Part shown: positions 1 through 32,000 of the stretch, piece after piece
How positions within the stretch are numbered: the first letter of the stretch is position 1
Layout: the number at the start of each line of letters is the position of its first letter
Source: Geotalea uraniireducens Rf4
Lineage (GTDB): Bacteria > Desulfobacterota > Desulfuromonadia > Geobacterales > Geobacteraceae
Direction of reading: 5' to 3'
DNA: 32,000 nucleotides
NCBI RefSeq assembly: GCF_000016745.1
Contig: NC_009483.1
Location: 30,001-62,000, forward strand
Program-made: the position numbers and the translations under genes
Notes under the pieces: generated by a model
Told to the model about the DNA's origin: nothing
The model's input: only the letters and a program-made list of their open reading frames with translations
Databases searched by the model: none

Positions 1-44
1 GTGTAAAAAACTGGAAATATGTCGCGCAAATAAGGGGGGAATGG

Positions 45-263
45 ATGAGGGATTGTGAAATGCTGGAGAAGTGCATATTTTTTAACGACAAAATGGCGAA
101 CATGCCTTCAACCGCAGAGGTGATCAAGCTCAGGTACTGCAAGGACGACAGCGAGGAGTGCGCAAGATTTATGGTCTGCAAAGCCTTGGGCAGGGAAAAG
201 GTTCCCGAGGAGTTATTCCCTAATCAGGTTGACAGGGCAAAAAAGATAATAGCGGGAAAATAG
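45..263 (+). CDS. small Cys-containing hypothetical protein (72 aa)
   Basis: ORF track. GGGGGGA Shine-Dalgarno at 34-40 just before ATG 45. Hairpin terminator follows. No family recognised. Confidence 0.5.
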   Translation: MRDCEMLEKCIFFNDKMANMPSTAEVIKLRYCKDDSEECARFMVCKALGREKVPEELFPNQVDRAKKIIAGK

Positions 264-272
264 ATTCGGACC

Positions 273-307
273 AAAAAAGGCCAGCCTATCGATGGCTGAC
301 CTTTTTC
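273..307. terminator. bidirectional intrinsic terminator between convergent genes
   Basis: Hairpin AGGCCAGCC/GGCTGACCT (278-302, one mismatch) flanked by an A-run (273-278) and a T-run (302-306). Confidence 0.5.
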
Positions 308-333
308 ATTTCGCGTGATGGCAACAGGACGAC

Positions 334-1210
334 TTACGGCAACTCCTTCATCAGCTGCTCCAGATCCTGCCGCTCAAAGTGGTACGCCTCGCGGCAGAAT
401 TCGCAGGTCACGTCTGCTTTGCCTTCTTTTTCCAGCATGTCTGCCAGTTCTTCCCTGCCGAGCGAGATGAGGACCCGTTCGATCTTTTCCCGGTTGCAGG
501 AGCAGCTGAAGGCCAACGCGCGCTTTTCCAGGGTGTCATAGGGGATGTCGGCAAAGAGGAGCGCCAGGAGCTCTTCCGGCGTCGTTCCCTTGCGCAGCAG
601 TTCGCTGAGCTGCGGGAGTTCTTCGATCCGCGCCATCAGGGCGTCGACTGCTGCCTCATCCACCGGCGGCAAAGCCTGGATGAGAAAGCCGCCGGCGGCG
701 GCAACGCTGTTGTCCGTCTCAACGAACACCCCTAGACCCACGGCGGAGGGGATCTGCTCGGACTCGGTGAGATAGAGGGCCAGGTCTTCGGCGATTTCAC
801 TGGAGTAGAGCTGGACTACCCCCTTGTACGGCTCCTTCATCCCCAGGTCCTTGGTCACGGTGAGGAATCCCGCCCGGCCGAGGGCTCCGGCCACATCCAG
901 CTTGCCGTTCCTTTCCGGCAGATGCACTTCAGGCACCCCCACGCAGCCGCGCACTGCCCCGTTGCTGTCCGCCTCTACCATGATCTTCTGCAGGGGGCCG
1001 TTCCCTTCGAACTTGAACCCCACCCGCTGGCCGGTCTTGAGCAGGGCGCCGAACAAGGCACCCCCGGTCAGGCGCGCGGCCCAGGGCGGCTGAGGCCGTG
1101 GGCAATGTTGCGTGGCGGTGGTGGGCCTCGTCGACCAGCTCCGTGGTTACGCAGGCCAGGGCTCGAACAGTGCCGGATTTAGTTATGATGCGCACAAGAT
1201 AATCTGTCAC
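334..1210 (-). pseudogene. hslO: Hsp33 redox-regulated chaperone HslO, split by an apparent 1-nt frameshift near 1072
   Basis: The N-terminus [46 protein letters not shown] is in the frame of ORF 929..1210. The rest ([23 protein letters not shown] ... [12 protein letters not shown] ... [12 protein letters not shown], the Hsp33 Cys cluster) is in the frame of ORF 334..1056. Frames join at GCGCGC|C. Removing one base gives about 291 aa, a normal Hsp33 length. Confidence 0.8.
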
Positions 1211-1740
1211 AGGCAGATCCCGAGACGGCCGACCAGCTCACCTTCCTTGAAGAGCAGCTCCTTGATGGTGAGAAAGTCGCAGACCTTTATCCCCTTGACG
1301 TGGTAGCCGAAGAAGTCGGCGAGTTTAGGCACCTGGGTCAGGTCGCAGGCGATAACACCGTCGCCATAGGCGAGAAACGGGATCTTTTCCACGATCTTGC
1401 GGGTGACCCATTCCACGTCGAGCGGTTTCACCTCGTCCATTTTCAGGTAGATCCTCTTCTCCTTCGGCGTGAAATCAATCCGCTGTACTTCGAAACGGGC
1501 GGAAAAGGGGACGCTGAACGGGAGCAGCTTTTTTTTCACCTTGCCGCTTATCTCACCGTAACCGTCGAGGAATCGCATGGAGAGCTCCTGGATTTCCTCG
1601 TCCAGTGCCCGGCTTACGAACTCCCGGTGGAAATAATCTTCGCTGACCCGCACCTCCCGGCGGGTGACGATCTCCTTCAGCCGCTGGTCCTTGATCAACT
1701 CCAGCAACGCCGGATTTTTCAACAGATCGAAAATGCTCAT
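1207..1740 (-). CDS. hypothetical protein (177 aa), translationally coupled to hslO
   Basis: ORF track. AAGGAGA Shine-Dalgarno upstream of ATG 1740. Its TGA stop overlaps the GTG start of hslO (GTGA, 1207-1210). No family recognised. Confidence 0.6.
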
Positions 1741-1775
1741 TTATGTCTCCTTGCAATTTACTTTCAAACATCAAT

Positions 1776-1894
1776 CGCCGACTACCGACCGCCGACTGCC
1801 GACCGCCGACCGCCGACCGCCGACCGCCGACCGCCGACCGCCGACCGCCGACCGCCGACCGCCGACCGCCGACCGCCGACCGCCGACCGCCGTC
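1776..1894. repeat. tandem heptanucleotide array, about 17 x CGCCGAC (GTCGGCG on the transcribed minus strand)
   Basis: Counted directly. Units run in one 7-nt register from 1776; variant units TACCGAC, TGCCGAC, CGCCGTC. The last unit overlaps the U32 gene stop codon (1893-1895). Confidence 0.95.
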
Positions 1895-4271
1895 AAACCA
1901 ATCCCATCGTGAAATTGAACTCCGACGTTCCCGGTAATGCCGTGCCCCGGCTGAACGCGCCCAGTACCCTCCCCCACTCGTCCGGCGGTAGCTGGGAGAG
2001 ATCCATGACATATGAGGTGCCCCCCATTTCCTTGAGCCTCCCCTTAAAGGCGGTCAGGGAAAACATCGCGTTGGGGGTGACCACGGTGAGTCCGTCCCTG
2101 GTCGTGATCCGGTAGCCTTCGCCCCGGTCGGAGAGCACCGGCACGTCGCTGCGCACGTCCTTGATCCTGATCTTCGTGGTGATGGCCGGTACCGCGGAAT
2201 AGACCATGATCCGTCTTTTGATCGGCAGGTCTGCCGCCAGGAGCGCCGCTATGTTGTCGGAGTCGTCCTCGATATAAAGGGTGGCGGCGGTTGCTCCCAG
2301 CTCCTGCCAGCAGAGGAGCGCCTGGCTGTTGAGGGAAAAGAGCCGGTAATCGGTGGAGAGTTCTACGTCAAGCCCCTTGAGTAGCCCGAAGTGAGAGAGA
2401 TTGGCTGCCTCGAAGCGCCGGAAACCGTAATGCATGAGAACGGAGACGGCCTCCCTGAAGAAGGGGATCTCCGCCTCGAAGATGATGAACGGCAGATGCC
2501 AGATTACCTGCTGTTCGCGCCCCTTCAGCTTGCGCACGAAGAGCGGGATCTGGTGCATGTTGGCCTTTGACACCGGCAGGATGATGCTGTCGATGCTCTC
2601 CTGATGGAGCAGGTGGTAATCGCGGAGATGTTCGAGCCTCACCGCCAGTTCTTCCCGCTGGGGTCCCTTGACGGGGCGGCTGCCGACGAGCGCTGCCAGG
2701 GCCGATTTCCTGTGTTCCCGGCTCCGTTCCTTTATCTCGCCGAGCGCCTTGTCGCCAAGCCAGCGGTAGAATTCGCGGCGGATCTCCTTGAGCTGGGCGG
2801 CAGGAATCAGCACCGCCGGAAAATCGGGCGCATTCAGCGCGCTGAGGATGAAGGCAGTGTCGCCGGTCCGGCCGAACTGGGCGGCAAGCACACTTTCCAT
2901 GTCTGTGGTGCGCGCCGGTTCGAGAAGGCCCAAGTGAAATTCCCGGCATACTTCCTTTCCTGCCACTTGAGCCGTGATGCGCATGGTCTCGCCGATCAGG
3001 GCGAGGCTCAGCTCGCAGGGGAGCTTGTCTCCCTTTACCGTATCCAGCTTTTTTGCGCAGGCGTTCTCGCTCATGGTGAAGGCGGTTTCCGAGGAGACCT
3101 TGAAGACGGCGTCCCCTACCTTGAAGGGGAATGGTGACGAGGTAGTGACCAGGGATTTTTCCTTTGCCCCCTTCACCTGCTGTTTCCCCAGATAGAGTTC
3201 CTTGATGGTAAAGGCCCGGCCGGCCATGTCGCTCTTCGGCTGCACCCGCACCCGGTCCCCCACATGGAGCCGATCCTTGGTTTCAAAGGTGATCCGGTTG
3301 CCGTTCAGGGACTTTATCGTTCCGAGAAAGCGGCCGGTCGCCCCTTTGAGCGACGGGGTGGCGATGTCGGTCGGTGTGTGGGAGGCGAGGAACCCCTTGG
3401 TCGGCACCCGGCCGAAGGAGAGCTTCAGGAGTTCCTTGGCCTCGGCCACTGCCTCGCTGCGCTTGCCTTCCGGGGCATCCAGTACCAACCGGTAGGCCCC
3501 CACCACGCTCGCCACGTACTCGGCGGACTTCATCCGCCCCTCGATCTTCAGCGAGGCAACCTTTGCTTCGATCAGCTGCGGGATCATGTCGATGCTGGAA
3601 AAATCGTTGGTGGAGAAGTAGTACCCTTCCTTGCCCCGGTAGGTGTACTGCCTGCGACAGGGCTGGGCGCAACGCCCCCGGTTGCCGCTGTGGCCGCCGA
3701 GAAACGAGGAGAAATAGCATTGCCCGGAGAAGGAGAAGCAGAGGGCGCCATGGATGAAACACTCGATCTCGGCCCGGGATGCGGCAACGATGGCCTTGAT
3801 CTCGTCGATGTGCAGCTCGCGGGCCAGCACCACCCGCTCGAAGCCGAGCTCCTCCAGTTGTTTGACGCCGAGCGAATTGTGGATGGTCATCTGGGTCGAG
3901 GCGTGGAGCGGGATACCGGGGAAATGTTCACGGATCAGCCGGGCCGTTGCCATGTCCTGGAGGATCACCCCGTCGACCCGCATCCCCTCCAGGGCGGCGA
4001 GCAGGTCCACCAGCTGCGGCAGCTCGTTCTCCTTGATCAGGGTGTTGATGGTGACGTATAGCTTTCTTCCCTGGCAGTGGGCGTAGGCGAGCATCCGCTC
4101 CATCTGGGCGAGGGAGAAGTTCTTCGCCTTAGCCCGGGCGGAAAAATCGTGCAGGCCCGCATAGACGGCATCCGCCCCCTTTTCCATGGCGGCAAAGAAG
4201 GCCTCCAGCGACCCGGCCGGGGAGAGGAGTTCAGGCTTTTTCATGGTTTTGCTGATTATTGTTTTGGACAT
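1893..4271 (-). CDS. peptidase U32 family protein, long form (792 aa) with a C-terminal extension
   Basis: N-terminal KPELLSPAGSLEAFFAAMEKGADAVYAG, ASTQMTIHN, and the Cys-rich segment HGALCFSFSGQCYFSS...GNRGRCAQPCRR are typical U32 (collagenase-like, RlhA/TrhP/UbiU-V superfamily). Confidence 0.85.
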   Translation of the reverse strand: MSKTIISKTMKKPELLSPAGSLEAFFAAMEKGADAVYAGLHDFSARAKAKNFSLAQMERMLAYAHCQGRKLYVTINTLIKENELPQLVDLLAALEGMRVDGVILQDMATARLIREHFPGIPLHASTQMTIHNSLGVKQLEELGFERVVLARELHIDEIKAIVAASRAEIECFIHGALCFSFSGQCYFSSFLGGHSGNRGRCAQPCRRQYTYRGKEGYYFSTNDFSSIDMIPQLIEAKVASLKIEGRMKSAEYVASVVGAYRLVLDAPEGKRSEAVAEAKELLKLSFGRVPTKGFLASHTPTDIATPSLKGATGRFLGTIKSLNGNRITFETKDRLHVGDRVRVQPKSDMAGRAFTIKELYLGKQQVKGAKEKSLVTTSSPFPFKVGDAVFKVSSETAFTMSENACAKKLDTVKGDKLPCELSLALIGETMRITAQVAGKEVCREFHLGLLEPARTTDMESVLAAQFGRTGDTAFILSALNAPDFPAVLIPAAQLKEIRREFYRWLGDKALGEIKERSREHRKSALAALVGSRPVKGPQREELAVRLEHLRDYHLLHQESIDSIILPVSKANMHQIPLFVRKLKGREQQVIWHLPFIIFEAEIPFFREAVSVLMHYGFRRFEAANLSHFGLLKGLDVELSTDYRLFSLNSQALLCWQELGATAATLYIEDDSDNIAALLAADLPIKRRIMVYSAVPAITTKIRIKDVRSDVPVLSDRGEGYRITTRDGLTVVTPNAMFSLTAFKGRLKEMGGTSYVMDLSQLPPDEWGRVLGAFSRGTALPGTSEFNFTMGLV

Positions 4272-4288
4272 CCGTTTAGACTACCTGA

Positions 4289-4756
4289 AGGGGGAAAAAG
4301 GGTCAAGCTGGATTGTGTCGACAACAGTTTGGACAGAAAGAGAGCCGAGGGATACGCTTCAAGGCAAACGATTTCGACTGCCCTGATGATCTTCCGCGGA
4401 TCGATGGGGATGAGGCGCGGTTGCACCAGGTCCCGACCAACATCATTTCCAATGCCCTGAAATATTCGCCGAAAGAGGCCCTTGTTTCCATCGGGGCGCG
4501 GCGGGAAGCGGACAACGTCACCATCTGGATCAAGGACGAAGGGATGGGGATTCCTGCGGAATTGCATGAGAAGATATTCGAAAAATTTTATCGGGTGGAT
4601 AACACCGACCTGCGGATGATCGGCGGCACCGGTCTGGGGCTGGCGTTGGTGCGGGAAATAGTCAATGCCCACGGCGGGCGGGTCTGGGTTGAAAGCGCCG
4701 TAGGGAAGGGAAGTACATTTTTTGTGGCCCTGCCGATTGTCAAAAATGTAAGATAA
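4289..4756 (+). pseudogene. histidine kinase remnant: HATPase_c catalytic domain only, no H-box, probable internal frameshift
   Basis: N, G1 and G2 boxes are present (NIISNALKYSP, IKDEGMGIP, GGTGLGLALV). No DHp/HisKA region exists upstream because the divergent U32 gene starts at 4271. Linker-like sequence KRVKLDCVDNSLDRKRAEG lies in another frame just upstream and would join IRFKAND with a 1-nt shift near 4345. Confidence 0.55.
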
Positions 4757-4798
4757 AACATGCTGACGGTTTTCTTTGTTGATTGTCGTCGCTTACTC

Positions 4799-5287
4799 TC
4801 AGTGATTGCTTTCTTTCGACTTCCTTACCCGATGATGCCCCTTTTTCTTGGCGGCACCGGCAAGGGAGAGAATGTCGGACTGGGAAATGCGCCAGACGCC
4901 GTCTTCCTTTTGCAGCTTGAATGATCTGGTCGTATAGTCCGTGCCTGTTTGCCCGGCTTCAAAGCCGAGCTTTGCCCGCAGGGTAACGGTGCTGTCATTC
5001 CTTACGCTGACCTTGACTTCCTGCATTTTTTCCCAGCAACAGGCAGGTTTTCTGCTCGCCGAGGAAAGCTTTTTAGCGAATTGTTCCTTGCTGCTCCGTC
5101 CGCTCGCCATGGTCCGGGCGTAAAGCTCTTCGAACCTGCCATCGCGCCAGAGATCAAGGATCTCTTCAAAGCCCCGCTGCGACTCGGTCTGCAACTCCTC
5201 GGAGGACATATAAGGGGTCTTTGCCAGGGCAGGGAAAACGCTTGCCAGTGAAAGCATCAACGTGAGTACCAAGAGAACCTTGCGCAT
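4799..5287 (-). CDS. secreted hypothetical protein (162 aa)
   Basis: I trimmed ORF 4799..5473 to ATG 5287, which has a GGAGGAA Shine-Dalgarno 4 nt upstream. Signal peptide MRKVLLVLTLMLSLASVFPALA. The longer listed ORF merely reads through heptamer repeats. Confidence 0.6.
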   Translation of the reverse strand: MRKVLLVLTLMLSLASVFPALAKTPYMSSEELQTESQRGFEEILDLWRDGRFEELYARTMASGRSSKEQFAKKLSSASRKPACCWEKMQEVKVSVRNDSTVTLRAKLGFEAGQTGTDYTTRSFKLQKEDGVWRISQSDILSLAGAAKKKGHHRVRKSKESNH

Positions 5288-5355
5288 ACATTCCTCCGCT
5301 ACGTGAAATTCTGCCAATAATAGAGGAAAGACGGTTGCAGGGCAAGGGGAAAAAC

Positions 5356-5534
5356 GGTCGGCGGTCGTCAGTCGGTGGTCGGCGGTAAAACCACAAACAA
5401 TCGGCGGCCGGCGGTCGGCAGCCGGCGGTAAAACCCGACAACCAACCGCCAACCGCCACCTGCCACCTGCCACCTGCCACCTGCCACCTGCTGCCTGCCG
5501 ACTGCCGACTGCCGACTGCCGACTGCCGACCGCC
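5356..5534. repeat. composite inverted heptanucleotide arrays; probable long-stem terminator of the DAHP synthase gene
   Basis: GGTCGGC-type units at 5356-5383 and 5406-5426, each followed by GGTAAAACC. From 5448 to 5534 there are 12 in-register units (GCCAACC, 5 x GCCACCT, GCTGCCT, 4 x GCCGACT, GCCGACC), complementary to the first blocks. On the minus strand the array starts 2 nt after the stop (5537-5539) and ends in GTTTTTCCCC. Confidence 0.9.
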
Positions 5535-5536
5535 TT

Positions 5537-6556
5537 TTACAGCTCCCTCTCCGCTGCCTCGGCGAAGAGCCGCAGTTGGGCCATCATCCTTGCGAACTTG
5601 GCGGGCTTCAACGACTGCGGTCCGTCGGAGGAGGCGTGTTCCGGGTCGGGGTGCACCTCGATGATCAGGCCGTCGGCCCCGGCAGCCACGGCGGCGTAAG
5701 CCATGGGGGCAACATAGTGGTAGTTGCCGGTGCCGTGGGAGGGGTCGGCGATAATCGGCAGGTGGGTTTTTTCCTTCAGCACCGGGATCGCAGACAGGTC
5801 GAGGGTGTTGCGGGTGGCGGTCTCGAAGGTGCGGATGCCGCGTTCGCAGAGAATCACCGACTGATTCCCCTCGCTCATGATGTATTCGGCACTCATGAGG
5901 AATTCCTGGATGGTCATGGACATGCCGCGTTTCAGGAGAACAGCTTTTTTCAACTGGCCGACCTTTTTCAGCAGGGCGAAGTTCTGGGCGTTGCGCGCTC
6001 CGATTTGGAGGATGTCCGCATATTCGGCTACCAGTTCGGCGGTTTCCGGGTTGACCACCTCGGTGACGATGGGGAGACCGGTAAGGTCTCGGGCCTTGGC
6101 CAGGAGCTTCAGCCCTTCCTCTTCGAGCCCCTGGAACGAATAAGGGGAAGTGCGCGGTTTGAACGCCCCGCCGCGCAGTACATGGGCTCCCGCTTCCTTC
6201 ACCGCCATTGCGGAGGCGATGATCTGTTCCTCGCTTTCAACCGAACAGGGCCCGGCCATGACGATGAGCTGCTTGCCGCCGATGCTCAGCGTGTCGGTGA
6301 TGGGAATGATGCTCGACTCCTTCTTCACTTCCTTTGAGGCCAGCTTGTAGGGCTGGAGGATTGGCACCACGTTCTCCACCCCGTGCATGGATTCGATGGA
6401 CTGTAGTACCGCTTTCCCCCGTTCGTCGCCGACCGCGCCGATTACGTCCCGTGTGGCGCCGTGAATCACATGGGGCTTGTACCCCAGTTCCTTGATCCGC
6501 TTTAATACCTCGTCCTTGTCCTTTTTTACCGCCCCTGCTTTCATGACAATGATCAT
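5537..6556 (-). CDS. aroF: 3-deoxy-7-phosphoheptulonate (DAHP) synthase, type I-beta, with an N-terminal ferredoxin-like regulatory domain
   Basis: Catalytic core motifs ([37 protein letters not shown]) match the KDO8PS-related DAHPS. An extra domain of about 75 aa resembles the Thermotoga-type enzyme. I chose ATG 6556 (MIIVMKAG), which has an AAGGAGAG Shine-Dalgarno. Confidence 0.9.
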
Positions 6557-6586
6557 CCCTTTCTCTCCTTTTTTTCCGAAACGCAA

Positions 6587-6675
6587 AAGGCCGGAGGATT
6601 GCCCCCCGGCCTTGATAATTTGTTGTGCAAAAAACGAAAAAGCCGGGGGTCGGTATCCTGTCCACCCTCGGCTTT
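6587..6675 (-). promoter_or_regulatory. attenuator: two terminator-like hairpins with an alternative antiterminator pairing
   Basis: Hairpin A: AAAGCCGAGGGT (6675-6664) pairs with ACCCCCGGCTTT (6650-6639), then TTCGTTTTTTG. Hairpin B: AAGGCCGGGGG (6613-6603) pairs with CCTCCGGCCTT (6597-6587), then TTGCGTTT. The 3' arm of A pairs with the 5' arm of B (11 bp including one G-U). Confidence 0.65.
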
Positions 6676-6704
6676 CGGTTTATTAGTTAAGTTACAGCTC
6701 TTGC

Positions 6705-6797
6705 CTAATTCGAACCTCCACCCTGGGCAGACGGCCTAAAATAAAAGCCGCACCAAAAGTAAAAATTAAAAAAGGCGAAATAGCTGGTGTTAATCAT
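6705..6797 (-). CDS. aromatic-rich leader peptide (30 aa) MINTSYFAFFNFYFWCGFYFRPSAQGGGSN
   Basis: Hand translation of the minus strand; too short for the ORF track. Eleven of residues 6-20 are aromatic (7 Phe, 3 Tyr, 1 Trp). It lies 30 nt upstream of hairpin A and 149 nt upstream of the aroF start. No Shine-Dalgarno is visible. Confidence 0.65.
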   Translation of the reverse strand: MINTSYFAFFNFYFWCGFYFRPSAQGGGSN

Positions 6798-6804
6798 GGT
6801 TGTT

Positions 6805-6834
6805 ATATTTGCTGATTTTATCCGAACATGTCAA
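6805..6834 (-). promoter_or_regulatory. candidate sigma70-type promoter for the leader/aroF transcript
   Basis: TTGACA (6834-6829), 18-nt spacer, AAATAT (6810-6805). This places the transcription start at or next to the leader ATG. The -10 match is weak. Confidence 0.3.
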
Positions 6835-7019
6835 GCACTTTCTTGAAGATGACATTTCGGTCACGGGCTTTTGGGTGAAGGAACGTCTGGAAAGGTGGTC
6901 TGATGAGGCTCGTACAGCGTAATTAAAGCAAAACGGATTGACATGGTTTTCTGTTATATGTTAGTAACTTAGAACTCATTTGACCAGGATTGCAATACGC
7001 TGAAAAGGAGGAGAAAAGA

Positions 7020-7580
7020 TTGTTTAGTGATTTATGCAATAGAAGAACCTTTCTCAAAACTTCGCTACTGGGAGCCTTGGTGCTCTGCAGCGGCATGCCT
7101 GCCTTTGCCAAAGTGCCGATCGAAGAACAACTTCCGGAAGGGAAGCTTTCGCTCTACAACACCCATAACAGCGAGAGGCTTACCATAACCTACCGCAACG
7201 CTGCAGGAGATTACGATATCGGGGCTATCAATGCCCTTAACTGGATACTCCGCTGCCACTATACGCAGCAGGTGGCGGACATGGATGTCCGGGTCATCGA
7301 GTACCTCAATCTGGTGGACAAAAGGCTCGGGGGAAATAATGAAATCCACATCATTTCCGGGTACCGGTCGCCGGTGTATAATTCACTGCTCCGGCAGGAA
7401 GGGCGGCACGTTGCCAAGCACAGCCTGCATCTGAAGGGAAAGGCCATCGATATCGCCATTCCCGGGATAGGCCTGGATCGTGTGCGGCATACCGCACTGA
7501 ACCTGCGTTACGGCGGAGTCGGTTATTATCCGAAGACCGGCTTTGTCCACGTGGATTCCGGTAATTTCCGTGCCTGGTAG
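7020..7580 (+). CDS. Tat-exported DUF882 / peptidase M15A (YcbK/MepK-like) protein
   Basis: Twin-arginine signal NRRTFLKTSLLGALVL. Motifs SGYRSPVYN, HLKGKAIDI, GGVGYYPKTGFVHVDSG..RAW. I chose TTG 7020, 6-7 nt after AAGGAGGAG; the track ORF starts at 6990. Confidence 0.8.
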   Translation: MFSDLCNRRTFLKTSLLGALVLCSGMPAFAKVPIEEQLPEGKLSLYNTHNSERLTITYRNAAGDYDIGAINALNWILRCHYTQQVADMDVRVIEYLNLVDKRLGGNNEIHIISGYRSPVYNSLLRQEGRHVAKHSLHLKGKAIDIAIPGIGLDRVRHTALNLRYGGVGYYPKTGFVHVDSGNFRAW

Positions 7581-7783
7581 CCGACGATGCCGCGGCATCT
7601 CCTCCTGTTCCTCGCGCCATGCATTTTACCAACCTTCGCTCTTTCCCATGCTTTTCCATATGGCCGAGCTCTAAGTCAGAGGCGGTTTTTTTTGCTGCGC
7701 CTTTCAGGCTGGAATGGTATATTGCTGGGGACCATGAAAGTTGATGCTCTATCTCATACTGCCAAAAGACAAGGAGAAGTTTC

Positions 7784-8554
7784 ATGAAACGATCATTGAT
7801 TCTTGCAGCCGCAGCCCTGATTTCGCTCTTGCCGGTTGCCGGCCACGGCGCGGATGCCGGAAAGCCGGTGCATCCGGCGGTTTCCTCTGCCCGGCCTGAA
7901 GCGGTGAAGCCCAAGGAGCAGACCCCCGTTACGGGTAAGGTGATGCAAACCATGAACGGCGGGGGGTACAGCTATATCCTCCTGAAAAAGGCGAGCGGCG
8001 ACAAGGTTTGGCTGGCCGTACCGCAGATGGATGTTGAACTGGGAGCGACATTAACCTTTAAGCCCGGTATGGAAATGGCGGATCTGCAAAGTAAAGCCCT
8101 GAACCGGACCTTTGAGAAGATCATATTTTCCGAAGGTCTCGTTGATGGAAAAGGGGGTAAGAACGCCAAGAAGAGCGCCAAAAAATCGCCCGGCAGCAAA
8201 GGCTCTGTGGCAACCGCAGGCGAGAAAATAAAGGTGAAAAAGGCCACCGGTCCCAACGCCTATACGGTTGCCGAGCTGTATAAGCTGAAAGGGAAGCTGG
8301 ATAAAAAGAAGGTTGTCGTCAGTGGCAAGGTAGTCAGGGTTTCAGCCGGCATCATGGGTAAAAATTGGGTCCATATTCAGGACGGGAGCGGCGATGCGAA
8401 GAAAGGCACCCATGACCTGGTCGTTACCTCCCAGGCTGTGCCGGTCATCGGCGAGGTGGTGACCGCCAGCGGCACGCTTTATAAAAACAAAGATTTCGGC
8501 GGCGGCTACAAATACGAGGTGATCGTGGAAAAAGCGGAACTGGAGATTCAGTAA
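7784..8554 (+). CDS. secreted protein with two OB-fold-like repeats and a Lys-rich linker
   Basis: Signal peptide MKRSLILAAAALISLLPVAG. Internal duplication (TGKVMQTMNGGGYSYILL.. and SGKVVRVSAGIMGKNWVHIQDGSG..). AAGGAGAAG Shine-Dalgarno. Terminator follows. Confidence 0.6.
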   Translation: MKRSLILAAAALISLLPVAGHGADAGKPVHPAVSSARPEAVKPKEQTPVTGKVMQTMNGGGYSYILLKKASGDKVWLAVPQMDVELGATLTFKPGMEMADLQSKALNRTFEKIIFSEGLVDGKGGKNAKKSAKKSPGSKGSVATAGEKIKVKKATGPNAYTVAELYKLKGKLDKKKVVVSGKVVRVSAGIMGKNWVHIQDGSGDAKKGTHDLVVTSQAVPVIGEVVTASGTLYKNKDFGGGYKYEVIVEKAELEIQ

Positions 8555-8572
8555 CCGGTCGTTTCCCCAGCT

Positions 8573-8607
8573 AAAAAGCCCCCTGTCATGCAGGGGGCTT
8601 TTTTTTA
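8573..8607 (+). terminator. intrinsic terminator
   Basis: AGCCCCCTG tcatg CAGGGGGCT followed by T8. Confidence 0.8.
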
Positions 8608-8796
8608 TTCGTGCGCACTTTGCCGGTGGAGCCGGGGCACCGTATTCATCGCTATCCAACCTTTCTCCGTAAATATTTCCATACATTTAAAGGCCGTCTT
8701 ATCCGGCCGGAATTACGCCTCTTTTTACCTTGAAAAACAAGGGGGAATCCTGCCAAACTCTTTGACAATTGGCCCCCTTTCCGTTACCTTGACGTC

Positions 8797-9258
8797 ATGC
8801 AAGATATGCTCGTCGATCATGGTTACCCGGCCCTGTTTTTCCTCAGTTTCCTTGCATCGACTATGATTCCGCTTGGCTCTGAATGGCTGCTTGTGGTCAT
8901 GCTGGTGAACCATCATGATCCGTTCACTACGGTGGCAGTTGCCACGGTCGGCAACTGCCTGGGAGCATGCACGACCTATTGGCTCGGCATTTTCGGCGGG
9001 CCTTGGTTGATCCGCCGAATTTTACGCATCGATGAAGAGGCGGAGGCAAAGGCGGAAAGATTCTATGGCCGTTACGGCTCCTGGTCGCTTCTGCTTTCCT
9101 GGCTGCCGGTCATCGGTGATCCACTTTGCCTGGTCGGCGGGCTCCTGCGAATACGCTTCCTTCGATTTTCAGCGCTGGTCTTTGTCGGCAAACTGGGCCG
9201 GTATGCGGCCGTTGGCTGGTTGACCTTGCAGGGGGCGCGGATTGCGAATTTGGGGTAA
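8797..9258 (+). CDS. YqaA/DedA-like (SNARE-associated) membrane protein
   Basis: Hydrophobic 153-aa ORF with LSWLPVIGDPLCLVGG, typical of the YqaA family (COG1238-like). Confidence 0.65.
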   Translation: MQDMLVDHGYPALFFLSFLASTMIPLGSEWLLVVMLVNHHDPFTTVAVATVGNCLGACTTYWLGIFGGPWLIRRILRIDEEAEAKAERFYGRYGSWSLLLSWLPVIGDPLCLVGGLLRIRFLRFSALVFVGKLGRYAAVGWLTLQGARIANLG

Positions 9259-9276
9259 TGGGTGAATGGAGGTTTA

Positions 9277-10569
9277 ATGATAACCCGTCGTAAAAAGGTT
9301 CTGGCCAACGGCCTGCGGGTGGTGGCGGTGGAAATGCCGCACCTGCACAGCGTTGAGATTGCAGTATACATCAGGGTCGGCGGACGCAACGACCCGAGAG
9401 AGCAGGCAGGCCTCTCCCATTTTCTTGAACACATGTTGTTTCGCGGTAATACCGATTACCCTACGAGCCTTGATCTGGAAGTGGCCTTCGACGCCATCGG
9501 CGGAAGCGTCAATGCCGCAACCGACGAGGAGAGCACCTGTTATTTTTCCCGCGTCCATCCGCGCCACGTTGAAAATGGGATACGGCTTTTTTCCTCCATG
9601 CTGCTTCGTTCAACCCTGGCCGGTATTGACATAGAAAAACGGATAATTACCGAAGAGGCGCTCGAAGATATAAATGACAGGGGGGAGGAAACCAATCCCA
9701 GCAACCTGTCGAGCAGGCTCATGTGGCCGGGTCATCCGCTCGGTGTACCGACCATCGGCTATCTGGACACCATCAGCCGGTTTACCGAGGCAGACCTGCG
9801 CGGCCACCTGGCTCACCATTACGTCCCCGGCAACGCCGTTGTGGTCGTGGCGGGGGATATCCAGGGCGAATCGGTATTTGCGGCGTGTGAAACGGCATTT
9901 GCGGAGTGGAACGGTCCGACTCCCCCTGCATCTCCGCCGGCAGAGCATAGCCAGCGCAGGGTGCAGTCATTGTTTGTCAAGGACTCCGACAGCCAGGTGA
10001 ATCTCCAGATCGCTTTCCGTGGCTTTGCCCGGCCGGACCAGAGAATCATGACGGTCAGGCTGATTCGCAGGATCCTTTGCGGCGGGGGGAGCTCCCGGCT
10101 GCACCTGCTTTTGCGGGAGAGGCTCGGCATCGTGTATTCTGTGGATGCCTCCATTTCTGCCTATGATGAAACCGGTTCTTTTTGCATTGAACTGGCCACA
10201 GCGCCGGAAAATCTGTCGTTGGCGGTGACCGAGATATTGAAGGAAACCGGGAGACTGGCGGTAGAAGGGGTGACGGACGAGGAGTTGCAGCGGGTCAAGG
10301 AGGGATATTTCTTTGATCTGGAGTACAGCCGGGACTCCACCTATGAAATGCAGGTGCGTTACGGTTGGGGAGAGTTGATGGACATCGTCCGGGAGCTGGA
10401 AGAAGACCATGCCGAGGCGACCGCAGTCACTGGGGCAACTATTCGTGCGACTGCGGAGTCACTGTTTGCGCCCCACAACATTAACCTGGTGGCGGTCGGG
10501 CCGTGGAAAGCCACCCTCAAACGGCAGGTGGAAAAAATTCTGCTAGACTATGAACGGAACTGGAGATAA
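9277..10569 (+). CDS. M16 family (pitrilysin/insulinase-like) zinc peptidase
   Basis: Inverted zinc motif HFLEHMLF (HxxEH). Length and two-domain layout fit the family. I chose ATG 9277, after GGAGG. Confidence 0.8.
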   Translation: MITRRKKVLANGLRVVAVEMPHLHSVEIAVYIRVGGRNDPREQAGLSHFLEHMLFRGNTDYPTSLDLEVAFDAIGGSVNAATDEESTCYFSRVHPRHVENGIRLFSSMLLRSTLAGIDIEKRIITEEALEDINDRGEETNPSNLSSRLMWPGHPLGVPTIGYLDTISRFTEADLRGHLAHHYVPGNAVVVVAGDIQGESVFAACETAFAEWNGPTPPASPPAEHSQRRVQSLFVKDSDSQVNLQIAFRGFARPDQRIMTVRLIRRILCGGGSSRLHLLLRERLGIVYSVDASISAYDETGSFCIELATAPENLSLAVTEILKETGRLAVEGVTDEELQRVKEGYFFDLEYSRDSTYEMQVRYGWGELMDIVRELEEDHAEATAVTGATIRATAESLFAPHNINLVAVGPWKATLKRQVEKILLDYERNWR

Positions 10570-10593
10570 GGGACTGGGAACTGGGAACTGGGG
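10570..10593. repeat. short heptamer array GGGACT GGGAACT GGGAACT GGGG
   Basis: Starts the base after the M16 stop codon (10567-10569). Four G3+ runs with 3-4 nt loops. Confidence 0.8.
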
Positions 10594-10639
10594 AAAAAAG
10601 CCGAAATTATCAAGGATCGTTGCTGATAAAGGAGTGTCG

Positions 10640-11023
10640 ATGGAAACTGCAATCTTACTCATGGCTCACGGGAGCCGCATTACCGAGGCGAACCATGCCG
10701 TGCATGAAATAGCCGGGATGGTGAAGCAGATGACCGGTTACGACATTGTCGAGGTGTCGTTCCGCGAGCAGCATGCGCCGAACATTCAGAAAGGGATCGA
10801 TGCCTGCGTGGCCCGGGGGGCAGAGCGGATTCTGCTCATCCCCTATTTTCTCTACATGGGGGCCCATGTGCTGGAAGACCTGCCGGCAGAGCTTGAAGAG
10901 GCCAGGGTGCGTTACCCCCGGGTGGAAATGGCGATGGGGAAACACCTGGGCGTGCATCGGAAGCTGGCCGAGATCGTCGTGGACCGGATTGCCGAATCCC
11001 TGACCGAGCAGAGGTGGTACTGA
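10640..11023 (+). CDS. cbiX: sirohydrochlorin cobaltochelatase, small CbiX form
   Basis: METAILLMAHGSR..., single 127-aa CbiX domain, first gene of the cbi run. I trimmed the track ORF to ATG 10640, after GGAG. Confidence 0.75.
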   Translation: METAILLMAHGSRITEANHAVHEIAGMVKQMTGYDIVEVSFREQHAPNIQKGIDACVARGAERILLIPYFLYMGAHVLEDLPAELEEARVRYPRVEMAMGKHLGVHRKLAEIVVDRIAESLTEQRWY

Positions 11024-11664
11024 TGTCAGTCCATCTGCGCCCCGAAGAGATCGAGGCGGAATCGTTTCGGATGATAGATGCGGAAGTGGGTCCGCATCCC
11101 TGGTCGCCGAGCGAATGGCCGGTGGTGCGACGGGTGATCCATACCAGCGCAGATTTTGAATACTCGCGCTCCATGTTTTTTTCTGCGGATGCGGTTTTTC
11201 GTGGTGTGGAGGCCTTGCGCAAAGGGCGCGGCATTGTAACCGATACCACCATGGCTTATTCCGGCATCAGCAAGGTGCGGCGGGAAAAATTCGGCAACGG
11301 GATATCCTGCTTTGTCGCTGACCCGGAAGTCGCAAGGGAAGCCCGGTCGCAGGGGATTACCCGCTCCATACTGGCCATGCGCAAGGGGGCGGCGGATCAG
11401 GACAACGGCATCTTCGTCATCGGCAATGCCCCGACCGCACTGTTCGAGCTTTTGCGTCTCGTGCGGCAGGAGGGCTTAAGGCCGGACCTTGTCATCGGCT
11501 TGCCGGTCGGCTTTGTCGGCGCGGCGGAGAGCAAGAATGCGCTCCTGGCCCTGGAGGCCGAGTATCCGCAGATCCCGTTCATAACCAATCGGGGACGCAA
11601 AGGCGGCTCGAATGTGGCCGCGGCAATAGTGAATGCCCTGCTGATAATGGCGGAAGAGGGCTGA
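11023..11664 (+). CDS. cbiC: cobalt-precorrin-8 methylmutase
   Basis: VIHTSADFEY, GNAPTAL and GSNVAAA motifs. The ATG overlaps the cbiX stop (TGATG). Confidence 0.85.
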   Translation: MSVHLRPEEIEAESFRMIDAEVGPHPWSPSEWPVVRRVIHTSADFEYSRSMFFSADAVFRGVEALRKGRGIVTDTTMAYSGISKVRREKFGNGISCFVADPEVAREARSQGITRSILAMRKGAADQDNGIFVIGNAPTALFELLRLVRQEGLRPDLVIGLPVGFVGAAESKNALLALEAEYPQIPFITNRGRKGGSNVAAAIVNALLIMAEEG

Positions 11665-11684
11665 TGATGTAAGGCCGGGAAGTT

Positions 11685-12794
11685 ATGGCAAATAAACCTC
11701 TCAAATACGGCTATACCACCGGCGCCTGCGCTGCCGCGGCAGCGAAAGGCGCAGCGCAGATGCTGCGGGATCGACAGCTGCTCGATCACGTGGAGATCAT
11801 TCTCCCCGGTGGAGAGCTGGCAGAGTTTCAGCTGCATGGTCAAGTGCTGGGTGAAAATTCCGCTTCCTGCTACGTGATCAAGGACGCGGGAGACGATCCC
11901 GATGTGACCAACGGTGCGGAAATCCATGCCTCCGTGCTTGTCGAGACAGCGACGGACTGCGGCAAGGGCGAGGTGATTATTTCCGGCGGTACGGGGGTCG
12001 GCAGGGTGACCAAGCCGGGACTGGCCGTAGCGGTCGGCGAGTGGGCGATAAATCCGGTGCCGCGAAAGATGATCCGCCTGGTCATCCATGAGGTCTTTGC
12101 CATCCGCTGCATGCCGGCGGTCATCAGGGTGGCTGTCAGCATTCCCAACGGCGAGGAGCTTGCCAAAAAAACCCTTAATGCCCGGCTTGGCATTATCGGC
12201 GGCCTGTCCATCCTCGGCACCACCGGAATCGTCAAGCCTATTTCCGTCAAGGCCTGGACCGATACCATCGATGCCGCCATTGACGTGGCCCTGGCCTGCG
12301 GCAGTGAAACTGTCGTCCTTTCCACCGGACGGACGAGCGAGATGGTTGCGGAGAAACACTTTGGGATCGGGGATCGGGGATCGGGGATCGGGAAAGGCAT
12401 GAAGGAGGAGTCCTTCATCATGATGGGTGACCATGCGGGTTATTCCCTGGCAGCCTGCGCCCGGAAAGGGGTGAGGAGCGTCGTTGTCGCCGGCCAGTTC
12501 GCCAAGCTCTTGAAGATCGCCTGCGGCCACGAGCAGACCCACGTCGCGTCATCCGAGCTGGACCTCCGGACTCTGGCGGAATGGTGCGCCGTTGCCGATC
12601 CCAGATCCCAGATCCCCGGTTACTGCTTGAAAGCGAACACTGCCCGGCACGTACTGGAGGCTTCCGGCAACGACCCGGAGCTGATCGCTCTCGTCTGCGG
12701 CAGGGTGAGGTCGTTTGCCGAAAAGCTGGCCTCGGGCGTAGAGATAAAGGTTTTGCTGGCGGGGTATAATGGAGAAGTGTTATATTTCGGCTGA
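11685..12794 (+). CDS. cbiD: cobalt-precorrin-5B (C1)-methyltransferase, with two repeat-encoded insertions
   Basis: KYGYTTGACAAAAAKGA at the N-terminus, ILGTTGIVKPIS, MMGDHAGY. Insertions GIGDRGSGIGKG and DPRSQIP are encoded by heptamer arrays. Confidence 0.85.
   Translation: MANKPLKYGYTTGACAAAAAKGAAQMLRDRQLLDHVEIILPGGELAEFQLHGQVLGENSASCYVIKDAGDDPDVTNGAEIHASVLVETATDCGKGEVIISGGTGVGRVTKPGLAVAVGEWAINPVPRKMIRLVIHEVFAIRCMPAVIRVAVSIPNGEELAKKTLNARLGIIGGLSILGTTGIVKPISVKAWTDTIDAAIDVALACGSETVVLSTGRTSEMVAEKHFGIGDRGSGIGKGMKEESFIMMGDHAGYSLAACARKGVRSVVVAGQFAKLLKIACGHEQTHVASSELDLRTLAEWCAVADPRSQIPGYCLKANTARHVLEASGNDPELIALVCGRVRSFAEKLASGVEIKVLLAGYNGEVLYFG
12363..12392. repeat. 4 x GGGATCG (+GG) inside the cbiD coding sequence
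   Basis: Counted directly. Five G3-4 runs separated by ATC on the sense strand. Confidence 0.9.
12595..12618. repeat. CCGATC CCAGATC CCAGATC CCCC inside cbiD, reverse complement of the 12363 array type
   Basis: Counted directly. The reverse complement reads GGGG GATCTGG GATCTGG GATCGG. Confidence 0.85.
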
Positions 12795-12880
12795 AATTTG
12801 ACAGAACAGCAGGAGTGCAACGCAGATTGCGCAGATTTTTGACGTAAGCGACGAATCAGCACTAAATGAAGGAGGTTCAC

Positions 12881-14098
12881 ATGCCTCAGCAAAAAATCTA
12901 CCTGATCGGGGCGGGTATCGAAGGATGGGAAGGGTTTGGCGCAACGGCGCTGGAGGTGATCAACAAGGCCGAGGTGTTGATCGGCCACCAGCGGCTGCTC
13001 GACATTTTTCCCGATTTCAAGGGTGAAAAGCGGGTGCTGGAGGACCTCTCCATCATGCTCGACTATCTGAAGAGCACGGACAAGCAGACGGTGGTGCTCG
13101 GCTCCGGTGACCCGAATTTTTTCGGAGTGGCCCGTTTCATCCTGCGCAACCTCCCCAAGGAGCGGATCGAGATCTTTCCCAATGTCACGAGCGTACAGTA
13201 TGCCTTTGCCAGGATCAAGGAGCCGTGGGATGATGCCGTCTTCGTTTCCGTCCATGGCCGGGGGCTGAAAAGCGCCATCGACCGGATCATCGCCGCGGAG
13301 AAGGTGGCAGTGCTCACCGATGGGGTCAATTCCCCGTCGGCCATCGCGAAAGAGCTGATTGAGCGCGGCGCCGAAGGTTACGAGGCATGGTTGTGCGAAG
13401 ACCTGGGGCTGCTGACGGAAAAGTTCACCAAGACCGACGTCAAGGGGCTCGTCGACCTCCCCGCTTCTCCCCTCAACATACTGATTCTCATCAAGGCATG
13501 GGAACCGAATCTGGAGAACTATCCGCTCATCGGCATCAGCGACGAGGAGTTCGCCACTGCCAAGAAGCTGATCACCAAGGAAGAGGTGAGGGCGGTGACC
13601 CTGGCCAAGCTCCAGTTGCAGGACGACCTGGTGCTGTGGGACATCGGCGCCGGGAGCGGTTCGGTCTCCATCGAGGCGGGGAATCTGATGCCGAACGGCA
13701 AGATCTTCGCCCTGGAAAAGAACCCCCAGTACCTGAGCTTCATCCGCGACAACCTGAAGAAATTCGTTGCCCGCAACGTCATGCTGATCGAGGCGTATGC
13801 CCCCGAGGGGCTCGACGACCTTCCCGACCCGGACCGGGTTTTCATCGGCGGCTCCGGCGGCATGCTCGAGGAGATCATCGAGGCGGTGGACCGGCGGCTC
13901 AGACCGGAAGGGCAGATCGTTCTCAACGCCGTGACCCTCGACACCCTGACCAAGGCGGTAGAGTTCCTTGAGGACCACGGCTACACGGTGGAGGTGACCT
14001 GCGTCAACATCGCCAAGACCCGAGGGCTGACCGAATACAAGATGTTTGAGTCTCATAACCCGGTCTATATCATCGCCGCCTGGAAGGGGGAGGAATGA
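12881..14098 (+). CDS. cbiET: fused CbiE/CbiT: cobalt-precorrin-6B/7 C5,C15-methyltransferase (decarboxylating), CobL-like
   Basis: N-terminal tetrapyrrole methylase domain (IYLIGAGIEG...GSGDPNFFG) plus a C-terminal SAM methyltransferase domain (LWDIGAGSGSVSIE). I chose ATG 12881, after GAAGGAGG. Confidence 0.85.
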   Translation: MPQQKIYLIGAGIEGWEGFGATALEVINKAEVLIGHQRLLDIFPDFKGEKRVLEDLSIMLDYLKSTDKQTVVLGSGDPNFFGVARFILRNLPKERIEIFPNVTSVQYAFARIKEPWDDAVFVSVHGRGLKSAIDRIIAAEKVAVLTDGVNSPSAIAKELIERGAEGYEAWLCEDLGLLTEKFTKTDVKGLVDLPASPLNILILIKAWEPNLENYPLIGISDEEFATAKKLITKEEVRAVTLAKLQLQDDLVLWDIGAGSGSVSIEAGNLMPNGKIFALEKNPQYLSFIRDNLKKFVARNVMLIEAYAPEGLDDLPDPDRVFIGGSGGMLEEIIEAVDRRLRPEGQIVLNAVTLDTLTKAVEFLEDHGYTVEVTCVNIAKTRGLTEYKMFESHNPVYIIAAWKGEE

Positions 14099-14112
14099 CG
14101 GCTTCGCCAAAA

Positions 14113-14199
14113 GTCCATCTCCGTCGTTGCTCGCACCCTTCGTCATTACAGCGTACCTTACAGGTACGCCTCATTCCTCAGGGCGTTCGCGCCTAGGAC
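14113..14199. repeat. imperfect palindromic REP/MITE-like element (GTCC...GGAC), copy A
   Basis: Central perfect hairpin GCGTACC ttaca GGTACGC. Outer arms are partly complementary. A related copy lies at 23835-23940. Confidence 0.6.
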
Positions 14200-14214
14200 C
14201 TGGAGTTTTTTGCT

Positions 14215-14949
14215 GTGCCGTTAAACGTGAAGAATGAAAAGAAAAGAGTGGCAAAGATTTACGCCGTCGGGGTCGGCCCCGGCGACCCTGAGCTCCTCAC
14301 CAGAAAGGCCGAGCGGATCATCCGCACTGTCCCGGTGATATGCACCCCGACCGGCACCGCGGATGCCTCCAGCTACGCCCTCTCCATCGTCGAGGAGTTC
14401 ATCGACCGGAGCCGTCAGGAGGTGCTCGTCCAGGTATTTCCCATGCGAAAGGACCAGGAGGGGCTAGACGAATTCTGGGAGAAGGCCGCAGACGAAGTGG
14501 CGGAGCGGATCGGTCAAGGGCTCGACGTGGCCTTCATCACCATCGGCGACCCGTTCCTCTATTCCACCTTTCTCTATCTCTACCGCATTTTTCGCAAACG
14601 GTATTCCCACATACCGATAGAGGTGGTGCCCGGGATCACCAGCGTGGGCGCAGCCTCTGTGGCCGCCGGTCTTCCCTTGGGGATGGCCTCCGACCGGATC
14701 GCCATACTCCCCACCACATACGAGGACGCGGAGTTAAGGAAGACCTTCCGCGAGTTCGATACCGTGGTGCTGATGAAGGTGAACCGGGTCTTCGACCGGG
14801 TCTATGCCCTGCTAAGGGAACTGGGGCTGGATAAGAACGCCGCCTTTGTCCGTCGGGTGGGCTCCAGCGATGAAGAGGTGGTGTTCGATCTTGCGACGCT
14901 GGTGGGTCAGAAGCTGGATTACCTGTCGCTTTTGATCGTGAAGAAGTGA
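14215..14949 (+). CDS. cbiL: cobalt-factor II / precorrin-2 C20-methyltransferase
   Basis: IYAVGVGPGDPELLT, ITIGDPFLYSTF, VVPGITS. The start is uncertain: GTG at 14215, 14227 or 14248. Confidence 0.8.
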   Translation: MPLNVKNEKKRVAKIYAVGVGPGDPELLTRKAERIIRTVPVICTPTGTADASSYALSIVEEFIDRSRQEVLVQVFPMRKDQEGLDEFWEKAADEVAERIGQGLDVAFITIGDPFLYSTFLYLYRIFRKRYSHIPIEVVPGITSVGAASVAAGLPLGMASDRIAILPTTYEDAELRKTFREFDTVVLMKVNRVFDRVYALLRELGLDKNAAFVRRVGSSDEEVVFDLATLVGQKLDYLSLLIVKK

Positions 14950-14980
14950 GCTACGTTAATTGCCACGCACTGCATGGCGG

Positions 14981-15020
14981 TTGACCTTGGCCGAATCTGA
15001 TTGTATGATCAAATCAGATT
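14981..15020 (+). promoter_or_regulatory. vapBC promoter with an overlapping palindromic operator
   Basis: TTGACC (14981-14986), 17 nt, TATGAT (15004-15009). A perfect 9-bp inverted repeat AATCTGATT (14994-15002) / AATCAGATT (15012-15020) brackets the -10. Confidence 0.65.
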
Positions 15021-15041
15021 ATCAGATAAAGGGGGACCGAA

Positions 15042-15308
15042 ATGCGTTCAGTTACAGCTACGGAGCTCGCCCGCAACTTCCGGGTAACGCTCGACGCGGT
15101 AGAATACAATCATGAAGAATTTATAATCGTTCGCAACAATCATGAAGTGGCAAGAATCATCCCCGGCCCGTCAACCATGACAGCCATGGAAGCGATGGCG
15201 GATATCTACCGGACTCTGCCTGAAGAAGCTGCAGCCGGCTGGCTGAGAAATTCCCGGCAGATCAAGGATATCCTGAGCGACGAGGTGCGCGATCCATGGG
15301 ATTCCTGA
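15042..15308 (+). CDS. vapB: type II antitoxin, Phd/YefM family (VapB-like)
   Basis: N-terminus MRSVTATELARNFRVTLDAVEYNHEEFIIVRNN is typical of Phd/YefM. It overlaps the downstream PIN gene by 13 nt. Confidence 0.75.
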   Translation: MRSVTATELARNFRVTLDAVEYNHEEFIIVRNNHEVARIIPGPSTMTAMEAMADIYRTLPEEAAAGWLRNSRQIKDILSDEVRDPWDS

Positions 15309-15736
15309 TCGACACCTGTATCTGGATTGATGTTGAAAGAGGAACGCTCGCTCCTGCCGATGTAGCCGCTGTTACCGGCGAAGAACCTGTCTACCTGTCG
15401 CCGGTGACCATAGCGGAGTTGAAATTCGGTGCGGAGAACGCCAAAACCGCCGATCTCCGCCAGAAACGGCTGGCAGCACTCACGCGGCTCAAGCGAAAAC
15501 CGCTGCTCATGATCGACGAGACGACAGGTGAGATTTTTGGCGATATCGCCGCGCAGATCAGAAAACATGGCAAGCAGCATCAGTACCGGGTCCAGGATTT
15601 ATGGTTAGCCAGCCAGGCCGTACAGCACGGTTTTCGATTTCTTACCCATAACCGCAAGGACTTTGCCGACATTCCTGGACTACAGCTCATCGTTTGGAGC
15701 GATGCATTTAGCATGAAGGCGCGGCAGGGTGAATAA
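15296..15736 (+). CDS. vapC: PIN-domain ribonuclease toxin VapC
   Basis: LIDTCIWID (first acidic residue), SPVTIAELKFG, DLWLASQA, LTHNRKDF: the standard PIN/VapC layout. Confidence 0.8.
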   Translation: MGFLIDTCIWIDVERGTLAPADVAAVTGEEPVYLSPVTIAELKFGAENAKTADLRQKRLAALTRLKRKPLLMIDETTGEIFGDIAAQIRKHGKQHQYRVQDLWLASQAVQHGFRFLTHNRKDFADIPGLQLIVWSDAFSMKARQGE

Positions 15737-15853
15737 ATCTGAAAATCTCAGTCTGCATCTTAAAAATAAATCCCGCAACTCCGCAGAATTTAATAATGTT
15801 CTATCCATAATGTTCTGTAAACCCTTGTTAATTCAGGTTTTTGAGGTTTAATA

Positions 15854-16630
15854 ATGCCAATCATCCATTTCATCGGCGCCGGTCCCGGCGATGCTGAACT
15901 GATAACCGTCAAGGGTGCCCGGCTGCTCCGCGAGGCGGACGTGGTAGTCTACGCCGGGAGCCTCGTCGACCTGGAGCTGGTAAAAACCTACGCAGCCGAT
16001 GCCGAGGTCTACGATTCCGCGGGGATGACCCTGGAGGAGACCACGCGGGTGCTGGCCGAGGCGGTTATTGCCGGGAAAAAGGTGGTGCGGCTCCATACGG
16101 GCGACCCTTCCATCTACGGCGCCATCCAGGAGCAGATGGCGGAGCTTGACCTGCTCGGCATCGACTACGAGGTGGTGCCTGGTGTGACGAGCGCCTTTGC
16201 CGCCGCTGCAACTCTGAAACAGGAGCTGACCCTCCCCGAGGTTTCACAGACGGTAATCATCACCCGGCTGGCAGGAAAGACCCCTGTGCCGGAGCGGGAA
16301 AAACTCGCCGAAATTGCAAAAATAGGCGCGACCCTCGTCATCTATCTCTCCGTTTCCATGATCGACCGGGTGGTGGCGGAGCTTCTCGAAGGGGCCTACA
16401 CGGCTGAAACGCCGGTTGCCGTGGTAGCCAAAGCATCGTGGCCCGACGAGCAGGTGGTGGAAGGAACCCTCGCCGATATTGCCGGAAAAGTGCAGGCGGC
16501 CGGCATCGGCAAACAGGCCCTGATTCTCGTCGGCGACGTGCTCAAGGCCCGCAGGGAAGGACTGAAAGCCAAGTCGCTCCTCTACGACAAGGGGTTCAGC
16601 CACGAGTTCCGGAAGGGGCTTGTCGGGTAA
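15854..16630 (+). CDS. cbiF: cobalt-precorrin-4 C11-methyltransferase
   Basis: IHFIGAGPGDAELITVKG, HTGDPSIYGA, VVPGVTS. Confidence 0.85.
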   Translation: MPIIHFIGAGPGDAELITVKGARLLREADVVVYAGSLVDLELVKTYAADAEVYDSAGMTLEETTRVLAEAVIAGKKVVRLHTGDPSIYGAIQEQMAELDLLGIDYEVVPGVTSAFAAAATLKQELTLPEVSQTVIITRLAGKTPVPEREKLAEIAKIGATLVIYLSVSMIDRVVAELLEGAYTAETPVAVVAKASWPDEQVVEGTLADIAGKVQAAGIGKQALILVGDVLKARREGLKAKSLLYDKGFSHEFRKGLVG

Positions 16631-16654
16631 CTTAACTGCAAAAGCAAAAACCAT

Positions 16655-16771
16655 TGAACCGCAAAGCTGCAAAGGGCGCGAAGAAATCTTAAAACCAAAA
16701 TCTCTTTAAGATGCATTTAGTCTTTACTTTGCGCTCTTTACGTTTAGGCCCTTTGGGTCCTTTGCGGTTCA
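16655..16771. repeat. 117-nt imperfect palindromic element in the cbiF-cbiG spacer
   Basis: Terminal 12-bp perfect arms TGAACCGCAAAG / CTTTGCGGTTCA, further CAAAGGGC/GCCCTTTG pairing, and an inner hairpin ATCTTAAA/TTTAAGAT. Followed by GAGATTTTTT. Confidence 0.7.
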
Positions 16772-16803
16772 GAGATTTTTTCGGTTGTTGTTTCAGGAGT
16801 GCC

Positions 16804-17865
16804 ATGCGAATTGCCATCATCGCCATAACCCGTAACGGGGCAAGGCTCGGAGCCCAGATGAAGGAGGGCTTCGCCCGTGCGGACCTGTTCGTACTGCAGA
16901 AATATGCGGGTGCGGCCGGGAAGAAGGCAATACCATTTATCGGCGAGCTGAAGGAACTGGTGCGAAAGCTCTGGTCGGAGACCGACGGTTTTGTCTTTAT
17001 CATGGCGACCGGCATTGTCGTGCGGATGATCGCTCCGCTTCTTGAGGCGAAGGATAAGGACCCGGCTGTGGTGGTGATGGACGACACCGGGAAGTTTGCC
17101 ATTTCGCTTCTTTCCGGCCACCTGGGCGGGGCCAACGAGCTTGCCTGCCGCTGTTCCTTCCTGACCGGGGCGCGGGAGGTGATAACCACCGCTACCGACG
17201 CCAACTGCCTCCCTTCCTTCGATATGCTGGCCAAGGAAGAGGGGTGGATAATCGATGACCTCTCAAAGGTCAAGATACTCAACAGCCTGATCCTTGATGA
17301 TGCGGAGATAGCGGTAGTGGATTCGACCTGCCGGGTCCGGCCCTGGTTCCACGGTCGCGGCAGGCTTTCGTTTTACGACACCTTTGTCGAGGCGTTGCAG
17401 AGCCCTGCGAAGGGCTACCTGTTTGTGACCAACCGTCAATTGCCGTCCCAGGTGCAGTCGGAAAGACTGCTGATACTACGTCCGCAGAACCTGGTGCTGG
17501 GAATCGGCTGCAATAGCGGCACGACGGTGGAAGAGGTCGAAGCGGTCGTCAGCGCCAACCTGAAGCGTCTTTTTCTCTCCATCAAAAGCCTCAAGTGCAT
17601 TGCTTCGGCTTCCGCCAAGAGGGACGAAGCGGGGTTGCTGCAGTTTGCCGGCAAATATTCCGTACCGATCCGTTTTTTCGAGAGCGAAGAATTAAACAGC
17701 GTTGCAGCGCCATCGCCACCGTCCAGTCACTCCATCAAGGCCATAGGTGCGGTCGGGGTCGCAGAGCCGGCTGCGTTGCTGGCTTCCGGCGGCGGCACGA
17801 TGCTCCTGAAAAAGGTAAAAAGCGGCAATGTGACGCTGGCGATAGCGGAGTGCCTGATTTCATAA
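16804..17865 (+). CDS. cbiG: cobalt-precorrin-5A hydrolase
   Basis: MRIAIIAITRNG..., GIVVRMIAP, SLLSGHLGGAN, LGIGCNSGT. I trimmed the track ORF to ATG 16804, after AGGAG. Confidence 0.8.
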   Translation: MRIAIIAITRNGARLGAQMKEGFARADLFVLQKYAGAAGKKAIPFIGELKELVRKLWSETDGFVFIMATGIVVRMIAPLLEAKDKDPAVVVMDDTGKFAISLLSGHLGGANELACRCSFLTGAREVITTATDANCLPSFDMLAKEEGWIIDDLSKVKILNSLILDDAEIAVVDSTCRVRPWFHGRGRLSFYDTFVEALQSPAKGYLFVTNRQLPSQVQSERLLILRPQNLVLGIGCNSGTTVEEVEAVVSANLKRLFLSIKSLKCIASASAKRDEAGLLQFAGKYSVPIRFFESEELNSVAAPSPPSSHSIKAIGAVGVAEPAALLASGGGTMLLKKVKSGNVTLAIAECLIS

Positions 17866-17901
17866 TTGTAGCCGGAAGAACCGGAAGGAATTTAGTTCTC
17901 G

Positions 17902-20265
17902 ATGACACAGTCTACCTTATACATTGTCGGTATCGGTCCTGGCGGCCTCAACCACATGACGTTCGAAGCACGGGATGCGCTTGAGAGGTCCCAGGTGGTG
18001 GTCGGCTACAAGACCTACCTGGACTTCATCACGCCGCTTTTGGCCGGGAAAGAGGTTGTCTCTTCCGGCATGATGAAGGAAGTGGATCGCTGCAACGAGG
18101 CGCTCGCCATTGCAGGCTCGGGCAAGACGGTTGCCCTGGTTTCCAGTGGCGATGCCGGGGTTTACGGCATGGCTGGATTGGCGTTGGAGCTGGCGGAAAA
18201 CCTGCATGATCCCCCCGAAATCATCATCGTTCCCGGTGTTTCGGCGGTGCAGGCGGCAGCCGCAGTTCTCGGCGCGCCGCTCATGCACGATTTTGCGGTA
18301 ATATCCCTTTCAGACCTGCTTACTCACTGGGATACCATCGAACGGCGCCTTGTGGCCGCGGCTGCGGCGGATTTCGTGGTTGCCCTCTACAATCCCCGCA
18401 GCAAGGGGAGAACGACGCAGATTGAATCGGCCCGAAATATCATGCTGGCGGCCCGTTCCTCCCGCACTCCCGTCGGCATTGTGCGTAATGCCTGCCGCGA
18501 CGGCGAGGAGAAGGTCGTTACGACCCTTGCAGACATGCTTTCCCACCATATCGACATGTTTTCCATAGTCATTATCGGCAATTCCGCCACCTATGAAGAT
18601 CAGAAAGGGAGGATGGTAACGCCGAGGGGGTATGAGACAGGAGCGAGGAACGAGGAGCGAGGAGCTAGGAGCGGGGAACGGGGAACGAGGGCAACAAGAG
18701 AAAACCTCAAACCTCGAACCTCGAACCTCGAACCTGCCGCGCAGCGCGCCGTGATGTTCTGCGGCACCGGGTCAGATGTGGGGAAATCCGTCCTCACCGC
18801 CGGATTGTGCCGCATTCTCAGCAGGCGCGGCATCTGCGTGGCGCCGTTCAAGTCCCAGAATATGGCTCTCAACTCGGCGGTCACCCCGGAAGGGGGGGAG
18901 ATCGGCCGGGCCCAGGCAGTGCAGGCCGAGGCATGCGGCATACCGTCCCATACGGACATGAACCCGGTCCTGTTGAAGCCCAACTCAGACACGGGGAGCC
19001 AGATCGTCGTCCAGGGGAAGGTGATCGGCAACATGCGGGTCGCGGAGTACAACGCCTACAAGCCGGAGGCGTTTGTCAAGGTGAGGGAGAGTTTCGACCG
19101 TCTCAAATCGCGCTTTGATTTTGTCGTCATCGAAGGGGCCGGAAGTATTGCCGAGATCAATCTGAAGCGCCACGACATTGCCAATCTGAAGGTGGCCGAG
19201 ATGGCCGGCTGCCCGGTGATCCTGGTGGCGGACATCGACCGGGGAGGGGTCTTCGCCCAGATCGTCGGCACTGTCGAGCTTTTGGAGCCGGCTGAGCGGG
19301 CGATGGTCAAGGGTGTCATCATCAACAAGTTCCGCGGCGATGCTTCGCTCTTGAAGCCGGGCATCGACTTTGTGGAAGGGAGGACCGGCCTGCCGGTGCT
19401 GGGTGTGGTCCCTTATTTCCAGGGTTTCCGCATTCCGGATGAGGACAGTGTCGCCCTGGAAAAGCGTGGGACCGGGGATCGTGGACCGGGGACCGGCAAG
19501 GACAAGATCCATGTCGGCGTAATCAAGCTGCCGCGGATTTCCAATTATACCGACTTCGACGTGCTGGAGAGGGAGCCGGACGTCACACTGCGCTATATCG
19601 ACAGTCCGAAGCAACTGTCCGGTCTGGACCTCCTTATCCTCCCCGGGAGCAAATCCACCATTGCCGATCTTTACTATCTGATGGAACACGGCTTGTACAA
19701 GGCGATTCGCAGCTTCAGCGGCGCGATCATGGGGATTTGCGGCGGTTACCAGATACTGGGGAGGCGGGTGCTCGATCCGTTCAACATCGAATCCGACATC
19801 AGGGAAGCCGAAGGGCTGGGCCTGCTGGATGTGGAGACGACCATGCTGATGAAGAAGGAGACCCATCAGGCCGAGGCCAGGCTTCTGCCGGGCATTGTGC
19901 CGGTTGCAGCGGATTGCGGCGAGGAACTGACTGGTTACGAAATTCACATGGGCGAAACAATCCTGGGCGCCGGGGCACGGCCGTTTGCAACGATCACCCT
20001 TCGTTCCGGCAAGGCGGTGGATGTTCAGGACGGGGCGGTTTCGCCGGACGGAAGGGTGTTCGGCACATACCTGCACGGCGTCTTCGACAACGCCGGGTTC
20101 AGATCCGCCTTTCTCAACAGGATCAGACGGGAGAAAGGGTTGCAGGAACAAAGGAAGGTCGTCATCCTGAAGGACCCCTTCGACCTGCTGGCGGCGCATC
20201 TGGAGCGGCATGTGGACATGGAGCGGCTGCTGGCGATCTGCGGCCTGGCGAATCCTGAAGAGTAG
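17902..20265 (+). CDS. cbiH/cobQ: single ORF fusing cobalt-factor III/precorrin-3B C17-methyltransferase (CbiH, about 17902-18630) to cobyric acid synthase (CobQ/CbiP, about 18745-20265)
   Basis: N-terminal LYIVGIGPGG...VPGVSA...IIGNS..MVTPRGY. C-terminal MFCGTGSDVGKSVL..., NKFRGD, PRISNYTDFD, GICGGYQ, YLHG. The linker GARNEERGARSGERGTRATRENLKPRTSNLEP is encoded entirely by a heptamer array. Confidence 0.8.
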   Translation: MTQSTLYIVGIGPGGLNHMTFEARDALERSQVVVGYKTYLDFITPLLAGKEVVSSGMMKEVDRCNEALAIAGSGKTVALVSSGDAGVYGMAGLALELAENLHDPPEIIIVPGVSAVQAAAAVLGAPLMHDFAVISLSDLLTHWDTIERRLVAAAAADFVVALYNPRSKGRTTQIESARNIMLAARSSRTPVGIVRNACRDGEEKVVTTLADMLSHHIDMFSIVIIGNSATYEDQKGRMVTPRGYETGARNEERGARSGERGTRATRENLKPRTSNLEPAAQRAVMFCGTGSDVGKSVLTAGLCRILSRRGICVAPFKSQNMALNSAVTPEGGEIGRAQAVQAEACGIPSHTDMNPVLLKPNSDTGSQIVVQGKVIGNMRVAEYNAYKPEAFVKVRESFDRLKSRFDFVVIEGAGSIAEINLKRHDIANLKVAEMAGCPVILVADIDRGGVFAQIVGTVELLEPAERAMVKGVIINKFRGDASLLKPGIDFVEGRTGLPVLGVVPYFQGFRIPDEDSVALEKRGTGDRGPGTGKDKIHVGVIKLPRISNYTDFDVLEREPDVTLRYIDSPKQLSGLDLLILPGSKSTIADLYYLMEHGLYKAIRSFSGAIMGICGGYQILGRRVLDPFNIESDIREAEGLGLLDVETTMLMKKETHQAEARLLPGIVPVAADCGEELTGYEIHMGETILGAGARPFATITLRSGKAVDVQDGAVSPDGRVFGTYLHGVFDNAGFRSAFLNRIRREKGLQEQRKVVILKDPFDLLAAHLERHVDMERLLAICGLANPEE
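18639..18736. repeat. 14 in-register heptamers: AGGAGCG family x5, GGGAACG x2, 2 degenerate, AAACCTC/GAACCTC x5
   Basis: Counted directly; 98 nt is exactly 14 x 7. Confidence 0.9.
19468..19495. repeat. GGGACCG GGGATCG TGGACCG GGGACCG inside cobQ
   Basis: Counted directly. Encodes GTGDRGPGTG in the linker before the glutamine amidotransferase domain. Confidence 0.85.
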
Positions 20266-20334
20266 GCAAAAGGGCACGGAGGCCATGGAAAGAACAAAAA
20301 GCAAAAAAAGGTCGTCCGGTCTCTCCATTCCGCT

Positions 20335-21321
20335 ATGGTGAATGCATGGTTACCCGTGACAGAAACGCTCGCCCGTAGTGCTGCCGTGATCATCGTTGCC
20401 GTTCTGCTCGATCTGCTCCTGGGCGATCCGCGCTGGCTGCCGCACCCGGTGGTCGGCATCGGCAGGCTCATCTCCTTCACGGAGAAGGCTTTGCGCCGGT
20501 CCATCCCCAACGAGCGCGCCGCTGGGATTCTCCTCCTTTTCATCACCGTCGGCCTCACCTATTCACTTGCATACCTGTTCTTGAGGGGGGCTTACGGCAT
20601 AAGCCCTTACCTCGGTTCTGCAACAGCAGCGTTCCTCGCCTGGACCTGTCTGGCGGCCCGATCCCTGCACCGGGAATCCCGGCTTGTGGCGGATGCCCTC
20701 TTAAGGGGAGATATTCAGGAGGCGCGCCGTTACCTCTCCTATATCGTCGGCCGGGACACGGCGGAGCTGGAGGCGCCGGAGATTTGGCGCGGGGTGGTGG
20801 AAACCGTGGCGGAAAATACCTCCGACGGGGTCATCGCCCCCCTTTTCTATCTGATGCTTGGCGGCCCTGCCCTCGGGCTGGCCTACAAGGCGGTCAATAC
20901 CCTCGATTCCATGGTCGGCTACAAAAACGAGCGTTACCTCCGCTTCGGCTGGGCATCGGCCCGCTTCGACGATCTGGCGAATTACATCCCTGCCCGACTT
21001 ACCGGTTTGCTGATGGTGATCGCTGCGCCGCTTGTCGGCCTGTCTGCTCGCAGTGCCTGGCGCATTATGCTGCGAGACGGACGCAATCACTCTTCCCCCA
21101 ACAGCGGCGTTTCAGAGGCGGCTGCCGCCGGGGCGCTAGCTGTGCAACTGGGGGGGCTCAACCATTATTTCGGCAAACCGGTTGAGAAACCGACCATCGG
21201 CGATGCGTGCGGGCCGCTGACGCCGGAAGCCTACCGGGGAGCAGTGCGGCTCATGTACGGCGCCGAAATCCTGCTGGTGGCGGGATTCCTGGTAGTTGCG
21301 AATCTCTGTTTCTCTCCGTAG
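20335..21321 (+). CDS. cbiB: adenosylcobinamide-phosphate synthase
   Basis: LLDLLLGDPRWLPHPVVGIG at the N-terminus, membrane protein, NTLDSMVGYK, HSSPNSG. Confidence 0.85.
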   Translation: MVNAWLPVTETLARSAAVIIVAVLLDLLLGDPRWLPHPVVGIGRLISFTEKALRRSIPNERAAGILLLFITVGLTYSLAYLFLRGAYGISPYLGSATAAFLAWTCLAARSLHRESRLVADALLRGDIQEARRYLSYIVGRDTAELEAPEIWRGVVETVAENTSDGVIAPLFYLMLGGPALGLAYKAVNTLDSMVGYKNERYLRFGWASARFDDLANYIPARLTGLLMVIAAPLVGLSARSAWRIMLRDGRNHSSPNSGVSEAAAAGALAVQLGGLNHYFGKPVEKPTIGDACGPLTPEAYRGAVRLMYGAEILLVAGFLVVANLCFSP

Positions 21322-21354
21322 AGCACACCAAATAATCCTAAAAACGGCAGTTAT

Positions 21355-21495
21355 GCCACAGAGCCACGGAGACACAGAGAAAATCACAGAGTATTTACAA
21401 ATAAGACCGTTCACCAAAATGGAGAAGCACAAACAAGCTGCTTAATGATGCAACCTTTCTATTTTGTTAACTCGGTGTCTCTGTGGCGCTGTGGC
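21355..21495. repeat. inverted repeat element (25-bp arms, 3 mismatches, 91-nt spacer) in the cbiB-cobD gap
   Basis: GCCACAGAGCCACGGAGACACAGAG (21355-21379) against the reverse complement of CTCGGTGTCTCTGTGGCGCTGTGGC (21471-21495). The left arm is an octamer triplet of CCACAGAG type. Confidence 0.7.
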
Positions 21496-21561
21496 AAATG
21501 CTTTTTCTGGATAATTGTGGATGATGGTTTTTTTGAGCGCATTGCGCCAAAGGATGAGCAT

Positions 21562-22635
21562 ATGAAAAACTTCGATCATGGCGGTAATGTCTTTGCCGTT
21601 GCCCGTTCCCTGGGGGTCAGGCCGGAAGAGATTCTCGATTTTTCCGCCAGCATCAACCCGCTCGGGATGGCGCCGGTGGTGAAGGAGGCGCTCCTTTCTT
21701 CTCTTGATCGGCTCATGCACTACCCTGACAGCGATGCCGTGGAACTGAGCCGGGCCGTGGCTGCGTTCCACGGCCTTGACGAAGCGTCTATCTGCGTGTC
21801 AAACGGCTCAACGGAACTCATCTACCTGCTCCCCCGCCTGGTCAAGGGGAAGCGGGCGCTTATCGTCGCCCCTGCCTTTTCCGAATATGCGAATGCTTTG
21901 GCGCGGGAGGGGTGGGAGATTGCCTATCTCGACCTTGCAGCGCATGACGGATTCAGCCTGTCGCTTCAGGCGCTGGAAGAACGCCTTGCGGAAGGCTTCG
22001 ACGCCCTGTTCCTCTGCAACCCCGGCAATCCCACCGGTAAACTGCTGCCCCCTGCGACCATTGAAAAGGTTTGTGCCCTCTGTCGCTCGAACGGAACCTT
22101 CCTGGTTTTGGACGAGGCGTTCATGGATTTCTGCGAAGAGGAGTCGGCCAAACATCTCATCGTCAAAGGGGGGGGAGTGGTGCTGCGCTCCCTGACAAAG
22201 TTCTTTGCCATCCCCGGTTTGCGGCTCGGCTACGCCCTTGGTTCCGCGTCGGTCATTGCCGGTCTGGCGGCACTGCGCGAGCCTTGGAGCGTCAACACCC
22301 CCGCCCAGGCAGCCGGTATCGCTGCACTGTCCGACCACGATTACCGGCAGCGCACCATGCGGTTTGTGGCCGCGGAACGCGCTTTTCTTGCCGCAGGCCT
22401 TGCCGCTTTAGCCGGTTGCAAGCCTTATCCGGCGGCTGCAAATTACCTGCTGGTGGAGATCAAAGGGGGGCCTTCCGCTGCTGACCTCAGGGAGAGGCTT
22501 CTTGGCCGTGGCATCCTGATACGCGACTGCTCAACCTTTCACGGTCTCGATGACCGCTTTTTCAGGGTTGCGGTGCGCGGACGCGAGGAAAACGAACGAC
22601 TTGTCGAGCAGTTGGCGAAAGTGTTGCGGCTATAG
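21562..22635 (+). CDS. cobD: L-threonine-O-3-phosphate decarboxylase (class I/II aminotransferase fold)
   Basis: FDHGGNVF...ILDFSASINPLG at the N-terminus, LCNPGNPTG, SLTKFFAIPGLRLGY. I trimmed the track ORF to ATG 21562. Confidence 0.8.
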   Translation: MKNFDHGGNVFAVARSLGVRPEEILDFSASINPLGMAPVVKEALLSSLDRLMHYPDSDAVELSRAVAAFHGLDEASICVSNGSTELIYLLPRLVKGKRALIVAPAFSEYANALAREGWEIAYLDLAAHDGFSLSLQALEERLAEGFDALFLCNPGNPTGKLLPPATIEKVCALCRSNGTFLVLDEAFMDFCEEESAKHLIVKGGGVVLRSLTKFFAIPGLRLGYALGSASVIAGLAALREPWSVNTPAQAAGIAALSDHDYRQRTMRFVAAERAFLAAGLAALAGCKPYPAAANYLLVEIKGGPSAADLRERLLGRGILIRDCSTFHGLDDRFFRVAVRGREENERLVEQLAKVLRL

Positions 22636-22661
22636 GCCGGAAGGAGGGGATGGTCGGGACG

Positions 22662-23492
22662 TTAACGGACGGGGAGGGAATGAAAGTCCTTGTTGCAGCT
22701 CCGGATTTTCTTGATCTCTTCGCTGCAGACATACTTTATTATACGGTCGCGATTTCTTTCGTGGATGCTGATATATCTCATGCCGGCGATATAGCGATAG
22801 TTCGAGCGCCAGGTAGAGGGTTGACAGTAAACCACCTCGGCCACCGCCGGCACAAGTTCCGGTTGCGGGTGCGGCAAACGGAAGGCCAGGTTGAGCCGGG
22901 TGCCGGCTTGCAGTTCTTCCTGAAGCTCGGCCCTGATGCCGCCGCCGCTGATGTTGATGATGAGAGGCTCTGTTGCAGGTACTTTGCCGACGACATTTTC
23001 TTGTTCCATGACAAATGGGTTATGGAAGGCAAGAGGGTATGCCATGGAAACGGAAATGTCGCCGTATTCGGTTGTATTGTGGCCGGTAATACACCTGTTG
23101 CGTGGCACCTCCCAGCTTTGTTCCGGCGTTTCCGGGGAATACTCCATGCTGATTGATGTGTCGAGCCGGAAATATGATCTCAGTTCATCGGAAACCACGG
23201 GACCGGTGAGTTTAATGGTGAGGTTTTCGCAACTGTCATCATGCTCGATGACAGCTTTACAGCGGTAACCTTGACCGCGACTACCTGCCCTGATAGACAA
23301 GGGCTCGCCGCTTTTCAGCTGGATATTGTGCGGGAGCATGTCCCTCGATAAGCAGATGGCGAACAGATTTTTACTGATCGAGCTGATGACGGCCCATTCG
23401 TGAAAGAACTGGTTGCTGCCCAGAGGCAGTTCAATCTTAATGCGCTGGTTGATATGGAAATACTCGGAATAATTAGGGATATGCTCAGTCAT
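22662..23492 (-). CDS. YcgR-like PilZ-domain protein (putative c-di-GMP receptor)
   Basis: RSYFR (RxxxR) and INISGGGIR (D/NxSxxG) motifs. The local sequence is visibly more AT-rich than its neighbours. Confidence 0.65.
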   Translation of the reverse strand: MTEHIPNYSEYFHINQRIKIELPLGSNQFFHEWAVISSISKNLFAICLSRDMLPHNIQLKSGEPLSIRAGSRGQGYRCKAVIEHDDSCENLTIKLTGPVVSDELRSYFRLDTSISMEYSPETPEQSWEVPRNRCITGHNTTEYGDISVSMAYPLAFHNPFVMEQENVVGKVPATEPLIINISGGGIRAELQEELQAGTRLNLAFRLPHPQPELVPAVAEVVYCQPSTWRSNYRYIAGMRYISIHERNRDRIIKYVCSEEIKKIRSCNKDFHSLPVR

Positions 23493-23778
23493 TAAAGGTG
23501 ACCCGTGATGCCTGGCTGTGCAGAACCATTTGCCGTCGAGTAAAAGTGCTGAAGACGAGAATCTGTTAGCAAAATACTTGCCACTTGGTCGATTGACGCT
23601 CGGTATGCGTTATCATGTCGGTTTATTTAATATTTTACGTGGGTTAAGTCAACTGCTTTCCGGTGTTGCGGCACGTAACAACGGTTTGTGTCGGTTCCAT
23701 TACGCTAAACCCCCTGTTTTTAATGGTTATATGACATCACGTCTGTTTGTATGCCTATAAGCAGGCAATCATAAAAAC

Positions 23779-23823
23779 TTGACAAGAAACGAAATAGGAT
23801 TACTTTAAAAAGAAATGATTTCT
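23779..23823 (+). promoter_or_regulatory. candidate promoter plus Fur/Zur-box-like palindrome
   Basis: TTGACA (23779-23784), 16 nt, TACTTT (23801-23806). The palindrome AGAAATGATTTCT (23811-23823) lies within a 21-nt near-palindrome just downstream of the -10. Confidence 0.45.
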
Positions 23824-23834
23824 ATTTAGTTTCT

Positions 23835-23940
23835 GTCCGAAAAGGGTGCTTGTATGCCCTGGCTGTGTCAATCTGCGGGCTTGCTTGTGCGGCGTACCGA
23901 TGTACGCCTCCGCGCAATCCCTTGATTTCCTTGCCAGGAC
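23835..23940. repeat. imperfect palindromic REP/MITE-like element (GTCC...GGAC), copy B
   Basis: Central hairpin GGCGTAC cgat GTACGCC. Shares GCGTACC..GTACGCCTC and the terminal GCC(T)AGGAC with copy A, in the same orientation. Confidence 0.55.
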
Positions 23941-23963
23941 ATAAAATCCCCGCTTTCCGAATC

Positions 23964-24008
23964 AGAAACCAATAGTTTCTCATCGGGAGTTTCCGGATGG
24001 AAACTATT
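23964..24008 (+). promoter_or_regulatory. cluster of GAAAC/GTTTC inverted repeats just upstream of zur
   Basis: AGAAAC caata GTTTCT (23964-23980), GTTTCC ggat GGAAAC, and AATAGTTTC (23971-23979) against GAAACTATT (24000-24008). These give alternative hairpins or operator half-sites. Confidence 0.4.
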
Positions 24009-24022
24009 TACTGCGGGGCAAC

Positions 24023-24451
24023 ATGTACGACCAACACTGTCAGGCGCTAAAGGGGCTGAAGCTGAAGGCCACGCCGAAAAGGCTGGCCATTCTCAGTCTG
24101 CTGGCAGAGGAATCCGCTTACGTCAGTCCGGAAGAGATCTGGCGCAAGCTTCAGGGAAAGTTCGGCCGGCTCGGCCTGCCGACAGTCTACCGCAACCTGG
24201 AGGAACTGGCTTCGGGAGGGGTCATCAGCAAGGTAATACACCCCAACCGCCAGCTCTATTACTATTTTTGCCCGAACCGCCACCATCACCACCATTTCAT
24301 CTGCATCGCCTGCAGAAAGGTCGAAGACATCGATTTTTGCGGCATGGACGAGATTGCAAAAAACATCAGCGGCACGGTGTTGTCCCATATCGTTCAAGTG
24401 AACGGTCTCTGCCACACTTGTTCGAATCAACAGGAAGGGGTAGCCCTATGA
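24023..24451 (+). CDS. zur: Fur-family metalloregulator, probably Zur
   Basis: Winged-helix N-terminus (ATPKRLAILSLL), HHHHHFIC..C and C..C metal sites. Coupled to the znu-like genes by an ATGA overlap. Confidence 0.7.
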   Translation: MYDQHCQALKGLKLKATPKRLAILSLLAEESAYVSPEEIWRKLQGKFGRLGLPTVYRNLEELASGGVISKVIHPNRQLYYYFCPNRHHHHHFICIACRKVEDIDFCGMDEIAKNISGTVLSHIVQVNGLCHTCSNQQEGVAL

Positions 24452-25398
24452 GACGATGGTTCATGGCCGCGCTTGTGCTGCCGGTGGCAATAAGCCTCTG
24501 CACGGCTTGCCATAAGCGGGAGCAAGGGGGAGCACCGGGAAAATTGAAGGTGGTCACTACCCTCTTTCCCCTGTACGATTTTGCGAAACAGATCGGCGGC
24601 AACAAGGCTGACGTGAGTCTGCTGCTTCCACCCGGCATGGAGCCCCACAGCTTCGAGCCCAAGCCCGATGACATGGTCAGGGTCAACCGGGCCGACCTGT
24701 TCATTTTTACCAACAAATACATGGAGCCGTGGGCAGCGCAGATTGTCGGCGCTCTGGACAACAAGAAAATCCTGGTGGTCGATACCAGCCGTGGAGTGAA
24801 GCTGCTCAAGGCTGGGAGCGAAGCGGCTACCGGTCACGAGGACGATGCCCACGGCCACGAGGCCGGAGGGGTGGACCCCCACATGTGGCTTGATTTCGAC
24901 AATGCCCGCCTCATGGTCGATAACATGCTCGCCGGCTTTGTCGCCAGGGACCCGGCCAACCGGGAGTATTACTCCGCCAATGCCGCTGCTTACAAGGCGC
25001 AACTGGCCGCCCTGGACCAGCGCTTCAAGGCGGGTCTTTCACAATGCGACAAAAGAGAGTTTCTCCATGGCGGCCACTTTGCCTTCGGCTATCTGGCAAA
25101 GCGCTACGGCCTTCGTTATCAATCGGCGTATGCGGTAAATGCCGACGCCGAACCGACCGCAGCCAAGCTGGCTGATCTTGTCAAGCAGATGCGGAGCTAC
25201 GGCCTGAAATACGTTTATACCGAGGAACTGCTCAACCCGAGGGTCGCTGAGACCATAGCCCGGGAAACCGGCGCCGGCCTTCTCCATCTGCACGGAGCCC
25301 ACAACATCAGCAAGGAGGACCTCGATCGAGGGGTAACGTTCATCTCCCTGATGGAGGATAATCTGAAAAACTTGAGGATTGGACTGCAATGCCGATAG
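24448..25398 (+). CDS. znuA: metal ABC transporter substrate-binding protein (ZnuA-like, His/Asp-rich loop)
   Basis: Signal peptide. KVVTTLFPLYDF and the loop GHEDDAHGHEAGGVDPHMW are typical of zinc-specific cluster A-I binding proteins. I trimmed the track ORF to ATG 24448. Confidence 0.75.
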   Translation: MRRWFMAALVLPVAISLCTACHKREQGGAPGKLKVVTTLFPLYDFAKQIGGNKADVSLLLPPGMEPHSFEPKPDDMVRVNRADLFIFTNKYMEPWAAQIVGALDNKKILVVDTSRGVKLLKAGSEAATGHEDDAHGHEAGGVDPHMWLDFDNARLMVDNMLAGFVARDPANREYYSANAAAYKAQLAALDQRFKAGLSQCDKREFLHGGHFAFGYLAKRYGLRYQSAYAVNADAEPTAAKLADLVKQMRSYGLKYVYTEELLNPRVAETIARETGAGLLHLHGAHNISKEDLDRGVTFISLMEDNLKNLRIGLQCR

Positions 25399-26141
25399 AA
25401 GCGCTGTCAGTGCAAGGGCTTTTTTCAGGATACCAAGGCGCCGATGTCCTGCAGGATATCTCGTTTACGGTCATGCCGGGCGATTATGTCGGCGTTGTCG
25501 GGCCGAATGGCTCCGGCAAGAGCACCCTGATCAAGACGATTCTCGGCCTGCTCGAACCGGAGCGCGGCTCGATAACGCTTTTCGGCACCCCCTTCAGCAG
25601 CTTCCGCGACTGGCGCCGGATCGGCTACCTCCCCCAGGGGTTGCAGTTTTTCAACCCGCATTTCCCTGCCACGGTTGCCGAGATTGTGCGGCTCGGCAGG
25701 CTTGCGGGGAAGAAATTCCCGAAGCGTTTCGACAAAAACGATCAGGTTGCGGTTGAGCGTACCCTGCACTGGATGGATATTTGCAGCATCAAAGACAAGC
25801 TGATCGGCGAGCTGTCGGGCGGGTTGCGGCAACGGGTCCTCCTTGCCAGGGCCCTCGTCAACGAACCGGAGCTCCTGGTTCTGGACGAACCGACAACCGC
25901 CCTCGATCCCGAAACGAGGGAACATTTTTACCAGCTGATCTATGACATGAACCGGGAGCGGAAAACGACGGTCATCCTCGTCACCCACGACACCGGCACC
26001 ATCGGCCGATACGCGTCGCGGCTTCTCTATCTGGACAAGCGGCTCGTTTTTTACGGCGGATTCGACGATTTCTGCATGTCGGCGGAAATGACCGGTTTTT
26101 TCGGCGAACACGCCCAACATGTGGTCTGTCACAGGCATTAA
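25389..26141 (+). CDS. znuC: metal ABC transporter ATP-binding protein
   Basis: Walker A GPNGSGKST, signature LSGGLRQR, Walker B LLVLDEP. Confidence 0.8.
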   Translation: MPIEALSVQGLFSGYQGADVLQDISFTVMPGDYVGVVGPNGSGKSTLIKTILGLLEPERGSITLFGTPFSSFRDWRRIGYLPQGLQFFNPHFPATVAEIVRLGRLAGKKFPKRFDKNDQVAVERTLHWMDICSIKDKLIGELSGGLRQRVLLARALVNEPELLVLDEPTTALDPETREHFYQLIYDMNRERKTTVILVTHDTGTIGRYASRLLYLDKRLVFYGGFDDFCMSAEMTGFFGEHAQHVVCHRH

Positions 26142-26146
26142 CAACA

Positions 26147-26223
26147 GGTTCGAGGTTCGAGGTTCGAGGTTCGAGGTTCGAGGTTCGAGGTTGGTTTTTA
26201 ATGTAGAACGTTGAACGTAGAAC
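26147..26223. repeat. 11 in-register heptamers: 6 x GGTTCGA, GGTTGGT, TTTTAAT, GTAGAAC, GTTGAAC, GTAGAAC
   Basis: Counted directly. Begins 5 nt after the znuC stop and ends 18 nt before the znuB ATG. GGTTCGA is the reverse complement of the GAACCTC unit at 18.7 kb. Confidence 0.9.
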
Positions 26224-26241
26224 ATATTTTAAGAGGGTTTG

Positions 26242-27060
26242 ATGGACATTGGTGAAATTCTCAGTTACGGATTTTTACAGCGGGCGCTGGTCGCCGGCTC
26301 GCTGATTGCCGTGCTCTGCTCCGTTCTGGGGGTTTTTCTGGTGTTGCGCCGTCTTTCCCTGATCGGCGACGGCCTGGCCCATGTCACCTTCGGCAGCGTC
26401 GCCCTGGCACTCTTTCTCGGGTTCCATTCGGCACTTACGACCGTCGCTGCCATCCCCTGCGTGCTTCTTGCATCCCTGGGGGTCCTCAGGCTGACGGAAA
26501 AGGCGAAAATCTACGGCGATACGGCCATCGGCATCGTCTCTTCTCTGGGGATCGCCATCGGCGTGCTGCTGGCGAGCATGGCCGGAGGCTTCAATGTCGA
26601 TCTCTTCAGTTACCTGTTCGGCAACATCCTCTCCATCAGCACCACGGAACTGCTGATTTCAGCCGGACTCTTCCTCGTGGTCCTTGTTTCTGTGGCGTTA
26701 AACTACAACGAACTGTTCGCCATCACCTTCGATGAGGAGCTGGCCAAAAGCGCCGGCATCAGTACCAAACGGATCAATTCGATCCTGGTACTGTTGACCG
26801 CGCTCACCGTAGTGCTGGCTATGAAGGTGGTGGGCATCATGCTGATTTCGGCGCTGCTGATTCTTCCAGCGGTTTCAGCCCTGCAACTGGCCAAGGGCTT
26901 TAAGACGGCGATTTTGCTGGCAGCCTTAATCGGCATGGGAACGGTGATAATCGGCATATTCGCATCCTTCGTCATGAATCTTCCCACCGGTGCGACGATC
27001 GTTCTTGTTAATTTTGTGCTCTTTGCCCTCACCTTCGTCATCAAGACGCTCCGGCGATAA
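26242..27060 (+). CDS. znuB: metal ABC transporter permease
   Basis: Polytopic membrane ORF of ZnuB/ABC-3 type. ATG 26242 follows AAGAGGG. Confidence 0.8.
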   Translation: MDIGEILSYGFLQRALVAGSLIAVLCSVLGVFLVLRRLSLIGDGLAHVTFGSVALALFLGFHSALTTVAAIPCVLLASLGVLRLTEKAKIYGDTAIGIVSSLGIAIGVLLASMAGGFNVDLFSYLFGNILSISTTELLISAGLFLVVLVSVALNYNELFAITFDEELAKSAGISTKRINSILVLLTALTVVLAMKVVGIMLISALLILPAVSALQLAKGFKTAILLAALIGMGTVIIGIFASFVMNLPTGATIVLVNFVLFALTFVIKTLRR

Positions 27061-27307
27061 TCGACAAGTAACCTCTCTCCTATTTCTCCCTTTCGCATAC
27101 TTCCTTGATGCGGTCCTTGACCAGGCGGTCATTTTCGTAAATCCTCTCCCTGATTTTCCTGCACCTGGTCTGGGCGCTTGGCTCGATGGCCCCTCCACGT
27201 TGTTCAGCAGCACATTAACCCGGGAAACACTTAAGTAGTTGATAGAAGTGCCGATGAGACTAGAGAAAAGTCTGACTGCAATGTCAATTGAGTATCGGGA
27301 GGGATTC

Positions 27308-27751
27308 ATGTCTAGTCATCAGGCCGTAACAATACTTCTCGTGGAAGATGACGCGGGTCATGCCCGACTTATCGAAAAAAACCTGCATCGGGCCGGCGTT
27401 TCCAACGAGATCATTCACCTGGACGACGGCCAGAAGGCGGTAGACTTTCTCTTCAACGAGGGGCGCTATGCCAACGGCGCAAACCTTGTGCCGCTCCTCA
27501 TCCTCCTTGATCTGAATATGCCGGTTTTGGACGGATATCAGGTCCTGAGCCGGATCAAGGCGGATGAACGGACGAAACGCATCCCGGTGGTCATGCTGAC
27601 AACGACCGATAACCCGCAAGAGATCGCCAAGTGCTACGAACTGGGGTGCAACATCTATGTCACCAAGCCGGTCGAATATGAAAGTTTCTCCGAGGCGATC
27701 CGCAATCTCGGACTGTTTCTCTCCATTGTTAAAGTTCCCGACGAGCCGTAA
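27308..27751 (+). CDS. single-domain CheY-like response regulator
   Basis: ILLVEDD, LLDLNMP (phospho-acceptor Asp), VVMLTT, and K in YVTKP. ATG 27308 follows GGGAGGG. Confidence 0.8.
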   Translation: MSSHQAVTILLVEDDAGHARLIEKNLHRAGVSNEIIHLDDGQKAVDFLFNEGRYANGANLVPLLILLDLNMPVLDGYQVLSRIKADERTKRIPVVMLTTTDNPQEIAKCYELGCNIYVTKPVEYESFSEAIRNLGLFLSIVKVPDEP

Positions 27752-27840
27752 ATTGCCGGACCTGTGCACGGGTCCATAATTTGTAGAAAAGGTGCTTTCC
27801 ACGAGAGGCAGTTGGCGAAAAAAGCGAAAGGATTAAAGAC

Positions 27841-29163
27841 GTGGCAGCAGTAACTTCAGCGCACATTCTTTACATGGAAGACGATGCAGGGTTGGCCAGG
27901 CTGTTACAGAAGAGTTTGCAGCGGCTGGGCCACAGTGTCGACATTGCCGATAACGGCGAGGCTGGTTTGGCGATGGTGGCAAAGGGGCGCTACGACCTTG
28001 TGCTGGTCGATTACAACATGCCGGTCTGCGGCGGGATGGATGTGCTCCGCTTCATGACGGCAAAGAGAGGTCTCCCGCCGGTCATCATGGTGACCGGCAA
28101 CGGTAATGAAAGGGTCGCCGTAGAGGCGCTGAAGCTGGGGGCTACCGATTATATCGTAAAAGATGTGGATATGGGCTACCTGGAACTGTTGCCGATAATC
28201 ATCGGACAGGTGCTGGAGAAGGAGCAGCTTATCCGGGAAAGGGAGCAGATGTTCCTTGCCGTTCAGGAGAGCGAGGAGAGGTATCGAAAGCTCGTTGAAC
28301 TTTCACCGGACGGGATTGCCATCCACCAGGAGGGGCGGTTTGTGTTCGTCAATCCGACGGGAATGGAGATTCTCGGGGTCAGAGAAAGTGAGGAATTGCT
28401 CGGGAGGGAGATCCTTGAATTTGTTCACCCGAACTTTCATCAGGCAGTTCGGGAAAGGGTCGAGCTACTGGCCAAGAGCGGCAAGGAACTGCCGCTCACC
28501 GAAGAGAAATTCCTCCGTCTGGACGGGACGGAGGTCGATGTGGAGGTTGTCACGCTCCCGTTTACCTTCAATGGGGAACCGGCATGCCAGGCGATCTTCC
28601 GCGACATCACCGAGCGGAAACTGGCCAAGGAACGGCTTGAATATATGGCTAATTTCGATGCTTTGACCGCCCTCCCCAACCGCACGCTGTTTTTTGACCG
28701 TCTCGGTCAGGTACTGTTCCGTGCCAAACGGTATCAGGAGCTGTTTGCACTGCTGTTTCTCGACCTGGACCGGTTCAAGCAGGTCAATGATACATTCGGC
28801 CACGATATCGGGGACAGGCTGCTCGGAGAAGTCGCCGACAGGCTGATCGCCTGTCTGCGCGAGTCGGATACGGTGGCAAGGATGGGCGGTGACGAATTCA
28901 CCGTCATCCTGTCCAGAATTGCCGATATGCAGGACGCTGAATCGGTTGCCTGCAAGATCATAACGACCCTGGCCGCGCCGTTTTGCTTGCAAGGGCATGA
29001 GTGTACTATCGGCGCCAGTATCGGTATCAGTATTTTTCCCTGCGACAGCCTTGACCCGGAATCGCTCCTGAAAATGGCCGATACCGCCATGTATCAGGCC
29101 AAGGAGAACGGTCGCAATACCTTCAGTTTTTACAGCGACGGTCTGCAGCCGGTTGCTTGCTGA
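27841..29163 (+). CDS. response regulator with REC-PAS-GGDEF architecture (diguanylate cyclase)
   Basis: MEDDAG / VLVDYNMP receiver domain. PAS region. Active site RMGGDEFTV with an RESD I-site motif 5 residues upstream. GTG start. Confidence 0.8.
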   Translation: MAAVTSAHILYMEDDAGLARLLQKSLQRLGHSVDIADNGEAGLAMVAKGRYDLVLVDYNMPVCGGMDVLRFMTAKRGLPPVIMVTGNGNERVAVEALKLGATDYIVKDVDMGYLELLPIIIGQVLEKEQLIREREQMFLAVQESEERYRKLVELSPDGIAIHQEGRFVFVNPTGMEILGVRESEELLGREILEFVHPNFHQAVRERVELLAKSGKELPLTEEKFLRLDGTEVDVEVVTLPFTFNGEPACQAIFRDITERKLAKERLEYMANFDALTALPNRTLFFDRLGQVLFRAKRYQELFALLFLDLDRFKQVNDTFGHDIGDRLLGEVADRLIACLRESDTVARMGGDEFTVILSRIADMQDAESVACKIITTLAAPFCLQGHECTIGASIGISIFPCDSLDPESLLKMADTAMYQAKENGRNTFSFYSDGLQPVAC

Positions 29164-29227
29164 TCTGCCGCATTGCCGGGTTATCGGTTGTTTCATGGTT
29201 GAAAGGTTGTTGCCAGGCGGAGAATGG

Positions 29228-31183
29228 ATGAGGATCAGGGGAAAACTGATAACGGGTTATTTTATGGTTGCCCTGTTGACGGCTGTTGTTGGATTTTTCG
29301 GGATAAACGCCACAAAAATCGTCAATGACGAGTTTGTGCGCTTCTCAGAGGATGAGATGCCGCTTAACCAGGCGCTCCAGGAGCTGAAATTCGCCGGGCT
29401 GAGGATCGTCACCTCAACCATGGAATACGGCTTTCTCAGTCGGCAGGGAAAAGAGGGGCGGTCAGGCGATGAGCAAAAGGAGGAAAAGAGGATACTGGCA
29501 GCAGGCATCAAATCGTATGACAACTCATTTATCCGATACGAATATCTTCTGCGGAGTCATTGCCGGGCCAGAGGTGTCAAACGGTCAATCGACCCCATAC
29601 AAAGCAGCGGATTGGAGCTGCTGAATACCAGCGCGGCTATCGTTTCGTTGATAGAGAAGAACGGCACCGGCTCAGAATTGAGGGAATTGAAGAAAAAACA
29701 TGAACATGCCGAGCAGACGTTTCTCCAGGCGGTTATGTCCGACTACGAACAGAACAGAAGGGATTTCACAGTCAGCAAAGATCTGACGAATGCGACGATG
29801 TGGGATGCCAAGCACAATATCGAGATGCTCACTATTTCTACGTTTGTCCTTGCACTCCTCTGCGGCATACTGATTTCCGCTTCCATTTCACGGCGGTTGA
29901 CGAGGTTGGAGCTGGCTGCGAAAAAGATCGGCGAGGGTGAGCTCGAAACGGTCATCGACATTAAATCAAACGACGAAGTCGGCTCTTTGGCGACCGCCTT
30001 CAGCAGGATGGTCGGGGACCTCAAAAGATCAAGGGATGAGATCGTTGCCGGGAAAAATTATCTGAACGACATCATCCATTCCATGATGGATGCTCTCATC
30101 GTCGTCGCACCGGACGGCACGATTCAGAGCATCAACGGCGCCGCCTGTTCCATGCTCGGTTACGATGAAGAGCCTGTAGGTGAGGCGTTTGCTAATATTC
30201 TACAGGAGTCCCCGTTTGACGAACTGGTTGAACAGGGGTTCATGCGTAATGCAGAAAAAACCTACCTTGCGAGAGACGGGAGAAGCATTCCCGTGGCTTT
30301 TTCCGGTTCGGTGATGTGGAATTCCGACAACACCATGCGGGGTATTGTCTGCGTGGCCCAGGACATTACCGAACGAAAACATGCGGAGAACATGCTGCAT
30401 AGATATACCGAGGAACTCAGGGACAACAATGAAGAACTGAAGGGGTTCGCCTATATCGTTTCCCATGACATGCGAGCGCCTCTCGTCAACATCAAGGGTT
30501 TTTCCCGTGAACTGCTGGATGTTTTGCAGGAGCTTGACGCAAGACTTCAAGGGGCGTTATCGCTTATCGAAGAGGGCGAACGGGATAGGATAAATACCAT
30601 TTTACGGAATGAGGTGCCGGAGGCGCTCGATTTCATTAATTCATCCGTTCACCGGATGGATGTCATGATTAAAGCGGTACTGAAGCTGTCCCATCTTGGT
30701 CGGCGCGAGATCAGGACTGAACCGGTGAAAGCGGACGAACTGGTCCACGGCATTTTGAAGACGATGAAACATCAGCTGGAGCGGGGTAAGGTAACGGTTA
30801 CGGTGGGGGATCTGCCGGATCTTGTTATGGACCGGACCGCCATGGAGCAGATTGTCGGCAACCTCCTGGACAATGCGGTAAAGTACCTGGAACCCGGTCG
30901 TCCCGGCAAACTGGAGATCACCGCTGAACAGGGGGACGGTAAAACCACATTCCATTGCAGGGACAACGGCCGCGGCATCAGCCATGAGGATATGGCCAAA
31001 ATTTTTGAACTTTTCCGCCGGGCCGGCAGGCAGGACACAGAAGGGGAGGGTATGGGGCTTGCGTACGTGAAGACCCTGTTGAAGCGTTTCGGCGGTCGGA
31101 TCTGGTGCGAATCGCAGCCGGGAGAGGGGAGCGTCTTCAGCTTCACCATTCCCATGCAGGGGAATTTGAACGGCACATCATAG
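29228..31183 (+). CDS. sensor histidine kinase (TM - periplasmic/helical sensor - HAMP - PAS - HisKA - HATPase_c)
   Basis: H-box YIVSHDMRAPL, N box LLDNAVKY, DNGRGI, GMGLAYV. The start is uncertain: 29153, 29195 or 29228. Confidence 0.8.
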   Translation: MRIRGKLITGYFMVALLTAVVGFFGINATKIVNDEFVRFSEDEMPLNQALQELKFAGLRIVTSTMEYGFLSRQGKEGRSGDEQKEEKRILAAGIKSYDNSFIRYEYLLRSHCRARGVKRSIDPIQSSGLELLNTSAAIVSLIEKNGTGSELRELKKKHEHAEQTFLQAVMSDYEQNRRDFTVSKDLTNATMWDAKHNIEMLTISTFVLALLCGILISASISRRLTRLELAAKKIGEGELETVIDIKSNDEVGSLATAFSRMVGDLKRSRDEIVAGKNYLNDIIHSMMDALIVVAPDGTIQSINGAACSMLGYDEEPVGEAFANILQESPFDELVEQGFMRNAEKTYLARDGRSIPVAFSGSVMWNSDNTMRGIVCVAQDITERKHAENMLHRYTEELRDNNEELKGFAYIVSHDMRAPLVNIKGFSRELLDVLQELDARLQGALSLIEEGERDRINTILRNEVPEALDFINSSVHRMDVMIKAVLKLSHLGRREIRTEPVKADELVHGILKTMKHQLERGKVTVTVGDLPDLVMDRTAMEQIVGNLLDNAVKYLEPGRPGKLEITAEQGDGKTTFHCRDNGRGISHEDMAKIFELFRRAGRQDTEGEGMGLAYVKTLLKRFGGRIWCESQPGEGSVFSFTIPMQGNLNGTS

Positions 31184-31233
31184 GTGTGAAAAACGGAGAA
31201 CCGCCATTGGGCGTGATAGGGAGGGAAAGGGTC

Positions 31234-32000
31234 GTGCGGAACTCGAAGTCAGGTATACGGTGCGCGGTGCTGTTCCTGCTGTTGGCAGCGGGAGTGTTGT
31301 TTCCCGCTTTAGCAACTGCGGAAACAGTGATAAAAATCGGCGGTTCCGGGGGTGCCCTCGGTTCCATGAAGCGGCTTGCCGAGGCATTTATGAGGTCTCA
31401 CCCCGGCGTCAAGATCCAGGTGCTTTCCAGCCTTGGCAGCTCCGGCGGGATCAAGGCGTTGATGGCGGGTGTGCTGGATCTGGCGGTCAGCGGCCGGCCT
31501 CTCAAGGATGATGAGAAGGCGAAAGGGGGGACAGAAATTCAGTACGCCAGAACCCCCCTTGTTTTCGTCGTCCACAGCAAGGTTGCCGGGTCAGCAGTGA
31601 CAACCCATGAGCTGGAACAGATCTACGGTGGCCAGATGCCGGATTGGCCCGATGGCAGTCGCATCCGCCTCGTGATTCGGCCGGAAGGAGATTCGGACAC
31701 ACAACTCCTGCGCGGCATTTCCCCTGCCATGGACCAGGCTGTGAAGAGCGCCATCGGCAAGGCGGGAATGAACTTTGCCGTAACGGACCAGGACAGCATC
31801 GACATGGTGACGAAGGTGCCGGGGAGCCTTGGCGCGGCGACGCTGAGTCAGATCATGACGGAAAGGCCGCCGGTAAAAGTCCTGGCCTACAACGGCGTGA
31901 AACCCGTTGTGAAGGCGATGGCCAAGGGGCGTTATCCGTTGTCCAAGCCGCTTTATCTGATAACCATGAACAAGAGCGCGGCTGCTGCCAGGGAGTTTGC
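31234..32000 (+). CDS. periplasmic PstS-like (PBP-like_2) substrate-binding protein, 3' end beyond the window
   Basis: Hand translation; absent from the track because no stop lies in the window. VRNSKSGIRCAVLFLLLAAGVLFPALATAETVIKIGGSGGALGSMKRLAEAF...GSSGGIKAL...YPLSKPLYLIT. GGGAGGGAAAGGG precedes GTG 31234. Confidence 0.65.
   Translation, partial: MRNSKSGIRCAVLFLLLAAGVLFPALATAETVIKIGGSGGALGSMKRLAEAFMRSHPGVKIQVLSSLGSSGGIKALMAGVLDLAVSGRPLKDDEKAKGGTEIQYARTPLVFVVHSKVAGSAVTTHELEQIYGGQMPDWPDGSRIRLVIRPEGDSDTQLLRGISPAMDQAVKSAIGKAGMNFAVTDQDSIDMVTKVPGSLGAATLSQIMTERPPVKVLAYNGVKPVVKAMAKGRYPLSKPLYLITMNKSAAAAREF

Follow-up and report, generated by a model that had tools for sequence, protein, structure and literature searches.

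The 32-kb stretch of DNA analyzed here, referred to as the window, contains the cbi/cob cluster of a Geotalea-like member of the Geobacteraceae. Tandem repeat detection with TRF returned period-7 arrays at every coordinate given in a first-pass annotation, from 1776 to 26223; that annotation stated nine loci and listed eight, all eight of which were borne out, and at least 10 such arrays are present in the window. We agree with its view that the arrays form one family, located at the junctions of genes and within cobalamin genes, and that they are not CRISPRs. Six perfect arrays of at least three units were found at period 7, and none at periods 4 to 6 and 8 to 12 in the window; 30 dinucleotide-shuffled versions of it gave no such period-7 array, and the excess is thus specific to period 7. 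Period-7 arrays with at least 3 copies number 10 in the window and 60 per 395 kb in other Geobacteraceae loci, and 1.04 Mb of array-poor outgroup DNA yielded just 2 period-7 arrays reaching 24 nt. At least eight unrelated unit sequences coexist in the window, and the 7-nt register had been said to survive such changes of unit. This holds within 5442 to 5534 and within 18639 to 18690, each of which is one array that went through divergence and re-amplification of its units, but not across the loop to a second arm, where the register has little content because any phase is open to the reading of a period-7 array.

The intergenic copies occupy short operon spacers; junctions free of the element are only ~14 to 20 nt long. 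In all 12 well-called intergenic cases, the first arm begins 0 to 10 nt past the stop codon, and the four window arrays described as abutting stops lie 0, 2, 0, and 4 nt from the codons at 1893-1895, 5537-5539, 10567-10569, and 26139-26141, respectively. The first of these, on the minus strand at 1776 to 1892 (TRF), is a solitary array with 16.6 sense-strand copies of GGCGGTC that directly follows the TGA of a U32-family gene (1893-4271), and 36 nt separate its end from the ATG of a conserved hypothetical gene (1207-1740); its sense RNA is predicted to fold on itself via G.U pairs (-82 kcal/mol, z -6.7), compared with -22 kcal/mol and z +2.0 for the antisense RNA. The region from 5355 to 5534, also on the minus strand, is made up of several period-7 sub-arrays (TRF). 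Here, the TAA of a DAHP synthase gene (5537-6586) is followed on the sense strand by G-rich 5′ arms (5442 to 5534) with 5.7 copies of GGCAGTC, 6.4 of GGCAGGT, and 2.4 of GGCGGTT; in the predicted nested fold (-125.6 kcal/mol, z -4.0, 0 of 200 shuffles), an inner C-rich 3′ arm at 5401 to 5429 pairs with the GGCGGTT part and an outer C-rich 3′ arm at 5355 to 5386 pairs with the GGCAGTC units. The outer arm is followed by U5 and is therefore terminator-like. On the plus strand, the TAA of an M16 peptidase gene (9262-10569) is directly followed by a solitary G-rich array at 10570 to 10593 (TRF, 10573-10592), with three copies of GGGACTG/GGGAACT and the tail GGGGAAAAAAGCC, which ends 47 nt ahead of the cbiX ATG (10640) and for which no hairpin is predicted (fold z +0.7); the orthologous site in the related locus L002 has 4.3 copies. 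Downstream of a znuC-like ABC ATPase gene (25389-26141), the plus-strand array at 26146 to 26192 (AGGTTCG, 6.7 copies; TRF) begins 4 nt past the TAA, is predicted to self-fold as sense RNA, and is followed by U5; its orthologue in L003 has 12.7 copies. The three plus-strand copies of GTAGAAC/GTTGAAC at 26203 to 26223, which end 19 nt ahead of the ATG of an ABC-3 permease gene, are what is left of the 3′ arm in a GTTCTAN/NTAGAAC pair, which L002 still has intact. In L019, L023, and L002, the order of features is stop codon, stem, and then SD sequence and start codon. Few stems are followed by a U run, and termination is therefore not general.

As had been noted, arrays also lie in frame inside genes, at two sites in CbiD, in the CbiH-CobQ linker, and in the CobQ interdomain linker; these copies are located in loops or linkers, and the frame is always kept. 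In the 369-aa cbiD ORF (11685 to 12794), which like the arrays within it is on the plus strand, a 5′ arm with 4.3 copies of GGGATCG and the tail GGGAAAGGC (12363 to 12392; aa 227-236, GIGDRGSGIG) is an insertion relative to array-free homologues, and the complementary 3′ arm with 2.9 copies of GATCCCA (12597 to 12616; aa 305-311) overwrites a variable loop, the length of which is unchanged. The two arms, ~200 nt apart, are predicted to form a 25-bp long-range stem (z -2.9). They are complementary in five of the eight loci having both arrays (permutation p = 0.024) and fail to be so in L120, L144, and L092.

The 787-aa CbiH-CobQ fusion ORF (17902 to 20265, plus strand; CbiH, aa 6-245; CobQ, aa 283-780) hosts three plus-strand arrays. 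The fusion is conserved, more than 100 Geobacteraceae proteins having it, and most of those listed are 759 to 818 aa long. The linker of the window's fusion carries a 5′ arm with 7.4 copies of AGGAGCG/AGGAACG/GGGAACG (18639 to 18690), translated as GARNEERGARSGERG, and a 3′ arm with 4.7 copies of AACCTCG (18703 to 18735), translated as NLKPRTSNLEP, and a hairpin is predicted from 18639 to 18735 (z -3.5, 0 of 200 shuffles). The suspicion that peptides of the RTSNLEP type are translated array sequence was correct for the CbiH-CobQ linkers of many Geobacteraceae. Hairpins are predicted in 11 of 20 such linkers (z -2.7 to -8.3; coding controls average -0.3), and these use at least six different complementary unit pairs that differ by species, namely, CGAGGAR/CCTCGAA, GGGACCR/GTCCCCR, CGAGGAA/CCTCGTT, GGTTCGA/TCGAACY, GAAGGCT/CCTTCAG, and AGTTTCG/CTCAAAA; in L012, the two linker arrays are noncomplementary. 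The third array (19468 to 19496; TRF) is a solitary one in the CobQ interdomain linker, with 4.1 copies of GGGACCG read in frame as GTGDRGPGTG. Its unit is identical to that of the G. metallireducens H4 family, and orthologous arrays are present in L002, L010, L012, L014, and L021.

Since 7 is not a multiple of 3, adding or removing a single unit would cause a frameshift, and copy number differs among relatives at orthologous intergenic sites (6.7 versus 12.7 and 2.9 versus 4.3). The arrays had been proposed as slippage-prone contingency switches, which would toggle flanking or host genes. We consider phase variation of this kind scarcely credible, as the arrays leave the reading frame of the CbiH-CobQ fusion intact in 20 of 20 Geobacteraceae cases, the window and L002 differ intragenically by a gap of 6 nt and not 7 nt, the hosts are housekeeping biosynthetic genes rather than surface or restriction functions, and the intergenic arrays follow stops instead of lying in promoters or 5′ coding regions. 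Rehm et al. likewise concluded against it (2015, PMC4692102).

The length of an arm has its mode at ~31 nt (four to five units), and the 28- to 35-nt mode is seen for period 7 only and in array-rich genomes only. Inverted pairs make up the majority of the arrays, with 45 complementary pairs overall, 33 of them close and using 22 distinct 5′-arm units; the paired arms have median lengths of 31 and 30 nt, and the G-rich arm comes first in 31 pairs, versus 7 in which the C-rich arm does. Adjacent pairs in G. metallireducens run (+) then (-) in 11 of 11 cases. It is true, as was first pointed out, that the same unit recurs in opposite orientation at separate loci, but the complementarity that matters is found locally, where two arms share a site. 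Window sites are predicted to fold into hairpins at z -2.9 to -8.2, and these folds, together with those of the CbiH-CobQ linkers, support the hairpin formation that had been suggested; the solitary arrays at 10570 and 19468 and at 2049 in L002 have no hairpin. In L015, an alternating variant pattern in one arm is mirrored in the other. Covariation between arms can arise without selection, by arm-to-arm gene conversion or template switching.

G-quadruplex formation was also put forward initially. A preference for four units would be accounted for if the arrays were regulatory and DNA or RNA with four G-tracts had to fold into a G-quadruplex close to the ORF end, as proposed for the GGGNATC repeats of Xanthomonas and Nostoc. 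The pattern G3+N1-7 x4 is indeed present at 10570-10593 and 12363-12386, and about four G-tracts are found in the GGGACCG array at 19468 and in the G. metallireducens family. In solitary arrays directly past stops, the sense strand is the G-rich one, as in the work of Rehm et al., who demonstrated G-quadruplex formation by similar units using circular dichroism (2015, PMC4692102). However, the pattern is absent from the window's other arrays, most of which have GG runs only or none (GGCGGTC, AGGTTCG, AGGAGCG, and GTAGAAC), and among arrays whose units lack GG (ATTTACG, AGATGCA, GTTCTAC, and others), 25 of 48 fall within the 28- to 35-nt mode. The four-unit rule thus cannot be explained by G-quadruplexes, with which the complementary C-rich partner of most G-rich arms would moreover compete, and we regard them as an unlikely general explanation.

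An arm of ~31 nt that is independent of unit sequence and common to several phyla also suggests a ruler. HutP and the omega repressor bind repeats spaced by 7 nt, and an oligomeric protein could read the periodicity in RNA (cold-shock, CsrA, or HutP-like) or in DNA (ribbon-helix-helix dimers on heptads, as for the omega repressor), with an arm of about four units corresponding to one assembly. Many 5′ arms contain repeated GGA motifs, and S1, Csp, or CsrA has been proposed to bind TAACTGA repeats (MacGregor 2015, PMC4679880). Nevertheless, the unrelated units of the window, and still more the 22 among close pairs, would be hard for a sequence-specific binder to accommodate, and no candidate gene linked to the arrays was found in the loci examined; such a protein is, in our judgment, more doubtful still than a G-quadruplex.

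On balance, we lean toward the view that the arrays are REP-like hairpin-forming elements that turn over in concert and represent the Geobacteraceae form of a bacterial heptanucleotide class. The element would be one arm of ~4 to 5 units (~31 nt), either solitary and G-rich on the sense strand or part of an inverted pair, in which a G-rich arm followed by a complementary C-rich arm would give a stem of 25 to 35 bp with a mismatch at about every seventh position. It would persist only where 30 to 200 extra bases are tolerated, that is, in the short spacer between cotranscribed genes, from a few nucleotides past the stop to just before the next ribosome-binding site, or in a surface loop or interdomain linker, where it would be translated as a low-complexity peptide. 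Turnover would be quick, with units mutating and then being re-amplified or converted; in genomes that are 95% identical, the seventh base is altered in several units simultaneously. As both arms change together, period and pairing survive and sequence does not. By analogy with REPs, the most likely role, we infer, is that of a cis-acting stem-loop at cistron boundaries, which could shield the upstream segment at its 3′ end, hold the stop and the next start close together by looping out the insertion, or act as an attenuator of expression. Copies inside genes are probably passengers that are tolerated.

The period, the arm length mode, the positions, the complementarity and covariation of the arms, and the kept frame are observed; beyond them, the structure would presumably act in the transcript. 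A hint at this level comes from the long intergenic arrays, for which the sense RNA has a much more favorable fold than the antisense RNA (-80 versus -22, -52 versus -21, -52 versus -29, and -79 versus -55 kcal/mol). There is no general sense-over-antisense folding bias, with 27 versus 21 for array clusters and 117 versus 91 for coding controls, and for several linker hairpins it is the antisense strand that gives the slightly better fold; hence, the structure could be important in DNA or of no importance.

This absence of a general bias is also what neutral or selfish microsatellites devoid of function would show, an explanation that we consider possible but clearly less probable. Replication slippage would favor 7-nt units, as proposed by Mrazek (2007), and these would have spread or expanded where harmless; gene conversion between arms or quasi-palindrome template switching, at the DNA level, would keep the arms complementary, as the mirrored variants of L015 would be expected from copying, and purifying selection would set position and orientation, the reading frame, the SD region, and unpaired C-rich RNA being what is to be avoided. 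In short junctions, an inserted element must adjoin the stop codon. The housekeeping functions of the host genes are unrelated, the same sites are array-free in Geomonas and Citrifermentans with no visible consequence, the concerted change of units among the 95%-identical genomes fits, and a regulatory role was not found by Rehm et al. (2015, PMC4692102). On the other hand, simple slippage predicts decaying lengths, whereas a peak at 28 to 35 nt is observed. Single-unit slippage is impossible in coding regions, yet the intragenic arrays keep perfect periodicity and turn over; the same linker still carries heptamer arrays, with changing units, in proteins that are ~70% identical and even in L024, a MAG at 53% identity, which is a long persistence for a neutral microsatellite; and the arm-order bias of 31 versus 7 requires an extra selective argument.

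The arrays are not new but belong to an already published class of repeats without an explained function. Their relatives are the Gmet_H4 elements, the Xanthomonas and Nostoc GGGNATC repeats, and the cyanobacterial STRRs; window units such as GGGACTG resemble STRR1, CCCCAGT/ACTGGGG. The "four-heptanucleotide" elements of G. metallireducens, a member of the same bacterial family, Gmet_H4## with the unit GGGACCG, were labeled putative regulatory RNA elements by Aklujkar et al., and arm pairing, covariation, and length were not analyzed there (2009, PMC2700814). They have about four units, often directly past a stop codon, form (+)/(-) pairs, and share the tail GGRAAA(A/G)SC with the window arrays at 10570 and 12363. 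Their host sites are orthologous as well, with H409 and H410 lying within cbiD, H411 to H413 within the cbiH-cobQ fusion (H413 within cobQ, as is the window's 19468 array), and one element in the linker of another fusion protein. In contrast to the one dominant unit of G. metallireducens, with 49 listed copies, the at least eight units of the window occur in 32 kb and include an array of 16.6 copies. The GGGNATC and GGGGA(C/T)T heptamers of Xanthomonas and Nostoc also prefer four units, past stops and on the coding strand; they vary in length and sequence among close relatives, are underrepresented in coding regions, and have inverted copies able to form stem-loops (Rehm et al. 2015, PMC4692102). 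Their four-unit preference was ascribed to G-quadruplexes, whereas Geobacteraceae show the same mode without GG, and in Geobacteraceae paired arms dominate and several copies lie inside genes and are translated. The STRR repeats of cyanobacteria and the TAACTGA repeats likewise consist of heptamers in tandem, a genome having several families of units, and are mostly intergenic and found in some genomes only (MacGregor 2015, PMC4679880; Mrazek et al. 2007); the TAACTGA repeats lie just upstream of start codons, unlike the window arrays just past stops (MacGregor 2015, PMC4679880). In a survey of "long simple sequence repeats," heptanucleotides were the commonest of the 5- to 11-nt repeats, and an origin by polymerase slippage was proposed (Mrazek et al. 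2007). The available portions of the STRR, TAACTGA, and long-repeat literature do not describe covarying arms at orthologous sites or translated copies. What is added here is the arm length mode, the inverted pairing, the linker hairpins with varied unit pairs, and the placement.

The REP, BIME, and REPIN elements of enterobacteria and pseudomonads are short, abundant, extragenic hairpins, often in inverted pairs, that are found in operon spacers and 3′ untranslated regions, and REPs stabilize upstream mRNA. Work by Liang, Rudd, and Deutscher from 2015 is said to have found that a REP within ~15 nt of a stop codon lowers translation of the upstream gene. Unlike tandem heptamers, REPs have a conserved, genus-specific sequence in the form of an imperfect palindrome, and RAYT transposases mobilize them; they are not known from coding regions. 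REP, BIME, and REPIN elements would be the functional analogue of the Geobacteraceae arrays.

The window covers an anaerobic cobalamin (cbi/cob) cluster bordered by genes for a U32 family protein, a DAHP synthase, a Zn/Mn ABC transporter, and signalling proteins. The genes lie on the + strand from approximately 7 kb on and mostly on the - strand at 334-6586, the exception being an open reading frame (ORF) with a HATPase_c domain (4313-4756, +). Within this region, the period-7 arrays described in the first-pass annotation were found at every coordinate by TRF and by direct reading of the sequence, and the view that they are too frequent for chance was borne out: the window contains six perfect arrays of at least three units, and 30 shuffles with dinucleotides preserved yielded no such array at period 7. 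Perfect arrays of at least three units at periods 4 to 6 or 8 to 12 were absent from the window. As had been stated, these are not CRISPR loci, as the units run head-to-tail without the spacers that separate CRISPR repeats of 23 to 50 nt, and no curated RNA family (Rfam 15, gathering score) matched anywhere in the window. The window arrays are real and nonrandom, and they belong to a known repeat class.

Four sites occupy operon spacers, namely, 1776-1892 (-), 5355-5534 (-), 10570-10593 (+), and 26146-26223 (+), the last between a znuC-like gene and an ABC-3 permease gene. The proposed association with stop codons was confirmed for these sites, which begin 0, 2, 0, and 4 nt past the upstream stop, and their 3' limits lie approximately 19 to 68 nt ahead of the next start. 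Four further sites, all on the + strand, are translated in frame, as had also been noted. Two are located in CbiD, with site 1 (12363-12392, amino acids [aa] 227-236) being an insertion relative to homologues and site 2 (12597-12616, aa 305-311) overwriting a loop with its length unchanged. The other two are located in the linker of a CbiH-CobQ fusion (18639-18735, aa 246-278) and in the CobQ interdomain linker (19468-19496, aa 522-531). The fusion ORF (17902-20265; CbiH, aa 6-245; CobQ, aa 283-780) is kept in more than 100 Geobacteraceae proteins, most of those listed being 759 to 818 aa long. All four translated sites fall in regions that vary in length or composition among homologues. A 21-nt unit repeated twice in tandem (85% match) within an M16 peptidase gene (9868-9908; kept at 1345-1385 in L002, a groundwater metagenome-assembled genome [MAG] contig) looks like an ordinary coding repeat that is unrelated to the heptamer arrays.

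The hairpin formation proposed for the arrays was supported by structure prediction, as the paired sites in the window are predicted to fold into long stems, with z-scores of -3.0 to -3.5 for the linker, -2.9 for the CbiD arms, which are 200 nt apart, and -4.0 for a nested double hairpin at 5288-5540 (- strand). Orthologous loci were obtained from 20 Geobacteraceae species, and gene calling relied on a GC3-based filter, since greedy longest-ORF calling had picked antisense ORFs. In 11 of these species, the CbiH-CobQ linker carries a G-rich heptamer arm followed, across a loop, by a C-rich arm complementary to it, and all 11 linkers gave z-scores of -2.7 or lower (0 to 2 of 200 shuffles), compared with an average of -0.3 for coding controls of equal length. 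In the same comparison, members of the Geomonas/Citrifermentans clade had no arrays at this position. The unit pairs vary by species, and since at least six different pairs were found, pairing has been retained while the sequence was replaced. Complementary heptamer arms, here AT rich, are again present in the linker of L024, a low-GC MAG locus that is 53% identical.

The long-range pair in CbiD was examined in 78 distinct loci, obtained mostly via a metagenome scan; arrays were present at site 1 in 15 loci, at site 2 in 17, and at both in 9. Duplex energies calculated over GC-rich regions of 100 to 140 nt did not separate cognate from noncognate arm pairs, and pairing was therefore scored with an array-only test, in which cognate arms were complementary in five of eight unique cases (permutation P = 0.024), with three clear counterexamples. 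Over all loci, 45 complementary pairs were identified, with median arm lengths of 31 and 30 nt, and the 33 close pairs hold 22 distinct 5'-arm units. The leading arm is the G-rich one in 31 pairs and the C-rich one in 7; the latter pairs show marginal skew or are doubtful, their arms being separated by more than 230 nt. A rule based on a G+T-rich first arm was weaker (24 versus 6) and was discarded. As the G-rich-first inverted order reads identically on both strands, it constrains the origin or function of the pairs but identifies no strand.

In Geobacteraceae and a few array-rich outgroup genomes, the lengths of period-7 arrays peak at 28 to 35 nt, whereas periods 6, 8, and 9 showed a plain decay with length and no such peak. 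In a further 1.04 Mb from other genomes, period-7 arrays likewise just became rarer with length. G-quadruplex formation, which had been put forward as a candidate role on the basis of a G3+N1-7 x4 motif, may apply to solitary arrays of the GGGA type and would be confined to them. The motif, which requires at least four G3 tracts with short loops, is present in the arrays at 10570 and 12363 and in no other array of the window. Arrays whose units lack GG speak against quadruplexes as a general cause of the four-unit rule, as the mode is equally strong in them (25 of 48 arrays within 28 to 35 nt). At orthologous intergenic sites, copy numbers differ (6.7 versus 12.7 and 2.9 versus 4.3), and a comparison of genomes that are 95% identical shows each CbiD arm with the seventh base altered simultaneously in several of its units. 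Between such genomes, the CbiD array differs in length by 6 nt and not 7, the reading frame was intact across the arrays in 20 of 20 fusions, and the host genes have housekeeping roles, so that the suggested function as contingency switches, that is, as phase-variable simple sequence repeats, was not supported. The first-pass annotation had also regarded preservation of the 7-nt register as a special property, but ordinary array evolution explains it inside a single array, and across loops it carries no information. In the reading with the most support, the arrays are REP-like, hairpin-forming heptamer elements that are located at cistron or domain boundaries and evolve by concerted turnover; its main rival is that they are function free, being either selfish or neutral.

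For the long intergenic arrays, predicted folds make structure at the transcript level plausible. The repeats (GGCGGUC)n, (AGGUUCG)n, and (GUUCUAG)n can pair with themselves solely via G.U pairs, and their sense RNA folds far better than the antisense RNA (for example, -82 versus -22 kcal/mol). This advantage is limited to a few long intergenic arrays, and a general preference for sense-strand folding was rejected, as the split over 52 clusters (27 versus 21) was the same as that for coding controls (117 versus 91). Truly solitary sites are all G rich on the sense strand, and as this includes the - strand site at 1776-1892, the bias follows transcription and not replication. In a typical intergenic element (L019, L023, L002, and L015), the stop codon is followed after approximately 5 nt by two mutually complementary arms of 4.4 units each that enclose a loop, and then by the Shine-Dalgarno (SD) sequence and the start codon. 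Element-free junctions are only approximately 14 to 20 nt long. It is conceivable that the folded element loops out and leaves the stop codon near the next start, which would account for the tolerance of self-pairing insertions. Most intergenic elements lead directly into the SD sequence with no U-run after the stem; intrinsic (Rho-independent) terminators were not supported, as U5 follows the stem only at 5355-5534 and 26146-26192.

Several further observations concern the array-bearing junctions. At 5355-5534, one arm pair lies within the loop of the other, giving the impression that a second element arose inside, or inserted into, an existing one. Between this site and the U32-family gene, on the opposite strand, lies the 147-aa HATPase_c ORF, whose sole content is this histidine kinase domain (E value, 2e-30) and which may be an orphan fragment; the neighboring ORFs at 4256-4672 (-) and 4799-5287 (-) had no family match. 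A 271-aa ORF (1300-2115, +) spanning the 1776 array looks like an artifact of translated repeat. Among the species representatives listed, the nearest named relatives are Geotalea daltonii (77% aa identity) and Geotalea toluenoxydans (75%), and the nearest contig is L002 (94% protein identity and approximately 95% DNA identity). Short-read assemblies of the organism that carries the window break within the 26146 and 1776 arrays: contig L001 stops 31 nt past the znuC-like stop (window position 26172), inside the 26146 array, and a Logan contig of SRR29904083 begins 80 nt upstream of the gene at 1740. Strain-level copy number alleles were obtained neither from exact-protein look-ups, which yielded one contig that stops within an array, nor from a metagenome scan with the flank and first unit as probe, which had no hit. 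Junctions of the cbi cluster carry differing small accessory genes, namely, a PIN domain gene in the window (15296-15736, +), two MNT/HepT pairs in L002 (4294-4942 and 7043-7673), a KilA-N gene in G. daltonii (L005, 7449-8303), and PDDEXK_3 and DUF559 genes in L009 (9589-9963) and L010 (7087-7560 and 9532-9960), and the same operon spacers seem prone to insertions of any kind. In some relatives, the place of the heptamer arrays is taken by hairpins of C-runs and G-runs, such as CCCCCCTG...CAGGGGGG and GGGAGAAGGG...CCCTCTCCC (L005, 17675-17740; L009, 4890-4950; L010, 17080-17290), which points to another family of elements at such junctions.

Heptamer arrays of approximately 4.3 to 4.7 copies, often as inverted arm pairs, also cluster in a few unrelated genomes (L028, 3089-3155; L038, 8600-8667 and 10799-10876; L041; L047; L057; L079, 883-1994; L090, 959-8101; and the whole of L024, where a 43% GC deltaproteobacterial MAG has 15 arrays in 19.7 kb). 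Shared units are ATTTACG/CGTAAAT in anammox Planctomycetes and GTGACTG and TAGGGAT in Dialister and Fusicatenibacter. In "Candidatus Brocadia" (L038, 10799-10876), a GGGATCA/CCTGACC heptamer hairpin lies within the cobQ gene, at approximately the interdomain linker that holds the 19468 array in the window; enterobacterial, streptococcal, and Paenibacillus cobQ loci had no heptamer arrays. A bolder reading, which we consider unlikely, is that arms of about four heptamers (approximately 31 nt) form a cross-phylum, sequence-independent class of elements made by a dedicated process, with slippage and G-quadruplexes not being the cause. Such a class may span the Geobacteraceae, the low-GC deltaproteobacterial MAG, anammox Planctomycetes, Dialister, Fusicatenibacter, and the published Xanthomonas and cyanobacterial cases. 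The dedicated process would underlie the constancy of period and arm length, the G-rich-first inverted order, and the persistence of elements at the same cistron or domain boundaries even though their units have been completely replaced. Templated addition of repeats to both 3' ends of a break, which are then rejoined, is one candidate, a route that would produce precisely an inverted pair with the G-rich arm leading; a ruler-like protein or recombination system is a second.

The locus lends itself to comparison, since a protein linker, an enzyme loop pair, and two operon junctions offer equivalent sites in many species. Any explanation has to accommodate a four-unit rule that is independent of G-tracts, the joint change of both arms of a pair, and the precedence of the G-rich arm over the C-rich arm, and the cbiH-cobQ linker and the znuC-znuB spacer provide concrete constructs for experiments. 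For annotation, the arrays account for the low-complexity GTGDRGP and NLEPRTS peptides of Geobacteraceae proteins, for spurious ORFs called over them, and for assembly breaks.

Heptanucleotide repeats have been on record in bacteria since 1990, and to our knowledge, neither a function nor a mechanism has been established for them. As relayed by MacGregor 2015 (PMC4679880), Mrazek 2007 found heptanucleotides to be the most frequent class among long repeats, with polymerase slippage put forward as their cause. The GGGNATC-type heptamers of Xanthomonas and Nostoc vary between close relatives and form G-quadruplexes in vitro, and no function was identified for them (Rehm et al. 2015, PMC4692102); their pattern of length and stop codon proximity recurs here, with a mode of 28 to 35 nt and a distance of 0 to 10 nt from the stop. 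Set against REP/REPIN elements, which are extragenic imperfect palindromes that form hairpins and often occur as inverted pairs, the arrays give a mixed picture: hairpin pairs are present, but the arms are tandem heptamers, several copies are intragenic, and there is no genus-wide consensus sequence. A RAYT (IS200/IS605-like) transposase gene, with which such elements are associated, was not found within the window. In Geobacter metallireducens, 49 elements of four tandem heptanucleotide repeats (GGGACCG) have been annotated as Gmet_H4## (Aklujkar et al. 2009, PMC2700814), with H409 and H410 in cbiD, H411 to H413 in a cbiH-cobQ fusion, and H403 in another fusion protein linker (Table S4 of that study), and in the published alignment, many copies are closely preceded by a stop codon, a GGRAAA(A/G)SC tail is present, and 11 adjacent (+)/(-) pairs occur. 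In the window, the unit of about four GGGACCR recurs at 19468-19496 (GGGACCG x4.1), near variants of it are found at 12363-12392 (GGGATCG x4.3) and 10570-10593 (GGGAACT x3), and the remaining arrays have unrelated units. The 3' tail follows the 10570 array (GGGGAAAAAAGCC) and the 12363 array (GGGAAAGGC) and is absent after the non-GGGA units of the window. The placement in cbiD, in the cbiH-cobQ fusion, and between co-oriented genes is likewise shared, and the cbiD and cbiH-cobQ element sites of G. metallireducens are orthologous to the array sites described here.

Follow-up and report, generated by a model that had tools for sequence, protein, structure and literature searches.

The aroF locus and its leader ORF

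We analyzed a 32,000-nucleotide stretch of Geotalea uraniireducens Rf4 DNA (referred to here as the window), whose minus strand carries a gene (aroF) for a type I-beta DAHP synthase, preceded by a short unannotated open reading frame (ORF), two hairpins each followed by a U-rich tract, and a promoter-like sequence (Table 1). The encoded enzyme is identical to WP_011936974.1 of G. uraniireducens; its residues 1 to 68 match the Pfam family DAHP_snth_FXD, followed by a match to DAHP_synth_1, and its reading frame begins at an ATG at 6556, with GGAG at 6568 to 6565 as the Shine-Dalgarno sequence. The upstream neighboring gene is divergent (6990 to 7580, plus strand), and the two hairpins, A and B, are thus not terminators of another gene. 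Allosteric feedback through the N-terminal ferredoxin-like domain is established for the type I-beta enzyme of Thermotoga maritima and, by analogy, would add a second layer of control in G. uraniireducens to any exerted through the leader.

Table 1. Features of the aroF leader region, in coordinates of the window
Feature	Position	Strand	Basis or properties
-35 element TTGACA	6829..6834	-	CTTGACA columns near-invariant in a 36-sequence alignment
Putative -10 hexamer AAATAT, weak in the window	6805..6810	-	Position from ATG-aligned profile of relatives
Leader peptide ORF, 30 codons plus TAG	6705..6797	-	Unannotated; probably translated from a 5'-terminal AUG
Regulatory aromatic codon block, codons 6 to 20, YFAFFNFYFWCGFYF	6738..6782	-	11 of 15 residues aromatic
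Segment 1, CGGCUU, 5' side of small leader hairpin 1:2	6745..6750	-	RNAalifold consensus helix
Segment 2, antiterminator strand, AGGCCG (pairs with segment 1) plus GUCUGCCC at 6732 to 6725	6725..6737	-	Covariation
Hairpin A, segments 3 and 4, predicted first terminator	6639..6675	-	-20.5 kcal/mol; tail UUCGUUUUUU
U-rich tract after hairpin A, UUUUUCGUUUUUU	6629..6641	-	Sequence and cross-species hairpin calls
Hairpin B, segments 5 and 6, predicted second terminator with a putative fail-safe role	6587..6613	-	12 pairs, -21 kcal/mol; tail UUGCGUUU
U-rich tail of hairpin B, UUGCGUUUC	6578..6586	-	Terminator scan and cross-species calls
Type I-beta DAHP synthase gene (aroF), N-terminal ferredoxin-like regulatory domain	5537..6556	-	Pfam DAHP_snth_FXD and DAHP_synth_1

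The leader ORF (6797 to 6705) translates as MINTSYFAFFNFYFWCGFYFRPSAQGGGSN, in which residues 6 to 20 include seven Phe, three Tyr, and one Trp. We compared this density with that of 497 ORFs of at least 15 amino acids and of 44,260 stop-free, six-frame, 15-residue windows, all from the 32-kb window, and found that the leader ORF is the sole place where more than seven residues of 15 are aromatic, a density far beyond chance. Translation and the six-frame count together bear out the original prediction of a 30-codon, aromatic-rich ORF on the minus strand. Among 37 Geobacteraceae-type leaders the ORF length is conserved at 26 to 33 codons, with average contents of 6.5 Phe and 2.9 Tyr and with exactly one Trp in each leader. 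Across the relatives there is an F-Y-F-W-x-G-F-Y-F block, eight positions of which are 68 to 100% aromatic, with Gly as the ninth, and the Phe codons at W-1 and W+5 have entropies of about 0 at their first two positions and of 0.8 to 0.94 at the third; this third-position variation is a coding signature. The aromatic positions are shuffled from species to species, and the N-terminal half of the peptide conserves composition alone. The leader peptide has no entry in the public protein collection, and four representative leader peptides have no match among the Pfam and NCBIfam HMMs at E values up to 10.

A consensus promoter scan of the window found no promoter, because the -10 hexamer is weak there, and the promoter was recovered from cross-species conservation alone. 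The -10 region of the relatives resembles TG-n-TTTAAT, and the distance from the end of the -35 element to the leader ATG is 30 to 32 nt in about 33 of 37 relatives. In the ATG-aligned profile the hexamer occupies positions -13 to -8, with T at -8 in 24 of 33 sequences, TG at -16/-15, and C at -1, directly before the leader ATG, in 27 of 33. This conserved geometry puts +1 on the AUG, so that transcription likely begins at or next to its A (6797), and it suggests that a leader transcript made from a sigma-70-type promoter is translated leaderlessly, on the assumption that leaderless translation is efficient in Geobacteraceae. No Shine-Dalgarno sequence precedes the leader ATG, and the fixed spacing agrees with the earlier proposal that a leaderless leader peptide is possible.

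Predicted terminators between the leader ORF and aroF

We number the segments of the proposed relay from 1 to 6, segment 1 being the CGGCUU within the aromatic codons, segment 2 the AGGCCG plus GUCUGCCC, segments 3 and 4 the arms of hairpin A, and segments 5 and 6 the arms of hairpin B. Folding placed A and B, each with its U-rich tract, exactly where they had been predicted, and both candidate intrinsic terminators, whose function is predicted, sit between the leader ORF and aroF. Hairpin A is imperfect, with one A.C mismatch, one bulge, and an 8-nt loop, and it was not picked by a simple terminator scan of the window, for which hairpin B is the sole terminator-like site.

Hairpin A was found in all 36 relatives, with energies from -16 to -30 kcal/mol and with differing stem sequences (GCCG/CGGC, ACCGG/CCGGU, and CCAYGG/CCGUGG). 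An automated hairpin call gives at least five U residues within 8 nt past the last G-C pair of A in 25 of the 36 relatives, although some of its low counts are artifacts, the detector having mis-called A in leaders L004, L010, L019, and L022 by merging it with the downstream hairpin; in the Geomonas-type leaders L012, L013, and L018, hairpin A is genuinely without a U-tract. On alignment A1 hairpin A is just 77% paired, because MAFFT misaligns the 5' arms of the window type and of the L009 type by one column, and support for A is taken from per-sequence folds and not from A1 column counts. Hairpin B is 92% paired on the alignment, with nine pairs changed on both sides. In many relatives other bases break up its U-rich tail (as in UGUUUGUGGG), which makes its strength as a terminator variable. 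In the distant lineages the predicted terminators are strong and canonical, with U-tracts and with energies of -20 to -36 kcal/mol.

These features bear on an improbable alternative, in which the switch would not act mainly by intrinsic termination but through polarity that depends on Rho and sets in beyond the leader stop codon, or through aroF translation or mRNA stability by way of hairpin B and the long 3:6/4:5 pairings. The interrupted tail of B and the Geomonas-type leaders without a U-tract after A would fit such a switch, as would the 4:5 plus 3:6 structure that the full-length RNA adopts and an anti-Shine-Dalgarno-like CCUCC within the 3' arm of B. However, the U-tracts that follow A in the 25 relatives called automatically (several of the low counts being mis-called), the canonical terminators of the distant lineages, and an aroF Shine-Dalgarno sequence that is unpaired in the predicted folds all argue against it, and we prefer intrinsic termination at A, with B probably acting as a fail-safe.

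Alternative helices and the leader-to-terminator link

The small leader hairpin 1:2 lies at A1 columns 123-126/136-139 of the RNAalifold consensus, where it is 94% paired; in the window it extends to a hairpin spanning 6775 to 6703 with an energy of -26 kcal/mol. RNAalifold also chose, unprompted, a 2:3 consensus helix in which GUCUGCCC in the leader ORF pairs with GGGUGGAC (6667 to 6660) in the 5' arm of hairpin A. This antiterminator helix has eight pairs, with 97.6% of cells paired and four pairs changed on both sides, and its extended duplex (6735 to 6712 with 6681 to 6656) reaches -25.9 kcal/mol; a complementary GGG[CU][AG]GAC lies 29 to 63 nt downstream of the octamer in almost all lineages. 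The second alternative helix, 4:5, joins the 3' arm of A to the 5' arm of B over 11 bp (6649 to 6639 with 6613 to 6603; -23.5 kcal/mol). It forms part of the minimum-energy structure predicted for the entire leader (z = -3.9 relative to 200 shuffles), the full-length RNA folding as 4:5 plus 3:6, and on the alignment it is 92.6% paired, with five pairs changed on both sides. The mutually exclusive pairing of these two arms had been predicted from the window, and it both forms as described and covaries in relatives; compensatory changes were thus found in the stem of B as well as in this one.

When 2:3 and 4:5 are taken together, 94.7% of cells are paired, as against 44 to 62% with slid partners, and nine pairs are changed on both sides; on all five measures used, every one of 500 shuffles falls short of the real value. 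The termination helices are likewise supported on the alignment. Mean energies across species are -10.5 kcal/mol for 1:2, -22.8 for 2:3 (z -3.2), -22.6 for A, -20.8 for 4:5 (z -2.8), and -22.9 for B.

The original prediction had connected the leader to hairpin A differently, through CGGCUUUU (6750 to 6743) inside the ORF and GAAAGCCG (6676 to 6669) in the 5' arm of A. That this pair is the operative antiterminator of the same attenuator is very improbable. Its complementarity is present in the window over 8 bp, with an extended duplex of -13.8 kcal/mol, and it is seen in folds with a ribosome near the stop codon if ribosome-spanning pairs are allowed, but it is not conserved, with a mean z of -0.8 against shuffles in 36 species, many of them at or above 0, and it is much weaker than the covarying 2:3 helix. 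It would also have the wrong logic, because the CGGCUUUU strand lies under the stalled ribosome and is unavailable just when antitermination is needed. We therefore rejected this pair; the real link is GUCUGCCC:GGGUGGAC.

Ribosome position and the proposed mechanism

Folding with ribosome masking gave different outcomes at equilibrium and in nascent RNA. With a masked ribosome and the whole of terminator A present, equilibrium folding revealed no effect of ribosome position, and the terminator probability was about 0.9 throughout. Because hairpin A wins at equilibrium at every ribosome position once its 3' arm is present, the switch must be kinetic, as in trp. In the nascent-RNA model, in which the transcript stops short of the 3' arm of A and no pair may span the ribosome, a ribosome on the aromatic codons leads to capture of the 5' arm of A with a probability of about 0.83 in 36 of 36 species, and this falls to about 0.04 in the same species once the ribosome has come to about codon 20 or beyond, or to the stop codon. 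The expectation that a stalled ribosome favors the antiterminator was therefore borne out in nascent RNA but not at equilibrium.

The antiterminator is free to form when the ribosomal A site is on codons 2 to 18 or 19. The conserved F-Y-F codons 18 to 20 are at the edge of the zone in which segment 2 is masked, and capture probability drops there from 0.8 to 0.6 to 0.4. With the ribosome at the stop codon of the window leader, GUCUGCCC is physically out of reach; if ribosome-spanning pairs are permitted in the window, the 5' arm of A remains open to pairing with the aromatic arm. In nascent RNA with no ribosome, capture probability is 0.03 for the window, and across species about half already favor the antiterminator (median P of 0.74). 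Thus 1:2 is strong in G. uraniireducens, and in L009-type species 2:3 prevails with no ribosome present. As 1:2 is generally weak, and the antiterminator is preferred without a ribosome in about half of the species, termination in these would need a ribosome over segment 2, and such ribosome-dependent rather than 1:2-dependent termination would, according to the folding model, depart from textbook trp logic.

We observe in silico the ORF and its conservation, the alternative helices and their covariation, and a dependence of folding on ribosome position, and we consider it likely that the DAHP synthase gene of G. uraniireducens is under the control of a transcription attenuator of the ribosome-mediated, leader-peptide kind. 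Attenuation of the pheL/trpL/hisL type, as first proposed, is thus supported by a conserved aromatic ORF, by covarying alternative helices, and by ribosome-position folds in 36 species. In the mechanism that we propose, transcription would start from the sigma-70-type promoter with its -35 element at 6834 to 6829, at or adjoining the first nucleotide of the leader AUG. With Phe-, Tyr-, and Trp-tRNAs charged, the ribosome would traverse segment 2 to the stop codon and leave segment 3 free, so that hairpin A (3:4) could form ahead of its U-tract and terminate the polymerase; polymerases escaping A would meet hairpin B (5:6). When aromatic aminoacyl-tRNA is scarce, the ribosome would stall in the Phe/Tyr/Trp block (codons 6 to 19) and expose segment 2, which could capture segment 3 (GUCUGCCC:GGGUGGAC, up to about -26 kcal/mol) while segment 4 has yet to be transcribed, pre-empting A; the released segment 4 would then pair with segment 5 and pre-empt terminator B, and transcription would continue into aroF. 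The model predicts that altering GUCUGCCC to GUGUCCCC would give constitutive termination, undone by a compensatory change in GGGUGGAC.

Distribution of the leader and conservation of its RNA core

An equivalent upstream aromatic ORF is present in 56 of 80 relatives of the DAHP synthase gene (36 of Geobacteraceae type and 20 more distant), as would be expected of the conserved ORF that the original prediction had envisaged; its carriers are Geobacteraceae, other Desulfuromonadales, Syntrophales-like lineages, and Methylomirabilota/Rokubacteria. We trained a covariance model on the Geobacteraceae leaders and searched the window and the relatives with it. The model has a single match in the window (6760 to 6633; 102 bits), and its matches in the relatives are directly upstream of the DAHP synthase gene, weak reverse-strand echoes excepted. 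Syntrophales-type leaders are matched with E values of 5e-8 to 3e-4, and those of Methylomirabilota/Rokubacteria marginally, at 0.04 to 0.25; RNA homology to the latter, suggested by the shared octamer, its partner, and the architecture, is not statistically secure.

The frame in which the octamer GUCUGCCC is read differs by lineage, giving P-S-A, V-C-P/V-R-P, or R-L-P, so that all three frames are used, and enrichment for aromatic codons is kept where the frame relative to the RNA core differs. It follows from the use of all three frames that the conserved ...GFYFRPSA tail is a by-product of RNA conservation, not of peptide conservation. In the Geobacteraceae-type alignment the wobble positions of CCG UCU GCC in the leader are nearly invariant, and coding-level selection within the leader ORF is limited to the aromatic codons.

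The strong sequence-level conservation of the RNA core across lineages could also point to an RNA that senses a ligand or a protein, as a riboswitch, T-box, or TRAP-like target would, and in which the aromatic ORF is incidental, a reading that we regard as highly improbable. The element is a set of simple alternative hairpins in which neither a junction nor a pocket is conserved, conservation extends to the ATG and to its distance from the promoter, and the retention of aromatic codons in differing frames is explained by translation-based sensing only. Further, an Rfam cmscan of 6300 to 7200, with E values up to 10, returned five unrelated chance matches, all far below gathering scores, with none to Phe_leader, Trp_leader, His_leader, Leu_leader, Thr_leader, leu-phe_leader, Bacteroid-trp, or any other leader family. 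A functional small aromatic or hydrophobic peptide coexpressed with aroF, with the hairpins as ordinary terminators or insulators, is extremely improbable: the FW.GFYFRPSA motif looks conserved among Geobacteraceae, but its tail is encoded in three frames by lineage, giving unrelated residues, its invariant wobble positions mark an RNA constraint, the N-terminal half has kept composition only, and the peptide has no family match.

Translation-dependent attenuation thus remains the preferred reading, and the leader most likely acts as a classical ribosome-stalling switch, a familiar mode of control in an RNA family for which we found no earlier description. A more far-reaching proposal, to which we give slightly less than an even chance, is that this is an undescribed cross-phylum RNA family. 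Its members would guard the type I-beta DAHP synthase gene of Geobacteraceae, of other Desulfuromonadales, and of Syntrophales-like lineages, and probably also that of Methylomirabilota/Rokubacteria. The leader peptide, truly leaderless and with its AUG at the 5' end, would report jointly on how far the tRNAs for Phe, Tyr, and Trp are charged, one stalled ribosome would disarm two serial terminators through a palindrome-cored relay of arms, the RNA core (GUCUGCCC with GGGCAGAC), being read in all three frames in different lineages, would predate every individual leader ORF, and ribosome loading at the 5' end would synchronize transcription and translation in place of a pause hairpin. If correct, entry into aromatic amino acid synthesis would be controlled at the RNA level, atop allosteric feedback, in Geobacter-type metal reducers and in several poorly studied phyla. 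The leader RNA could readily be proposed as a new Rfam family, and an unannotated small ORF is thereby identified in dozens of genomes. We note that it also illustrates a common trap, in that the seeming micropeptide motif GFYFRPSA is an RNA helix read in one of three frames.

Relationship to known attenuators

Leader-peptide attenuation has been a textbook class of mechanism since trp, and the proposed aroF attenuator overturns no concept. Like pheL, trpL, and hisL of Escherichia coli, it has a leader ORF containing regulatory codons and has antiterminator and terminator helices that exclude each other, and it would work by kinetic pre-emption. In hisL the pairings A:B, C:D, and E:F alternate with B:C and D:E, an arrangement that the present relay (1:2, 3:4, and 5:6 versus 2:3 and 4:5) resembles. 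Unlike these three, the aroF leader is predicted to sense three amino acids and to control a common first enzyme rather than a terminal branch; its middle hairpin, A, bears a U-tract, which yields two predicted serial terminators; it has no Shine-Dalgarno sequence; and its 1:2 hairpin is weak, so that in many species readthrough may be the default for a leader that is not translated. Full-text literature searches gave no description of the element for Geobacter or Deltaproteobacteria, although an earlier computational listing is possible in attenuator surveys, such as those of Vitreschak in 2004, Merino and Yanofsky in 2005, and Lopatovskaya and Naville and Gautheret, both in 2010. The suggestion that this attenuator was new therefore stands for Geobacter, where we found no description, and not for the concept, which is known from aroR-aroF of Corynebacterium glutamicum and from the leaderless peptides of Deinococcus.

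The C. glutamicum aroF product is of a different DAHP synthase class from the type I-beta enzyme considered here. Its gene is attenuated through the aromatic leader peptide aroR (Neshat 2014, in PMC11802643), which, in the account given there, is a short leader with Phe-Tyr-Phe, located upstream of the operon that includes the DAHP synthase gene, at whose aromatic codons stalling raises transcription (PMC11802643). As far as that account goes, the regulatory idea and the pathway entry step are the same in the two systems, a functional analogy, but aroR belongs to another phylum, is much shorter, and is reported to contain Phe and Tyr only, whereas the present leader has 11 aromatic codons including an invariant Trp. 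Neither a two-terminator relay nor leaderless translation, both of which are predicted here, is among the features reported for C. glutamicum aroR-aroF in the account consulted (PMC11802643). The Merino database has predicted attenuators ahead of aroA-I-beta in Thermus and Thermoanaerobacter (listed in PMC1173090), which, like the present leader, place a terminator and antiterminator upstream of the same DAHP synthase class; unlike it, the entries as listed there have no leader peptide and no comparative support, and none is from Geobacter (PMC1173090).

Leaderless leader peptides have been described in Deinococcus deserti (PMC4007540). The leaderless leaders of Deinococcus and mycobacteria and the present one share a start codon at the 5' end of the transcript (a predicted position in the aroF leader), no Shine-Dalgarno sequence, and predicted attenuation of amino acid genes. 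Those of mycobacteria are Cys-rich upstream ORFs. Start sites in Deinococcus and mycobacteria were mapped by RNA-seq, whereas that of the aroF leader is deduced from conserved promoter geometry only. Leaderless mRNAs are widely used in Deinococcus and mycobacteria; to our knowledge, such wide use is not known for Geobacteraceae. If the 5' end is confirmed on the AUG, leaderless leader-peptide attenuation would extend beyond Deinococcus and Actinobacteria, and the aroF leader would offer a compact natural system for the coupling of a 5'-loaded ribosome to RNA polymerase.

An aromatic-rich leader peptide conserved upstream of DAHP synthase genes

Read computationally, the region upstream of aroF is very probably a ribosome-mediated attenuator that senses aromatic aminoacyl-tRNA supply. 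A conserved ORF, covarying helices and the dependence of folding on ribosome position bear out this part of the original prediction; its proposed pairing of the leader ORF with hairpin A gives way to a different helix, designated 2:3. The aromatic-rich ORF is present as described (seven Phe, three Tyr and one Trp at residues 6 to 20), and its aromatic density is far beyond chance for this DNA: scoring 44,260 stop-free 15-residue stretches in six frames of the window, together with 497 ORFs no shorter than 15 aa, placed all counts above 7 per 15 residues in this ORF, with a maximum of 7 elsewhere. The peptide is absent from a collection of 15 billion proteins, and neither it nor the related leader peptides match Pfam or NCBIfam models. 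With Pfam domains DAHP_snth_FXD and DAHP_synth_1, the aroF protein is a type I-beta DAHP synthase that has an N-terminal ferredoxin-like domain; in sequence it is the same as WP_011936974.1 from Geotalea uraniireducens, a species formerly placed in Geobacter. Because the upstream neighbor is divergently transcribed, hairpins A and B are not terminators of another gene. This neighbor and a DUF3656-containing protein of the peptidase U32 family (1893-4271, minus) lie outside the aromatic pathway, and aroF therefore appears to be regulated alone here.

Table. Features of the aroF leader region (window positions)
Feature	Position	Strand	Remarks
DUF882/peptidase M15 protein	6990-7580	+	upstream neighbor, divergent from leader
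-35 TTGACA	6834-6829	-	
Predicted -10 AAATAT	6810-6805	-	weak
Leader peptide ORF	6797-6705	-	MINTSYFAFFNFYFWCGFYFRPSAQGGGSN
Helix 2:3	6732-6725 with 6667-6660	-	extendable to 6735-6712 with 6681-6656, -25.9 kcal/mol
Hairpin A (3:4)	6675-6639	-	about -20.5 kcal/mol; then UUCGUUUUUU
Hairpin B (5:6)	6613-6587	-	about -21 kcal/mol; then UUGCGUUU
aroF start	ATG 6556	-	GGAG at 6568-6565

Among 80 retrieved loci encoding DAHP synthase relatives, all of the Geobacteraceae-type loci with enough upstream DNA (L001-L033, L036, L038 and L043) have an ATG-initiated ORF of 26 to 33 codons ending 130 to 200 nt upstream of the DAHP synthase start, with the common core F-x-F-W-x-G-F-Y-F-R-P-S-A. Aromatic-rich upstream ORFs are also found at 20 more distant loci, from other Desulfuromonadales, Syntrophales-like Thermodesulfobacteriota and Methylomirabilota/Rokubacteria, so that the short ORF expected in relatives is kept at 36 Geobacteraceae-type and 20 distant loci. 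On average, a Geobacteraceae-type leader has 6.5 Phe and 2.9 Tyr, and each one has exactly one Trp; Trp is present in 15 and Tyr in 17 of the 20 distant leaders. Aromatic positions shift between species, TTT/TTC and TAT/TAC swap, and the Phe codons on either side of Trp are almost fixed at positions 1 and 2 and free at the third (entropy, 0.8-0.94): the block behaves as coding sequence selected for codon identity. At two Methylomirabilota-like loci, DNA ahead of the DAHP synthase start (from about 240 to 25 nt in L047, about 325 to 110 nt in L048) codes for the C terminus of a second DAHP-synthase-like protein (...DPSHGTG.WEYV...GADGL.IEVH...), which suggests tandem paralogous genes and not a leader.

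The leader tail forms an RNA helix

Wobble positions included, the segment 3' of the aromatic block (GGC UUU UAU UUU AGG CCG UCU GCC C) hardly varies, which argues for constraint on the RNA. The RNAalifold consensus of 36 leaders contains three helices. Two are hairpins, B and the small 1:2 (CGGCU/AGGCCG); in the third, helix 2:3, GUCUGCCC pairs with GGG[C/U][A/G]GAC of the hairpin A 5' arm. Compensatory changes in helix 2:3 are seen in Geomonas (GUCGCCCC:GGGGUGGC) and in two further leaders, L027 (GUCCACCC:GGGUGGAC) and L043 (GCCUGCCC:GGGUAGGC). The reading frame is what decides the matter: across lineages the leader ORF reads the segment 2 octamer in each of the three frames, as Pro-Ser-Ala (35 leaders), as Val-Cys-Pro or Val-Arg-Pro (13), or as Arg-Leu-Pro (4). 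In almost all leaders the complement of the octamer is 29 to 63 nt downstream, in the terminator 5' arm. The apparent micropeptide motif is thus a by-product of the antiterminator, and aromatic codon content is the sole conserved coding feature.

Hairpins A and B, predicted with U-rich tails, are both found, although a simple terminator scan picked up only B and missed the imperfect hairpin A. The 11-bp pairing of the A 3' arm with the B 5' arm (4:5), proposed as mutually exclusive with the hairpins, has an energy of -23.5 kcal/mol in the window, and the full leader contains it in its minimum-energy fold (z = -3.9). We counted pairs on an alignment of the 36 Geobacteraceae-type leaders, with partners slid by one to three columns and 500 shuffles as controls. 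Helices 2:3 and 4:5, together the antitermination structure, have standard pairs in 94.7% of cells, compared with 44-62% for slid partners, with changes on both sides at nine pairs, and no shuffle was as high as observed on any of five measures, including two that seldom yield false positives. The termination structure has support as well: hairpin B is 92% paired, also with nine pairs changed on both sides. Hairpin A is only 77% paired because MAFFT misregisters two sequence classes; folded sequence by sequence, it is found in every species, at -16 to -30 kcal/mol. Mean energies (in kcal/mol) are -10.5 for 1:2, -22.8 for 2:3, -22.6 for A, -20.8 for 4:5 and -22.9 for B, with shuffle z values of -3.2 for 2:3 and -2.8 for 4:5. 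The antiterminator originally proposed, CGGCUUUU with GAAAGCCG, can form in this genome, but we rejected it, as it is not above shuffles across the family (mean z, -0.8) and lies beneath the stalled ribosome.

Ribosome position and the predicted relay

When the A 3' arm is present, hairpin A wins at equilibrium for all ribosome positions, and any antiterminator must therefore work by kinetic pre-emption, as in trp. Nascent RNA was folded up to just before this arm, with the ribosome footprint masked codon by codon. With the A site on aromatic codons, to about codon 18-19, the probability that segment 2 captures the A 5' arm is ∼0.83 (36 of 36 species); it drops to ∼0.04 once the ribosome is at about codon 20 or beyond, and likewise at the stop codon. 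Without a ribosome, capture is 0.03 in the window, where 1:2 lengthens into a hairpin of -26 kcal/mol, and the median over species is 0.74; termination in many relatives would thus need a ribosome on segment 2 and not 1:2, a departure from the textbook scheme. Distant lineages have the same switch, with strong canonical terminators.

Capture of segment 3 by segment 2 would leave segment 4 free to pair with segment 5, and, because these are complementary, a single stalled ribosome would disarm both hairpins. We consider the specific relay, 2:3 and then 4:5, likely. Polymerase leaking past a properly formed A could meet a second chance to terminate when B forms, a putative fail-safe. In three Geomonas-type leaders (L012, L013 and L018), A is without a U-tract (tails such as CGAAGCUGAU), and the good U-tract is that of B (UUUUCGCUUU). 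The opposite is true of L009-type leaders, with a perfect terminator at A and an interrupted tail at B. The pattern fits a conserved relay with the terminator role open to either hairpin, a role that seems to have shifted between A and B during evolution. Tandem terminators are also present in Syntrophales-type L054 and L078, where a common CCAUGG core replaces CCGG. The A 5' arm can also pair with the B 3' arm and tail (6679-6655 with 6600-6575, -24.3 kcal/mol), so the full-length leader is predicted to end in a long 3:6 plus 4:5 structure, which may be relevant to stability or translation of readthrough transcripts.

Promoter and leaderless initiation

The CTTGACA motif is nearly invariant among leaders and ends 30 to 32 nt before the leader ATG in ∼33 of 37. 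In the ATG-aligned profile, a TTTAAT-like hexamer occupies -13 to -8 and is preceded by TG (-16/-15). Position -1, next to the A of ATG, is C in 27 of 33 leaders, and such a pyrimidine/purine step is the usual transcription start context. No Shine-Dalgarno sequence is present upstream of the leader ATG. From this geometry and the missing Shine-Dalgarno, the transcript most likely starts on the AUG, and leaderless initiation, raised originally as a possibility, is somewhat favored. A generic promoter scan of the window did not call the TTGACA/AAATAT pair. The 190-nt intergenic region is common to the leader promoter and the divergent DUF882/peptidase M15 gene. In Syntrophales-type L054 and L064, the first in-frame ATG of the 39-codon ORF follows TTGACA after only 21 nt; the true start is probably an internal ATG, and the promoter-to-ATG geometry may thus differ from that in Geobacteraceae.

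Phylogenetic range and relation to known systems

The window has one match (102 bits, at 6760-6633) to a covariance model from 31 Geobacteraceae-type leaders. Geobacteraceae leaders kept out of the model score 48 to 111 bits, other Desulfuromonadales have E values of ∼1e-7 to 1e-8, Syntrophales-type leaders 5e-8 to 3e-4, and the GC-rich Methylomirabilota/Rokubacteria leaders are marginal (0.04-0.25). All matches are directly upstream of a DAHP synthase gene, save three weak ones on the reverse strand that echo the palindromic core, and the family is phylogenetically wider than could be seen from the one sequence.

Leader-peptide attenuation has been textbook knowledge since trp, phe and his. 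Rfam 15 has no family match, even at E values up to 10, and a full-text literature search for Geobacter/Deltaproteobacteria found no description; an earlier computational listing in attenuator surveys of subscription journals is possible. The aromatic leader peptide aroR of Corynebacterium glutamicum attenuates the DAHP synthase gene aroF (Neshat 2014, as cited in PMC11802643). Deinococcus deserti has documented leaderless leader peptides (PMC4007540), and PMC1173090 gives generic attenuator predictions upstream of aroA-I-beta in Thermus and Thermoanaerobacter. This kind of system is thus known, and its attractive features each have precedent; the finding is solid and useful, no surprise to a specialist, and well suited both to proposal as an Rfam family and to experiments.

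Heptanucleotide tandem arrays are crowded into a patchwork (5355-5534) that follows directly on the aroF stop codon (5537), including, on the plus strand, GCCACCT x6.4, CTGCCGA x5.7, CGGTCGG x4.6 and CGGCGGC x3.9, with a 21-nt super-period in part; the repeated MAGGRW... strings among window ORFs are a product of these arrays. The next ORF after aroF (4799-5473, minus) has no Pfam match, and its likely true start, MRKVLLVLTLMLSLASVFPALA..., resembles a signal peptide.

Follow-up and report, generated by a model that had tools for sequence, protein, structure and literature searches.

The heptanucleotide-repeat linker of the bifunctional cbiH-cobQ gene of Geotalea uraniireducens Rf4 and its counterparts in Geobacteraceae

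Described heptamer repeats and the locus examined

The closest described systems are the heptanucleotide-repeat elements of Geobacter metallireducens, listed as Gmet_H401-H449 and named putative regulatory RNA elements (Aklujkar et al. 2009, PMC2700814, Table S4 and Fig. S2). The fused cobQ gene of that organism, Gmet_0485, is annotated as bifunctional and holds three of them: H411(+) and H412(−) are 92 nt apart, and H413(+) lies 842 nt downstream of H411 (PMC2700814). Two others, H409(+) and H410(−), are located 239 nt apart in cbiD, and a further element is noted as a “linker between fused proteins,” Ddl-FtsQ (PMC2700814). Complementarity of the arms across species, turnover of the unit, and adjacency to stop codons were not found described in the consulted parts of PMC2700814.

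In the 32,000-nt stretch of G. uraniireducens Rf4 analyzed here (the window), arrays occupy the same five positions in the fused cobQ and cbiD genes, with equal orientations and with spacings of 63 and 829 nt (cobQ) and 234 nt (cbiD), compared with 92, 842, and 239 nt in G. metallireducens. Judged by the consulted parts of the 2009 description, the two sets share G-rich tandem heptamers of about four or more units followed by GGAAAA and a placement that includes gaps between co-directional genes as well as in-frame sites inside genes, at times several in one gene. The linker of the window differs in its units (AGGAGCG/AGGAACG and CCTCGAA, not the consensus GGGACCG / GGACCGG), in its copy numbers (7 and 5, not 4), and in its arms, which are complementary at only 5 of 7 bases per unit. 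Only the array at positions 19468 to 19496 has GGGACCG, and the linker is therefore a sequence variant outside the BLAST-defined Gmet family.

TAACTGA repeats are described from marine Beggiatoaceae and cyanobacteria (MacGregor 2015, PMC4679880), and in many prokaryotes no class of long simple-sequence repeats is commoner than heptamers (Mrazek et al., cited in PMC4679880). TAACTGA repeats resemble the arrays of the window in having a period of 7 and in being abundant, mostly intergenic, and oriented to neighboring genes. However, TAACTGA carries stops in all three forward frames and occurs mainly upstream of start codons, whereas the units of the window contain no stop in the frames used, are found just 3′ of stops or in frame, vary in sequence, and form inverted pairs. 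The cyanobacterial STRR are further heptamer simple-sequence repeats. REP/BIME elements of enterobacteria are likewise dispersed, extragenic hairpins that follow the 3′ ends of cistrons in operons, and they are thought to affect mRNA stability. They have no tandem heptamers, share a conserved sequence within the family, are associated with RAYT transposases, and do not become part of a protein as a translated linker. Membership of the window arrays among the REP/BIME elements is not claimed.

The fused gene and its distribution

CbiH and CobQ are encoded in a single ORF of 787 aa with no internal stop (Table 1). The CbiH module is complete, with positions 1 to 239 of 239 of TIGR01466 (cobJ_cbiH) matched at 315.6 bits (curated cutoff, 246.35), and so is the CobQ module, with positions 2 to 479 of 480 of NF001989 (CobQ, PRK00784) matched at 640 bits (curated cutoff, 273). 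Pfam places TP_methylase at residues 5 to 211, CbiA/AAA_26 at 282 to 509, and GATase_3 at 538 to 731. The joining of the two genes reported in the preliminary description is thus real, and the limits proposed there, MVTPRGYE for the end of CbiH homology and ∼18745 for the start of CobQ homology, correspond to profile boundaries at 18636 and 18748. The sequence also confirms that the junction has no stop, Shine-Dalgarno sequence, or start of its own. In a comparison of 15 fusions, CbiH residues were unvarying up to Y244.

Table 1. Features of the fused gene and heptamer arrays in the window
Feature	Position	Strand	Basis or remarks
Bifunctional CbiH-CobQ ORF	17902..20265	+	ORF list, Pfam, NCBIfam, >115 full-length fused homologues
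CbiH module (precorrin-3B / cobalt-factor III C17-methyltransferase)	17917..18636	+	Residues 6-245, ending ...MVTPRGYE
Interdomain linker TGARNEERGARSGERGTRATRENLKPRTSNLEPAAQR	18637..18747	+	37 residues, 246-282, between both NCBIfam profiles
Arm 1, purine-rich heptamer array	18639..18690	+	TRF, period 7, 7.4 copies, 84% match
Nonrepeat A-rich spacer GGCAACAAGAG...	18691..18701	+	Sequence; comparison with loops of L082, L164, and L171
Arm 2, C-rich heptamer array	18702..18736	+	AAACCTC x2, then GAACCTC x3 (= CCTCGAA)
Short GC-rich palindrome CCGCGCAGCGCGCC, nonrepeat, 14 nt	18737..18750	+	Per-locus folds
CobQ module (adenosylcobyric acid synthase)	18748..20241	+	Residues 283-780, NCBIfam and Pfam
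GTG-ATG (V284-M285)	18751..18756	+	Sequence, frame simulation
In-frame GGGACCG x4, peptide GTGDRGPGTG	19468..19496	+	TRF; between CobQ ATPase and glutamine-amidotransferase domains
In-frame GGGATCG x4.3 inside cbiD	12363..12392	+	TRF, Pfam CbiD
In-frame GATCCCA x2.9 inside cbiD, inverted orientation	12597..12616	+	TRF, alignment
Intergenic znuC-znuB array	26146..26223	+	AGGTTCG x6.7, T-rich loop, TAGAACG-type x3; TRF, sequence
Intergenic (GGTCGGC)x16.6 on transcribed strand	1776..1892	−	TRF, sequence, Pfam
Intergenic compound inverted heptamer arrays	5355..5534	−	TRF, sequence, Pfam
Intergenic ACTGGGA x3	10570..10595	+	TRF, sequence

A CbiH-CobQ fusion of ∼760 to 818 aa was found in all of the 120 best database clusters (68 to 94% identity and 94 to 100% coverage to the 787-aa ORF), which cover Geotalea, Geobacter, Geomonas, Geomobilimonas, and Citrifermentans. 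At the DNA level, it was read as a single ORF in 25 loci; about 15 Geobacteraceae junctions were among the matches listed in scans of genome and metagenome contigs, where distant CobQ loci made up most of the listed matches, and the rest came from exact-protein look-ups. Complete genomes with the fusion include G. daltonii CP001390, G. pickeringii, and Geomonas RF6, and the proteins of G. daltonii and G. metallireducens already carry a bifunctional annotation. The G. daltonii protein (77 to 78% identity) has the domain order and length found in the window, in the same operon context (cbiG, fusion, cbiB, cobD), and differs only in the linker sequence, with degenerate GGTTCTA/GGTTCGA versus TAGAACC arms (fold z score, −4.9).

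As one of two options, expansion of the repeat had been proposed to have erased the original stop/start junction. Such an event did not take place in this genome, since the best clusters all have the same fusion. Stop codons are present at the cbiH/cobQ junction in outgroups (Nitrospirae L006, Clostridiales L007, L008, L011, and L012), and in L006, L008, L011, and L012 cbiH and cobQ are separate and adjacent, with heptamer-like arrays directly 3′ of the CbiH C terminus. Because these separate genes carry such arrays, an ancient origin of the fusion by the same route is plausible. Judging from these sequences, a fused CbiH-CobQ is the ordinary, already documented state in Geobacteraceae and not a new fusion.

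Structure and turnover of the linker

The linker was initially read as 98 nt composed of 14 heptamers. The heptamer arrays are real and form two families, of 7 and 5 units, but the linker also includes a nonrepeat A-rich spacer of ∼12 to 15 nt (GGGCAACAAGAGAAA) and, after the second family, the 14-nt nonrepeat palindrome. Likewise, a five-unit block opens arm 1, but its units are AGGAGCG, AGGAACG, AGGAGCG, AGGAGCT, and AGGAGCG rather than five copies of AGGAGCG; GGGAACG, GGGAACG, and a partial unit follow. The Shine-Dalgarno-like AGGAG motifs described in this block are present, but no start codon lies 5 to 13 nt 3′ of them. TRF delimits arm 2 at 18703 to 18735 (period 7, 4.7 copies, 96% match), and its unit recurs in reverse complement at 26146 to 26192. 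The spacer is the counterpart of the hairpin loop in relatives (L082, L164, and L171), and the palindrome, which adjoins the first conserved CobQ codons, is weak in the window and forms stems of 6 to 13 bp in many relatives. AlphaFold gives a pLDDT of 23 to 35 and no secondary structure for residues 242 to 281, in a model that was built from a 15-sequence alignment, is poor overall (mean pLDDT, 54.5), and supports a weak statement on the linker at most.

GTG 18751 and ATG 18754 are indeed the only in-frame ATG, GTG, or TTG codons that follow CbiH and precede the CobQ P-loop, and both lack a Shine-Dalgarno sequence, with nothing like GGAGG in the 20 nt upstream. The AGGAG motifs were rejected as an internal ribosome-binding site for CobQ: no start-type codon occurs within 65 nt 3′ of them, and nothing Shine-Dalgarno-like precedes 18751/18754. 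Pausing at rare codons was also rejected, because AGG constitutes 20% of the Arg codons in the genes of the window. No canonical X XXY YYZ slippery site for programmed frameshifting was seen when the linker was read through. As anticipated, the frame depends on unit number, and in simulations a gain or loss of three units keeps the fusion. With −1 or +2 units, the CbiH frame stops at TGA 18752-18754 (+1 frame), which overlaps ATG 18754; with +1 or −2 units, it meets TAG 18666 or continues in a long out-of-frame run. Of the 21 loci with Met at the M285 position, 17 have the motif NTGATG.

The linker is hypervariable among relatives. Locus L081 is 95 to 97% identical to the window across the operon, with collinear flanks; its linker is a GGGACCG/CGGTCCC cassette instead, which does not align with that of the window despite flanks of 96 to 97% identity. 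The closest relative of the same type (L164) is longer by exactly 3 units (21 nt) within arm 1 and by 9 nt within the spacer, and both changes keep the frame. Alignment with relatives showed fused genes whose unit numbers differ, with the differences preserving the frame. At least six complementary linker units occur across lineages (GGGACCG, GGAGTGA, GGCAAAG, GGGACTC, GGTTCGA, and CGAGGAA). A separate count of unit families by peptide signature was set aside, as exact 4-mers recognized only 72 of 134 linkers. Even close relatives have different units at a given site, an observation that speaks against a binding site for a sequence-specific protein.

Arrays of heptamers occur throughout this genome. 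Period 7 is the sole period among 4 to 12 that gives arrays across the 32-kb window, far above chance, and the window contains four intergenic and five intragenic heptamer arrays; the intergenic arrays and those of cbiD are counted in one repeat family with the linker arrays. An ORF-based classification over 309 kb places some arrays in spurious ORFs, and curated cases were used instead. Most intergenic arrays begin 0 to 6 nt 3′ of a stop codon, with the G-rich array 5′ on the transcribed strand. The znuC-znuB array, which varies in L081 and L082, starts 4 nt past the znuC stop codon, the GGTCGGC array abuts the stop codon of a U32 peptidase gene, the compound arrays start 2 nt past that of a DAHP synthase gene, and the ACTGGGA array, which has one more unit in L081, starts with the base directly 3′ of that of an M16 peptidase gene. 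Within cobQ, the array between the ATPase and amidotransferase domains corresponds in position to Gmet_H413; it is identical in L081 and shorter in L082, and its unit family differs among relatives. The cbiD arrays are at the positions of Gmet_H409 and Gmet_H410, and the first of them is missing from L082 (21-nt gap).

Interpretation, alternatives, and significance

The ORF is probably an ordinary, family-wide bifunctional enzyme whose spacer is a translated heptanucleotide-repeat element of Geobacter genomes. The linker peptide, hydrophilic and without fixed structure, would tether two enzymes that are each autonomous. Because the CobQ part lacks a separate ribosome-binding site, it would be translated by read-through from cbiH, and purifying selection would therefore hold the element free of stops and at a length that is a multiple of 3. 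The linker DNA may evolve rapidly both by slippage, of which only 3-unit steps would survive, and by replacement of whole cassettes. The fusion probably arose once, in an ancestor of the family, when an intercistronic heptamer element, open in all frames and of the type that begins directly 3′ of stop codons, may have bridged cbiH and cobQ. In most relatives, the reverse-complement arrays would form a 20- to 35-bp hairpin in the mRNA; that of the window is not demonstrably functional.

Alternatively, the inverted arrays and the GC palindrome at the first CobQ codons could constitute a functional mRNA hairpin, the peptide being secondary, with a role in ribosome pausing at the domain boundary, in protection or processing of the transcript (e.g., by RNase III), or in the CbiH:CobQ ratio. 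We consider this unlikely, but several lines of evidence favor it. First, in most relatives the two linker arrays are reverse complements, with an in-frame mRNA hairpin predicted, and the linker folds have z scores of <−3 in 15 of 25 loci (−3.2 to −7.8, in a statistic that ignores kinship of the loci), compared with 1 of 98 flanking coding segments (1%). Second, complementarity of the arms is maintained while the unit differs among lineages, with at least six unit pairs in arms that are not alignable column by column and in a comparison that ignores kinship and cassette replacement; independent slippage in each arm would hardly achieve this, and the hairpin may therefore be selected. Third, the polarity does not vary (G-rich arm 5′, A-rich loop, C-rich arm 3′), G. 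metallireducens and the window have five array positions conserved between them, and the GC palindrome recurs, its 3′ arm being CobQ codons.

The window itself argues against a functional hairpin. Its minimum free energy structure consists of 5-bp helices separated by 2x2 purine loops and is no better than shuffled sequences (z score, −0.86, with 37 of 200 shuffles as stable; −2.0 for a narrower segment), no inverted repeat was detected, and an Rfam scan of the whole window gave no match. In addition, 10 of the 25 relatives, including Citrifermentans L001, L087, and L088, have no significant hairpin. The palindromes near CobQ share no common register, and RNAalifold consequently gave no consensus upstream of CobQ M285 (17 sequences, with wrong coordinates for L087). 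Template-switch mutation or cassette replacement could also yield complementarity without selection.

It is doubtful that the arrays, rather than being mere debris of slippage, represent a strand-specific RNA module at cistron and domain boundaries of Geobacteraceae, with arms selected for complementarity and a second capacity as a “frame adaptor.” In such a module, a G-rich array would be followed by an A-rich loop and then by a C-rich array complementary to the first, while the unit sequence drifts. Since 7 = 1 (mod 3) and no frame of the units is closed by a stop, it could act as a frame adaptor, and neighboring genes could then become fused (cbiH-cobQ and ddl-ftsQ). It could also allow the products of a fused ORF to be made separately, whether by pausing, by processing, or by termination-reinitiation at UGAUG.

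Contingency loci, such as the tetranucleotide repeats of Haemophilus and Neisseria, have non-triplet repeats within ORFs that lead to phase variation. The preliminary description had raised a similar possibility, namely, that cobQ expression depends on the state of the repeat. In such a switch, slippage by 1 or 2 heptamers would turn CobQ off or, in the −1/+2 state, would instead uncouple it through the UGAUG stop-start overlap, and in both cases the population would become heterogeneous for B12 synthesis. The linker is likewise a non-triplet repeat in which a change in unit number shifts the frame in simulations, the −1/+2 frame is open through the remaining linker to TGA 18752, and unit numbers vary between relatives. 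The junction of L173 is frameshifted, in exactly the −1/+2 type of state, and that of L172 is interrupted by three in-frame stops; about 5 of ∼126 clusters have a call for CobQ alone that begins at M285. If real, these two broken junctions imply that CobQ can be produced from M285 without the fusion. However, L172 and L173 lie on contigs with further broken cbi genes (cbiH or cbiG), and sequencing error or pseudogenization is for this reason equally likely. All other relatives, and thus every intact one, are in frame, and the observed differences, including those of L164, preserve it. Unlike contingency loci, the linker arrays are short (5 to 7 imperfect units), lie between domains rather than near the 5′ end, and belong to a gene for a housekeeping biosynthetic enzyme, not to a surface or restriction gene. 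No sound evidence was found that expression of CobQ depends on copy number (phase variation), and a phase switch is very improbable. That a miscounted repeat has joined separate genes, as an assembly or sequencing artifact, is negligibly probable and effectively already refuted by comparison of the loci, for beyond the error-prone nature of short tandem repeats in assemblies nothing favors it, while the same fused architecture occurs in >115 independent clusters, including complete genomes, and the flanks are collinear with L081 at 96 to 97% identity.

For annotation, the practical consequence is that the 787-aa ORF should remain a single bifunctional gene, with no splitting and no frameshift flag, and its low-complexity linker should not be mistaken for an assembly error. 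The new details are the predicted inverted-array hairpins, the use of at least six heptamer units, the cassette swap in L081, and the weak pairing in the window. The locus is a clean case of a non-triplet repeat that is tolerated, and replaced wholesale, inside an essential biosynthetic gene, and it hints at a capacity of heptamer elements to promote the fusion of genes. Should the hairpin prove to be under selection, it would provide a handle on the question, dating from 2009, of the function of the Geobacter heptanucleotide elements and would bear on the dominance of 7-nt repeats in several bacterial phyla.

The linker as a documented type of repeat element

The two enzymes are joined in one ORF, whose domains are listed in the table below together with the repeat arrays and other features. 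Since the CbiH and cobyric acid synthase profiles end and begin there, the spacer between them comprises residues 246 to 282 (nt 18637 to 18747).

Features of the CbiH-CobQ ORF and of other parts of the window (nucleotide positions unless residues of the 787-aa ORF are given)
Feature	Position	Strand	Source or detail
CbiH-CobQ ORF, 787 aa	17902..20265	+	ORF list
Tetrapyrrole methylase domain	residues 5-211	+	Pfam
CobQ nucleotide-binding domain	residues 282-509	+	Pfam
CobB/CobQ glutamine amidotransferase domain	residues 538-731	+	Pfam
cobJ_cbiH profile, positions 1-239 of 239 (entire)	residues 6-245	+	NCBIfam, above curated cut-off
Cobyric acid synthase profile, positions 2-479 of 480	residues 283-780	+	NCBIfam, above curated cut-off
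Linker arm 1, 7.4 copies, period 7, consensus AGGAGCG	18639-18690	+	Tandem Repeats Finder
Linker arm 2, 4.7 copies, period 7, consensus AACCTCG	18703-18735	+	Tandem Repeats Finder
CobQ interdomain-loop array, GGGACCG x4	19468-19496		peptide GTGDRGPGTG
cbiD	11685-12794		
cbiD arrays, in frame, inverted	12363-12392; 12597-12616		peptides GIGDRGSGIGKG and ADPRSQIPG
znuC-znuB intergenic array, AGGTTCG x6.7	26146-26223		
Longest array of the window, GCCGACC x16.6	1776-1892		transcribed minus strand reads (GGTCGGC)n
Compound element, families CGGTCGG, TCGGCGG, CCAACCG, CCACCTG and CCGACTG	5355-5534		
Phd/YefM and PIN-domain protein within the cbi operon	15042-15736		
613-nt segment, low G+C (∼47%)	23810-24423		
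Fur-family gene	24023-24451		5' part in the 613-nt segment

Read in 7-nt steps from 18639, arm 1 consists of AGGAGCG, AGGAACG, AGGAGCG, AGGAGCT, AGGAGCG, GGGAACG, and GGGAACG, followed by two nonrepeat “units” (AGGGCAA and CAAGAGA) and then by arm 2 (AAACCTC, AAACCTC, GAACCTC, GAACCTC, and GAACCTG). The 14 heptamers of the preliminary description are thus arithmetically correct, but the linker is not uniformly repetitive, being two different arrays around an A-rich spacer. Among periods of 4 to 12, arrays in the 32-kb window have a period of 7 only.

Heptanucleotide elements have been catalogued in G. metallireducens (Aklujkar et al. 2009, PMC2700814), where Table S4 places H409 and H410 inside cbiD and Fig. 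S2 gives the coordinates of H409 (+) 524206, H410 (−) 524445, H411 (+) 530025, H412 (−) 530117, and H413 (+) 530867. The window arrays share these orientations exactly and the spacings nearly so: the linker arrays at 18639 and 18702 match the positions of H411 and H412, the CobQ interdomain-loop array lies 829 nt downstream of 18639 (842 nt in G. metallireducens), and the cbiD arrays coincide in position with H409 and H410, with starts 234 nt apart (239 nt in G. metallireducens). The repeat linker is therefore a variant in sequence of an already described Geobacter element, and its position is likewise already described. Relative to those Table S4 and Fig. S2 entries, the inverted-arm architecture, unit turnover, and stop-codon adjacency are modestly new descriptive points. 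The two cbiD arrays enclose conserved CbiD sequence, and the first is missing, as a 21-nt gap, from the relative L082. In relatives, the array in the loop between the CobQ ATPase and amidotransferase domains is built of other units, including GGCAAAG, GGGACTC, GCGGGAA, and GGGACCA.

Arm complementarity and array turnover

In most relatives, each arm is the reverse complement of the other, and homologue linker peptides read like the translation of (X)n and then (revcomp X)n, X differing by lineage. At the DNA level, the pairs are CGAGGAA/CCTCGTT (L082), GGATCGA-GGTTCGA/CCTCGAA (L089), GGCAAAG/CCTTTGC (L086, L094, and L101), GGGACCG/CGGTCCC (L081 and L170), GGAGTGA/CCCTCAC (L167), GGGACTC/GAGTCCC (L169), and GGTTCTA/TAGAACC (G. 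daltonii and L165). Of the 25 linkers, 15 had RNAfold z scores against dinucleotide shuffles below −3 (−3.2 to −7.8), compared with 1% of 98 flanking coding segments of equal length used as a control (mean, −0.23; standard deviation, 1.0).

This retention of complementarity and polarity would favor an RNA-level role for the hairpin, but such a role is unlikely: a significant hairpin is absent from 10 relatives (including the Citrifermentans loci L001, L087, and L088) and is not required in all lineages, it is weak in the window, and complementarity could stem from template-switch mutation or cassette replacement. The window itself is a weak hairpin case. Its arms (CGAGGAG/CGAGGAA and CCTCGAA) form 5-bp helices with 2x2 purine loops between them, the linker z score is −2.0, that of 18625 to 18770 is −0.86 (37 of 200 shuffles fold equally well), and no inverted repeat was reported in the linker region. 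The same mixed arm type occurs in L164 (z, −4.4), L171 (z, −7.6), and about nine protein clusters. In about half the loci, the first conserved CobQ codons make up the 3' arm of a short GC palindrome, which does not keep a fixed register.

Array positions are conserved in the family and unit sequences are not; free change of the unit at a fixed position argues against a sequence-specific DNA- or RNA-binding site. L081 is 95 to 97% identical to the window over the operon, but window positions 18630 to 18746 have no alignable counterpart there and are replaced by the GGGACCG/CGGTCCC cassette. L164 (92 to 93% protein identity) has an arm 1 three units (21 nt) shorter and a spacer 9 nt shorter, both frame-preserving differences. 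These alignments point to very fast turnover of the linker, and other arrays in the window behave similarly. The znuC-znuB array has at least 13 units in L082 (12129 to 12222), and in L081 (17354 to 17441) its arm 1 is rewritten to GTTCTAN, complementing arm 2 (TAGAACG), which looks like a concerted change of both arms.

Intergenic arrays mostly begin 0 to 6 nt past the upstream stop codon, with the G-rich array 5' on the transcribed strand for both strands of the window. By analogy, the start of the linker array right after the last CbiH residue may parallel these stop-adjacent arrays. The longest array abuts the U32 peptidase stop codon (1893 to 1895), with the ATG of the next gene 36 nt downstream and no complementary arm nearby. 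The compound element begins 2 nt past the DAHP synthase stop codon on the minus strand, and its outer arrays are mutually reverse complementary.

Other differences between these genomes lie outside the arrays. Toxin-antitoxin cassettes differ inside the cbi operons of the window and the 96%-identical L081, which carries two MNT/HepT pairs (4294 to 4942 and 7043 to 7673) at other intergenic sites than the Phd/YefM pair of the window. L081 lacks the 613-nt segment; L082 and G. daltonii each have a Fur-family gene at the corresponding site. The window contains most of an anaerobic B12 operon, but no Rfam family, the cobalamin riboswitch included, reached the gathering threshold in positions 1 to 32000.

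Repeat number and reading frame

As first described, GTG 18751 and ATG 18754 (Met285) are the only start-type codons in frame ahead of the CobQ P-loop, and neither is preceded by a Shine-Dalgarno-like sequence. Of 25 loci, 21 have this Met, and in 17 of them the codon ahead of it (18751 to 18756 with the ATG) is NTG, which creates a +1-frame TGA overlapping the ATG; codon preference is a possible cause. Simulated unit changes confirmed that the fusion frame depends on unit number: a change of ±3 units retained the fusion, −1 or +2 units left the frame open until TGA 18752 to 18754, overlapping ATG 18754, and +1 or −2 units led to TAG 18666 or to a long out-of-frame run.

The proposal that repeat state sets cobQ expression is unsupported, with no positive evidence for a switch among the relatives compared. 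In a CobQ-only search, CobQ was called alone from M285 in ∼5 of ∼126 clusters, two of which (L172 and L173) were inspected. In L173 the linker has a frameshift, and the CbiH frame terminates at the TGA within GTGATG. In L172 the frame is retained, but variant units introduce three stop codons. Since both contigs also have a split cbiH or cbiG, sequencing error or pseudogenization may explain these breaks.

The fusion across the family

The CbiH-CobQ fusion is real, ancient, and previously annotated. Methylase and CobQ domains are both present in all 120 best matches to the protein (coverage, 94 to 100%), which derive from Geotalea, Geobacter, Geomonas, Geomobilimonas, and uncultured Geobacteraceae or Desulfuromonadales. 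Apart from a truncated entry of 736 aa and one of 913 aa that includes an additional domain, they are 759 to 818 amino acids long. The G. daltonii entry carries the name [quoted passage not shown] The comparison with relatives proposed in the preliminary description found one open frame at the DNA level in 25 of 25 distinct loci. In organisms outside the family, such as Nitrospirae L006, Clostridiales L007, L008, and Desulfobaccales L011 and L012, the two genes are neighbors, with stop codons or a shift of frame between them. The repeat therefore did not make the fusion in this genome, contrary to the suggestion that its expansion had done so.

Outgroups with separate genes have G-rich heptamer-like arrays directly after ...TPRGY, and in L006, L011, and L012 this array supplies the stop codon. 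In L008, a full hairpin (AGAAGCA x4/TTGCCTC x4) separates the stop from cobQ and is free of stop codons in the cobQ frame. In this AT-rich outgroup MAG (8085 to 8215), cbiH ends in TGA, an overlapping ATGATG opens the cobQ frame, and that frame runs through the complete hairpin and then an ACATCCC x4 array; judged by sequence, the site resembles the CbiH-CobQ junction in an unfused or out-of-frame form. Because a heptamer unit adds 1 nt modulo 3 and is stop-free, it can bridge any frame offset after stop loss, and the ancestral fusion could plausibly have arisen in this way. An identical situation is found in the G. metallireducens Ddl-FtsQ fusion, in which H403 is listed as “linker between fused proteins” in Table S4 (PMC2700814).

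The best-supported reading is that the heptamer element is tolerated as a flexible, hydrophilic tether. CobQ would be translated by read-through from cbiH, and selection on the linker would consequently be for keeping the frame and excluding stop codons.
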